Assembly (NCBI GenBank): GCA_951406725.2
Contig: OX597831.1
Location: 496,001-560,000 of the forward strand
Length of the DNA: 64,000 nt
Reading direction: 5' to 3'
From: Octopus vulgaris
Lineage: Eukaryota
The position numbers were made by a program, and so were the translations under genes. The stretch's first letter is position 1; the number at the start of each line of letters is the position of its first letter. Below the pieces are notes generated by a model. It did no database searches and was not told where the DNA came from. It saw only the letters and a program-made list of their open reading frames with translations. Of this stretch, positions 1 through 64,000 are shown one piece after another.

Positions 1-692
1 GGTAATATATTACATGTAATTTGGATTCCCTGTTCTTGTTTGTTAAGGTTACAGCAGAACTAGTCCCCTTTCTAGAGAAGGCTAAAAGAGGACAAAGTGT
101 CAAGAGAAAAATCTGAGGTTGCTCAGTCTCTGGTTTGAAAAGCCTAATCTAATCAGTCCCCTATAGAAGTTTACTCAAAAATCCCCATATTTTTTATTAT
201 TTTCAAAATTGATGGAAACATTCAGATAATGTGCTTCATCAGGAATATGATCAGAAAAAAGAGACTGATTAGCAAAATCATTATAGTATTGGATAGACCA
301 TCAAATGTTATTTGTCCTGGTGCCTTACACTCAGAGATCAAATCCAGCCAAGGTCAACTTTGCCTTTCATTCTTTTGGGGTTGATAAAAAAAAAAAATCA
401 CCATGTGCAGGGTGGAAGATTGGAAGAACTGTTACAATGTTGAAAATGCCTTGATATTTTCCCCCCAGCTCTTTCTAATATGACAGCAACATTTGTGCTG
501 ATACTGATAACAAGCTGCATTGGCCCAAGTTGGTGGCTTTTCGCTTGGAAAGAGTAGACTTGCATGTATGGAGAACTGCCAGTCTTGCTCAAAGTATCTC
601 GCCCAGGATTGGATATATATGGGCAGATGAATGTTTAGAGTAGTGAAGGAGGTCCTATCCACTTACCTTTCACTCTATACACACATATAGTC

Positions 693-1095
693 TATGTGGC
701 TGCATGTTAAGAAGTTTGCTTCCCAACCACATGGTTCCAAGTTCAGTCCCATTATATGGCACCTTGGGAAAGAGTTTTCTACTATAGCCTCAGGCTAACC
801 AAAATCTTGTGAGTGAATTTGGTAGACAGAAACTGAAAGAAGTGCATTGTGTATATACACATATACATATCTGTTTGTGTATCTGTTTACCCCCACCACA
901 ACTTAGCAACCAGTGTTGGTTTGTTTACATCCCCATAACTTAGCAGTTCAGCAAAAAGAAACCAACAGAATAAGTATTAGGCTTCAAAAAAAAAAAGTAA
1001 GTACTGAAGTTACTTTATTTGACCAAGAAATTCTTCAAGACAGTACTCCACCATGGCAGCAGTCTAATGCCTAAAACAAGTAACAGACAGAAAAG
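693..1095 (+). mobile_element. SINE family A (tRNA-like head, central (TA)/(TG) tract), diverged copy
   Basis: Matches the family A pattern gtggctg..aagaagtttgcttcccaaccacatggttc..ggcaccttggg..ttggtagac.gaaactgaaagaag..cagcatggc..gaaacaagtaa seen >20 times in the window; boundaries approximate. Confidence 0.85.
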
Positions 1096-1114
1096 ACACA
1101 TACACATTATATAT

Positions 1115-1512
1115 AGGAGTGGTTGTGTAGTAAGAATCTTGGTTCTCGATCACATGGTTCCAGGTTCAATTCCACTGTGTGGCAGCTTGGGCAAGTGTCT
1201 TCAACTATAGCCTTGGGCTGACAAAAGCCATTGTGAGTGGATTTGGTAGACAGAAACTGAAAGTTCATCGTATCGTGTGTATATATATATATATATATAT
1301 ATTTATTTGTGTGTCTGTGTTTGCCCCCACCCCCCACCCCATCGCTTGACACCAATGTTGGTGTGTTTACATCCCTGTAATGTAGCGGTTTGGCTAACGA
1401 GACTGATAGAATAAGTACTATGCTTACAAAAAATAAGTTGTGGGGTTGATTTGTTTGACTAAAGGCAGTGCTCCAGCATGGCTGCAGTTAAATGACTGAA
1501 ACAACTAAAAGA
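1115..1512 (+). mobile_element. SINE family A, diverged copy adjacent to the previous one
   Basis: Same head/core/tail, ending ggcagtgctccagcatggctgcagttaaatgactgaaacaac. Confidence 0.9.
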
Positions 1513-1544
1513 ATATATATGTGCATATACGTGTGTGTATCTAT

Positions 1545-1587
<43 letters not shown>

Positions 1588-3319
1588 GTCACAAAAGCCT
1601 CAGGTTTATAAAGCCAGCAGAGAGTGAAGTGAAAGTTGTTTACAGTTTTGACATGCCTTTCCACAGATTTTAGAGTTGTGTTCCAAATTGAGAAAAAGCT
1701 TTTACATTAGACACAAGACAGCAATACCAACAGAACATAAAATTATATACTTTGAAGCACAAATGATGATTAAAACCAAGACTGATCAAAATTCATATCC
1801 GTGGTACTATCAAGGAGGAATTAAGACAACTAATTAACTTGATTTGCTTCTGTAATCCATCAGCGTAAACACTAAATAAAAAGTGGTATGCAGCAACTCA
1901 ACTAAAAATCTGTAAAAACAATACTATTTATAGAACTTTAGGCTGTACTGTGAGATTTTATATTACTGGAATTTAAATATCTATTCATGATAAAATATTA
2001 TTTCTGTGTAAGGATTGAACTGTACTGGTCAACTCTACAACTCATCTTACTATAATCTCAACTGAACCCATGTCTACAAGAAATGTGCCCATTATAGATA
2101 GAACTGGTCAAATCTAACTTTTCCTACAACAACAGAACCTACACAAACAAGGAGGACCTACAACAGCCAGTATGTTCACAGAGACAAACAGCATCATTCA
2201 GTAAACAAGGTTTAGTTACTGCTATTGTTTAGAACCTGATCAGCCCTCAACAGACTTGTGTCACAGGCGTTCTAGATTCTTTCAGACATACTGTATATAA
2301 TACTGTTATTCTTCCATTTTAAGATGGTATGGATTTGATTTAAGGGAGACTAGGTGGTTATTTGCAGGAGGCCAGGTGACCCCCAACCCCACTGTTACCA
2401 TCACATTTCGGATCTCTTGTTAATTTGTCATTATCATAAATATAATAAGTAGTGGATTAACATAGACAGTGCTGGATTAGGTGCCTACATACTATTTAGT
2501 TGCATTCCTTTTTATCCCTATCAAGTTTATCAGCTAAACACCAGTCATGTAGTTGTGCCTGTTAGAAATTATTACCATTGTTGCCATTTTAGGGATGATA
2601 ATAAAGCAAGCTGTGACATCCACACCTTCCTGAGGGAATTAGTATTACAAGCAAAGAAGTTTTGGGGGCTTGGTTAAAAATACATTAAAAGATTAGTAAA
2701 CATGACCCAAGGTAACTGTTTTCTCCTTTCTCTAAAAAAAAGTAGATTGTTTAAGAAGTATGACACAAGTCTGGAGGAAATGTACAACAAGATCTCACAA
2801 CAAAGACTGTGTATGCAAAAGAAAAGAGAAAGATAATGGATTATATCTCTATGTGCATGTGCAAATGGACTGTAAACTAGACATAACAATGACAAGATAT
2901 GGGCTCTTGAAGCTACTAATGACAAAATTGTTGGGATTAAATATTTTAATGTCATTAAATTGGGGTCTAGTAAATAAGGATGTCAGTGTTGTTAATTAAC
3001 TCCATATGAACCTTGATTGAGCAGACCTACGAACAAAGGCAATCCAACTAAGACCATCTCAGTGTTTTTTTCTCAGTTTTATGTACTCCAGCTTACATTA
3101 TCTAAAATATCCTTCATTTAGTATGGTAGTATGCAGCCTGAGTGAGATTTGGTTTCTTTTTCTAGCAGACTGAGATGCACAAAGGCCATTGTTTCGTGGA
3201 TAGACATTCTATACAGGCATTGAAATAACACACACAAAAATATGATTATGATAATCATGAATTAGGACTAAAAATATTTATGTTGTTAATAATATGACCT
3301 GAGAAAAATGTGTAATGTG

Positions 3320-3742
3320 TAATGTTACTTTCAGTCCCATCTGAGTCACTTTGGGCCAGTATCTTCTACAGTAGCCACTAGCTGACCAATGCCTTGTGAG
3401 AGGATTTGGTAAGTGAAAACTGCACAGAAGCCCACTGTGTGAGTGTGTATCGATTTGCCCCACCATTTGACAATTGGTATAGGTTTGAGAAAGAAGAGAC
3501 TGACAGAATAAGTACCAGGGTTGATTTGACTGAACCCTTTCAAGGTGGTGCTCCAGCATGGGGAGGGCTGGCTAAGTCAATCACATCAACCCCAGTACTT
3601 GATTGGTACTTAATTTATCGACTCTGAAAGAATGAAAGGTTAAAGTCGACCTCAGCAGAATTTGAACTCAGAACTTGAGACAAACAAAACGCAACTAAGC
3701 ATTTTGGTCAGCTTACTAACGATTCTGCCAGCTCGTCACCTT
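3320..3742. mobile_element. Partial SINE A (+) joined to SINE family B (-)
   Basis: 3320-3560 family A 3' part; 3570-3742 reverse complement of family B (ttatcgac..aaagtcgacctc.gc.gaatttgaactcagaa..ctgccagctcg); followed by (AAT)n at about 3745-3785. Confidence 0.75.
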
Positions 3743-3743
3743 T

Positions 3744-3785
<42 letters not shown>

Positions 3786-4392
3786 GTTGTAGCTTTGTTG
3801 TATTTGATCCTGTAAGTCAAATGAATAATAGTTTTAGTGTCAAAGGTGATATAATGGAAGTGTAAATATGAGGGCTATGTTAAATAAGGAGAAGAAACAA
3901 CAGCCGCTCTCTCAAACAATAAACACAACAGTTTCTGGTAGCTAAAACCTGACACAAGTTAACACAACTACACCTTCATGACAAGTCTGTGTGCAGATGC
4001 ATATTTATTTTCAGCTGTGTGTGTGAATGCCTTTCTCTGGTTGCATTTTTGTTTGGATTTTTAACACCTAAAATAGGGTCAGGACTCATAAAAAGCAAAC
4101 TGTATGGCTTTTCTGATGCTCTAACAGCCAATCCTATCGTTTCTTCACTTGACAAGTGGATGATTAATTCTCTGAACAAAACAGTTCATAATGCAAACCC
4201 CACAGCCTTGCCTTGTGTGAGAAACCATTTCACACCAACATAATAAATAAAAACAAATATGCTAGATGATAGAATATGTATATTTTTTACATTAAGTAAA
4301 TAGAGAAAGCGAATAATTTAATTTAATCTAGTGTTCAAATACTGTCTAGGTCAAGCTTGCTTTTCAAGCTCAACATAATTTGATCTGTAAGT

Positions 4393-4700
4393 GTAGGCAT
4401 GGCAGCATGTTTAAGAAACTTGCTTTGCAACCATGTGGTTTCAGGTTCAATCCTACTGTGCAGCACCTTGGGCTAGTGCCTTCCACTATATACCTAAATC
4501 AATTAATGCTTTTTGAGTGAATTTGGTACACAAAAACTGTGGAAGTTTGTGTACCAGCATACTTTTTGTTTGTGTTGACCTCACCACCATTAACAGGTCC
4601 ACAAAAGAAACGAATAGAAGATGTATCAGATGCAAAAAAACAAAACAAAACAAAAAGTACTTGGATTGATTTGTTCAACTAAACCATGAAGGTGGTGCCT
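4393..4700 (+). mobile_element. SINE family A, old degenerate copy
   Basis: Head aggcatggcagcatgtttaagaaacttgc..ggttcaatcc..gcaccttggg. Confidence 0.7.
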
Positions 4701-5290
4701 TTTTCAGTAAAGGCCTTAAAGTGTCTGTCAGTGGCAAATTATTATTCAAGAAAGCCATGAGAACACTCAGCACCACCCTTTCTCTCCCCGCCTGGAGTGC
4801 CAATGTAATAAAAGCTGTATATTCCACAAAAAGAATATCATTAAATCAAAATTGCTACCAACGGAAATATTACTTGAACTATCACATGCCATGCCTCTCA
4901 CAGAAGTTTGCAAAACCCAGCTGTTGGGTTATATGTGTGCGAGTGTAAATATCTATATATAATCTAAGTATGGTAAAATATATCAATAATATATTTTACA
5001 TAGTGCAAACATTAGCTGGTATAGAACTCAATTCACTGGGTCATATACTTGTGTGTATGTGTGTGTGTTTACACGAAGGTGAGGTAGGAGCAATCAATGA
5101 TTACAAGAGCAGGTGTCTGTGTATATAAAATATATTAGGAATATTATTTTGAGGAAGTAAAAACCAAATATTTCTTTTTCTCGTGTTAATTTCTATACAA
5201 AAACAAAATCAAGGAACAAATCAGTTCAATAAAAGCTCTTAATATATTCCAGTTATGGCCATCCTGTTATCTTTTGGATATATTAACCAT

Positions 5291-5499
5291 TTAAACTTTT
5301 TGATACCAACTCGCTCAACACTGACCATGCTTCCATGATACAAATTTCCCGTTTAAAAGCAATCTAAATTATAATCTTCCATCAAAATTCCATAGTTTAA
5401 CAGTGATAAAGTTATTTTACTAAATTGTTTGTTATTTTTGAAATTAGTAGCATCAAAGACAGTGTATTTCAAGAGAAATAAGGTAACAAAAGGATTTAA
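5291..5499. mobile_element. Degenerate TTAA-flanked (piggyBac-like) MITE related to 24077-24296, opposite orientation
   Basis: ttaa-actttttgataccaac ... gtaacaaaagga-tttaa ends; internal aagttattttactaaatt and atcttccatcaaa match the reverse complement of the 24 kb MITE. Confidence 0.65.
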
Positions 5500-6439
5500 G
5501 AGGAGAGGGTATGAGAGATCTGGTTATCCTATGCTTGTGAGTTGAAATCGAATGCAACCAACTTCTCTACTTTTCAGACAATCAAAATCAGTGAAATACA
5601 TTCCTTCTCATAACACAACCTATTCAATTCACAAACACACCCACTACATACTCAAGTGCTTTGTACTGTAAATAAAGACTTCCTGTGAAATGAAATTGAA
5701 GTATTGATAGATCTAAATGCACTCAAAACACACACACACACACACATTGAGCCACCAAGAGAATCTGTTAAGGCTAGATTGGATAATGTATTACTTAGTG
5801 TACATACACACAGGATGGCCACAAATGAAATACCATTGATCACATGCCTGCCAACTCGATCAACACTTACCTGGGGCTAAACAATAATTTTATAAGGCAG
5901 GGCTGTGTGGTAAGAGGTTCGCTTCCCAACCACATACTTCTGGGTTCAGTCCCATTGTGTGGAACCTTGGGAAAGTGTCTTCTACTGTAGCCCCAGGCAG
6001 AGCAAAGACTTTGTAGCCTTGTGAGTGGGTTTAGTAGATGGAAACTGTGTTTGTCCCCAATCACTTAACAACCAGTTAGATTATGCCCCTGCAACTTAGT
6101 GGCTTGGCAATACAGGACTTAAAAAAAAAAAATTATGTCCTAACAACATGGTTCTGGGTTCAGTTTCAATGCGTGGCATCTTGAGCAATGTTATAGCCTC
6201 CAGCTGACCAAAGTGTTGTGAGTCGATTTGGTATACAGAAGCTGAAAGAAGCCCAACGTATACATATATATAACAGGTACATGTATGCATGTATTGTGTG
6301 TCTTTCGGTCTGTGTTTGTCTCCTACCACCATTGACAACCGGTGTTGGTGTATTTACACCCCCAGAACAGTGGTTCATCAAAAAGACTGATAGAATAAGT
6401 ACTACACTTAAAAAGAAGTACTGGAGTCGATTTGACATA

Positions 6440-7641
6440 CCAGGCTGAGTAAAAAAGTAGGCAATGTTTTGAAACATGAAATTCATCACAATATATTTCA
6501 ACATTGTGGAAATTTTATTCATCAAAATAACTACCATTACAATCAACACATATTTGCCAATGAGTTACAACTTTATTCCAGTAACATAAAAATCTGGAGT
6601 TCTGGAGCTGACGAACTCTTTGAATGCACTATCAGCATCGGTTTGATTTTTGAACTCCTCTCGCAGGAAATCATCAAGGTGCTTGAAAAAGTGGAAGTTG
6701 GTAGGAGAAAGGTCTGGGGAATAAGCTGGGTGGAGAAGAACTTTGTAGCCAAGTTCCTTCAACTTCTGGAGTGTCATTTAGTGAAACATGTGGTTGAGCA
6801 TTGTCATGAAGAATGATTGGCCCTCTTCTGGGACAGAGGAGTAGCAGTTTTTTGTTCATTTTGGTAATTTCATGGCATTTCTACAGTAATGGTTTTTCTG
6901 GGTTTTTAAGAAGTTATAGTGGAGGAGTCCTGCAGTTCACCATAACCTTCTTTTTGAAGAGCTCGGGTTTAGGGAGCTTCATTTTGGTCCAACCACTGCA
7001 AAGTACGTTTTTTGTTATTGTACAGAATCTACTTTTTATCACAAGTCACAATACAGTTGAGAAATGGATCGATCTGGTTACAGAGAAAAAGTGAAGAGCA
7101 AATTTCATATCTGCTCATTTTCTGATTTTCATTAAAATCATGTGGCACCCAGTTGTCATGCTTTTTTGACTTTCTGATTGCATGCAAGTGGTTGCAGACA
7201 GTTTTCTGGCTAACTTGGGAGTTCTTTTGCCAGTGCTTGACTGTCATCGATGACAGGTGAGCGTCCACTATGCTTACGATTTTCAAAGCTCAGGTCTCCA
7301 CTGCAAAATCGTTTAAACCATTTTCAAGCTTATCACTCACTGGCCATTTCCTCACCAAACATTTCGTTGATATCGTGAGCAGTTGCAGTTGCTTTACGTC
7401 CTTTTGTTAAAGTTGAAGAGCAAAATTGCAAGAACATCGCACTTTGACAGTTCCATTTCAGATGATTGTAACAATGGTGAAAAGAAAATATCAACGTTAA
7501 TTTATTGATGCATTTAAACAAGGCTATGTCTGTATTATCAGACAATTGGAAAAGAATGTTTAAAAAAATATCAAAACTCTGCAAAGATCCGATACAAACT
7601 CTTCATGGTTCAAAACGTTGCTTAAATTTTATTCAACCTGA
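6440..7641 (-). mobile_element. Full-length decayed mariner DNA transposon (Hsmar1/SETMAR-like), about 1.2 kb, inserted in a SINE A
   Basis: About 40-bp imperfect TIRs (ccaggctgagtaaaaaagtaggcaatgttttgaaacatgaa vs reverse complement tcaggttgaataaaatttaagcaacgttttgaaccatgaa), TA at 6438-6439 and 7642-7643; host SINE A resumes at 7644. Confidence 0.9.
6500..7456 (-). pseudogene. Frameshifted mariner (DDD) transposase pseudogene
   Basis: Fragments: MELSKCDVLAILLFNF..GRKATATAHDINEMFG (N-terminal HTH), WVPHDF (WVPHEL), IVTCDKK, ILHDNAQPH, HPAYSPDLSPTNFHFF (YSPDL); several frameshifts and stops. Confidence 0.93.
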
Positions 7642-8258
7642 TATTTTTCAAAGTGGTGCCCCAGCATGACCGCAGTCTAATGACTGAAACAAGTAAAAGA
7701 TAAAAGATGGGGCAAGAAGCTAGTCGTGGAGAGAGGAGGCGGGCGAAGAAAGCAAGGTGAACTTCCTCAAAAAGACAAGATACCAACCTTAATTTTTGCA
7801 TCACGGATAGAAAGAATAGAGAAGGGAAGGTAGAAAAGTGAAATCAATAAATTCCAGCTAGCAGTTCGTCTTCTGCAGCTAAGAAATCTCAAAACACCCG
7901 CCTCTCATTCCAAAAACCATAGCAGAGAATTACGTAATGCTTAACAACAATGTACAAAAGCGGGGAAATTGGAAGAGAGCATAGAGAAACAGACATACGC
8001 ACAAGGAAAATCGCGTTGAGTATAGACGTGAAGGACAAGAAACTCGGAGTAACAAGAGAATATGAATAATGGGAAAAAAATTTGAACTAATTTCCTCACC
8101 TCCCGCACAAGATTAAGACACAAGTTTTTGGGTTTTTTTTTAAATGGTTATTGCGGAATGTGGAATGGGAAGGAGACACGAATGTAGTTCTTCTGGACAT
8201 TAATATGAAATGGACACGACCGACTTGAATACGTTTGCCATGAGTGTGTATGTATATA

Positions 8259-8302
<44 letters not shown>

Positions 8303-10929
8303 CACACACACACACACACACATTACACTAGACATGTGGGAATTGGGAAGATGACCTTATCTTTTCGTAAGATGGTTGAAGAATACGGAGAGAGAGAAGA
8401 GGGAAATTCTAAAATTTTCCAAGCAATTGCTTGCTCACATCCGACTATAAGCCATGTGTATCATACATATCGCTAGACGGTAGTTACACGTACACAATTC
8501 TTAAAACTGATACTAAACACAGACAAGACACATTTGGAGGGGCAGCATAGACTGAGGGGCTGTAATGCCCTTCATGGGAAAGAAAAGAATTCTCAACTGA
8601 GACCTTTAAGGACCGTCCAAAACTTATCACCTGACAGCAACCGCTACAGTGACGCGTGTGTGCCCTGGCATGGCCTTACCTATGACAGCATACCATAATC
8701 ACACAGTATGCGCCTTTAGCAGGGCATCATACTGATATATATGTATTATAGATACATGTATATTATATGCGAAACTGTTTATATTTCTGAGACACAAGGA
8801 AGATTGCTGGAGGGAGTTAAATTTTTTTAGGAAATTTGTTACTTATAAATCCCAAATATCGGGCCTCTAAATGATATATATGTTGGTACACTGTATACAT
8901 GCATGCGTGTGTGTGTGTTCATCTTTTCGTTGCCTGAAGGATCGCCCGTAAGTGGAAAAAAATGATGAGCAATGAAAGGGGTGAATCATCAGTTTCGAAA
9001 AACCTAATCTGAGCGTCGGTTCTTCCTTTAACCGTAACACCAACCCACGAGTGGCTGCAGCGGAACAAGAAACATTAACAAGAACCTTCTGTCTTGTGTG
9101 TCGGTTGAAGAGAAGGCGAGAGAAGGGGAGGGCACACGACCCCCGACCCCCATACATAATAAATCCAGGGAAAGAGGAGATTAACCAAGCAGGGAGCTAT
9201 GTACGTTTTTCACTAGAATCCTTAAAACAGTAGACAAAATCTTTCTCAAATTATACTACCGTTTCTTTTTATCCCCTCCCCTTTTTAAAAAGGAGACATG
9301 AATATCAGTTCTTGATATTACTAATGCCTCTGAAAATACAATGAAAAAGAAAATCAAGATTATCACGGTTGTATTAATAGGCCAGGTGGCTCGAATCGGG
9401 GGGGGGGTATAAACAATAACAAAAGGAGACCGATGGTATTCCGTTGGCTGATACGTCTGGAACTTAGTTAATCTATAACACAGGTACAACATCGATTTTC
9501 CGGAACCCGTTGGTCCCGAAGCCTTTCAGGATTATTGATTTTTTTTTTTCCGAACCGGGAGTGGTCACCTTGGCCAACACCCTCTAAATTAAACAAAATA
9601 TTAAATCTACTTAAATAAGTAAACGAAATACAAGTCCCTGCATATTAGTGTGAATAAGTGCGGTAAGTCGGTACTGTGCCTTTGGAGGAGGCGTTTAAAA
9701 ATCATTTTTACTCCCCATCGCATGGGTGGGGGTGAGACATCAATAAATAATGTGTGTGGGTGGTTATAATTGATTTGGTGATTCTTAAAAGTTCTTCGCT
9801 TGTAAGCTCCATTTCAGTTGGCAGAATCGTCAGAGTCGAAAGCTTCGCAGTGTTTATACTTGTCTTGAGTTCAAATAGCTGCAGAGGTCAACTCTGCCAT
9901 TCATTCTTTCGGCGTGGACACAATAAAGTACCAGTCAAGTACTTCATTGACTTAATCTTTTTTTCCCACGGAAGTAAGAGGAAGAGGCAATGGGACATTT
10001 TTTTAATAAATCATAGATGAAAATAGATGTAGTTATTAAAAATATTTCAAACAGTAAGTATATTAAGACACTTATTTGGAGACGACGCATGTCAATTTAC
10101 ACTCACAACCACTTCATATTCAAGAAAAAAGAAAACAGTTTAGGGCTAATTGCTTTTAAAATGAAACCGTAGGGATATGGCACAAAACGGTTGAAAGAGA
10201 GAAATGTCTTTGGTGACGCAATACAGCCAATAAAAAATGACTGATCGATAATGTTAGATGAAGAGGGGGTTTGTATTTTGTAGCGTTTTAGAAAATTTTA
10301 AACAAAGGAAATATTTAAGACTAACAGTAATCCTTATACACGTACAAGAAATATATTTCGTGGGAGCATTGTAGAAAAATCATGCAAGGTTTAAAACTAC
10401 ATAGCTTTAAGATTTTGAAAAACACAAGGTATGGTGTTCATAGCGATTGATTGGCGTGTGGAAGTGAAGATATATAGGAGATGAAAGCCCTTCCCCCACC
10501 TGTACAAATTTTCGTTGCAGTGTATTTGATAACCGTTTCGAAAGAAAAAAAATACGTATTAGAAAAGAAACGATCAAGAGAGAGAGGATGGGAGAGTTAG
10601 TAAACAGGTTGATAAGAGAGAGAGAAAGAAAAGAACAGTATCTAAGAGCGGACGAATACATATAGAAATAGCTTTGGATTAACATGAGGTAGAAACGGAA
10701 GGAGAGGAGGATGACGGACAAGAGAGAGGAGAAGGCGAAGGATTGAGTAGAAGCAAAGCGTAGCGAGAGAAAGGAGAGGAGAGGAGAAGGATGAGGTGTG
10801 AAATAGAGGAGGAAAAGGGGGGAGAGAGAGAGTATGAAGAAGTAACAAAACAAAAAGATAGGGAGGGAGTGGTGGGAGAACGCGTGGCACAGGAGGATGA
10901 GGAGCGGTAAGAGGTAAAGATTAAAATAT

Positions 10930-11733
10930 GTTTGGCTAGCTTGGTTCGGTGGAAGGTTTTGCTAACGAGCCGAGGTCATTATAGTGTGTCGCTGGTTGCC
11001 TGCCTCCGCCCACCACTACAGTACTATCTACTACTACGACTACTACCACCACCACCATCACTAACAGTCAGCATATAGCAATAGCAACGAGAAGACCCTC
11101 TCTGGTTATGTTACTATGTTTAACGAGAGAGAGAGAGAGAGGGCGGAGGAGATATTTAATAGGACCTCCACCGACCTAGACTACTATCACTCCACCACCA
11201 CTGCTAACCAAGGTTTTCTGACATGGCAGAACAAGCAAAGGTTTGTTTGAAAAAGAAACACACATATATATATATATATAAAACTCGAGGGACCACAATA
11301 AAGGAAAAAAAAAAGTGTATTTTTAAAAAAAAACAATCAAGTAATAAAATATCGTTATTAAAGTAACAGAATTATCAAAACCTAACTTAAATACGAAAAC
11401 GGGTGTGGGGGAAATGATTTGGTCGTGTGGTATTTAGGAGTCTAAGAAAATTGTTTCGAATTCCATTCCAAGGAAATCGGTTCCAATTACGTCGCTATTT
11501 CTTGACTACAGAAACCTCATGCCTGTGTGTGTACGTGACGCTAATTTTATCTTTTTCTAAGCTTATTTTATCTCCCAAATTTCTTTGAACACTAAATAAT
11601 AATTTTGTAAAAAGAACAGTAAAACCTCCCAGGGTCCATCAACGTTTCGTGACCATCATGATTATTCGTAAAAAAAGAATATATAAAACTTATAAAGTAG
11701 ATCACAGAGACGTGTCTGCAAATACCTGTTTAA

Positions 11734-11768
<35 letters not shown>

Positions 11769-11805
11769 CATGCAAAATAACAAACGAATGTACAGAAAGA
11801 GGAGG
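10930..11805 (+). promoter_or_regulatory. Candidate promoter and long non-coding first exon
   Basis: CpG-retaining unique sequence downstream of a GA-rich tract; ctccgccc GC-box-like motif near 11004; (CTA)/(CAC) triplet leader; possible donor gag|gtacgg near 11805. No transcript evidence. Confidence 0.25.
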
Positions 11806-12213
11806 TACGGTGATTCATTAACGAAAATATCAGCAATAATTGCTAGAAAATGTGAGAGGAAATGTCGAAGTAAAGTTTACATAAGCCAAACTCATTTTTA
11901 GTAAGACAGCCGAGTGAGGGGAAATTCGACAGCAGAACTTAATAAGCCCATTAATAATACCAACGACATTTATAGAAGAGATGCTTTATTCTCTAAAATG
12001 GTAATGTATGAAGACAATGTTTTAAAATGAACTTCGACAAATTGCAAAAAATCGAAAGCTATATATATATATATATATATAGTTATTGAAGTAGATAAAT
12101 GAATTATCTTATTACGGATTATTCAAATGATAACCGATACCTGGGTAGCAAAAATCACAACAGAAAAAGCACGGTTGAGGTTACGACCATGGGGCCTAAA
12201 ATCCTTCCTACAC

Positions 12214-12254
<41 letters not shown>

Positions 12255-13361
12255 ATGTGTGTAGTGTTCAGTACAGATTAATAAAAACGCATACACAATT
12301 ACATGCATGATATATTATATAACTATTAGTAAGGAAATGCATTTAAAACGCATAAAGATTAGAAATGGGAATTGCAAGGTAAAATAATAATAATAGTGAA
12401 ACTCTCTAACATATATATATATATAATAAGTAATAATATACATGTGAGTATAGCTAGCCAAAGTACTTTCCACTTCTAGTGTTGGAAAGACAGAAACGAT
12501 GGTAGTAGTAGTAGTTGTAATATAGCAGTCTAGTTTGCTCGAACAATAGATGTAAGAGGGGAGGAAACAGGAGAGACAAAGATAGAAAGAGCGTGGAAAA
12601 CATTTAGTGGACGACAGCAGAGACAATGAGTACAGGCCAACAACGCTCGCTGTTGTTATTATTGTTTAGCCCCGGGTCAACTCTGATAAAAAGCAGGCCG
12701 AAGATCTAAAAAATATTCCAGCCATGGCCATCCCATTTTTTACTACGTTACTTAATAAATCCTTTCTCTAACCACGGTGGGGTGCAACCGAGGGGGAGAG
12801 AAAGACTTATTTAACTAGCATCCGACGACCACGAAGGAACTCCTCGGTTGGTTAAGAGTAATGTAATGTGTCCTTCCTTCCTCACACTCAGGGTGACTAA
12901 TCTGCATCTATTTCTAGCAGGCCGAACGACCAAAGTATAAGAGTCTTTCGTCGTTGTAATTACTACAAGAATGGAGTGGCAGCCCCATCAACGACCTTCC
13001 CCTTCAGTGTGTTATGGTGGTGTTGGTGAAAGGCGGTAACGATGAACCAAGCAACGGAAACGAGATGGACTTGTGTATGCAACTTGATAAAACGAGGGCA
13101 AGCAGTAAGAGCTCAAGTGTTCTGATTTTTTTAAAAAATGGAAAAAAAAAAATATTTATAGATACATGGTCACATAATCCCACACGCACATCGTATGTCT
13201 GTGTGTATACATTATGTGCACGTACAATTCTTAAGACTTCCACATTGCGTGTGGGTGTATATGTTTATATATATATATATGTTATATATATATATATATA
13301 CATGCCTTAACACGTTTAGCAAAATACACAAGATAAATTGAAACAATAGTAGCCGAACATA

Positions 13362-13394
<33 letters not shown>

Positions 13395-13481
13395 ACTGTG
13401 TATATGTTTACGTGTACTTATGTTTCTTGTATATATACACACGTATATTAAATCCTGCGGACTGTAAATTACAGAACTTAT

Positions 13482-13522
<41 letters not shown>

Positions 13523-16500
13523 ACCTTAATTGCCACTCCTCTAAGCACCACGTCTTCGCTGGTGATCGGAGCCCCTTTTTTGACATGAAGTGTTTGTTAT
13601 GTTATATATAAAGTGAGTGTATATTTATTAAATATATTTGCGACGGTTTTAAAGAAAAGAAAATCTAAACACATTATCTACCGCGTAGTTTTTTTTTTTA
13701 TCTTTACACAGTAAACTTGAACATTTACAAAACAAGGAAAAAAGAAACCTTAACCTATATATGTATGTCGTCATATTAAACACGCAGTTTTCTCTCCCTC
13801 CGCCCCCCTCTATCCGTGTGTATATATATATATATATATACGCGCTTGAATGTTGTGCGTTTCTATTGTCAATCCACTAATGTATACACACATTCGTAGA
13901 ACATGCTCCATACATTAACAACGCCATCCAGGGAGCTTCTTAAATAGTCACAACACATGCTAGAAATAGCAGCGAAATCTCCTTCCACTTTACTCGGTGT
14001 TAAAAAGTGAAGAAAGGCGTTGTACAATGTACTTTTGAGTGCAGTGAAGCTCTCGGGGGGGGGGGATAAAAGTATTAAAATGATGGTCATGGCCAGAACG
14101 TCTCAGGACAGCTGAAACAAAACAACGCCTTCGTGTGTGTTCGTGTATTGCATCCACTTCTAATTTTAAACAGCGATTCTCATCTCCTACCGTAAGACAT
14201 AAAGGTATATATATATATATGTGTGTGTGTGCTGTATTACAGAGCAAGAAAAGCTATCACAACACCCTGCTTTATTTATACACAAGTTTGTACGCGTACG
14301 CTGTAATCTATATATAAACATACAGAAATATACATACTTTATATATAAAGACATTCGTGACAATAAACTTGGCATCGTTACACTACGAAACCCACTCCTC
14401 ATCTTTTCTAAACATACATACACCGCATGTCAATTGTATTAAAATGTTTATGTAGTACAATTTGTCGTCTCTACGAAGTTACTGAGGCCTCTGGACCAAA
14501 GTGTTAGGCGTTTTGAAAAGGGATGTGTGTGTGGTGTGTATATATATATGTCAAGAATGTAACTCGTTCAATCTACTGCCAATGTCTTATTTTCTTCTTG
14601 TTGCTATCATCTTCCTCCTTATATATTTATTTATGGTACAGTAAACTGTGTTTCATTTCTCCGATGGCTGTCTTCGTTCTTCGTAGACAGACATTCGACT
14701 GTTTCCTTAGTTTAGCTTCTTCTTTCTTTTTTTTCATTTTACCACTCTCCCCTCCTCCTCCTGTCTGTTTGTTGGTCCGTCATTTATTAACATTTAAAAG
14801 GTAACAAATACCACTAGTAATTTATGAATGCAGAAATAATCCGTGAGCACACACACACACATGTTTTGATACACAAACTTAACACCCTACAAATGGAAGA
14901 AACACCCACAGAAAACTGAATGCCAGTTTAGCCTGAGGTCATCCTAAATCGGACAGACCTACCATCAAAGTGATCCAATCGTGGTCATCCTATCTTTACT
15001 CTGTTCACTCGTAAGAACAATGTACTCGGGATTATGTTATCCAAAAGTGTTCTAGCTTTCCAGGACAGCGGGATGTGATTTAATGGGGACTTATTTGACA
15101 TTTCTAGTAATGTCGAGCCTCCACGAAGTCGTCGTCCGTCCCCCCGTTGGCTCGCTAAATAAATAAATGTAGCTGAGCTCATCGAAATGAATCATCAGTT
15201 TCGAAGGAATATAATATACACACACACATTCATGTGGAGGGAAAGATATCATACTCTTCTTTTGTCCCTGGATCACTAGATCATTGAGGCGTCTTGAGTT
15301 TCCTTTTAGAAGAAAATTTGTGTCACTCATCACCAATCGTCCCTTACGAAATCGACAAAACTCAAGTAAGCAGTATGTGTACGTGCGCACACACACAGAT
15401 GTATAATATAATACGATCGAGAAGGCTACAAGAAAAAAAAAACAAACATAAGTATCATACAGTCACTAACATAATATATATATACCTGCAAACATATACA
15501 TTACGGAAGTATATATATATATATTCAGCCCATTGTGTGTGTACAGAAAATGTTTATTTCGCTCAATTACCGAGTGCTCAATATATGTATGTGCAAGATA
15601 AACAAGAATCCATGACTGCTAACAAACCTCACCTACCCCTGCAATAGAGTACAAAGTGGAATCGTCCAGAACGTTGACAACGAACATCTACGTATGTCGG
15701 ACTAGTCTAATATTCTGACTTTCTACATACCAATCATGTTCCACCCTATATATATATATATATAAAACAAGCTATGTAAAACGCGAAGAAAAGAGCTGTT
15801 TAATGCCATGTTTTATACGTGGTGAAGTAAAGAGAAATAAAACCTAATTGTACAACTGAAGATTTCATTGATTTTTGTTTTTTGTTTTCAGTGAACAGAC
15901 GACAAGGAATGGCGGTAGGAGGACTTAAGAGGAGAGAGGTAAAGAAAGAGAGAGAGAGAGATGGGGGAGGAGGAGAATGAGAAACACTAAGGGTGAGAGG
16001 TGGAAATCAGAGAGCGAAAAGTCCTGAAACAAAAGGAGTGAAAAAGAGAGAGAGAGAAGTGGGAGAAGTGTATTTAGAGATAGAGAGAAAGAGAGAGGTG
16101 TGAAAAAGTGGAACACGAAAAGAAGGATAAAAATAGAGAGAAAAGAGAAAAACGAAATAGATTGGAGAGAGAGAGAGAGAAAGAAAGAAGGAGAAAGGGT
16201 GAGCAAAAGAGAAGAGAGAGAAAAATAGGGAGAAAGAGGAAGCTACAGAGAGAGAGAGAGAGGGGGGGTTATTGTGATTGTTGAAATGTGTAGTCGACGG
16301 CTGGTGGTGGAGGTAGTGGTGGTGTTAGGTCGAGTTCATTTTTGAATTTGAAGCCCAGTCGACTCGCTCAGACACTGCATAGGAAATAAAGCGCGCTACA
16401 AGGAGAGAAAGAGAGGGAGGGAGGGGAAGAATTTGTATGATGGAAGGACGGAATGAACGAACGAATACAACACAACAGAGAGAGAGACACCATACAAATA

Positions 16501-17818
16501 TTTTCCTCTCAGCCAGCCTATGTTTATTTTATCAACAATATATAAAATTGCACTGCTACAGACAACAAACAAACTACTTCAATTCTATTTTTCTTTTTTT
16601 GTTAATACTAAGAACGAAGAATTTCACAGGGAGAAAAGAAAAATATATAACATTTTTACAAAGAAAATTTACCAGACGGACATTAATTAAGGCAGGAAAA
16701 AGATTAAAAAGATGGTAAAAAGAGAGAGAGAGAGACCAAAAAAAAAAAAAAAGCAGACGGATAAAAATAGAGATAAATTTTTCAGAAATGAATTAACGAG
16801 AACATTGGCAATCTACGATGTTCAGAGAATGGAAAAGAAGCCTTGGCTAGCTTTAGTTTTTTTCTTCTTTCTTCTGTTTGTGCGTTACGTTTTAGTTTTT
16901 GGTTGTTTAGGAAGCAAGAAGACATGATCAGAAATTAAAGTTGCACAAAAATCATGTTGTTAATATATATAAATAATATATATATATATATATATATATA
17001 TGCTGTTGTATTCACGTGAACATAGAAGAAGACTATAGAGAAGGGAAAATATTTGAACCAGATAATATTTTATGGTCGACTGGAACGAAGCCAAAATAAC
17101 AGATGTAATGCAGAGACAGATATAAAGTTGATGTGTTTGTATGGAAACGTATGTAAATATATATCAGTGATGTATACATGTGTAGATAGATTTGTAGATT
17201 TGTATATGTGTATTATTATTTAAATAAATGGGTGTGATGTTTTTCAGAAATCGTACCAAATAGCACACGTATATTTATATATATATACATCTATATACAC
17301 GCGCAGCACACATAATATAGTATATATATATATACAAATGAAAGATGTAGGTCACCCCGATTTTGATGCTTCGATGGGGGGAAAAGAGGGGAAATAGGTA
17401 AACAAAATAAACAACCGGTCAAACAAAAGCAAAATCGGCACAAAAGGAATATTTACTTCTGGTCACCGTTTTGACAACAAACAACATCAGAAGAAGAGGA
17501 TAAAATGCCCGTAGATATTGGATAGATATAAGTGTGATAGCAATTGCAATATTATGGTTGTGCATTCACGTCAATGAGAGAAGAAAAAAAAAAGGCACAC
17601 GACACGGATATAATGTTGTTACATATGTACATTGAAAAACTACGAAACCTGCGGCCCCGGTCGAACATCTGACGAAAATATCCTAACTTATGGAACATCC
17701 AATGTGTGGAGAGAAGAAATCAACGATATTTACCTTCAGACATTGGATGATGACGGCGATTTTTCCCCAGTTATTGAAAACGAGTATGGCAAACTAGCCA
17801 CATCTACCACCATCAGCG

Positions 17819-18031
17819 ATGTACCATCCTAACTTCTCTAACAACATTTGGAAATCCCTTACGTCATTCTCGTCAGCCAACCAGCGACGAGCGGCCACTT
17901 TGAAACGCCAATGGAAAAACATGGGCTTGTCTTCCGGGTTAGCAGTCGTCGTAGCAATCAGCTTGCTAGCAAGACGCGCCATCCAGTGTCGGTGGTGGTT
18001 GGCAAAGCTTGCAGCTGTGTTGCTGAGGTGA
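17819..18031 (+). CDS. Candidate short ORF or first coding exon with a hydrophobic segment (unknown protein)
   Basis: ATG-initiated 70-aa ORF in the most GC-rich non-repetitive stretch; hydrophobic GLSSGLAVVVAISLLA followed by RR; the stop lies in gag|gtgatt, which could instead be a splice donor. No family recognised. Confidence 0.3.
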   Translation: MYHPNFSNNIWKSLTSFSSANQRRAATLKRQWKNMGLSSGLAVVVAISLLARRAIQCRWWLAKLAAVLLR

Positions 18032-19039
18032 TTCTCAAGCGAAAGCACACACCACCTTAATAATGGTTGTTTTGTATTTTAACTGCGGAAACTTCAAAAA
18101 AAAAAAAAAAAACGAGAACAATAATTTGATACAGATGTCGACTAGGGGAGCTTTTCGAACACTTTGATCTGCTGGAGATAGCAACCAAATCTCACTCTAA
18201 CCATCTGATTAAAAAGGAAGGACATTGTATAGACGTCGCAGCTAATAATATCACCACGCAGGCCATGAGAATAGTAACATTACTGCACATTACAAACCTA
18301 CTAAGCAGCCTTTCAGCAATAAGACATTTGAAATCGTGATATAGACGAAGGCGCCTCTCGATCGCTTTAATTTACAGGAGATAGCAACCAAATCTCACCG
18401 TACCATTTGATACAAAGGAAGGACAGTGTGGAAGACGCGGTTAATATTACCATAGAGGCTATACCATACGCTATATGAGTGTAATAACATTAGTACGAAA
18501 CTATATAAACCAACAAGAAAATTATAGAAAAGGTTGATTGTCCAGTTCGAAATAGTGTTCATGTTTTAGTACCGAGTTAGCGCCAATGAAGTTAACCGCC
18601 GATCGAAGACGTTCCTCCCATGACCGTCGCCCTCTCTCCTTCCTTTCTTTTACTTTCAGACAGTGTATCTAGAAACACGTTATCCATTTTTGAAATTCTT
18701 TTTTCATAAAAAAAAAAAGTTGGGTGTGATCTGAGAAAAAAAATTTGGTTGCGATTTCTAAACAGGTGAAGCGATCATCGTTGGCGAAATTAGGATACAT
18801 CGTTAATCGACTGATGGTATCCTTATAAATTGTTTCAGTTAAATCAGATTACACACATACATATATATATATTACACACACACACAGAGACGTGTCAGGT
18901 ATCAGGTTTCTGGGAGTGAAATAAATAAAAATAACCAGTGCAGTGCACTGAAATAAAACTAATTATCTTTGTTACCAACAAGAATAATAATTCAGCAAAT
19001 AAAAAAAAAATTTCATAATTTGATTTAGGAACCAAAAAC

Positions 19040-19190
19040 AAGCAATCAGCCACCCGGATGATACCGCGGAAAGCATTCGGTCTAGTAAACATTTTGATTT
19101 GTATTGCATTTCTGCCTCGATTCTTCTTTGTTGCATGAAAGTGTGATGTAGCTACTTTGGTGAAGGATTGAAAATTGTTAGCAGCGTGTA
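19040..19190 (+). promoter_or_regulatory. Candidate promoter/first exon at a CpG-rich to CpG-poor boundary
   Basis: cccggatg..ccgcggaaagcattcgg CpG cluster, then donor-like gt|gtatgt near 19188; CpG depletion starts about 400 bp downstream. Confidence 0.3.
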
Positions 19191-20529
19191 TGTATGTATA
19201 TATTTGGGTATGTGTGTGTGTGTGTATAAAATGTTGATTTAAATTTCTTATATATGGTCTTTTGTTTCTTTTCTTTTAGATTATTTTAATAGTTAGGGTG
19301 GCAGAGGTTTGACATAAATCTTTCTTATAAACTGGGTGTGAAAGAACATTCGACGCTCATATTTTCTCACCGAAAATTGTTACGAAAGAATCGAGGCGAC
19401 TGGGTTCGATAACAAGCAGTAACCCTCCTTCTTCTCATATTTGTTGCTAATGCACATATGATATGCATGTGCGCACTTTTATACTACATTCAAATTTCGC
19501 TGCCGTGTACTAAACCGCATACGTACGTACATACATTTATTTATACTAGCAAGGACAACCTTTTTCGAGAAGCAGGGTCGCAGGTTGCTCATGACTGATT
19601 TATACGTACATGCATGCATACATACAGTTGCTTGAAATGGAATATATTTTTCATAATTTGATAGGAAAACAGAAAAAAACTTGACCAAATTGTACAGCAT
19701 GAAGCAATAATGATATTCCAGCAAAGAGGTTGAAGACAGATAGTAATCTCCCAGCTATGGTAGGAAATGAAACAAAGAAGGCCAAGGATGCCACCCTGTT
19801 TATCACCACTGCCTGGATTTTGAATGGCTTTAGTTATTGCAAGCCTTTAGACTAGATCTACCACCATCACTTTCCTTCTTTGCCATGGTTTTCTTGTATC
19901 AGTTGGAGTGGGTATCAACTGTGATCTGCAAAAGATCAGCAGAGATAATGGCCACAGTTTATTCTCCCATACCTGCCATCAAACATTCTTTTGCAGTAGC
20001 ATAAATCAGACTGGTCTTAGATGAAACAAACTCACACACATACCCAAGTCCATTCACAAGATATGGAAAAAACAGAAACTGTAAAGGAAGAGAGTCGCTC
20101 AAGTTTTCACACAGGGCTCTATCGAGAACAATGTGGATGCAAACAAAATTCTAAATCATACAGCCATGGCTGAACCTTTATCCTATTTTGTAGAATAAGG
20201 TGTAGTGTATTCTTGCGTTTTCAAAGAAGTAAAATATTTGTCCATAACATGCTGCTTGAAAAGCAGAAGTAACAACGATATCATATATATATAATCATTT
20301 TAATGTTCACTTTTCCATACTTGTCTGGATCAGACAGAATTTGTTGAGGCTGGATGTTCTTTTTGTCAATAACCCTCATCTGTTTCCAAACTATTTTCAT
20401 GAAAGATAAAACAACACTACTTGTATGACAGTGTCATTTACAATTATCATGCAATGTGAAGACATTGAGACATAAACGCATGTACATATTTAATGTGTTT
20501 GTGTGCATAAAAGGACAAGAAAGTAATAT

Positions 20530-20985
20530 CTCATCCAAAAATGAAATTTTTTATAAAATTCAAAAAAATATCAACTGGATTATAGCTGGGAGATAACAGT
20601 TTACTCAAAGTAGCTACCCTCATTTCCACTGTGGCCTCAAGACAGATCCAGAACCTGGTGCATGCGTTCTTCCCTATGTCCCTGGGAGGATCTTTGAACA
20701 CCTCCATGATCTTGGTCACCAGCTCAGCCTTGGTGTTGCAGGCAGAGCAGTTGGGGTCTTTCTCAACCACACTCCTAACATAGTAATCCATGGGGTTAAG
20801 TTGAGGGAATTAGGAGGAGAGAATTCGGCACTGGTGAAGCAGAAATCCTCTCACGACCATTTCTGACTCTTTCCAGAGATATGGCAAGGAGACAAATCCT
20901 GCTACCACACACATGGCATTCCAGCAAGCAACCCTCTCCAGCCAGGGCTTGACCACGGTCTCCAGCAGTTTCATCAGGCTACAGA
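20530..20985 (-). pseudogene. Tc1/mariner-superfamily (maT/DD37D-like) transposase C-terminal remnant
   Basis: Minus-strand KLLETVVKPWLERVA ... SPPNSLNLNPMDYYVRSVVEK ... NTKAELVTKI ... KNACTRF resembles WPPNSPDLNPLDY..W..L..ACxxF of Tc1-like transposases. Confidence 0.8.
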
Positions 20986-21054
20986 AGGAGGAAACAGTTG
21001 ATTTAATAAGAAACCCCAGTGCATGGCTTGTACTTATTATATCAACCTGTCGTC

Positions 21055-21180
21055 GTTTAACGTCCACTCTCCATGCTAGCATGGGTTGGATGGTTCAACT
21101 GGGGTCTGGGAAACCAGAAGGCTGCACCAGGCCCAGTCTGATCTGGCAGTGTTTCTACAGCTGGATGCCCTTCCTAACGC
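21055..21180 (-). mobile_element. 5'-truncated SINE family C with a 28-bp target-site duplication
   Basis: cttgtacttattatatcaacctgtcgtc at 21027-21054 and 21181-21208 flanks the family C 3' part (gttaggaagggcatccagctgtagaaac..ccatgctagcatgga on -). Confidence 0.9.
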
Positions 21181-21460
21181 CTTGTACTTATTATATCAAC
21201 CTGTCGTCTGCTTTGGGAAGAATGAAGACTGAATGGTTAAGTCAATCTAGGTAAGAATTAAATTCAGAGAATATTAGAATTTAACCAAATAACGATTTTT
21301 AACAAAAGCACAAGATCAAGAATTTGCAAGGACGAAATAGTCAATGAAATTTCTTTCTGTACTTAACTTTCGACATCTTTTATTAACATGAGAAGGACAA
21401 AAAGCTAATGAGAACCTTGGTAGAATTTGAATTCAGGATTATAAACAAACAGAACGAATA

Positions 21461-21848
21461 GGCGCAGGAGTGGCTGTGTGGTAAGTAGCTTGTCTACCAA
21501 CCGCATGGTTCCGGGTTCAGTCCCACTGCGTGGCACCTTGGGTAAGTGTCTTCTACTATAGCCTTGGGCCGACCAAAGCCTTGTGAGTGGATTTGGTAGA
21601 CAGAAACTGAAAGAAGCCCGTCGTATATATGTATATATATGCGTTTGTGTGTCACTGTGTTTGTCCCCTAGCATTGCTTGACAACCGATGCTGGTGTGTT
21701 TATGTCCCCGTCACTTAGCGGTTCAGCAAAAGAGACCGATAGAATAAGTACTGGGCTTACAAAAGAATAAGTCCCGGGGTCGAGTTGCTCGATTAAAGGC
21801 GGTGCTCCGGCATGGCCGCAGTCAAATGACTGAAACAAGTAAAAGAGT
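21461..21848 (+). mobile_element. SINE family A, young full-length copy
   Basis: ggcgcaggagtggctgtgtggtaag (A-box-like) .. gggttcagtccc (B-box-like) .. gaaacaagtaaaagag; near-identical to copies at 24.9, 29.9, 35.6, 36.5, 41.2, 57.5 and 58.8 kb. Confidence 0.95.
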
Positions 21849-22869
21849 ATCACAAGGATTTTGACTGCCACCATCCATCACTCTCATATCATGAAGTAAT
21901 TGCTTCTAACTCAGACAGGAGGCTAGCAATCTTTAGGGGTCAGTCAATTACTTCAATCTTAATGTCTGAAAGGATGAAATGCAAAGCTGACTTCAGCTGG
22001 ATTTGGACTCAGAATCTAAAGAACCGGAACAAATCTGCAAAAATATTTTTTGCCTGATGCTCTAACAATTCTGTCATAATCTACTACTCTCACATGATAT
22101 GAAATAATATATCATGGGATATGCAATGACATATCACATGAGATATGCAATAAACAAACATGATTGGCACAAAATCAGGACCACGCCAAGAAGTTAGGAA
22201 TATGGATAAAAATATTGATCCTGATACATGCTTTTTATTTTTATCAATGCTGGATTAATGACTGACTTTATCAATGCTGGATTGGAGTGATGAATTTGTA
22301 GAGTTGTTAGGTTGCTAGAGTGATGGATAGAATATCTTGCAGTATTTGTTTCAACCTTCTACACACTGAGTTGAAATCCCACTAATACCAACTGTACATA
22401 TGAAAGGCTTCTTTCAGTTTCTGTCAGTCAAATTCACCCACAAGGCTTTGGTCAGCCTAAAACTATAGTTGAAGACACCCTCAATGCCATAAAGAGGAGC
22501 TGAGCTCAAAATCATGTGGATGGGACACAAACTTCTTTACACATCTACGTTTGTACCTATCATCATTTTCAATTTGTTTTCTATGCTGATGAGGGTTAGA
22601 CTGACCATCAAGGCTTGAATCACTTCTTATTGGGAGCAACTGCTCCTAAAGACTGGTGCTCATATCATCTGGTGCGTTTCTTATGACTTGTTGCCTTTCC
22701 CAGCTATAACCAATTTACAGAGAATACAATGTGCATTTTCTGATGGCACCGACACTAGAGAGATTGAATGCTCCCCTGAGAGACAGGACGTCACAAACCT
22801 ACACTCTCTCTAACCTTTTAACCAACCACTTTACAGTGTGTAAACTATGTGGAAAGCCTTGTATACAAT

Positions 22870-23265
22870 ATTCATTTCTTTGTTTCAGTCATTTGACTGA
22901 TCATGTTGGAGCACAATCTTGAAGGATTTTAGTTGAACAGACCAACTTATCTTTTAAGCCTAGTACTTATTCTATTGGCCTATTTTGCTGAACTGCTAAG
23001 TTATGGGGATGTAAACACACCAACAGCAATTGTCAAGCGCTGATGGGAAGACAAATACAGACACACACACACACATATATTATATATATATATATATAAA
23101 CACGATGGGCTTCTTTCAGTTTCTGTCTACCAAATCCACTCACAAGGCTTTGGTTGGCCCAAGGTTATAGTAGAAGACACTTGCATAATGTGCCATGCAG
23201 TAAGACTAACCCTGGAACTATGTGGTTGAGAAGAAAGCTTCTTACCATACAGCCATGCTTGCCCC
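22870..23265 (-). mobile_element. SINE family A, older copy
   Basis: Reverse complement of the family A consensus. Confidence 0.85.
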
Positions 23266-23299
23266 TACACAAAAATCTACCCAGGTATGGCTGTGCAAA

Positions 23300-23665
23300 G
23301 GAAAGCTGAGTTCTGTGGTTAAAATGTTTGCTTTGTGGGTTTAGGGTTAAGTCCTACGGCATAGCATCTTGGGTACGTATCTCCTTATAGAGCTTCAGTC
23401 TGACCTAAGTCTTGGTAGGTAGAAACTTAAGGAAGCCTGTCATATGCATACAAGTGGATAGACATAAAGTATGTATATGTTGAAAGCTGTCCATTTGATT
23501 GCAATTTTCTGTAAAAACATGTCTGGCCATTGTGCTGTTTGTGTAAAGATGACAAGCAGAAATATTAACTTACAAGAAAACCAGTGAAGATTATCAACAG
23601 AAAGAGCATTGTCCCTCTCTCTGCAAGAATGGAAAAGTGGGCATCAAAATGATGATGATGATTAT
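23300..23665 (+). mobile_element. SINE family E (A-like head, C-like 3' end with (GAT)n tail); related copies at about 20295-20480(-), 26055-26460(-), 34865-35240(+), 56740-57310(-), 59880-60300(-)
   Basis: aaaacatgtctggcca..ggaaaagtgggc.ttaaaatgatgatg motif shared among these copies; boundaries approximate. Confidence 0.6.
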
Positions 23666-24009
23666 GGTCTCTCACTCTCACACACATTGAGTGGATTTGG
23701 TAGATAGAAACTGAAAGAAGCCTCTGGTATATATGTATATATATCTATGTGTGTGTGTCTTTGTGTCTGTCCCTCCACCATCACTTAACAACTAGTGCTG
23801 GTGTTTACATCCCCATGACTTAGAGGTTTGGTAAAAGAGACTGACAGAATAAGCAACAGGCTTTTAAAAAATAAGTACTGGGGTTGATACATTTGACTAA
23901 AAATTTCTCAAGGTAGTGCCCCAGCATGGCCACAGTCTTATGACTGAAACAAGTAAAAGATAAAAGATATCTGTGTGTGTGTGTGTATGTACACATACAC
24001 ACACTTAGC

Positions 24010-24720
24010 ACTTGGTTGGGCAACCTTTGGGAATGTGGAAAACCATGAGAAGTCCTAAGGCTTTCATGAAGATTAACCCTTTTGTTACTGTATTATTTTG
24101 AGATGCTCTGTGTTTCTTTCAATTATTTTAAATATAACAAAGAATTTAGTAAAATAACTTAGTTATCATTCAGCTAGTGTTAGGAACATAAATTGTGACT
24201 AAGGTTTGGTGGAAGATATTAATTCAAAACTTATGAAAACAAGACATTTGTATTACAGAGCCAGAGGCGATTTCAGGCAGGTTGGTATCAAAAGGGTTAA
24301 AAGAAAGATCTTCAACATGTACATCCTGCCAGTGAAGATTTATGATAGTGAAACATGGGTTCTCAAACACTACAACAATCACGAATGCTCTCATTGCAGC
24401 TCAATGGTAAACAGAACGAATCATGCTTGGCATTACATTGTGGGACAAGAAAACCAATGCTTGGATTCAACAGCACACGAGAGTCAACGACATCATAAGA
24501 ACCACCAGAGATATTAATTAATATAGATAGGCTGGCCATATTGTTGCAACTGAAGGACAATCAGGGTTACAGAATGGACACAAAAATAATGGACAAGATC
24601 AAGAGGCTGATCAAAGACACTACCTGGGCCCTACATGGACATGACTGACCAGAGACAGCCAGCAGAGGAAGGAATCCAGGAAAGGGTTCATCACTCCTGA
24701 GGAGTGATGAAGCCCTAGAT
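24010..24720 (+). mobile_element. RTE-clade LINE 3' fragment interrupted by a MITE
   Basis: KRKIFNMYILPVKIYDSETW resembles the RTE RT C-terminal motif (K..VF..CILP.L.YG.ETW); ends in a stem-loop at 24684-24715 and an (ATT)-like tail. Confidence 0.75.
24077..24296. mobile_element. piggyBac-like MITE (220 bp)
   Basis: TTAA at 24073-24076 and 24297-24300; TIR cccttttgttac / gtatcaaaaggg. Confidence 0.88.
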
Positions 24721-24918
24721 ATTATTATAATTATAAAGGTGGCGAGCTGGCAGAATTGTTAGTACATCGAGCAAAATGCTTAGCAATATTTCGTTGGCCT
24801 GCTCACTTAATCAGCAGGAAGGTGTCATTCAAAGGCTAAAATGATGCAAAGCACATTGTGACCGGCGATGTGTAACAGCATCTGATAGTCTGGTTGGTTG
24901 AGTAATATATATACTATA

Positions 24919-25320
24919 TACTTGTTTCAGTCATTTGACTGCGGCCATGCTGGAGCACCGCTTTTAATCGAGTAACTCGACCCCAGGACTTATTCTTTTG
25001 TAAGCCCAGTACTTATTCTATCGGTCTCTTTGCCGAACCGCTAAGTGACGGGGACATAAACACACCAGCATCGGTTGTCAAGCAATGTTAGGGGGACAAA
25101 CACACATACACAAACACACACACACACATACACATATATATATATATACATATATACGACAGGCTTCTTTCAGTTTCCGTCTACCAAATCCACTCACAAG
25201 GCATTGGTCGGCCCGGGGCTATAGCAGAAGACACTTGCCCAAGATGCCACGCAGTGGGACTGAACCCGGAACCATGTGGTTGGTTAGCAAGTTTACTTAC
25301 CACACAGTCACTCCTGCGCC
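24919..25320 (-). mobile_element. SINE family A, young full-length copy
   Basis: Reverse complement near-identical to 21461-21848. Confidence 0.95.
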
Positions 25321-25339
25321 TATATATATATATATCTGC

Positions 25340-25642
25340 TGAGACCCCCTTCGGTCATGACTGAACATGGGATTGCACCTAGAAAGTTACCCTCCGAGGC
25401 ACAAGTCTGGGCAAGGTTGTTTATGGAAGACCAGCAGTCGCCCATGCATACCAGCCTCCCCCCACTCCACGCCACCAGTGTTATCCAAGGGAAATCAAAG
25501 ACGTCACAACTCATTTCTACAGCTGAGTAAACTGGAGCAACGTGAAATAAAGTGTCTTAAGAACGCAACCCGGTCTGGGATTCAAACTCACAACCTCATG
25601 ATCATAAGCTCGACGCTCTAACCACTGAGCCATGCGCCTTCA
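25340..25642 (-). mobile_element. tRNA-headed SINE with RTE/BovB-type 3' region (internally deleted)
   Basis: Minus-strand head gaaggcgcatggctcagtggttagagcg..gtttgaatcccagaccggg; body gctggtatgcatgggcgactgctggtcttccataaacaacc. Confidence 0.65.
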
Positions 25643-25704
25643 CAAACACACACATACACATCTTTATGTACACATGCATATAATTTTTGCAGAGTCAAAA
25701 AATT

Positions 25705-25855
25705 TATGGCGTTAGGAAGGGCATCCAGCCGTAGAAACACTGCCAGATCTGACTGGGCCTGATGAAGCCTTCTGGCTTCACAGACCCCAGTTGAACCGTC
25801 CAACCCATGCTAGCATGGAAAACGGACGCTAAACGATGATGATGATGATGATGAG
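25705..25855 (+). mobile_element. SINE family C 3' part; further copies at 28108-28308, 29330-29487, 37080-37232 (+) and 61283-61465, 62590-63200 (-)
   Basis: ggcgttaggaagggcatccagc.gtagaaacactgccagatc..gaaccgtccaacccatgctagcatggaaa.cggacg.taaacgatgatgat. Confidence 0.9.
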
Positions 25856-26731
25856 ATTACGTGATTGCGGAATGAGTGTGTAGTTCTTTCATTCGTATTA
25901 CTAGAATTGGTAAGGTGATCACAAAATACCTTTCTGTATGTTGTTGTGCCTCTTTATAGTCTGAGTTCAAATACCACTGCAGGTGATACCTGCTTGTTAT
26001 CCAAATAAGTATCAGTGATGTAGTGTGGTTTACATATTTGATTATTCTTCACCATCATCATCATCATTTAATGTCCACTTTTCCATGTTCACATGGACCA
26101 AACAGAATTTGTTGAGGCAGACATTTTTCTATGGCCTGATGCCATTCCAGATGCCAACTCTCACCTGTTTCCAAGCTAGCTAAAATTTTCCCATAACTAG
26201 ACATGCCTTTCATGGAAGACTAGAAAGGCACAGCCTCACTTGTATGCGGATGATGCTCATTTACAACCGTCAAATGATATCTGGACAAGGGTACAGACAA
26301 ATACATGCACACACACATGTTTCTTTCAGCTTCCATTCAGCAAATCCACTCATAAGGTTTTAGTTGACCCACAAGTATAGCAGAAGACACATGCTGAAGG
26401 TGGGATTGAACCTAAGACCACACGAATGGGAAGCAAGCTTCTTAACCACACAGCCGCTGTTAATAAATTATGGCCGTGTGCCTATGTAAGAAATCAATAT
26501 ATTTGCAGTTTGCGATGTGTGCAATGCTGTGCTGCTGCACATACAGCAAGCCAGTCCAGTCAATGCTGCTAAACATGAAGGAACACATGACAATGGTGGG
26601 GAAGGTGGTAGTTATTGCAGTGATGATGATGATGGTAATACAATGCACAGATACATACATACATATATATATATTATATATAAACCAATTCATGGAAAAG
26701 ACAGATACAAAAATGAACAAATATATTATAC

Positions 26732-26777
<46 letters not shown>

Positions 26778-27071
26778 TATTAAGTTGTCAGAGTAAATCT
26801 TCAACTTGCTATAAATACAAAATAGGTGATACGATATAATTCGGGAAAATCATTGTTGACGTTTTAATGATCATTCTTTCAAAATATAAAAGGAAAATAA
26901 AATGCACTTAAACACATATACATACAGGCAACCAACCACACAGAGACAATGTGGTGCTGCAGGAAACCTGGCTGCAGTTACTAAGATGAAACCATTAGAA
27001 GACTCCGAGTGCAAATATGTATGTGAAAGTGGGCAGTGGCAATTTGAATGGGGTGGGTGTACACAAAATGA

Positions 27072-27103
<32 letters not shown>

Positions 27104-28839
27104 GTATATTGAAATGGAGGGAGACAGCATTACTACTACGAATATGTAAACTGACCTGCTGAATCCCATCCGAACAAGAGAAGAAAATTCCATGGTTCAT
27201 CAAGACATAGGTGTCGAATATTCAACTGGAGTGCAGTTTCCATGGTGTCTTTGCAGAACAAGTTAAGAGGACAGCCGTCTCGCTGCACAGAGTGAAGAGC
27301 CAGCCAGTTTGAGTCAAGCTAATTTGACAGCGACACAAGGTGAGGTTTTTCAATAAAGCTGGCTATTTTGTCGACTGATAGTAGATAGGTAGAGCACCTT
27401 TGATGGATGGATATAGAGTGGAGACAGCTGAGGATTTATATATATATATATAGTGATCATCGAAACAGAATGAATATACACTCAGTCTTACACACACACA
27501 CACTGATAAAATAAAATACACACAAAAACATATAGATACATACATGCAAATACACTACACAAATATGCATGTATATATATATATATATATATATTCTCCC
27601 TTGTTTATAGGCATACACGTGGCTGTGTGGTAAGAAGCTTGCTTTTCAACTACTTGGTTCCAGGTTCGGTGGCACCTTAGGCATATGCCTGCTACTATAG
27701 CCTTGGGCTGACCAAAGCCTTGTGAGTGGATTTGGTAAATGGAAACTGAAAGAATGCTGTCGTATATATATATAGATATGTGTGTCTGGGGTCAATTTAT
27801 TCAACATGACCACAGTAAAATGAATGAAACAAGGAAAAGAATAAAAGAATATATATATATATACATATAGACACAAAAATACACTTATAAATATGCCATA
27901 CACACACACACACATATATGTGCTACATATAATACTCTGCCATCATTATGATGATGATGATGATCATCATCATCATAAGTCCATTTTTCCATTCTGACAT
28001 TAATTTGATGTATCTTTCCATATCATGGCAATTTATTGTAGTCTTTTGTCATCTAGTATCTGGCAGCACAGAAAATTGGCCATCCTTGTGGCTTATGTTA
28101 TAGTTTTAGCCTCGTCTGGCACCTGTGTCAGTGGCACATAAAATCACCCACTACACTCTCGGAGTGGTTGGCGTTAGGAAGGGCATCCAGCTGTAGAAAC
28201 ACTGCCAGATCTGACTGGCCTGGTGCAGCCTTCGGGCTTCCCAGACCCCAGTTGAACCGTCCAACCCATGCTAGCATGGAAAGCAGACGTTAAACGATGA
28301 TGATGATGCCCTTCCCATACTGTAAAGTGGGCTGGGTGCATTTTATTGGGCCACTGGGTACAAGAAAAAATAGCTGCAGCTGGACCAGAGTTGCTCTACC
28401 CAGAATAAGTATTTATATTCAGAATTAGTGCTCTCCTAGAAAGATTGCCTCCTCACCTGGGGTTGTTTTCAAAATATCCATAACTACCCACTTTGTTTCT
28501 TCCCATTTTTGACTTATTTTGTGTGTGTGTGTGTGTATATATTGAAATGCAAGTTAGATAGTACATACACATCATAATTATATGTACATTATATATATAT
28601 ATATACCAAATTAATAAATAAAACAAATGCATATATACATACATATATGTACGTACCTACATCTACATGTATATATACATGCATATATGGGTATAGGACA
28701 CCAAAAAAAAACGTTAAACACAATGAGAAACAAAAACATAAACACAAAACCAAGGAACTGGACATTTTTCTTAAACAACGAAAAAATAGAGTACAGGACA
28801 AATAATATATATATATATATATATATACATACATACACA

Positions 28840-29203
28840 CGGGTGGCCCAGTGGTTAGGGCAGCGGACTCACGGTCGGAGGATCGCGGTTTCGATTCCCA
28901 GACCAGGCATTGTGAGTGTTTATTGAGCGAAAACACCTAAAGCTCCACGAGGCTCCGGCAGGGGGTGGTGGTGAACTCTGCTGTACTCTTTCACCACAAC
29001 TTTCTTCCTGTTTCTCTTGTACCTGTATTTCAAAGGGCCAGCCTTGTCACATTCTGTGTGTCACGCTGAATCTCCTCGAGAACTACGTTAAGGGTACACG
29101 TGTCTGTGGAGTGCTCAGCCACTTGCACGTTAATATCACGAGCAAGCTGTTCCGTTGATCGTATCAGCTGGGACCCTCATCGTCGCAACCGACGGAGTGC
29201 TCC
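28840..29203 (+). mobile_element. SINE family D (tRNA-Arg-like head), tail type 1
   Basis: gtggcccagtggttagggcagcggactcacggtcggaggatcgcggtttcgattcccagacc head with A and B boxes; head shared with 60320-60618. Confidence 0.85.
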
Positions 29204-29666
29204 TTTATATATACACACATATGAAATTATGATAATTTCAATATCATGATTAGCGAAAGCGAAACAGGTCTCTTTCACTTATAAAATATAAATTGTGTGC
29301 ATTTTCCTTCTTTTATTTTGTATATATATCACTACACTCATGGAGTGGTTGGCGTTAGGAAGGGCATCCAGCTGTAGAAACACTGCCAGATCTGACTGGC
29401 CTGGTGCAGCCTTCGGGCTTCCCAGTTGAACCGTCCAACCCATGCTAGCATGGAAAGCGGACGTTAAATGATGATGATGATGATGATATATATATATATA
29501 TATATATACGTATATTTAGAATGTAAGGGGTTTAGCTCATTTGTGATCTAAACGAATAAGTATGTTGGGTAAGTGCTATAGTTGGTCGATCTTTAGGTTC
29601 CAAGATCACAACTAAAGCTGGGTTTAGGGACCTGTGTTAGGGTTCCGTTATAGTATGTATATATTG

Positions 29667-30580
29667 TATTAGAGTAAAAATCAAAACCGAGGCAGAACAA
29701 GTCTCTCAAGTCATTTAGAGTAATTTAATTGGGGTAAGGTGAATTTGAAGTCTTACAGTTATTTCTGGGATAACCCAAGTAGTTGGCTAGCATATCTGTG
29801 CATGGGTGTTCCGTCATCAGACACGGCATGAATATTTTGGACGAGGAAAAATAAAATTCACAGTTTATAAGGAATAAAATAGTAAAACAGTGATGCATAT
29901 GCTCTTGGAAAAGATAAGTTGTTAACATTCTTCTCTTTTAGTCTTTTACTTGTTTCAGTCATTTGACTGCGGCCATGCTGGAGGACCGCCTTTAGTCGAG
30001 CAAATCGATCCCGGGACTTATTCTTTGTAAGCCCAGTACTTATCCTATCGGTCTCTTTTGCCGAACCGCTAAGTGACGGGGACGTAAACACACCAGCATC
30101 GGTTGTCAAGCAATGCTAGGGGGAGAAACACAGACACACAAACACACACACACATATATATATATATACGACAGGCTTCTTTCAGTTTCCGTCTACCAAA
30201 TCCACTGGCACAAGGCATTGGTCGGCCCGGGGCTATAGCAGAAGACACTTGCCCTAGATGCCACGCAGTGGGACTGAACCTGGAACCATGTGGTTGGTAG
30301 CAAGGTACTTACCACACAGCCACTCCTGCATATATTCTTCTAACAACTTTTATTCTTTATAAACTGTGAATTTTATTTCTTGTAAATTGTAAATTTTCCC
30401 TGTCTAAAATATTCATACCATGTCTTTGATGACAGAATACCCAGTGCACAGATATGCTAACCAACCACTTGGGTTATCTCAGAAACAGCTAAATGACTTC
30501 AAATTCACCTTGCCCTAAAGAAATTATTCTAAATGTCTTGAGATGCTTGTTCTGCCTTGGTTTTGATTTTGCCACTAATA
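29667..30580. repeat. Long fold-back (inverted repeat) element with arms of about 220 bp and a SINE A in the spacer
   Basis: 29667-29880 aligns to the reverse complement of about 30345-30580 (aaaatcaaaacc.aggcagaacaag..aaggtgaatttgaagtc..gataacccaagt.gttgg.tagcatatctgtgca..aataaaattcacagtttataa). Confidence 0.9.
29931..30329 (-). mobile_element. SINE family A, young full-length copy
   Basis: Consensus match; sits between the fold-back arms. Confidence 0.95.
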
Positions 30581-30584
30581 TATC

Positions 30585-30803
30585 AGCAAGCTGGCAGAAT
30601 TGTTAGCACGCCGGACGAAATGCCTAGTAGTATTTCGTCTGCCGCTACATTCTGAGTTCAAATTCCGGTGAAGTTGACTTTGCCTTTCATCCTTTTCGGG
30701 GTCGATTAAATAAGTACTAGTTACACACTGTGGTCGATGTAATCGACTTAATCCCTTTGTTTGTCCTATCTATGTTTAGCCCCCTGTGGACAATAAATAA
30801 ATA
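30585..30803 (+). mobile_element. SINE family B, older subfamily
   Basis: gctggcagaattgttagcacgccgg..gagttcaaattcc..gactttgcctttcatcc..ggggtcgat..tttagcccc..caataaa. Confidence 0.9.
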
Positions 30804-30826
30804 ATATATATATATATATATGTATG

Positions 30827-31049
30827 TAAATCTTTTTAGGAATGGTGAATCTTGAAGCAGATAAAGCTATAAATAACAGCATGTAAATATTAATTAAAAA
30901 TCCTTTTGGCTGAAAAAAGCCAAAGGCTGCTCATGATACTTGAACCCATATCTCCTGTAAACAGGTTTACTTTTTCTATCCAAAGGGTATTTTAACCCAA
31001 TATTTACAGCTTTATTTGCTTCAAGATTCACTCTCCCAAAGAAAATTTA
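30827..31049. repeat. Palindromic MITE-like element
   Basis: gtgaatcttgaagca.ataaagct..gtaaatatt..cctttt?gg..gaaaaa arm matches the reverse complement of 30969-31049. Confidence 0.8.
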
Positions 31050-31089
31050 TTTCCTGCTCTTAAAGTTTCTAAATTCTCATATCATCAAA

Positions 31090-31468
31090 AACAACTGGCC
31101 TCCGTGCCGTGGGCACGTAACAAACACCATCCGATCGTAGCCGTTCGCCAGCCTCGTCTGGCACCTGTGTCGGTGGCACATAAGAAAAACACCATATCCG
31201 AGCGTGGCCGTCTGCCAGCCTCGTCTGGCACCTTTGTTGGTGGCACATAAAAACACCATCCGAGCGTGGCCGTCTGGCACCTGTGTCGGTGGCACATAAA
31301 ATCACCCACTACACTCTCGGAGTGGTTGGTGTTAGGAAGGGCATCCAGCTGTAGAAACACTGCCAGATCTGACTGGCCTGGTGTAGCCTTCGGGCTTGCC
31401 AGACCCCAGTTGAACCGTCCAACCCATGCTAGCATGGAAAGCGGACGTTAAACGATGATGATGATGAT
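31090..31468 (+). mobile_element. SINE family C with about three tandem ~60-bp units in its 5' part
   Basis: Repeated ggcacataa..aacaccat.cgagcgtggccgtctg..tggcacct.tgt.ggt units, then the family C body and (GAT)n. Confidence 0.88.
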
Positions 31469-31799
31469 AGACCATACGCATGCACACACACACACCTTTC
31501 TATTGTTTTCCTTTTTTAAACTGCGGTTATCTATTGGCTGCAACTCCTGACAGACTTGTCACTGTCGTTTTGGTGATGGAGCAGGGTCTAAACTTAGAAT
31601 CTTAGAGGATTTTAAGAATTCTATGCATCCACTGCCCTGGACTGGTACTTTTCTATTGATCCCGAGAGAATGAAATTCACAGCATGACCTTGTTGGGATT
31701 TGAAATTGGAATGTAGAAAATCAAAACAAATACTGTAAGGCATTCTATCCAACACTTCTATTTTTTAATGTTGGCGAAGATAGAAAGGCCCAAATCTAA

Positions 31800-32212
31800 T
31801 TTCTTTATTGCCCACAAGAGGCTAAACATAGAGGGGACAAACAGGAACAGACAAAGGGATTAAGTCAATTACATTGACCCCAGTGCGTAACTGGTACTTA
31901 ATTTATCGACCCCAAAAGGATGAAAGGCAAAGTCGACCTCGGCGGAATTTGAACTCAGAATGTAGCGGTAAACGAAATACCTATTTCTTTATTACCCACA
32001 AGGGGCTAAACATAGAGGGGACAAACAAGGACAGACATAGGTATTAAGTCGATTACATCGACCCCAGTGCGTAACTTGTACTTAATTTATCGACTCCAAA
32101 AGGATGAAAGGCAAAGTCGACCTCGGCGGAATTTGAACTCAGAACGCAACGGCAGACGAAATACCGCTAAGCATTTCGCCCAGCACACTAACGTTTCCTC
32201 CAGCTTGCTACC
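31800..32212 (-). mobile_element. Two nested/tandem SINE B copies
   Basis: 31800-31981 and 31982-32212 both read tttctttatt.cccacaag.ggctaaacatagaggggacaaac..aggatgaaaggcaaagtcgacctcggcggaatttgaactcagaa. Confidence 0.92.
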
Positions 32213-32745
32213 TTTTAGGCAAATATATATAGAAAGGCCCAGTTCCAGCGTATACGTTCTCGTCTGGATCCCTTGTTATCTCATTCACAATGTTTAGCAT
32301 CAACATCATCATCAGGCTCCTTTCATCTTTGGTAGTTTGATCTTTCTTCACCTACCTTTCATCCTTCAAGTGTATCCCATGTCCCTATTAGTGCAGTCTT
32401 GTCTCTTGTACACAATGGATGATTTCTGGAATGTCTATTTTCTCTCTTTGTTCACTCATGCTCCACTGTTCCATGCAATCTTTTATTCTATTATTTGTTT
32501 CAGTCATTTGACTGTGGCCATGCCCCAGGACTTATTCTTTCTAAACCTAGTACTTATTCTCTCATTTTCTTGTTGCTGAACCACTAAGTTACAGGGATGT
32601 AAACACACCAACATTGGTTGTCAGACAATGGTGGTGGGACAAACACAGATACATACACACACAAATACATACTTTTTTTTTTTTTTCCTCTAGTTTCAGC
32701 TCAGAGCTGTGGCCATGCTGATGCACCGCCGTAAATTTGTTTAAT

Positions 32746-32819
32746 CGTCCTTGGGTTGGCTTGAACCACCAACCGTTCGGTTAACATCTGAACATGCTAA
32801 CCGATTGCGCCACAGAGAC
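32746..32819 (-). pseudogene. tRNA-Asn(GTT) pseudogene / retrocopy
   Basis: Minus strand gtctctgtggcgcaatcggttagcatgttcagatGTTaaccgaacggttggtggttcaagccaacccaaggacg is the conserved metazoan tRNA-Asn with substitutions that break D, anticodon and T stem pairs. Confidence 0.88.
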
Positions 32820-35493
32820 TCCTCGCATATATGAGATGGGTTTCTTTCAGTTTCCATGTACCAAATCCGAGGATATAGTAAAACAATACTTGTCTGAGGT
32901 GCCACACAGTGGGACTGAACCTGGAACCATTTGTTTGGGAAGCAAGCTTCTTACCACACAGCCATGCATGCTGACATTACATTAACAGTGTATATATATA
33001 TTTGCCTAATTTCTTAGTGTTTATATTTCACTACCATGCAACCATCTCACTCTGTAATCAAGCATTATATGGTCTGCCCCTTAACACGAAGAGAGAAAAA
33101 CTTCACTCACAAAGTGAAACAACAGTTCACTAAATGCTTTCTACCCTGTCCTAATTCTAGTTACTATGTCATAGCACCTACTTTTAAACTGCTAAATAGG
33201 TCATATAGGTAACAGGTGTCATCTATCAGAGCCTCCTGGGCAGTCGAAAGATTGTGTTCCATGAGTGCTCTTAAAACTAAGTACTCCTGCTCATCTGCTA
33301 CATATGTAGTAGTCCTTCTTTTCGGGTTGTCTGTCTGAAATTTAATAGTACTTCTGCCCCTTTAACACATTGCATGCACAATATAGAGTTCCTAATCAGT
33401 TGTTGTTTTGTTTACAAGCTGAGCACAGAGTTCTATAATTACTCTTACTAAAATTTTTGACTTCATTAGATTGATTTTTTTACCTCCTCAACCCTGGAAC
33501 TTTTCCTCTAATTCATTGAGTGATATGGTTATGAGAAGTAGTTCAGCAATATGTAGGAGCATCCACTGACAATAGGCCTTAAATTCTGCTATTATGGTCT
33601 GATAAACCATAATAAGCAAAAGTGGGAGAAGTTTGAGAACTGAGGTCTCATAGACACCTATCTGCATGCTAAATTTTTTTAATGAACTATTTTGTTAACT
33701 TTCTTTTTGCTGATCAGTATTTCTGTTGATAGCTTGCATGACTCTCACAAACCATTCATCTACTCCCAGTTTTCTTAGTGACTACCAAATTACAGGGTGT
33801 GTTAGCCTACCAACAGTTTTCTCCAGGTCAACAGATATTAACTTTTGGATGAGAATTTCTTCTGTATCTGTCTCATGAAAAATAAGGCACTAGTAGATCC
33901 TTGCATCTCAAGCTAATTCATCAGTTTGATAGCCCATGTAACGAAAGTAATGGACAAAGTTATATTGTAACTGTCCCATAAGTTTCATACACTTCCTTTG
34001 CAATGTCGCTATGTTTGCCAGTCATTGGAGATAACACAACCTCGCACTATTTGTTTGACTATGCAAGTGACCAGCATGTACCTTACTTCACTAGATATTT
34101 TCAATATTCCAGTGATTACCCTTGATAATCTTGCTGCTTTCCCAGTTTGGAGTATATAACTTTTACTAAAAGAAAGCAATTATTTAAAGTCTACACAGTC
34201 TCAAAAATTCTTATAAATTCCAATTTTAATGTTTTTATCAAAATGTGGTTTTCAAAATTCTTTTATGACTGAAGATTTCATCTCCACAATTCATTCACAA
34301 AAACTAACCTTTATTCACTGCAAGATGGTGTTTTTTTGCACCACCATCCATGATAGGGAATCAAAATGGAGTGCTGTCAGAGTGAAATGAAAATATACAG
34401 ACACATTTGGGTTTAGACATGGGACATAAAAGTTAACAATACACATAATTAGGGTTTTTATTTATTTGTTTGAAGCTGATGATTTAGTGGGTGACTAACA
34501 CAAATTTCTTTGCTTGTGAGCAAGTCATTTGTTCCTGGGACAAAGAACTGAAGAATGCCTGCATCAAATTTGAACAGGTATATATATATATATACATTCA
34601 AACCTTTGGTTTAATGTATGTTGTTTTTCCATGCAAGTATGAAATATATTTAATGAATAAATTAATGAGGCATTGTTTTACAGCCAGATGCCCATCATTA
34701 TTTGTTTTTGAAGTAAGGGTTCCGTTATTTAATATTTTTTGAACATGTAAAGTCAGTGGATAACTTGTTCATAAGTGACAACATTTCTTATACTTCGGGT
34801 CTTTTGTAACCTACAAATGTAAACACACAAATATACATATATAGCTGCACATATCCTTATAATGCACAAGCATGGTGGGAAGGTTAAAAAGTTTTATTCC
34901 TAAACACATGACTTCAAGTTCAGTCTCACTGCATGGCATCACGAGCAAGTGTCTTCTTCTATAGCCCTGGGTTGACCAAAGCCTTATGAGAGGACTCAGT
35001 ACACAGAATCTAAAAGAAGGCCATTGTATATGTCTGCTTGTGTTTCCTTGTTTTGAGATTGTGCAAGCAGTGTCCTTTGTTTCCAGTCTTCCAAGAAAAC
35101 ATGTCCGGCCATGGAGAAATATAAGTTTGCTTGGAAACGAGTGAGGATTGGTGAGAGGAAGGGCATTTGTCCATAAAAAAATGTTTGAATGAATTTTGTC
35201 TTACCTGTACTAGCACAGAAAAGTGGGCATTAAAATGACAATACACACACACCATATATAATTAACTAAGTGAGTGAAATTTGATGCTGAAAGAAGATCT
35301 ATATGTAACAAATAATCATTTGTCATACAGCATGTCTCAGAAGGAAGTATAGTTGATCTATCATATTTTAGAGTACTCTAATACATATTTTATCAACCCC
35401 AGAAGAAAGGATGGACAGAGCAAATGTAATCTGTATAGTATTTGAAATTACTGAGGGAGAGAGCTGTGGAAGTAAATATTGTATAAGACATGT

Positions 35494-36099
35494 TTAATAC
35501 TTTAGTATTCAGATCATTCTGTCAAATGTAATGCTTTTCATTCACATTGGTTTTAATTAATCATGCATTACAGGCGCAGGCAAGGCTGTGTGGTAAGTAG
35601 CTTGTTTACCAACCACATGGTTCCGGGTTCGGTCCCACTGCGTGGCACCTTGGGCAAGTGTCTTCTACTATAACCTTGGGCCGACCAAAGCCTTGTGAGT
35701 GGATTTGGTAGACGGAAACTGAAAGAAGCCCGTCGTATATATGTATATATATATGTGTGCGTGTATGTTTGTGTTTGTCCCCCTAGCATTGCTTGACAAC
35801 TGATGCTGGTGTGTTTATGTCCCCGTCACTTAGCGGTTCGGCAAAAGAGACCGATAGAATAAGTACTGGGCTTACAAAGAATAAGTCCCGGGATCGAGTT
35901 GCTCGATTAAAGGCGGTGCTCCAGCATGGCCGCAGTCAAATGACTGAAACAAGTAAAAGAGTAAAAGAGTAAAGAGTATTACTCTGTAGCTTGGAAATTA
36001 TGATGATGTAGTTGTATATTTTATAATAGCACCAAAGGGCTGATGTGATAAGCTGGATCTGACAGGCTATGATGGCTGGTTTAAATGCTACAGCATTAA
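35494..36099. mobile_element. Degenerate TTAA-flanked MITE split by a SINE A
   Basis: ttaa-tactttagtattc ... aaatgctacagca-ttaa ends (weak TIR); SINE A inserted at about 35572. Confidence 0.45.
35572..35977 (+). mobile_element. SINE family A, young full-length copy
   Basis: Consensus match with (AAAGAGT)n tail; possible short TSD attac. Confidence 0.95.
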
Positions 36100-36379
36100 G
36101 TCCCATGATGTGCTAGTGTTTGTTTAGATGCCGTATTTGCTGTTTCGTATAAAACACAAAAGAAAACAATATAAAAACAACTTTAAATTTTATTTCAAAA
36201 TAAGAAATGCATATGTGTGTGTAAAGTCAAGAAGCTTGCTTTTGCAACCATGTGGTTTCAGGTTTAGTCCCACAACACGGCACCTGGGACAAGTATCTTC
36301 CACTATCGCTGCAGGCTGATCAATGCCTTATGAATGAATTTGGTAGATAGAGACTGTGTGAAATGTTATCGTGTATGTA

Positions 36380-36410
<31 letters not shown>

Positions 36411-36449
36411 GATTGATTGATTGATTCTAGTTTCAGCTCATGAGCTGTG

Positions 36450-36480
<31 letters not shown>

Positions 36481-36878
36481 TCTTTTCTTTTCTTTTACTT
36501 GTTTCAGTCATTTGACTGCGGCCATGCTGGAGCACCATCTTTAGTCGAGCAAATCAACCCCGGGACTTATTCTTTGTAAGCCCAGTACTTATTCTATCGG
36601 TCTCTTTTGCCGAACCGCTAAGTGACGGGGAAGTAAACACACCAGCATCGGTTGTCAAGCAATGCTAGTGGGACAAACACAGACATACACATATATATAT
36701 ATATATACATATATACGACAGGCTTCTTTCAGTTTCCGTCTACCAAATCCACTCACAAGGCATTGGTCGGCCCGGGGCTATAGCAGAAGACACTTGCCCA
36801 AGATGCCACCCAGTGGGACTGAACCCGGAACTATGTGGTTGGTTAGCAAGCTACTTACCACACAGCCACTCCTGCACC
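36481..36878 (-). mobile_element. SINE family A, young full-length copy
   Basis: Consensus match, inverted relative to 35572-35977. Confidence 0.95.
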
Positions 36879-36899
36879 TATATATATATATATATATAT

Positions 36900-37062
36900 A
36901 ATGGGAAGCTTTATGAAAATAAACAAAAGACGAAGGCAGGTGGAGTACAAACAAACAATTGTAATAGTATGGCGCTCAGGAATATAAATAAAAGAAGTCT
37001 TTTACGTTTCGAGCCTACGCTCTTCAACAGAAAGATACACAGAAAAGAAACACGGAGAGAAT
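36900..37062 (-). mobile_element. Penelope-like terminal repeat fragment with a minimal hammerhead motif (36998-37035)
   Basis: Minus strand tcttt-CTGTTGA-a-gagc(gtag)gctc-GAAA-cg-TA-aaaga; flanked by (TA)n; homologous to 61130-61260. Confidence 0.6.
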
Positions 37063-37379
37063 ATATATATACATATCGCGGAGTGGTTGGCGTTAGGAAG
37101 GGCATCCAGCTGTAGAAACACTGCCAGATCAGACTGGAGCCTGGTGCAGCCTCCCGGCTTCCCAGACCCCGGTCGAACCATCCGACCCGTGCTAGCACGG
37201 AAAACGGTCGTTAAACGATGATGATGATGATGATATATCACCACCATCATCATCAACGTTTTTTTCCATGCTGGCAAGGGTTGAGTGGTTTCACCAGAAC
37301 TGCACCAGGCATGGCATAGTTTCCATGGCTGGAGCCCTTGTTAGCACCAACATGCCACAAAGTGCTTTTTATGTGGCAC

Positions 37380-37530
37380 CAGCACTGGTATCAATTCTGC
37401 TGTGGTGGATGGCTCTTCTTGAGTACAACAAGGCACCAGATATCTCGGTCCTTTGTTACCCCCTTCGTAGGGCTCCATGGCATGTCTTCCAGGGTCTCCC
37501 TCTTCCACAAGTTCCATTCACTTTAAGTGA
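37380..37530 (-). mobile_element. RTE-like LINE C-terminal remnant (similar piece at about 56380-56540)
   Basis: Minus strand encodes KVNGTCGRGRPWKTC, resembling RTE G.RGRGRP.KTW. Confidence 0.55.
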
Positions 37531-37770
37531 TTGGCACACATACACACGTGTGTGTGTGTGTGGTGGTCCACCTCACCACTTGGTAACCAGTATTGGTTAG
37601 TGTACCTACCTGCAGGTTAGCAGTTTGGTAAAAGAGGCTACCAAGATAAGTGCTAGACTTGAAAAAGAAGATTCTGGGGTCAATTTGTTCAACTAAACTT
37701 TCCATGGCAGTACTCCAGCATGCCTGGTAGTCCAATGACTAACACAAGTTATGTATGTGTTGCTATACAT

Positions 37771-37801
<31 letters not shown>

Positions 37802-38419
37802 AAATATAAATAATATATAAATATATGCATATATACATACCTATATGTACATGTATATATACATGCATATATGGGTACAGGACATCAAAAAAATGTAGAC
37901 AAAATTATATATACACATATTTTATATCTATACCTATCTACTTCTCTCTGTAAATATGCGATCATGCTCTCTCAATGAATGTAGTATTTATTTATATTTA
38001 ATAAAATTCAGCTGCAGGTAGATAAGTAATGGGGTTTTTATTCTAGTCTTTCTAAGGTACAAATAATAAAGCAAAAAATTTACACACATCTCTTTGTTTA
38101 AACACTGAAACGAAAAACATGGACGTAAAGAGAAAAGAAGCGAAGCTGGTTGACGGTTTTAAAGGGGAAAAAAACGTCGATTTAATATAAATAAAATTAA
38201 ATAAACAGAAATCGTCTGCTAAGAAGGATTAAATATGGCGCGACCGCCAGAGCAGAAGTTGAAGGTGAAGGACAAAAAAGGAGCACGGGAAGGAAATGGA
38301 AGAGAGAAAACAAGAGAGAGACAATTGAAAGTTGAGGCGGCTTCTACCTTCGCTTCGACTAATAATAAACAAAACTGTATTTACTACAACTACTACTGCA
38401 CTATTCATTATTTTCATAA

Positions 38420-38880
38420 AGGCGTCGAAGAAGTAGAATCCTTAGCACGCCGGGCGAAGTGCTTAGCAGCATTTCGTTTGTCGTTACGTTCTGAGTTCGA
38501 ATTCAGCCGAGGTCGACTTTGCCCTTCATCCTTTCGAAATCGATAAAATAAGTACCTATTTCTTTATTACCCACGAGGGGCTAAACACAGAGGGGACAAA
38601 CAAGGACAGACATAGGTATTAAGTCGATTACATCGACCCCAGAAGTACCAGTTGAGCACGAGGGTCGATGTAATCGACTTAGCTCCTCTCCCGAAATTGC
38701 ACGCCTTGTACCAAAATTTGAAACTTTATCATTATTATTATTATTATTACGAGCCATTGTACATTCCGAGTTCAAATCCCGCCGAAGTCCAACTTTGCCT
38801 TTCATCCATCCGGGGTCAGTATAATAAAGTACGAATCAAGCACTGAGGTCGAAGGTCAATGTAATCGACTAAACTCTCCC
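38420..38880. mobile_element. Cluster of SINE B-related copies; truncated young SINE B (38557-38642, -) inserted in an older one
   Basis: TSD aagtacc at 38550-38556 and 38643-38649. Confidence 0.8.
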
Positions 38881-41183
38881 ATATACTTAAAACTGGCGGC
38901 CCTGTAACCTGAATCAGAAATTAGAAAGCATTTTTACCATGAGCCTTCAAAGGAGCCGCTCGAGGTCGTAGAAATAGTAGCAAAATCCCTTCAAATAATT
39001 ACAGTAATATATATATATGGTCGTGGATAGAGTGTCTTATCATAGGTCAAATCTGTTTTTTTTTTAAAGCAACGATCGCAACTACCATTCAATGACTTGT
39101 GCTGTATTATTTATTAGTCATGTATACAAATAATATATTTTATCGATCTCTCCACCTGTCTGTGTATCAATTTATTTGTCTGTTTAAAATCGTCGGCCGG
39201 TCTCTCTGTCTCTATAACCATTCATCTGCATAGACTAATCTATATTAGTTGGTCTATCTATCTATCCACACACACACACACATATCAACTCCACTAATTT
39301 ATAAATGTATATTTCAACACCATTTTACCTATTATAAACTACTTCTAGTCACGCCGCTAATAGTAAAAGTAGAAGGAGGGAGAGAGAGGACAACAGAATT
39401 AAACCCCCCCCCACACACACACACGCACCATCATATCATGATCGTCATCTTTAACACCAACCGTTGGTCCACGACTATGTGTAACAAATATAAATTTACC
39501 ATGTAATTTTTAGAGCTTTTGATGTTGATACACGGCGAGAGAAGAAAGACATCGCGTGGAAATAAATTATGAAAGATCTTAAAAAAGAAAAGAGAGAGAG
39601 AGGGGGAGAGAGAGAAGGGGGGGCGGGCGGGCGAAAGTGAAAGTAGGAAATAAAAAACCCTTAAAAACTCGGCTTATTTGCAAACACACACATATACACA
39701 CATGCATCTACATATACAAACATGCATAATCACAGTATTGAGAATATTTGCACGAGGGTGTAGTTTTTTTGTTCAGCACTGATCGAGTGTGACCACCTCA
39801 TCGTCATTTTCTTTCTTTTTGTTTTTTTACGTATCAGGGAGTGCATCAATCTTTAACGGCCATTTAGCTGCTATTTCTAATACCCCGTCGTTCTGTATCT
39901 ACCATGGACTTATATATTAATCGAACGCGCTTTGAAGGAGATTTGGCCCCAATCTCAAATACTCCGTCGTTTTGTATCTACCAGGGACTATATATTAATC
40001 CAAAGCAGTTTAAAGATGTTGCTACTGTTTCTAGCATGTCTATCGACCATACAGAGGTGCCTTCATCAGAATACAGCACGTAGTGAGGTATGTATTATTA
40101 ACACGACACAAAGTGGCTAGCACTTCTGATTCTAATTAAGATTTAATTAATCAAGTCTATACCTGTATGAAGGTGAACAGGGTTAAGCAATAAGCTCAGT
40201 ATGTGCTCTTTCCTGTCTTTAAAACGGTATAAAAGTGTTGTTTTGGTGGAGATCAGGCTGCCATGTCTTGTAGAAAGAAGAGGAACGAACCTTCGTTGGC
40301 TCGATGGAGGGGGGGGGGGGGAGAAGAAACTGAATAAATAGGCAGAAACCCTTATGCACGTTGTGTAACAAACATCATTAACGGAGTGGAAATTTTGTTA
40401 AATACACAGTAAAATCTACAACTTCATTGGATGTCTTGAAAAACTTTAGAATGAGGACTATCATTAAAAGTTTTTTTTTTGTCATCCAACGTTATATATA
40501 TATATATATGTATGTATGTATGGCATATACAGTCATTATCCATCATATTATATTCATCTTGTGTGTACTTGTGTGTGTGAGTAGTGATGATGAATACTTC
40601 AAGGTGGTGGGTAAGTTTCGTTTTTCATTGTTGGCTACGTATGAGTTTAAATGATTCAAAATGGCAATGTCTGTGTGTTTTGTGTTTGTGGTAACTAAGA
40701 TATATCCATAACAATCACCACTCACGCAACCAGGGCATGAAACACATGCAATGTCTGTCTTTCCCCGTGTCAGTTCGCGTGTGTGTGTATGAATGCTAAT
40801 TAGAATACAAAGACAAGCAGCAGAATCAGACGAAACAGATAGGCAAGACAAACAAACAAACCCCCACCAAAAAAAAGCACAACGATAAATAAATACAAAG
40901 GTTTATCTTCTAATATATTTCACACTCACATTTATAGGATGCTTCAGGTGAATATATGATAGGGTGAGGATTAGACAAGATACATGACATTGATGGATGG
41001 ACAAAGAAATAGACACGCAGAGAGTGACCGTTGTATGTAAACACATCATTTGTCGACATGACTCCTCCGTGAATAATAAACATTCTGCAATTTATTGACA
41101 GCTTTATGTACGTTTGGATGGATAAACGTGGGAAAAATGCATTCGATAAACGTAGTGTAGAGTATAGTTATTCGTTCGAAGCT

Positions 41184-41348
41184 GGAGTGGCTGTGTGGTA
41201 AGTAGCTTGCTAACCAACCACATGGTTCCGGGTTCAGTCCCACTGCGTGGCATCTTGGGCAAGTGTCTTCTGCTATAGCCCCGGGCCGACCAATGCCTTG
41301 TGAGTGGATTTGGTAGACGGAAACTGAAAGAAGCCCGTCGTATATATG

Positions 41349-41385
<37 letters not shown>

Positions 41386-41580
41386 CTGTGTTTGTCCCCC
41401 TAGCATTGCTTGACAACCGATGCTGGTGTGTTTACGTCCCCGTCACTTAGCGGTTCGGCAAAAGAGACCGATAGAATAAGTACTGGGCTTACAAAGAATA
41501 AGTCCCGGGGTTGATTTGCTCGACTAAAATGGCGGTGCTCCAGCATGGCTACAGTCAAATGACTGAAACGAGTAAAAGAG
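41184..41580 (+). mobile_element. SINE family A, young copy
   Basis: Consensus match. Confidence 0.95.
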
Positions 41581-42139
41581 ATTCATTGTGATCGCGGCGG
41601 ACAAAATGCTTAGTGGTTTTTCTTCCAGGTCTAAACGATCAAAGTTCAAATTCCGTGGATGTCGACCTTTATACCCTTCATCTTCCCGGGGGTCGATAAA
41701 ATAAGTAAGTGCCAGTTGAACACCGTGACTAATGTAACCGATTAAGCTCTCCCCTCCCTGTAAAATAATTAATATAAATAGAATAAAGAAAATGTTGGCC
41801 ATGCGCCAAAATTTGAAACCGTTATTATCATTATTTTGTTTGCTATGTGCAATCCTGCAAATGACATAAAATGGTAGAGCTTACTATGTTGAGGTCATGC
41901 ACACGGGTAATTAATGATATGCACGATTCATTAGTGAGTGAAGTGGTTCCAGACGAGAATCGAAACCGCTGATTGCATGTGCACGCCATCTTACCGCCAT
42001 TAGCAAATAATAATAATAGCAAAACGAGAGATGAAGATAATAGAGTTGATAGGTTACACATGCACACAGACCAAAGCCCGAGAAATTTATAAGAGTTTTT
42101 TTGTGTCCATTAACATTCTGTAATCCATAAACCAACGAG

Positions 42140-42340
42140 ACAGCTGCTTACCCGGTCGCTCAATTAGATAAAAGAAATAGCAGCCAAAATCTCCCTCAAT
42201 TAACACACCCTGCCGGCTTTTAAAACGATGACACGGAAGAAGTACTCTTATATACACCGTATTTGACTAAAAAGAAGAAGAAAAAAAAAGACGAGATGGT
42301 CACATTTGAAAAGCCTTTTGATCAGGGAATGATTTAGGCT
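42140..42340 (-). repeat. Ancient dispersed repeat (gagatttggctgctatttctag family); about 15 degenerate copies, e.g. 2230, 3000, 12665, 13960, 18160, 18370, 18600, 38960, 39990, 42720, 43270, 46320, 51480, 52030, 52330
   Basis: Recurrent motifs gggtgtgatttgagggagatttggctgctatttctagcaggtcgagcgacc and tttagcccc..ggtca..ccagccatggccatccc. Confidence 0.7.
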
Positions 42341-43769
42341 TAAACATCGTACCTAGCAGTTTTAAAACTAGTTGGTCTTTGATATATAATTAACGCAGTC
42401 AGAAATTTGAAGAGCTATATAAATAAATATTGATCGGTATATAAACCACACACATACGTACATGTGCGCGCGTGTAAACATTAAAAAAACCGATAGAGGT
42501 AAAAGCTTTTCGGCGTCATTATATATACACAAACTTCTTGGATTGCTGATAAGAGCATGAAAACTAAAGCATGTGTCTAAATGAAAACACCGTACACATT
42601 AATTCACACACGTATGTATCGTACACTTAGTTGCTTAACTCACTAGAATCAAATTCAGCCCAACTATGGCAATCTCCTCTGTTTAGGGTTTATGTCTAAT
42701 GCGTCCTCTTCCCAGTAGGGTGAGATTTGGCTGCTATTTCTAGACGATCGAGCGACCATATCGAGGCTTCCTTATTTGGCTCGTGAACTTTATTTCAACC
42801 ATATGTGGCCTCGGCTTCGAATGTACGCACACGTGTGTGTGTGTATGTATTTCTTTTGTACCTCGAAATAAACAATTTTATATATATATATATTCCTTGC
42901 TGTTAGGAGATCGATCAGCACCGAGATGGTTCCGCTAGGATAATAACATCGGTTTTCCTTTTGGAAAATTGCCAGACCCCTTGCTCAAACCATCGCTAGT
43001 TGTAGAGAAAGGGCCAATGTGAACGTCCCTCACCACCAATGAATTCCAATTCAGAGAGAGAGAGAGAACCGATGCAAGTAGGTCCTTTATCGGCTGGGAA
43101 GGATGAAAGGCAAAGTCGACCTCGGCGGGTTTTGAACTGAGGGAGCGATAATAACAAAGTATTCCTGACGAACTTCTAATGATTCTCTCGCACCTCATGT
43201 GTGTGAGGCGGATAAGTTATGAATACCTAATCACAAGAACAGCAAACAATTGTGCCTCTACATGATCACTCAACTGCTAGAAATAGTAGCTTAAATTTCC
43301 CTAATTTTGCACTCTATATCTTAATATATATTTAGCATATCTTGGAAACAAGATATGCGATGATGAAAAAAAAAGGCAGCAGGATGGTCTTATTTGGAAC
43401 GCTTCTGATCACAGCTCCTCACCCATAATCAATGACGACTTGAAGAATATAGATCGTTAATGCATATAAAATAATGGAGAGAGAAATCAAGCTAGGATTG
43501 AAACAAAAGACTGAGGTAAAAAGATACAAACAAGCCTCGGTTACTCATTCGAATACCGCACAGCCAAGTGTCAAGACAGTTTGATTTAAACGTGTGTTCG
43601 TGGCATTATATATTCGTGTGTGTGTATGTGTGTATATATATATATATATATAGTAAATGCTAGAGCTGCTACTGTTGCTGTTGACATGGCGCTGACAACA
43701 TTCGCATACACTCGCTTTTGTTTTCTCGCAATTACAACCATTCACTCAACCCCTGCTTCTTATTGTATT

Positions 43770-44330
43770 AATTTCTCTCTCTCTCACTCTCTCTGACTCA
43801 TCCCATATCTTCCTCTGCTCTTCTCACTATCACTCTCATACCACTGTCACGCACTTTTACTTCTTTCTTACAATGTCAGTTGTGTTAATCTCTCTCTTTC
43901 TCTCTTTGTTTCCCCAAACTCATCCCACAACTCTTCCCTTCACTCTTCTCCTATACCCACTACTTTCGTCGCTATCACTCACTCAATCTATACTTATGGC
44001 ATTTTCTCCTACTCCCCTCACTATCTTATCTCACACTCTCTTACTATCACTCCTATAATCGCTATTACCCTACCCATTACTCACTCTATTTATACTCATA
44101 CCACTTTCTCTCACCCTCACCGTGTTAGTGTCTCTCTCATTCCAAACCTCTCCTCATATACACCCTCTGTTGTCTGCTGTTATTTCTCACACTTCGCCCC
44201 CTATTACTATATTAGCATTTCTCTCATCATATAGGGGGGGGTGTATTGGTCTAGTTTTCCTATTACCTTCACTCATTTTTCTTTCTTTCTTTTCATCCCC
44301 CCTCTCTCTCTCTCTCACTCCGTGTCTTTT
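43770..44330. repeat. Long pyrimidine-rich (CT) low-complexity tract; purine-rich counterparts at 10560-10920, 15920-16270, 50500-51100, 52820-53530
   Basis: Visible strand-asymmetric CT/GA composition. Confidence 0.85.
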
Positions 44331-44814
44331 AACCTCTTGTATCAAATTCTCTCGTCACATAAGCTGCTGCTCCTGCTACTGGAGTTGGCATGGCGCTGAA
44401 AAACAGTACCCACAATAACACTTACTCGCTCTCTCTACGAGACATCTCTTCCTCTCCCTCTTTAGCTGTTGTTGCTGCTATGGTTGCAGAGAAACAACAC
44501 ATTCTTTTCTCGTTTCACTCACTCACTCAATCTTGCTCTTATTTCTTTATTCTTTTCATTTGTAACTTCATTCTTTCTTTTCAGAGAGCATTTTGTTTCT
44601 ATGTTTACCATGACGTCTCTCTTCCCATCGCTGCGTACGTCGTGTGTTCGTGTTTATTCCTCTGTATTCCTTTACGTCTGCCTGTTTTTTTTTTCCTAAC
44701 CAAAACAACCACACGCATCAGCTGTCACATTTTCGTGTTTTTCAGAATAAGTATTCCTTCCTACTTAAAACTTCCACACCGCCTCCCTTAATGAAGACTG
44801 TCTCTTTATTTACC

Positions 44815-44961
44815 TATTTCTTTATTACCCACAAGGGGCTAAACACAGAGGGGACAAACAAGGACAGACATAGGTATTAAGACGATTACATCGACCCCAG
44901 TGCGTAACTGGTACTTAATTTATCGACCCCGAAAGGATGAAAAGCAAAGTCAACCTCGGCG
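44815..44961 (-). mobile_element. 5'-truncated young SINE B with a 13-bp TSD
   Basis: ctctttatttacc at 44802-44814 and 44962-44974. Confidence 0.92.
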
Positions 44962-45187
44962 CTCTTTATTTACCATCAACTTCTCGGTACAACCCCGTCC
45001 TAACCCTTTATCTTATTCACTTTACCGCCTCCTATCTATGAAACTATGTCCTCTTCCCCTCCTATATATATATATACACACACATATATATATATATATG
45101 ATCTAAGTTATATGATGTATAAAAAATGTAATATACAAATAAATATCTGTAAATATAAACCATCCGATTTTCTGAGCACCTCATTTC

Positions 45188-45242
<55 letters not shown>

Positions 45243-48200
45243 GAAAAAAGATGTTCAGAATGCTGGATAGTTGTAAAAATACATATTTATTTACACATAT
45301 CACATATTATAACTTCATATTAGCGCTTTCAACTACTCCTGTAGTTTCATCAGAAATATATACACACATACATGTATGTATGTATGCAATTACTTTTCAC
45401 TGCGACTGTCCTACTCGCAACTCCACACTATCCCCTTCGATCTATTAACGTCTCTATACTTCCTTCGTTATGTAAAACTGTCTCTCTATCTCGCACATTC
45501 CGATCGTTTGTCCCCCTCCGTTAATGCAACCATGTCGTTCTGAAAATAATCATCTCAGTCCATTCCTCTCGACACCCATCCACAATTTTTCTCTCTAGCC
45601 TTTACCTACATTATGAAGCGCCATCTAACATCTCCCCCTCTCTCTCCTATATCTAGCTCACTCATCCTATCCCCTCAGTTTCTATAAACAAATATATTTA
45701 CTCCTCCTTTTCCTCTCAACGTGGCGGCACCTTTCGTATATATCTCTTACCTCTTTCTCTCACTGTTCTCCTACTTCGTCTTTCATCACTTCGTCCTCTC
45801 TCTCTTTCTCTCTGGAACCAGGCAACAATCGTGCCGTTTGTTCATCGCGACTATACGAGACCAGGCCATGCTGGAGCAACCACTTTATATATATTTACAT
45901 TTGAATACATCGTTTACAACCTTTGGAAAAACCATAAAATATCTCGTTCAAATTACAATTTTGTTGCTATTTAAATTATCTAAAAATTTTTAATGTTACA
46001 AACTGATAACGAAAATAAATTGGTTCTTAATTAGGCACAACGCAAGTATTTTTGAGGGGAGGGGAAAAGCTGGTCGATTGCGTCGACCTCACGATGTAAC
46101 TAGATCTTTTTTCCTCCTATCGACTCCAAAAGGATGCATGGAAAAAGTCAACCACGGCATTATTTTAACACCGACAAAAATAGAAAATAAATACAGCAAA
46201 ATTTTTTATTATTAATGTGTTATTACAATGAATTTTATTATCGTTGTTGAAAATAAAAAAAATTAAGTATATTAAAATTATTTCAAAAACACCCGAAATA
46301 TTTATCTAATCCATGTTATTTAGCCCCCAAGGCCATTCTCAAAGATTTTTTTCAGTTTATTTCAAACTACATTGTCGAATACATTTCCTTTGTCTTTTTG
46401 GCGAAGTTGGGAGTGATTTGAGAGATTTGGTTACTACTTCTAGGAGGTTTAGTCAACCACGTAGAAGCTCCTTTGTTGAGTAAGTGTGTAGTAAGATTCA
46501 TGGTGTACTGCATAGAGAGAGAGTCACGTTGTTTCCTTGCTGTGTTTACAGCAATTAAAGTTTTGATTTAAGGGAGATTTAGCTATCATTGCTTGTTGAA
46601 ACGACAAGGTACGTGTGGTGAGGTTTCACCATGAGTGTACACTATTTATACTTATTTTTAGTAGGCGTTAAGGAGATCGTACCTCAAAGAAGTAAAACAA
46701 CTGCCCACGGCTGTTTTGAAAGAGTATAGTAACAACTACAACCACCACCACCACAATAATAATAATCAGGTCGAATCCAATGACTAATACTACATCTCCT
46801 TAGAACACGAAATCGGTTTTCATTTAGCCACACCTCATCGATATTTCACTTATGTAGAGGCTGACTATATCGATAGATTTATTATTATATGCCTCTCGCT
46901 CGCTTAATGTTGTTTTATTATATATACAACGTGAAATTCCAGTTGCGCAAGAAAAGAAAATCCAGTTTAAATTAAATAAAATAAAATTCTGGTGAAAAGA
47001 ACTGACTTTAAATGAATAAATATATCCTTAACACTAAATGTATTTAATGTTTCCTTTCTATTTAGTTTACAAACTGTAAAACTTGCATACACACACATTC
47101 ACATACAGATAGGTGCACAAATTCCAAAATATTATTGACAATTACCCCCACCTCTCAGTCAGCATGAATCGAGTTATTTCTGTCTGTACGTCAACCTTGT
47201 CTAGTGAAATATCCAGCATTCATCCGCTCTATACCTCGATAAAACATGCTCACAAGTAGTAACTAGATCAACATGAAATACCTCATATTTCACCATAAGT
47301 GAGAGAGAGAGAGAAAAAAAGCGACTGAAGTAAAAAAAGAAATAATACCCCCCCCCTCTCTACCGAATCTCATGTGATATGTATACATACACATTTACAT
47401 CTATCTCTCTATCTTATCTATCCATACACTTCAGGCCCCAAAATTATTACAACAAATGAAGCGATCAGCCTTGCACATGTTCGTTTGTTACTGCTTTTCC
47501 GTTTTTCATATAAAATCTTCCTTGTCTACCTTTCTGCAACATACATACACACACACATACGCGCGCGTGTAAATTGATTATCACTATCATCACTACTAGC
47601 AAATTGTATTAAAGTGAAAGTCGAATGTGTTGTAAATTCGATTTTATTCGCCCTCAGAGGGTTGCACCAAGTCGTAAAAGCCTCAGCAACAACAGACAGT
47701 ACGGGGTAACACGACCTGGCAAGAAATTCGCATAAAACTAATCATACTCTACTTCTAATATTAGAGAAAAAAAAAAGCAAGAGATGGTCATGAGGAGAGC
47801 GCTTTTTCGTAATAAAATCGGTTGGCTCATCTGACTTGTGAAAAGAAGGTTATTTTCTGTAAAAAGGCGCAAAAGCGATTAGAATGACCCCCTAGTATTA
47901 TTAACTGGTATTTAGTTCATCGTCCTTGGAGAAATATGAATTCACAACGTACAGGAGCGATGGGGGTGAGAAAACCGTCCCCATTCATTCTTCATAAAAT
48001 TGGAAGTCACCCGTGAATGCCTAATGCATTTTTTGTCTGGGAAGAACAATTTCTACGACAGAAATTAGACTGGGCGTAAGTTCTCTAAGGATAAAAATAT
48101 ATATACTCCTCACTCGCAAACACACACATATATATATATGCATATATATACGGCTACTATAGTATGTATATGTAAATAGAACAGTGTATAACAAGTATGT

Positions 48201-48399
48201 AATTTTTATAGCAATGACGATGAAAGAAGAATGTAACTATTTTATGCTTGGTTTTTTTCTTCATATATAGCAATCGAAATGTGTTATTTTGTTCTGGTCT
48301 ATCTATCGTTCCTACTTCTTTGCTAGTGTACGAGAATATTTAATGCAGAGTGTCTGCCTAACAACACCAGAGGACAACCACAGCACGCAACAACTTCAC

Positions 48400-48690
48400 G
48401 CTCACTTTTCATAAACACGGGTAATTAGCTGCAAGAACAACAGAATAACGGAGTAGCTGAGGGACGAATGAAGGAAAAGCAGTATCGAGTTGGTGATGAA
48501 CGAACGAACGAATGGAAGGAAGGAATGAAGAAGACAAGTCAACGAACGAAATTGTTGGAACTATCGAACGGAAGGAAAAAAAAAAACGACAGACTGGAGG
48601 ACGAATAAACTGATAAAATAATCCAACAGATATAAAAGGAATAATATAAAGATCGATGAATATGAGGTTAAGTTGATAAATAAAAGGTAA
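48400..48690 (+). promoter_or_regulatory. Candidate non-coding first exon
   Basis: CpG-rich (GAAC)n/(GGAA)n leader-like sequence resembling 16430-16470, ending at donor-like aag|gtaagg near 48688. Confidence 0.22.
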
Positions 48691-50184
48691 GGAAGAAACG
48701 AATAAAGGAATCTAATAAATGAACGACTAAATAGAGAGAGGAAAGAAAAAGATATTCGAACAGAATACAATGAACGACAGCCTAACCGTAATTTAGGAAG
48801 TTAAATTTATTAGGAAGCCAACGAGCACAAAATATGTCAGAAATTTAAACTATATATATCTATATATCACTGATATGAATTAGAGATGAGAGTATTTTAA
48901 AATAGCAATTTTTTTTTTGTGAAAAAAAAGAAAAGCTTACATGTTTCTGTAGAGGTACACATGACTGCAATATTGGGAATCCTTATAAGTTTCAAGTACA
49001 GATTGTGGGGGGGAAATAAGATATTTACAATTACTACTAGAGGATATAAATTTTGTTATTATGAAGATTATATATTCTTCAATCAAGCGATGCGTGTAAA
49101 ACCAAGCATTTTTCAAAATTTTCGACAGCGTGGATACTATAGATGAGTGTGTGTGTACCTCAATTTCGTGTCGCAAAACGAGCAATTTTTTGTGGAGGAA
49201 TATAAACAAAACAAAACCAATTATCTTCGACAAACAACTGGTAGTTTTCTGAGTGTCTATAAACACTTAAGTAATGTGTATACAATATATATATATACAC
49301 GCTTAGTCAAATTCAATAGCAATATGGCTGAGGGACAGTTCTGCCTAACTCTATATACAAAGTGAGGGTTTTACAGATTTAATAATACAGAAGATCCCAT
49401 TCAATCTGTTGTGAGCCAAAGGAAAAAAAAATTATAATTATCGCTAATTATATATATATATATATATATAAGGCAGTTAGTTTGATAATTCATTTTAGGT
49501 TTCTAGCCCTCCCCTCGTCTTGCAATATTCTGGGGTCGATTCAATTAAACGAAGTACAATAGAAGACCCTGGCTGTCCTCTACCAGAAAATAAAAATATC
49601 ATTGCTGTCTTCCGTTCAAATAAATCAATATTAATATCAAATAAAGTGTTTAATATATTATATGTGCGTATAATATGCGTGTGTATATAAATGTAAAAAA
49701 GTTTCTGCTGAAATCGGAGAAATTACTTTCGTCGTTGGTTGAATTTTTAAACATTAATCTAACAATTATGTTTGCTAATTTACGAAAAATATCATTTTAC
49801 AATGAAAGGAATGAATAAAATATATATTTATAAACTAACACAAAATCCATAATCGAACAAGGTAGGGGTGAAAGAAAGAATATAGTTTAGAAAGCAACGA
49901 AAGACGGTGAATGAAAGAAAGAAGAAATGAAGCCAGCAAGGAAGAAGAAAATATGTGTAGTTTTCTTTTTTTTTTGTGTAATAAACAGCAGTTTGAATAA
50001 TATGAAGGTGAAGGTTGATTGTGAAAATGTCTAGCGGCAACCCCAATTCAATTGGTGTCTCTTCCTTTCTTCGCTCTATTACTATTCGTCCGTGCTCTCG
50101 TCTCTGTTATTCTTTCTATCCTTCCACAACACGACGTTGCAAAAATTTCGGAAGTGGAAGGTGGCGCAGACTATATATTACATG

Positions 50185-50227
<43 letters not shown>

Positions 50228-51248
50228 GAAAAGGCTTCCGCCCGTTTTTATACATTATATATATATATATATACACACACACATTATAGGTATATATATA
50301 TACACATTATGTGTATGTATATATATACATTATGTGTATGTATATATATATATATACCTATAATGTGTAGAATATATGTATGTTATATATAGATATATAT
50401 ATATATATACACAGATACCACATTGAGTGTGTCTATGAAATGAAGGGGGGGGACACCCATAGGCAGTTATGTCGATCAATGAGAGACAATCGCCGGGTTG
50501 TAATGAGAGAAAGAAAGAGAAAAAAAAGCGACAGAAGTTGGTTGGGGAAAAGAGAAAGGAGAGTAATGGAGAGAACATGTGTATCTAGATTTTCTAGTTT
50601 TGATTATATGAAGAAGGAAAGAGAAGAAAAAAATAGATTGGGATGAAATGTCGTCTTGGGTGTGAGATTGTAATCTCAGTACGAGTGAAAGGTTGATATA
50701 GAGAGGGGGAAGAGAATTTAGTAGGAATGAGAGGAGGAGGAGAGATAGAGAGAAGGAGGTTATTGTGTGAAGTGGAGAGTGGTGTTGAGGTGACAGAGAC
50801 GGGGGAAGGGAACAGAGGGAGTACAAAGGAAAGAGAGAGAGAGAGACAAGTATGAAATTCCGGTTTGAGGATAAGTGGGAGGTAGCTATAAGACATGGTA
50901 AGAGATAAGGCGATAGAAAAAGACGGGCAGAGAGTGGTGTGTAAGAGGAATAAGAGGGGGATGTAGTGGTGAGAGAAAGAAAGACAGGAATATGACAGAG
51001 AGAGAGAGGGGGATGTAGTGGTGAGAGAAAGACAGGAATATGACAGAGAGAGAGAGAGAGGGAGAGTGGTAAGAGGAAGACAGAGAAAAGAGTGGAATGA
51101 ATAACGCGTGCGTGCGTGGTAGAGCGGACGTCTCTGTAGTTGTGACATGACAAACAGTTTTGATGATGGTAGGACAGATGGAGATTAATATTTGGAAGTA
51201 GACTGGCTTCTTGTCTAGGTATGACCGAGACACTTAATGCAGCGGTGG

Positions 51249-51447
51249 TGGATCTTGTTTAAAACCTCTTGAAGTATTTCAAATTTTCACCCCGACTGTT
51301 TTTGGTTTTTTTTAATGTAGTTTTACATACTCGACGAAATTCCGCTTTAATTTTTTTTTTCTTTCTAGAATTTAATAAAGAAGTTACATCATGTGTAGGA
51401 AATTTGAAATACTTTCAAGTGGTTGGACGAAATTTAATATAAGATCC
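51249..51447. repeat. Small MITE-like inverted repeat
   Basis: ggatctt..ttgaagtatttcaaattt matches the reverse complement of aaatttgaaatactttcaa..aagatcc. Confidence 0.7.
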
Positions 51448-54400
51448 GCAGTGGTTGTTGCCATTTGACTGACGCCAGCCCCATTTCACTCAGATTGACA
51501 ACGCTCCAGTCGTGGCCATCCCATTTTACAGTACAGACAGTAGTATATCTGGGATTGCATTTTCCAAGTGTCTTTCCAATTTTGTTTTGAAGATGGTTTG
51601 GGTATGAATTTAAAGATTTGCTCTGCTATTTCGATCGGATGGAACGACCACGTTGGTTTCTTGTCGAAGGGGGGAGAGAGAGAGAGAAAGAAAGAGAAGG
51701 GGAGGAAGAGGGAAAGTGGGGAGAGAGAAGAATAGCTTAAAGAGGATTAAGGGGAGAGGGCGAGAGAGATAAGAGGGGGGATTAAGAATGTGAGGATAAG
51801 TAAGAGGTTTGTTCTATGCATGGCAAGTAAGATATTTACCCCCCCACATCAAACCTGATAAAAGTCGGTCTGTATGTAACTATCCTGTCTTTTTTTCTCC
51901 TTCAGACATATCTTGAATTACATTGAATTTGTCCATCAGGCTGCTATTTCTAATAACTGGAATAACAACAATAAGAAGCGCTGCAGTGTGGTTTAGGCAT
52001 TATTTTATTTCCTTCTTAAAATAAGGTGTAAGGGTGTGATTTGAAGGAGATTTAGCCGCTATTTCTGGTATGCCGTGCGGACCATGCCAGCAGATCTCGT
52101 CTTCGACCTGGTGTTGAAGTTTTTGAATAACAAATCCCCCCCCCCCATCCCAGAAAACCCTCGTTGGGCCACCCGCCCATCACGATACCAAAAGACGAAA
52201 AAAATATTCGGAAATATTTTTACTCACAGTGCAAAAAGCAACAGAGCAATAACCGAGATTTAAGTAAGTATTAATGATAGGTTAGCGAAGAAAAGGAAGG
52301 AGAGATCTCTATTATCAGCCCGGTAAAACCCGCTAGAAAATGCAGCCAAATCGCACATTATTGTTTTACAAAGTAAGACGGCGGCGGCGTGCATGGTATT
52401 GCTTTTAGATAAGGTCTGATGATGGATCAGGGCTGACCTGGGACGAAGTACCAACAATAATAAGTCAGGCAGAAGCAAGAAGAATGAAACGAGAGTTCAT
52501 TTAAGGTAACCATTACCAATCTAGTGTCTATTTTTTTTTCTTTCTCTTACTCTGAAAACGTGACTCCTAACGAAGGGCGTGTATAAGTTTGGATGTGGCT
52601 TTGTTATTTTTTTTTTTTAATATGAAAATGGTCAATATATAATGAATGTAGCAACTAAGCGTGTAGAATCCGATATTTTTGCGCGCGCGAGTATAAATTA
52701 GGAGAAAAAGTACCACAATGAAATAATAAATAAATCGCTTTTCCATACATACAGGCCCATGTGTGTGTATGTATGTATAAATATATATATGTATGTATGT
52801 ACATGCATACAGATATATCAATGAGAGAGTGAGATAAAGAAAGGTAGTAAGAGGAATATGAGGGGGGTTGTAGTGGTGAGAGAAAGACAGGAATGACAGA
52901 GAGAGAGTGGTAAGAGGAAGACAGAGAAAGTATAGGTAGGAAAGAGAAAAGTGAAGATATTTACAATAGAAAGGGAGAGGAAGAGATAGAAAAAGCGCCA
53001 AAAGAGGAGGAATTACAGTTGCAGTGAGAGGAGGAAGGGGGGAAACGATAATAATGTAGTAGTACGGAGTAGCGGCTACTATATAGAAAAAGAAACGCAG
53101 TAAGTAATGAGAGAGGGAGTACAAAGAAAAAATTAGACGGAACTAATGTAGAAGGATGAGTAGAAAGGTAGAGAAAAGAAAAGCAATAAAATAAGGAGAG
53201 GGAGGAGGTGGAAATTAGTTACAACAGAGAGAAGAAGAAAATGATAAAGAATTAGTTAAACGAGAGTAGAAGGGAGAGGATCGCAAAAAAAAAAAAAGAG
53301 AAGAAAGACAGTAAAGGAGAAGTGAGAAAGTGTGCAAGACATTTTCAATAGAGAAAAAGGAAATCGAGGAAGGGGAGGAAAGAGAGGAAGATGGTGTAAG
53401 AGAAACAAAATGAGGGGAAAAGGGTAAGCGAGTAAGTGTATAATGAGAGGGTGTGGTGTGTGTTAAAAAAGAAAAAGAGAGTGAGAAAGAAGAGGTAGAA
53501 AAGGGAGACAAGAGAGGAAGAAGGACAAAGAAAACATTATTACTATTATTGGTAGTAATAGTAGTAGTAGTAGTATCAATTAAATCAACTGTGCTCGTTT
53601 TAGAAATGTTTAAAAATCATTCTTAGTCTTATTAGCGGATGTGGACGTCACCGAAGACTGGTTTTTAAGGATTCAGTTTACTGCCACGTTATGGCTTATA
53701 GCATTATAAATGCTGTAAACAAATCATGTGTGCATGTTTAGCAAGAAATTGCAAAAACCGTCATGTCGTCAACAAGATTATTTTAGCATCCAAAAGCATG
53801 CCTTCCTTCGACTTCCCATTCGAGCTACCCAGGTTAAATGGAGAGGTTTCGAAAGCTTCAACCAGCTAAGTTGGAATTTGTTAAAACAAAATTATTAGAT
53901 AGATAGACAGAGAGTGAGAGAGAGAGAGAAAGGGGGAGATGAAAGGAGGAGGTAAAGACAGAACAGAAAAGTGTATATCAAGCTTCTCCAGTTACTTGCA
54001 GGCGTGTCTATCAATCTATATGTCGTTACTAGGCGAGAACAGGAGGAGTTAAGCAAGAATTTACTGCGTCTGCGGTTTTCGGGTGGCAAAGGGTTCGGGG
54101 ACATATTGTCTGGCATGTGGTAGGTCAAATAAGGTCAGAGAGAGACAGACAGGCAGAGGAATAGAAATTTGTCTAGACAGATTTGGCACGTGTACACTTT
54201 ACATTTCACTTCGCAATCTACCTTACTCGCACACGACATATTATGTAGATAAATATGTATTACAGTAAAATAGAAGTGGGCTGGGGGACAACATGAGTGC
54301 AAGAAAAGATTTTGAGTGTGACTGTGATATGGCGCTGCCTTAAAGGGTTTAGTCGAACAAATCGACCCCAGTACTTATACTTCAAGACCCGGTATATTTC

Positions 54401-54641
54401 AACGTCACCTTAGAGGATGTAGTGAGACTGGTACAGGACCACAAGCGATGGAGAGCTCTGGTGGACCTGGTCGGCTCTATGCATGATGACCCCCATCAAG
54501 AAAGAAACACTTATTCTGTTGGTCGCTATTGCTGAACCGTTAAGTTACGGGAACGTAAATAAACCAACACCGGTTTTCAAGCAGTGGTAGTGGACAAATG
54601 TATATACAAAATCACACATACGTGTATCTATCTATTTATCT

Positions 54642-54933
54642 AGAGTTACTTGCAAATAAATGTGTCAACATGTGACATTATTGACCGAGGTTACCGTGGT
54701 CTTTTCCGTAGGCTTTTCTTTCCACGAATAAACCTTATCTGCTTCCCTCTTTACACTTTACACCATGACATTTCTGTGATACACGATCCCTATTGATCGT
54801 TTTTTTTTCTTTCCTTTTTACGATCCCTTTTGATCGAAAACCTACCTCAAATTTTCCTTTCTCCCCAAAAAGAAAAGCTCTACTTTGTAATTTGTCCCGT
54901 CTGTGTTCAGCCCTGTGTGACTAATAAAGAAAC
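54642..54933 (+). mobile_element. LINE-like 3' UTR fragment (possibly L1/Tx1) inserted in the (TATC)n centre of a SINE A
   Basis: Ends ttgtcccgtctgtgttcagccctgtgtgactaataaagaaa, homologous to the SINE B tail; host SINE A (-) spans about 54330-55100. Confidence 0.6.
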
Positions 54934-55214
54934 ATCTATCTATACGACAGGCTTCTTTCAATTTCTACTAAATGCACTCACAAATGATTTGGTTGGGTCA
55001 AGGCTATAGTAGAGGACACTTGTTCGAGGCACTATGCAATGGGAATGAATCTGGAATCATGTGGTTGGGAAGCAGACTTCTTACCACACAGCCATGCCTG
55101 TCATGTTTATTGGAGTTGAAGGGCAATTGCTGCTGTGTTAATGATGCTTATTCAGATAGAAACATGCACCCTCGTCTTCATAGAAAAATAAAACAGACTG
55201 TTTTTTCTCTAATG

Positions 55215-55752
55215 CAGGAGTCACCAAACATTTTGCCACGGTGGGACAGATAACTGAGAGAATGGTGAGCGGTGGGCCACAGAACCGTTTTGTTCAATAC
55301 AACAGTGGATACACAAAATATAAAGACAACCAACATTTATTTACCAAAAAGTTATCAAAGAAGGTGACGTTAGCAATAAGATAGTTGTATCACTCCCAGT
55401 GCACACATATCTGAATCTCACAAACTAAGCAGCAAAAAGGGTTAGTGAGATTTGTGAAACTGGTGTTTGGCTTTTAAGATATAAATTTTTGCTTTGGAAT
55501 TGCTGCATCCAACCAAGAGAAATTGTTTTCAAATGTTTGTCAGTCCACCTCATTTGATGTGCTGACTTCACATACTTCATTTTTGAGAATGTTTGCTCAC
55601 AGACATAAGTTGTTCCAAACATTGGTGCCATACCAAAGGCAAATGAACTCTCATTGCAGGTACTTACACAAAAGGTACAGTGCAGCGGTGGGGTGGATGA
55701 AGTGACCTCGTGGGCCAGATCTTGTCCATGGGCCTTAGTTTGGTGATCCCTG
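55215..55752 (-). mobile_element. Non-autonomous hAT (Charlie/Buster/SPIN-like) deletion derivative
   Basis: TIRs caggagtcaccaaac / gtttggtgatccctg; 8-bp TSD ctctaatg (55207-55214) vs ctccaatg (55753-55760); minus strand MFGTTYVCEQTFSKMKYVKS..R.TDKHL is a hAT C-terminal dimerisation motif. Confidence 0.92.
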
Positions 55753-57012
55753 CTCCAATGGCATGCCATTTATGGAGGTCTTAATTCCTGAGATTATTTC
55801 CTTTCCTTATTCAGTGATGGTTGGCATTTGCCACTAAGTTTACCTTCTCTAGAACCAAAGAATATGTTAACAAATCAGGATATTATCTTGTATGGTATTT
55901 AATATACCTTCTTATGTGTTTTTTATATAAATTCACGTCACTTGTCATTGCTCTTAGGCCACTGTTTATATGCATGTGTGTGTGAAAATGTAAAGAATGC
56001 AAAACACAACAGCCATACCCTCTGTCAGCTCTTAGTTGCCATTTTTGTTCCTGTCAGTGTCGTACAAGGATTGGCTTTCTCAGTTACCAAACAGAGGAAC
56101 TACTCAATCAGGACGAAATTGAAATACTTGAATCATCATTCATCACTTAATGTCTGCTTTCCATTCTGGTATGGGTCGGACAGCTTGACAGGAACTGACA
56201 AGGAAGGCTAGGGGCCACACCAAGTTTCATAGTTTGTTTTCGCTTGGTTACTATGACTGATTGTCCTGACTAATGCTAACCATTCCACAGAGTGTACTGG
56301 GTACTTTTTATGTGGCACCATCACCAGTGCTTTTTATGTGACACTAGCACCCACACCGATGCTTTTTATGTGACACTTAGGTTTTAGGATCTCAATTCTG
56401 TTGTGGTGGGCAAGTGTTCTTCAGTACAACAATGTACCATAGATCTCGGTCCTCTGTCATCTTCATAAGGTTTGGCATTTTCAGATTAGCCTTCAATACT
56501 TTGTCCCATGTCTCCCTCTTCCACAACTTCCTTCCACTTTAAATGAAAAATACTTTTATTGTAGTATTATATGTTTTTTTTTTTTGAAACCCTATTCTTC
56601 CTTTACAACTTTTGTTTATCAATTTGGAAATTTGAATAGATTTCTTTACCTCTTTTCAGACAAATGGTGATGGAGTGCCAAGTTGAGAAAATGAATTTAT
56701 CTGGCAACCCAATATGATTGCATGTGGGCATGTGTCCACTTTTTCATGTCCACATGGGTTGGATGGAATTTGCTGGGGTAGATTTTCTCTGGCCAGGTGC
56801 CTTTCCTGTTGCCAACCCTCATTTGTTCATACGATAATTACACTTGGTTACAACTCTTACATAATATCAAGACAAAGAGGCACTAACACATACACACTCA
56901 CATTTATGTACAATGGGCTTCTTTCAGTTTCCGTCTACCAAATCTATGCATGAGGCTTTAGCTGGTCCAGGATTATAGTAGAAAACACTAGCTCAAGATG
57001 CCACACAATACC

Positions 57013-57244
57013 TATTTCTTTATTACCCACAAGGGGCTAAACACAGAGGGGACAAACAAGGACAGACATAGGTATTAAGTCGATTACATCGACCCCAGTG
57101 CGTAACTGGTACTTAATTTATCGACCCCCGAAAGGATGAAAGGCAAAGTCGACCTCGGCGGAATTTGAACTCAGAACGTAACGACAGACGAAATACCGCT
57201 AAGCATTTCGCCCGGCGTGCTGACGTTTCTGCCAGCTCGCCACC
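57013..57244 (-). mobile_element. Young full-length SINE B with a 17-bp TSD
   Basis: agatgccacacaatacc at 56996-57012 and 57245-57261. Confidence 0.95.
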
Positions 57245-57542
57245 AGATGCCACACAATACCACTCAACCCAAAACCATGTGGCTGCGAAACAAACTTCTT
57301 AACGACACAAACACATCAGTATGTGTGTATGTATGTTTATATCTATCTATCTATCTAGTTATCTATATAGGCACAGGTATGGCTGTGTTGTAGGAAGCTT
57401 GCTTCCCAACTACATGGTTCCAGGTTCAGTCCCACTGTTTGACACTTAGAGAAGTGTCTTCTACTATAAACTTGGGAGTAGATTTAGTAGATGGAAACTG
57501 AAAGAAGACCATCATATATATCATGATCACCATCATTTAATA

Positions 57543-57922
57543 CTCTTTTACTCTCTTTTACTTGTTTCAGTCATTTGACTGCGGCCATGCTGGAGCACCG
57601 CCTTTAATCGAGGAACTCGACCCCGGGATTTATTCTTTGTAAGCCCAATACTTATTCTATCGGTCTCTTTTTGCCGAACCGCTAAGTAACGGGGACATAA
57701 ACACACCAGCATCGGTTGTCAAGCAATGCTAGGGGACAAACACACACACGCATATATATATATACATATATACGACGGGCTTCATTCAGTTTCCGTCTAC
57801 CAAATCCACTCACAAGGCTTTGGTCGGCCCGAGGCTATGGTAGAAGACACTTGCCCAAGGTGCCACGCAGTGGGACTGAACCCGGAACCATGTGGGTGAT
57901 AGACAAGCTACTTGCCACACAG
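57543..57922 (-). mobile_element. SINE family A, young copy
   Basis: Consensus match; interrupts a family C-like element. Confidence 0.93.
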
Positions 57923-58286
57923 TCTGTTTTCCATGCTGGCATGGGTTGGACGGTTTGATAGGAGCTGGCCAACTGAAGGGCTGTTGAGGCTCCATGTCTG
58001 TTTTGGTATGGTTCCTATGGCTGGATGCCCTTCCTAACACCAATCACCTTACAGAGTGTACTGGGTGCTTTTATGCAGCATCAGCAGGCATGCTTTTTAT
58101 GCGGCACCAGCAGCCACAAGTTGGCAAGATTTGGATCACTCAGCTGAAGAAGGCTGCAAACATACTGTCTGAGCAGATGACTTAATCCATGATTCAGATG
58201 ACTGTAGTGATATGCGAATGAGCAAAAGCTGTTCATTGAATTTTCAGAAGTAGATGTATGCTGCTTTCTTTCTGTTTCTCTCTTAG

Positions 58287-58329
58287 AACAAATGAAGAAA
58301 TTCACTGCTGATGAGTTGGTAAAAACAGG
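58287..58329 (+). other. Candidate small internal exon
   Basis: Strong polypyrimidine acceptor ctttctttctgtttctctcttag| followed by an open frame (QMKKFTADELVKT) and cag|gtgaaa. Confidence 0.25.
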
Positions 58330-58809
58330 TGAAACTATGAGTAGTTTTTCACCGTTTTATAGAGAGAGAGAGAGAGTTCAAATAAGACACAAGATATATT
58401 TACGCAGCAAATTTAAATATATGTTTATCAAATGCATGCATGTGTGTATATCTTTTAAATTTTGATTGGTTTCAGCCATACTGCAACCATACCGAGGTAT
58501 CACTTTGAAGGGATGTAATTGAATGAATCAACCCCTAAGTGCTTATTTTTAAAGAACTTATTGTGTTGGTCTTTATTGGCTGAACCGCTAAATTATTGGG
58601 GCATAAACAAACCGACACTGGTTGTTAAGCCATGATGCAAGTAGTGCTCAAGTATTTTAACTGTTAAGATACACAATATTGGCAAGGTCCTATCAAGGGA
58701 CGTTTCTGAGGTTTGCAGTTGATGGAATCATGAAGGTTTGATGCTGAGTGTGACAGTAAGTAGATCATTGATGTATAGCAGAAACGAGAGTGCAGGATAA
58801 AACCAAACC

Positions 58810-59203
58810 TTTTCTCTTTCTCTTTCTCATGTTTCAGCCATTTGACTGCACCACGCTGGAGCACCGCCTTTAGTCGAGCAAATCGACCCCGGGACTTATT
58901 CTTTGTAAGCCCAGTACTTATTCTATCGGTCTCTTTTGCCGAACCGCTAAGTCACGGGGACGTAAACACACCATCTTCGGTTGTCAAGCAATGCTAGGGG
59001 GACAAACACAGACATACACACACACACACATATATATATATATACATATATACGACAGGCTTCTTTCAGTTTCCATCTACCAAATCCACTCACAAGGCAT
59101 TGGTCGGCCCGGGGCTATAGCAGAAGACACTTGCCCAAGATGCCACACAATGGGACTGAACCCGGAACCATGTGGTTGGTTAGCACTCTACTTACCACAC
59201 AGC
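58810..59203 (-). mobile_element. SINE family A, young copy
   Basis: Consensus match. Confidence 0.93.
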
Positions 59204-59384
59204 GCGCATTTTCTGAGATGAATCAGTGTTGGACAGAAACAGCTCAATCAACATGTGTTGTAATAGTGAGATCTAATAGAAAGCTATCTATTTCAGAGAT
59301 GTGAGATGGACAGAGCCTGTGGGCAGGAAGACTTGCATGCGAGTTACAGTCAAAGGCTTTGTTTATGACCAGGTAACAACATTG

Positions 59385-59656
59385 CTTTCACCAAACTGAG
59401 AGTTGCTGAAGCATGGAACAAACTGCTGGCATCGGTTGTTAGCTGTCGGAGCACTGCATCCTTCAAAACTTCCATGCTTCCTGAGATTCGCCAACACTAC
59501 ACTTGATTTTCTCCCCTCCATACACACACAAGCATGTATCTGACTCATACATTGTTCGCTTTCCAGACATTTCTCCATTACTGCATGTAATTTATATGCA
59601 CTTTCTGACAAGTTGTGGTGCACCTGAGCACTGTATACGATAATTTCATTATTATT
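59385..59656 (+). mobile_element. CR1-clade LINE 3' end
   Basis: RVAEAWNKLLASVVSCRSTASFKTSM resembles the CR1 ORF2 C-terminus (RVV..WN.LP..VV.A.S..SFK), followed by a 3' UTR and (ATT)n tail. Confidence 0.8.
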
Positions 59657-60319
59657 TATTAAACTTTTCGAAAGCAAGAGACATTTACACATAAATATAT
59701 AAATACCTGGGATAAGTTATGCTTAATAGGATTTGAAATGTTTGGTCTATTAATCTCACCTTTGGAGATGAGTCATTTTAAAAAATATTTACATCAACAA
59801 TTTTACAACTAGTTCGATTTATAATATTAACAGAATATATCAATCTCAAAAGATTGCATGTGTGTTTGAGTGCATATATTTTACATGTTCATCTGCTTTG
59901 AGTCAGTTTCTTCATATCAGCATGGGTTAGGCAAAGATGTTATTAAAGGACTATTTTACAGCCTGATGCCCTTCTTAGCACTAAACCTTGATTGTTTTTC
60001 CAAGTAAGGGACCTCTTAATTCAAAAAACTTCAACGGTAGGAAGCGAGTGGGCAGTTTATTGACAGGAGAACCCTGCAGGAACAAGATGAGTGTCATGAA
60101 AGCCAATGCAGATGTAGATACACACACACACACACACACAAATGATGGGCTTCTTTTTCAGTTTATGTCAACCAAAGCCACACAAGACTTTGGTTTGCTT
60201 TGGACTACAACACAAGACACATGTGCAAGGTGCAACGCAGTGAGACTTAACCTGAAGCCCCATGGTTCAGAAGCAAACTTCTTAATGACACAGCAATGCC
60301 TGTGTGTGTGTGTGTGTGT

Positions 60320-60618
60320 GGAGGCGCAATGGCCCAGTAGTTAAGGCAGCGGACTCGCGGTCGGAGGATCGTGGTTTCGATTCCCAGACCGGGCGTTGTG
60401 AGTGTTTATTGAGTGAAAACACCTAAAACTCCACGAAGGTCCAGCAGGGGGGCGGTGGCGATCCCTGCTGTACTCTTTTGCCACAACTTTCACTCATTCT
60501 TATGTTGGCCTGCTTGCTTAGCCAGCGAGGTGGCGTCATTTGAAGGCTAAAACAATGCGAAGCATATTGTGACCAGCGATGTGTAACAACATCTGATAGC
60601 CTGGTCGGTCATGGTGAT
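60320..60618 (+). mobile_element. SINE family D (tRNA-Arg-like head), tail type 2
   Basis: Head as 28840 (ggactcgcggtc); tail gaaggctaaaacaatgcgaagcatattgtgaccagcgatgtgtaac also present at about 24795-24900. Confidence 0.85.
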
Positions 60619-60865
60619 ATATATATATATATCTTAATATCTTTTACTTGTTTCAGTCATTAGACTGCAGCCATGTTGAGGCACTGTCTTGGAGAAATTT
60701 TAGTTAAATGAATCAACCCCAATACTTTATTTTTTATGCTTTTAAGCCTGGTACTTATTCTATCAATCTCTGATGATGAACTGCTAAGTTACAGGGACAT
60801 AAATACACCAACACTAGTTGTCAAGCAGTGGTGGGACACAAACACATACAAAGACATACTCATAA

Positions 60866-60870
<5 letters not shown>

Positions 60871-60940
<70 letters not shown>
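60871..60940. repeat. (TA)n(TG)n microsatellite, one of dozens in the window
   Basis: Direct observation. Confidence 0.97.
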
Positions 60941-60941
<1 letters not shown>

Positions 60942-60947
60942 ATATGT

Positions 60948-61262
60948 AAAAACACAAACTGGGACAAGAACACAAAACATTTAGAAGACGATACAAAAAA
61001 CACGGACGGGACATTCGAAGCCTTCAATCTTCAGTCAAGAACCGGATCATCCTCGCTATTTCGGCTGATTAATCTTAAACATGAAAACACAGAGAAAACA
61101 CAACAACGCGAGGACGTGGAACAAGTATAGTGTTATTGGACGCTCAGGAAGGAAAGAAAGAAGGCGGATTTAACATTTCAAGCGGTGCTCTTTATCAGAA
61201 ACATAGGGAAAGGAAAGATCCAAGGAAGGGAAGATGGAGGAAAAGAAATCGCCAACGATACA
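60948..61262 (-). mobile_element. Penelope-like terminal repeat fragments with a decayed hammerhead motif (61168-61202)
   Basis: Minus strand gttt-CTGATAA-a-gagc(acc)gctt-GAAA-tg-TT-aaat; shares cgctcagga flank with the 36.9 kb copy. Confidence 0.55.
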
Positions 61263-61670
61263 CACACGATATATATATATATATCATCATCATCGTTTAA
61301 CATCCATTCCCATGCTAGCATGGGTTGGACGGTTCGACCGGGGATCTGGGAAGCCAGAAGGCTGCACCAGGCTCCAGTCTAATCTGGCAGTGTTTCTACA
61401 GCTGGATGCCCTTCCTAACGGCAACCACTCCGTGAGTGTAGTGGGTGCTTTTTACGTGCCACCTGCATGTAATACATATATTGCACGTATATATATATAT
61501 ATATACATACAATGGGCTTCTTTCAGTTTCTGTCAGCCAGATTCACTCACAAGGCTTTGGTTAGCTTGAGGCTGTAGAAGACACTCACTCAAGGTGGCAT
61601 ACAGTGTGACTGAAACTGGAACCATGTAGTTGGAAAGCAAGCTTCTTACCACACACCCATGCCTGCGACT

Positions 61671-61738
<68 letters not shown>

Positions 61739-62548
61739 TGTCCATTTCGTTTGATGCTAATGTGTGTTAATTCATATTAGCATAGTTTAAGCAATAGGTA
61801 ATTGAGGCAGAGATTTTTACAACCAGATGCTCTTCCTGTTGACAATCCTTACCTAGTTTTCAAATAAAGAAATTTTTTTTTTAATTCCAGAGAAATCTGA
61901 AAGTACAGAACTAGCAGATGATTTGTTGGTACAGGAAATATCAGCAAATGTCACAGGTTGCAGCCTAGCCACAAATGGCAACATCATCATTTGTAGTCAG
62001 AGTTCACCATAAAACACACACACACAGACAGATATAATATGATGGGTTTCTATCAGATTTTGTCTACCAAAATGTCTCACAGGCATCAGTTGGTTTGGTG
62101 GTATTGTAGAACATGATTTCCCAAGATGCCACATAGTAGGATTGAACCCAAAATCACATGATTGAGAAGGGAACTTCTTGATCACAGAGCCATGCCTGCA
62201 CCTACAATATATATATATATCTTTTATCTGTTTCAGTCATTAGACTTCTGCCATGCTGGGGCACCACTTTGATTGAGGAACTTTTGGGTGATTGAAATGA
62301 CCCCAGAAAAAAATTTTTAAGCCTGATATTTATTCTACTGGTCTCTTTTTGCTGAACCACTAAGTTACTGGGATATAAACAAACAGTGTTGAAAGGCAAA
62401 CACAGACACAAAAACACGTGTATATGACAAGTACTTCTTTCAGTTTCTGTCTACCAAATCCAGTCACAAAGCTTTGGTCAACCTGAGGTATCGTGCAGTG
62501 AGACTGAACCTGGAACCATGTGGTTGGGAAACAAGCTTCTTAGCCATG

Positions 62549-62584
<36 letters not shown>

Positions 62585-62658
62585 CCATCATCATCATCAT
62601 CATTGTTTAACATCCATTTTCCATACTGCCATGGGTTGGATGGTTTGACTGGGGAATC

Positions 62659-62890
62659 AAGGCGGCGAGCTGGCAGAATGGTTAGCACGCTGGGCGAAAT
62701 GCTTAGTGGTATTTCGTCTGCGTTACGTTGTGAGTTCAAATTCCGCCGAGGTCGACTTTGCCTTTCATCCTTTCGGGGTCGATAAATTAAGTACCAGTTA
62801 CGCACTGGGGTCGATGTAATCGACTTAATACCTATGTCTGTCCTTGTTTGTCCCCTCTGTGTTTAGCCCCTTGTGGGTAATAAAGAAATA
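62659..62890 (+). mobile_element. Young full-length SINE B with a 17-bp TSD
   Basis: ggtttgactggggaatc at 62642-62658 and 62891-62907. Confidence 0.95.
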
Positions 62891-63749
62891 GGTTTGACTG
62901 GGGAATCGGTTAGCCAGTAGGCTGCGCTGGGCTCCAGTCTCATCTGGCAAGGTTTCTACAGCTGGATGCCCTTCCTAACGCCAACCACTCCAAGAGTGTA
63001 GAGGGTGTTTTTTACGTGCCACTGGTACAGGAGCCAGTTGAGACTGACATCAACCACGTTTGGGTGGTGCTTTTTACATGCCACTGGCATGGGTAGCCAG
63101 TCAGGCAGCACTGGCATCGCCCCACACTTGAATGGTACCTATTATGTGCCACTGGTATGGGTGCCAGTCAGGCGGCACTGGCAACGGCCACATCTACAAT
63201 TTCCATTTTGATTCCAGTTTTGATTTGCTTATGACTTTTGATTTTACTTGACTCAATAGGTCTTCTCAAGCACAACATATATATACACACACACACACAC
63301 ATCTTTTACTTGTCACAACATATATATCATTTACACCGTCTTGAAAGGTTTTAGTTGAACAAATCAACCCCAGGACTCGTGGTTTTAAAACCTAGTACTT
63401 ATTCTATTGACCTCTTTTGCTGAACCACTAATTTATGGGGATGTAAACACACCAACACCAGTTGTCAAGCAGTGGTGTGGGACAAATGCAGAAACACAGA
63501 TATATACATATATATATAAACAACAGGCTTCTTTCAGTTTCCATCTACCAAATCCACTCACAAGGCTTTGGTTGGCCCTAGGCCACATGATTGGAACACA
63601 AGATGTATAATGGAATTGCAGGCAGCCTGACAGATAATGAAAATTTCATACATAGCAGATGAGCAGGAATAGTTAGAAATAAGAACAATAACAAAATGGG
63701 TTTTTTTTTCAAAAAAAATACAGAAGTCACCATGGGTGACCTATATAAT

Positions 63750-63985
63750 GGTGGTTACCTAAGGTAACCTAATTAACTGCTGGGAGATGGAAGTTCAGAA
63801 AGCACAGCAGCCAGAGTAAGATCAGGGTGGAAAAAAATTCAGGGAACTAAGGGGTTTCTCTCTTGGAGTAAAGGGCAATGTATGATGCTTCAGTGTATAA
63901 TGTGGAATTGAATAATAGCAAAAGAGTGGTATTCTATTATGGAGGATGTGCACAGGCTGGAAAGTACAGCCTGCATAGACTGTAA
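63750..63985 (+). mobile_element. RTE-clade LINE RT remnant
   Basis: GDGSSESTAARVRSGWKKFREL..GFSLGVKG..EDVHRLE resembles the RTE RT C-terminal region; frameshifted. Confidence 0.75.
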
Positions 63986-64000
63986 ACATTCTCCTTCCCT

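Follow-up and report, generated by a model that had tools for sequence, protein, structure and literature searches.

Young copies of a 232-nt SINE of Octopus vulgaris insert mostly at sites that already carry GGTAT(T), a motif found within the SINE itself. An earlier note on this DNA had proposed a GGT target and treated insertion of the SINE into its own copies as a side case. GGT held up as the start of a longer motif, GGTAT(T), which the SINE itself carries internally. Self-insertion proved to be the largest class: older copies host 84 of 165 young ends at their position 49|50. We numbered the SINE (positions 1–232) on the young (Y) full-length copy of the window, the whole stretch of 64,000 nt of contig OX597831.1 that was analyzed:

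62659..62890 (+): young (Y) SINE, full length, 232 nt
62671..62681 (+): A-box-like motif, SINE positions 13–23 (match to a loose consensus pattern)
62708..62717 (+): SINE positions 50–59 (GGTATTTCGT), between the A and B boxes; 49|50 is where the SINE and the LINE family LINE-S chiefly land
62734..62744 (+): B-box-like motif, SINE positions 76–86 (match to a loose consensus pattern)
62828..62890 (+): LINE-derived tail, SINE positions 170–232, with a predicted terminal stem-loop shared with Tx1-type LINEs
62642..62658 (+): 5' copy of a 17-nt target duplication, starting with GGT and preceded by T
62891..62907 (+): 3' copy of the same 17-nt duplication
57013..57244 (-): young SINE, near full length, inserted in an old copy of the second SINE that is abundant in the window
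57245..57261 (-): 5' copy of its 17-nt duplication (3' copy 56996-57012)
44815..44961 (-): 5'-truncated SINE, starting at position 86
44962..44974 (-): 5' copy of its 13-nt duplication (3' copy 44802-44814)
38557..38642 (-): 5'-truncated SINE from position 147, with a 7-nt duplication (38643-38649 / 38550-38556)
31982..32214 (-): dimer unit 1, an old head plus a younger body, followed by SINE position 50
31799..31981 (-): dimer unit 2, positions 50–231, the likely host copy, with no GGT after it
30586..30803 (+): older copy, 83% identical; its tail is a variant and leads into (AT)n rather than GGT; an internal control
54891..54932 (+): 3' terminus of a further Tx1-type LINE family, whose tail is homologous

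The element is short, interspersed and high in copy number, with 5'-truncated copies, target duplications and at least 18,102 exact 3' ends genome-wide. Its two Pol III boxes both match loose consensus patterns, the A box being degenerate and the B box clear, and a minor landing site at position 17 falls within the A-box-like motif. A search of Rfam with the SINE (to E = 10) returned no match, hence no origin for the head and no U1/U2 snRNA head of the kind that defines SINEU elements proper, and ARAGORN called no tRNA in the head. Across 11 tails, the 4-bp terminal stem is retained in 43 of 44 cells, with one pair altered on both sides, and folding z-scores of the SINE tail were not significant. 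Contigs from four public runs, presumed to be RNA, cover the SINE at a level that does not resolve transcript ends.

All five window copies described in the earlier note lie where it placed them, with GGT next on the element strand. GGT was also said to be part of the duplicated flank; this applies to four copies, which have exact duplications of 17, 17, 13 and 7 nt that start with GGT, with a T before the 5' duplicate in every case. The fifth is a 416-nt dimer (32214-31982 plus 31981-31799) without flank duplication, and its supposed 5' copy at 32156-32165 is the SINE's own positions 50–59, as the note had suspected. The shortest copy (38557..38642) is antisense within an older sister SINE (38419-38681, +). 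With a GGT frequency of 0.0118 in the window, four independent hits have a p of about 2e-8, in agreement with the view that chance is an unlikely source. GGT is absent after both window copies with older tails (30586-30803 and the second dimer unit, ending at 31799).

Genome-wide, GGT follows 13,967 of the 18,102 exact SINE 3' ends (77%) and still follows 8,809 of 12,944 (68%) once ends at the exact self 10-mer are removed. After young non-self copies (n = 71), positions +1 to +7 read G (83%), G (90%), T (92%), A (83%), T (76%), T (45%) and T (38%), equal to SINE positions 50–56, and fall to background beyond. Of 176 terminal ends, 94 have a detected duplication, most often of 16 nt, at a false-pair rate of 6/2000. 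The earlier note had staked its claim on GGT within the 5' duplicate, and GGT is there: among 53 young non-self sites, the 5' duplicates have G, G, T and A at +1 to +4 in 42, 44, 49 and 46.

The guess of a Tx1-type partner was borne out by a SINE tail shared with Tx1-type LINEs and by LINE-S, a family located at the SINE's main site. In all 19 LINE-S copies readable at the 3' end, among 20 taken of 40 scored, the LINE continues directly into position 50 of the SINE body. The LINEs appear to belong to the Tx1 clade by domain order, by their non-poly(A) tail and by a C-terminal likeness to Tx1 elements. LINE-B, a related family, carries a zinc knuckle in ORF1 and APE, RT and zf-RVT domains in ORF2; the domain evidence for LINE-S is a piece of ORF2, 66% identical to residues 820–1003 of LINE-B. 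LINE-S was discovered solely through a 5' junction, and the list of zf-RVT matches is therefore an incomplete sample of families: SINE position 50 followed no LINE 3' end in the 3' regions of 93 of 150 such matches, and no LINE tail preceded any of 527 body starts at position 50 among the loci surveyed before LINE-S was found. Sister LINE families end at (ATT)n, (CT)n and (ATCT)n. The L112 family, the first tail homologue (30 loci), was rejected as partner, with ends at (ATT)n/(ATC)n and not GGT, as was the L171 family, which has the tail's 5' half in common with the SINE but not the target. In the last 26 nt of the SINE tail, 24–25 match LINE-B versus 21 for LINE-S; the closest tail and the same target point to different families as carrier.

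The earlier note set a sequence-specific endonuclease against RNA pairing; we found evidence for each, and the two probably act together rather than as exclusive alternatives. The junction sequences favor, with reasonable though far from full confidence, a two-layer targeting in which a LINE endonuclease, likely of LINE-S or a sibling, would nick GGTAT(T)-like sites loosely while the SINE RNA, likely extending beyond its tail into GGUAUU, would pair with the nicked strand and so start reverse transcription. This extension could come from Pol III read-through of nested source copies (head, body, tail and position 50 again), with its length possibly limited by a leaky stop at TATTT. The SINE contains no run of four T. 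TATTT is also present at position 52 of the first unit, which counts against the model. A TATTT stop that keeps the SINE extension short would be the reason why SINE targets match just 5–6 nt and LINE-S targets the whole site. At +8 to +16 of non-self sites there is no extended pairing signature (98 observed versus 111 expected). Nesting at 49|50 would retain an A box and a B box, and each nesting may therefore create a new source with the same extension, a positive feedback. We propose more tentatively, and at somewhat less than even confidence, that target choice is a heritable, RNA-written trait: the sequence after a source copy would guide its progeny; lineages aimed at GGTAT, AGAA or TAT would share one Tx1 enzyme set; nesting between the promoter boxes would lock the guide; and the passenger SINE would build and program a landing pad on which its carrier LINE specializes.

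A probable contribution of the enzyme is seen upstream of the nick, where the RNA cannot pair. Bases in this region are weakly non-random, with a pyrimidine at -1 in 39 of 53 sites against a background of 48% (p = 1.4e-4) and, across 12 nt, 3.72 versus 3.16 matches to the SINE site (p = 0.006). This bias, at -1, at -7 and across the 12 nt, would also fit a sequence-specific endonuclease of LINE-S or an unsampled sibling that sets GGTAT alone, with the RNA overwriting a base or two at most. So would the invariant LINE-S location at 49|50, the AGAA class common to LINE-B and to SINE copies with the tail variant C220, and the precedent of SINEU-1 and SINEU-2, which share the Tx1-Mar target less (23% and 13%) than SINEU-3 (90%) in the account of PMC4494074. 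We consider this explanation rather unlikely. Upstream of the nick the signal is weak, at 0.56 extra matches of 12, compared with +1 to +4, which are 79–92% fixed; about half of the young SINE copies are at short-match sites, where LINE-S was never seen; and a single enzyme should not leave different bases at one site, C behind the LINE and G behind the SINE, unless another, G-preferring LINE exists.

Indeed, the first junction base follows the inserted element, being C in 19 of 19 LINE-S junctions and G in 129 of 136 SINE-in-SINE junctions. C is also the base at the single LINE-S 5' junction seen (L332). The C after LINE-S could reflect a choice of C-allele targets, C being present in 20 of 123 heads. 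Mismatched duplications in unique DNA show a modest asymmetry, with GGT on the 3' side alone in 7 clean events and the reverse in 1 (p = 0.035), a count made without a misaligned row, an indel, four low-complexity rows and a row of a GGTA-selected set; it becomes 8 to 3 (hand-calculated p about 0.11) when three sub-threshold short duplications (1 toward, 2 against) are added. CpG occupies +1 in 2 of the 7 events. At self junctions (n = 90), a non-G base at +1 occurs on the left only in 14 and on the right only in 1, where the left head may derive from the new copy. The one-base tail variant C220 marks a lineage that lands at AGAA: AGA, which matches SINE position 17, comes next in 10 of 34 such copies versus 4 of 258 (p = 9e-8). 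LINE-B copies are at AGAA in 8 of 37 cases, two of these at SINE position 17, and given this sharing an AGAA-preferring enzyme would also explain the class. On the RNA side, too, four LINE-B copies whose endonuclease DNA is 98–99% identical show four different junctions.

Pairing could conceivably act alone if a non-specific LINE-B enzyme carried the SINE and the LINE-S site were shared only via read-through of both RNAs into the same SINE sequence. LINE-B has the highest tail identity and heterogeneous junctions (GGT next in 1 of 37 copies), yet these group into repeated classes, and some include an additional base that the target lacks (L182 and L184). This possibility is improbable, considering that the non-random bases upstream of the nick resemble the SINE site and that self sites are overused, receiving 61 of 68 insertions at GGTATTT versus a genomic self share near 35% (43/124, 9/23 and 4/15), though longer pairing could do likewise.

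TPRT by L1 and Alu produces duplications of about 16 nt and 5' truncation, with a nick at a pyrimidine/purine step and pairing of the RNA end with the primer. The octopus SINE resembles them in the length of its duplications, in 5' truncation and in the nick, but it has neither a poly(A) tail nor a TT/AAAA target, and its proposed pairing word is of mixed sequence. The system is instead a variant of the SINEU/Tx1-Mar type, the target being the SINE's own head. For crocodilian SINEU and Tx1-Mar LINEs (Kojima, 2015), PMC4494074 describes a target inside a Mariner transposon. Like the octopus SINE, SINEU shares a within-repeat target with target-specific Tx1 LINEs, has targeting looser than or equal to that of the LINE, and forms tandem copies via sequential insertion (PMC4494074). 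SINEU differs in its snRNA-derived heads and Mariner target (PMC4494074). In the octopus, unique DNA with a match of just 5–6 nt serves half of the young copies, and the base right after the junction depends on which element was inserted. Tx1L in Tx1D, Keno, Kibi and Koshi are likewise Tx1 elements aimed at a repeat or microsatellite, but none of those listed in PMC4494074 targets a SINE with a Tx1 tail. For the silkworm elements SART1Bm (AGG/GGUU annealing) and R1Bm, which requires downstream target sequence, the proposal is that a short target-like stretch of RNA pairs with the nicked strand and so fixes where reverse transcription begins (PMC7265360). As described there, these are autonomous LINEs with fixed host targets (telomere and rDNA), and pairing refines a site chosen by the protein, whereas in the octopus pairing may select sites and vary between sublineages. 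Non-LTR target choice is usually attributed to the endonuclease (PMC4494074). With tens of thousands of insertions and sublineages one tail base apart that land at different motifs, the octopus system is a natural experiment on the contribution of the RNA end, directly testable via the 6-nt extension. It also bears on how a loose specificity (LINE-B) can give rise to a strict one (LINE-S).

Head-to-tail arrays of the SINE are built by sequential self-insertion, young upstream of old. Among 96 first junctions, the young copy precedes the old in 60, both are of the same class in 35 and the old precedes the young in 1, an age order that excludes template jumping as the chief source of arrays. Shared rare alleles peak at positions 56–70. 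Such age-ordered arrays confound the consensus libraries and copy counts of the genome's commonest repeats. Squamate SINE-derived satellites are also tandem arrays of partial SINE, but PMC10702118 ascribes them mainly to unequal recombination. In some long octopus arrays the inner units are almost the same, with 0–1 nt of difference in 17 of 135 adjacent pairs, and DNA-level expansion therefore probably adds to these arrays. These units are what an artefact, with GGT as a fixed SINE end and arrays from template jumping, unequal crossing-over or misassembly, would have in its favor, but this very improbable reading is already largely refuted by GGT in the 5' copy of unique-DNA duplications, by the age order, by tail-to-position-50 junctions that reappear as loose contig ends in independent runs, and by five copies (L019, L021, L070, L076 and L230) in which a new head follows the position-50 duplication.

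The earlier note had claimed that young copies of the SINE, a 232-nt repeat, insert at GGT(A/T) through either a specific endonuclease or pairing of RNA with the target. Its five copies, in the window (G000:C18:496001-560000, part of the 2.80-Gb genome), are listed here with one further feature:

62659-62890, plus strand: full-length SINE copy, on which positions 1-232 are numbered (tail, 170-232)
57013-57244: SINE copy
44815-44961: SINE copy
38557-38642: SINE copy
31982-32155: fifth SINE copy, part of a dimer (31799-32214)
32746-32819: tRNA-Asn call (ARAGORN), close to copies of a second SINE abundant in the window

All five copies were confirmed, each directly followed by GGT. That GGT belongs to the duplicated flank held for four, which have exact, GGT-initial duplications of 17, 17, 13 and 7 nt, and failed for the dimer, where what looks like a 5' duplicate is SINE sequence itself (positions 50-59). 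The tRNA-Asn call is probably a SINE head.

The whole genome contains 18,102 exact matches to the SINE's terminal 26 nt, with GGT next in 13,967; GGTATTTCGT directly followed 5,158 of these 3' ends, and GGTA plus A, C or G followed 1,877. Likewise, GGT followed 25 of 30 young copies chosen by BLAST irrespective of flank (one being the window's own). We also collected 330 intact SINE ends from fetched loci, many of them from within 18 Mb of the start of contig C1. After exclusion of 38 flank-selected ends, GGT stood after 137/165 ends of the young subfamily versus 68/127 of the older one. Young ends outside SINE sequence (n = 71) read G83 G90 T92 A83 T76 T45 T38% from the first base after the junction (+1), then background. 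The pre-insertion site, read from the duplication's 5' copy, carried the motif as well (42, 44, 49, 46, 28 and 25 of 53 at +1 to +6, in a set that takes in flank-selected copies), bearing out GGT as the target; in 38 unbiased duplications, the corresponding counts were 26, 30, 34, 30, 29 and 16.

The landing motif GGTATTT is also the SINE's own positions 50-56, and 84 of the 165 young ends continue into position 50 of another SINE copy. Of the GGTATTT sites present in unselected DNA, approximately 35% are such self sites (49|50), yet these receive 61 of 68 GGTATTT insertions. Among 96 first junctions, 60 place a unit of a younger class upstream of an older one, 35 join two units of one class and a single junction has the reverse order; the upstream unit was the less diverged in 62 and the more diverged in 22. 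Rare alleles common to both sides of SINE-SINE junctions reached their maximum at positions 56-70, the pattern predicted by target duplication, and a new SINE head stood directly 3' of the duplication at five loci. Thus, SINE arrays grow via insertion at 49|50, with a mostly seamless 5' join. A few copies (L093, L097, L098; 5 ends) have the last six SINE bases doubled before position 50, as from slippage when reverse transcription starts.

The SINEU/Tx1-Mar study describes repeat-targeting Tx1 LINEs, a SINE with the same target and sequential tandem insertion (PMC4494074), and another describes annealing of RNA to the target in SART1Bm and R1Bm (PMC7265360). A 2026 octopus repeat annotation reports 13 recently active L1-Tx1 families, and its main text contains no target analysis (PMC13282606). 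The comparison with published work also covered PMC4758252, PMC3747384, PMC10702118 and PMC9599045. In the openly searchable literature we found no report of a SINE serving as target of itself and its LINE. The present analysis adds counts across the genome, a class of short-motif sites in unique DNA, the ordering of arrays by age and a junction base that differs with the inserted element.

The SINE tail shares homology with the 3' termini of a large LINE group (ORF1 zinc knuckle; ORF2 APE-RT-zf-RVT), for which "Tx1-type" is a working label based on domain order, a tail other than poly(A) and C-terminal likeness. All tails compared keep a 4-bp stem, with differing loops. The nearest tail is that of the family LINE-B, yet GGT follows just 1/37 LINE-B ends. 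Four LINE-B copies (L182, L184, L194, L196) have an extra C at the junction, without counterpart in the target, that agrees with the sequence flanking nested LINE-B copies. Screening SINE heads that end near position 65 for what comes next revealed one followed by a different ORF2 piece (L332), of the family LINE-S. Among 20 LINE-S 3' ends fetched from 40 scored relatives, 19 had the tail, and every one of these 19 continues into a SINE body at position 50, with small deletions in two and just 24 nt of SINE in one; the twentieth stretch started within a SINE body.

We lean towards a two-layer model in which a Tx1-type protein would nick the target and RNA past the tail would pair with the freed strand. 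The protein would bind the terminal stem-loop and, as partly shown, nick a pyrimidine/purine step in SINE-head-like context. A short RNA extension could match 5-6 nt anywhere, and a long one would favour SINE copies. Landing between the A and B boxes would keep the promoter and an identical extension, so that the preference would feed itself.

That an enzyme alone sets the target is rather doubtful. Four results point to RNA. Because four consecutive T are absent from the SINE, Pol III would be expected to transcribe on into the flank, which for a nested source copy is GGTATTT. In mammalian cells, TATTT ended 42% of B2 transcripts (PMC8466645). The first junction base at 49|50 depends on the element (C after LINE-S, 19/19; G after the SINE, 129/136), although LINE-S may pick C-allele targets. 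Duplicates differing at +1 to +3 had GGT on the 3' side in 7 clean events versus 1, five further duplications had T in the 3' copy where the 5' copy had C (the reverse in none), and linked rare alleles at three self junctions (L107, L108, L273) agree; this asymmetry also points to RNA, but becomes 8 to 3 once sub-threshold cases are added. Tail variants point the same way: copies with T-to-C at 220 were followed by AGA, matching the SINE's position 17, in 10/34 versus 4/258, and G at 222 tended to TA targets (13/46 versus 7/89; p = 0.004). However, the AGAA class also includes 8/37 LINE-B copies, which fits an enzyme equally. RNA acting alone, despite these signs, is improbable, because it cannot pair upstream of the nick, where a pyrimidine occupies -1 at 39/53 young sites and their similarity to the SINE site slightly exceeds that of background GGTA sites (3.72 versus 3.16 of 12), a weak non-randomness, reduced to a -1 trend at older sites, that points to a protein preference.

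Other repeats showed related features. A third Tx1-type family (L381-L410; e.g., G000:C2:55202588) ends before GGATGT (27, 26, 26, 24, 26 and 20 of 30 at +1 to +6), and three of its copies share one recurring nested target. At L433 (G000:C18:49051000-49052599), a Tx1-type 3' end precedes sequence that presumably resembles the 5' end of U1 snRNA. Like Kibi/Koshi, some Tx1-type families (L122-L150, L213, L214, L069, L085) end at microsatellites, namely (ATT)n/(ATC)n, (CT)n and (ATCT)n. Amid (AAT)n repeats, a broken ORF (L112:2184-3649) gave nothing significant in a Pfam search and carries what we take to be an R4/Dong-type restriction-like endonuclease motif. Head-to-tail LINE arrays of 5.4-kb period and a LINE family with ends recurring before one fixed sequence (G000:C2:73046133-73067990; L175, L209, L210, L212) suggest LINE-in-LINE nesting. 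A 144-bp tandem array contains a LINE tail piece (L401, L402; G000:C21:42753714-42757475). Finally, sister SINEs (L116, L045, L003 and others) share positions 1-167 with the SINE and carry different tails; their duplications appear TAT/ATAT-initial, and one forms an array whose unit begins at position 124.
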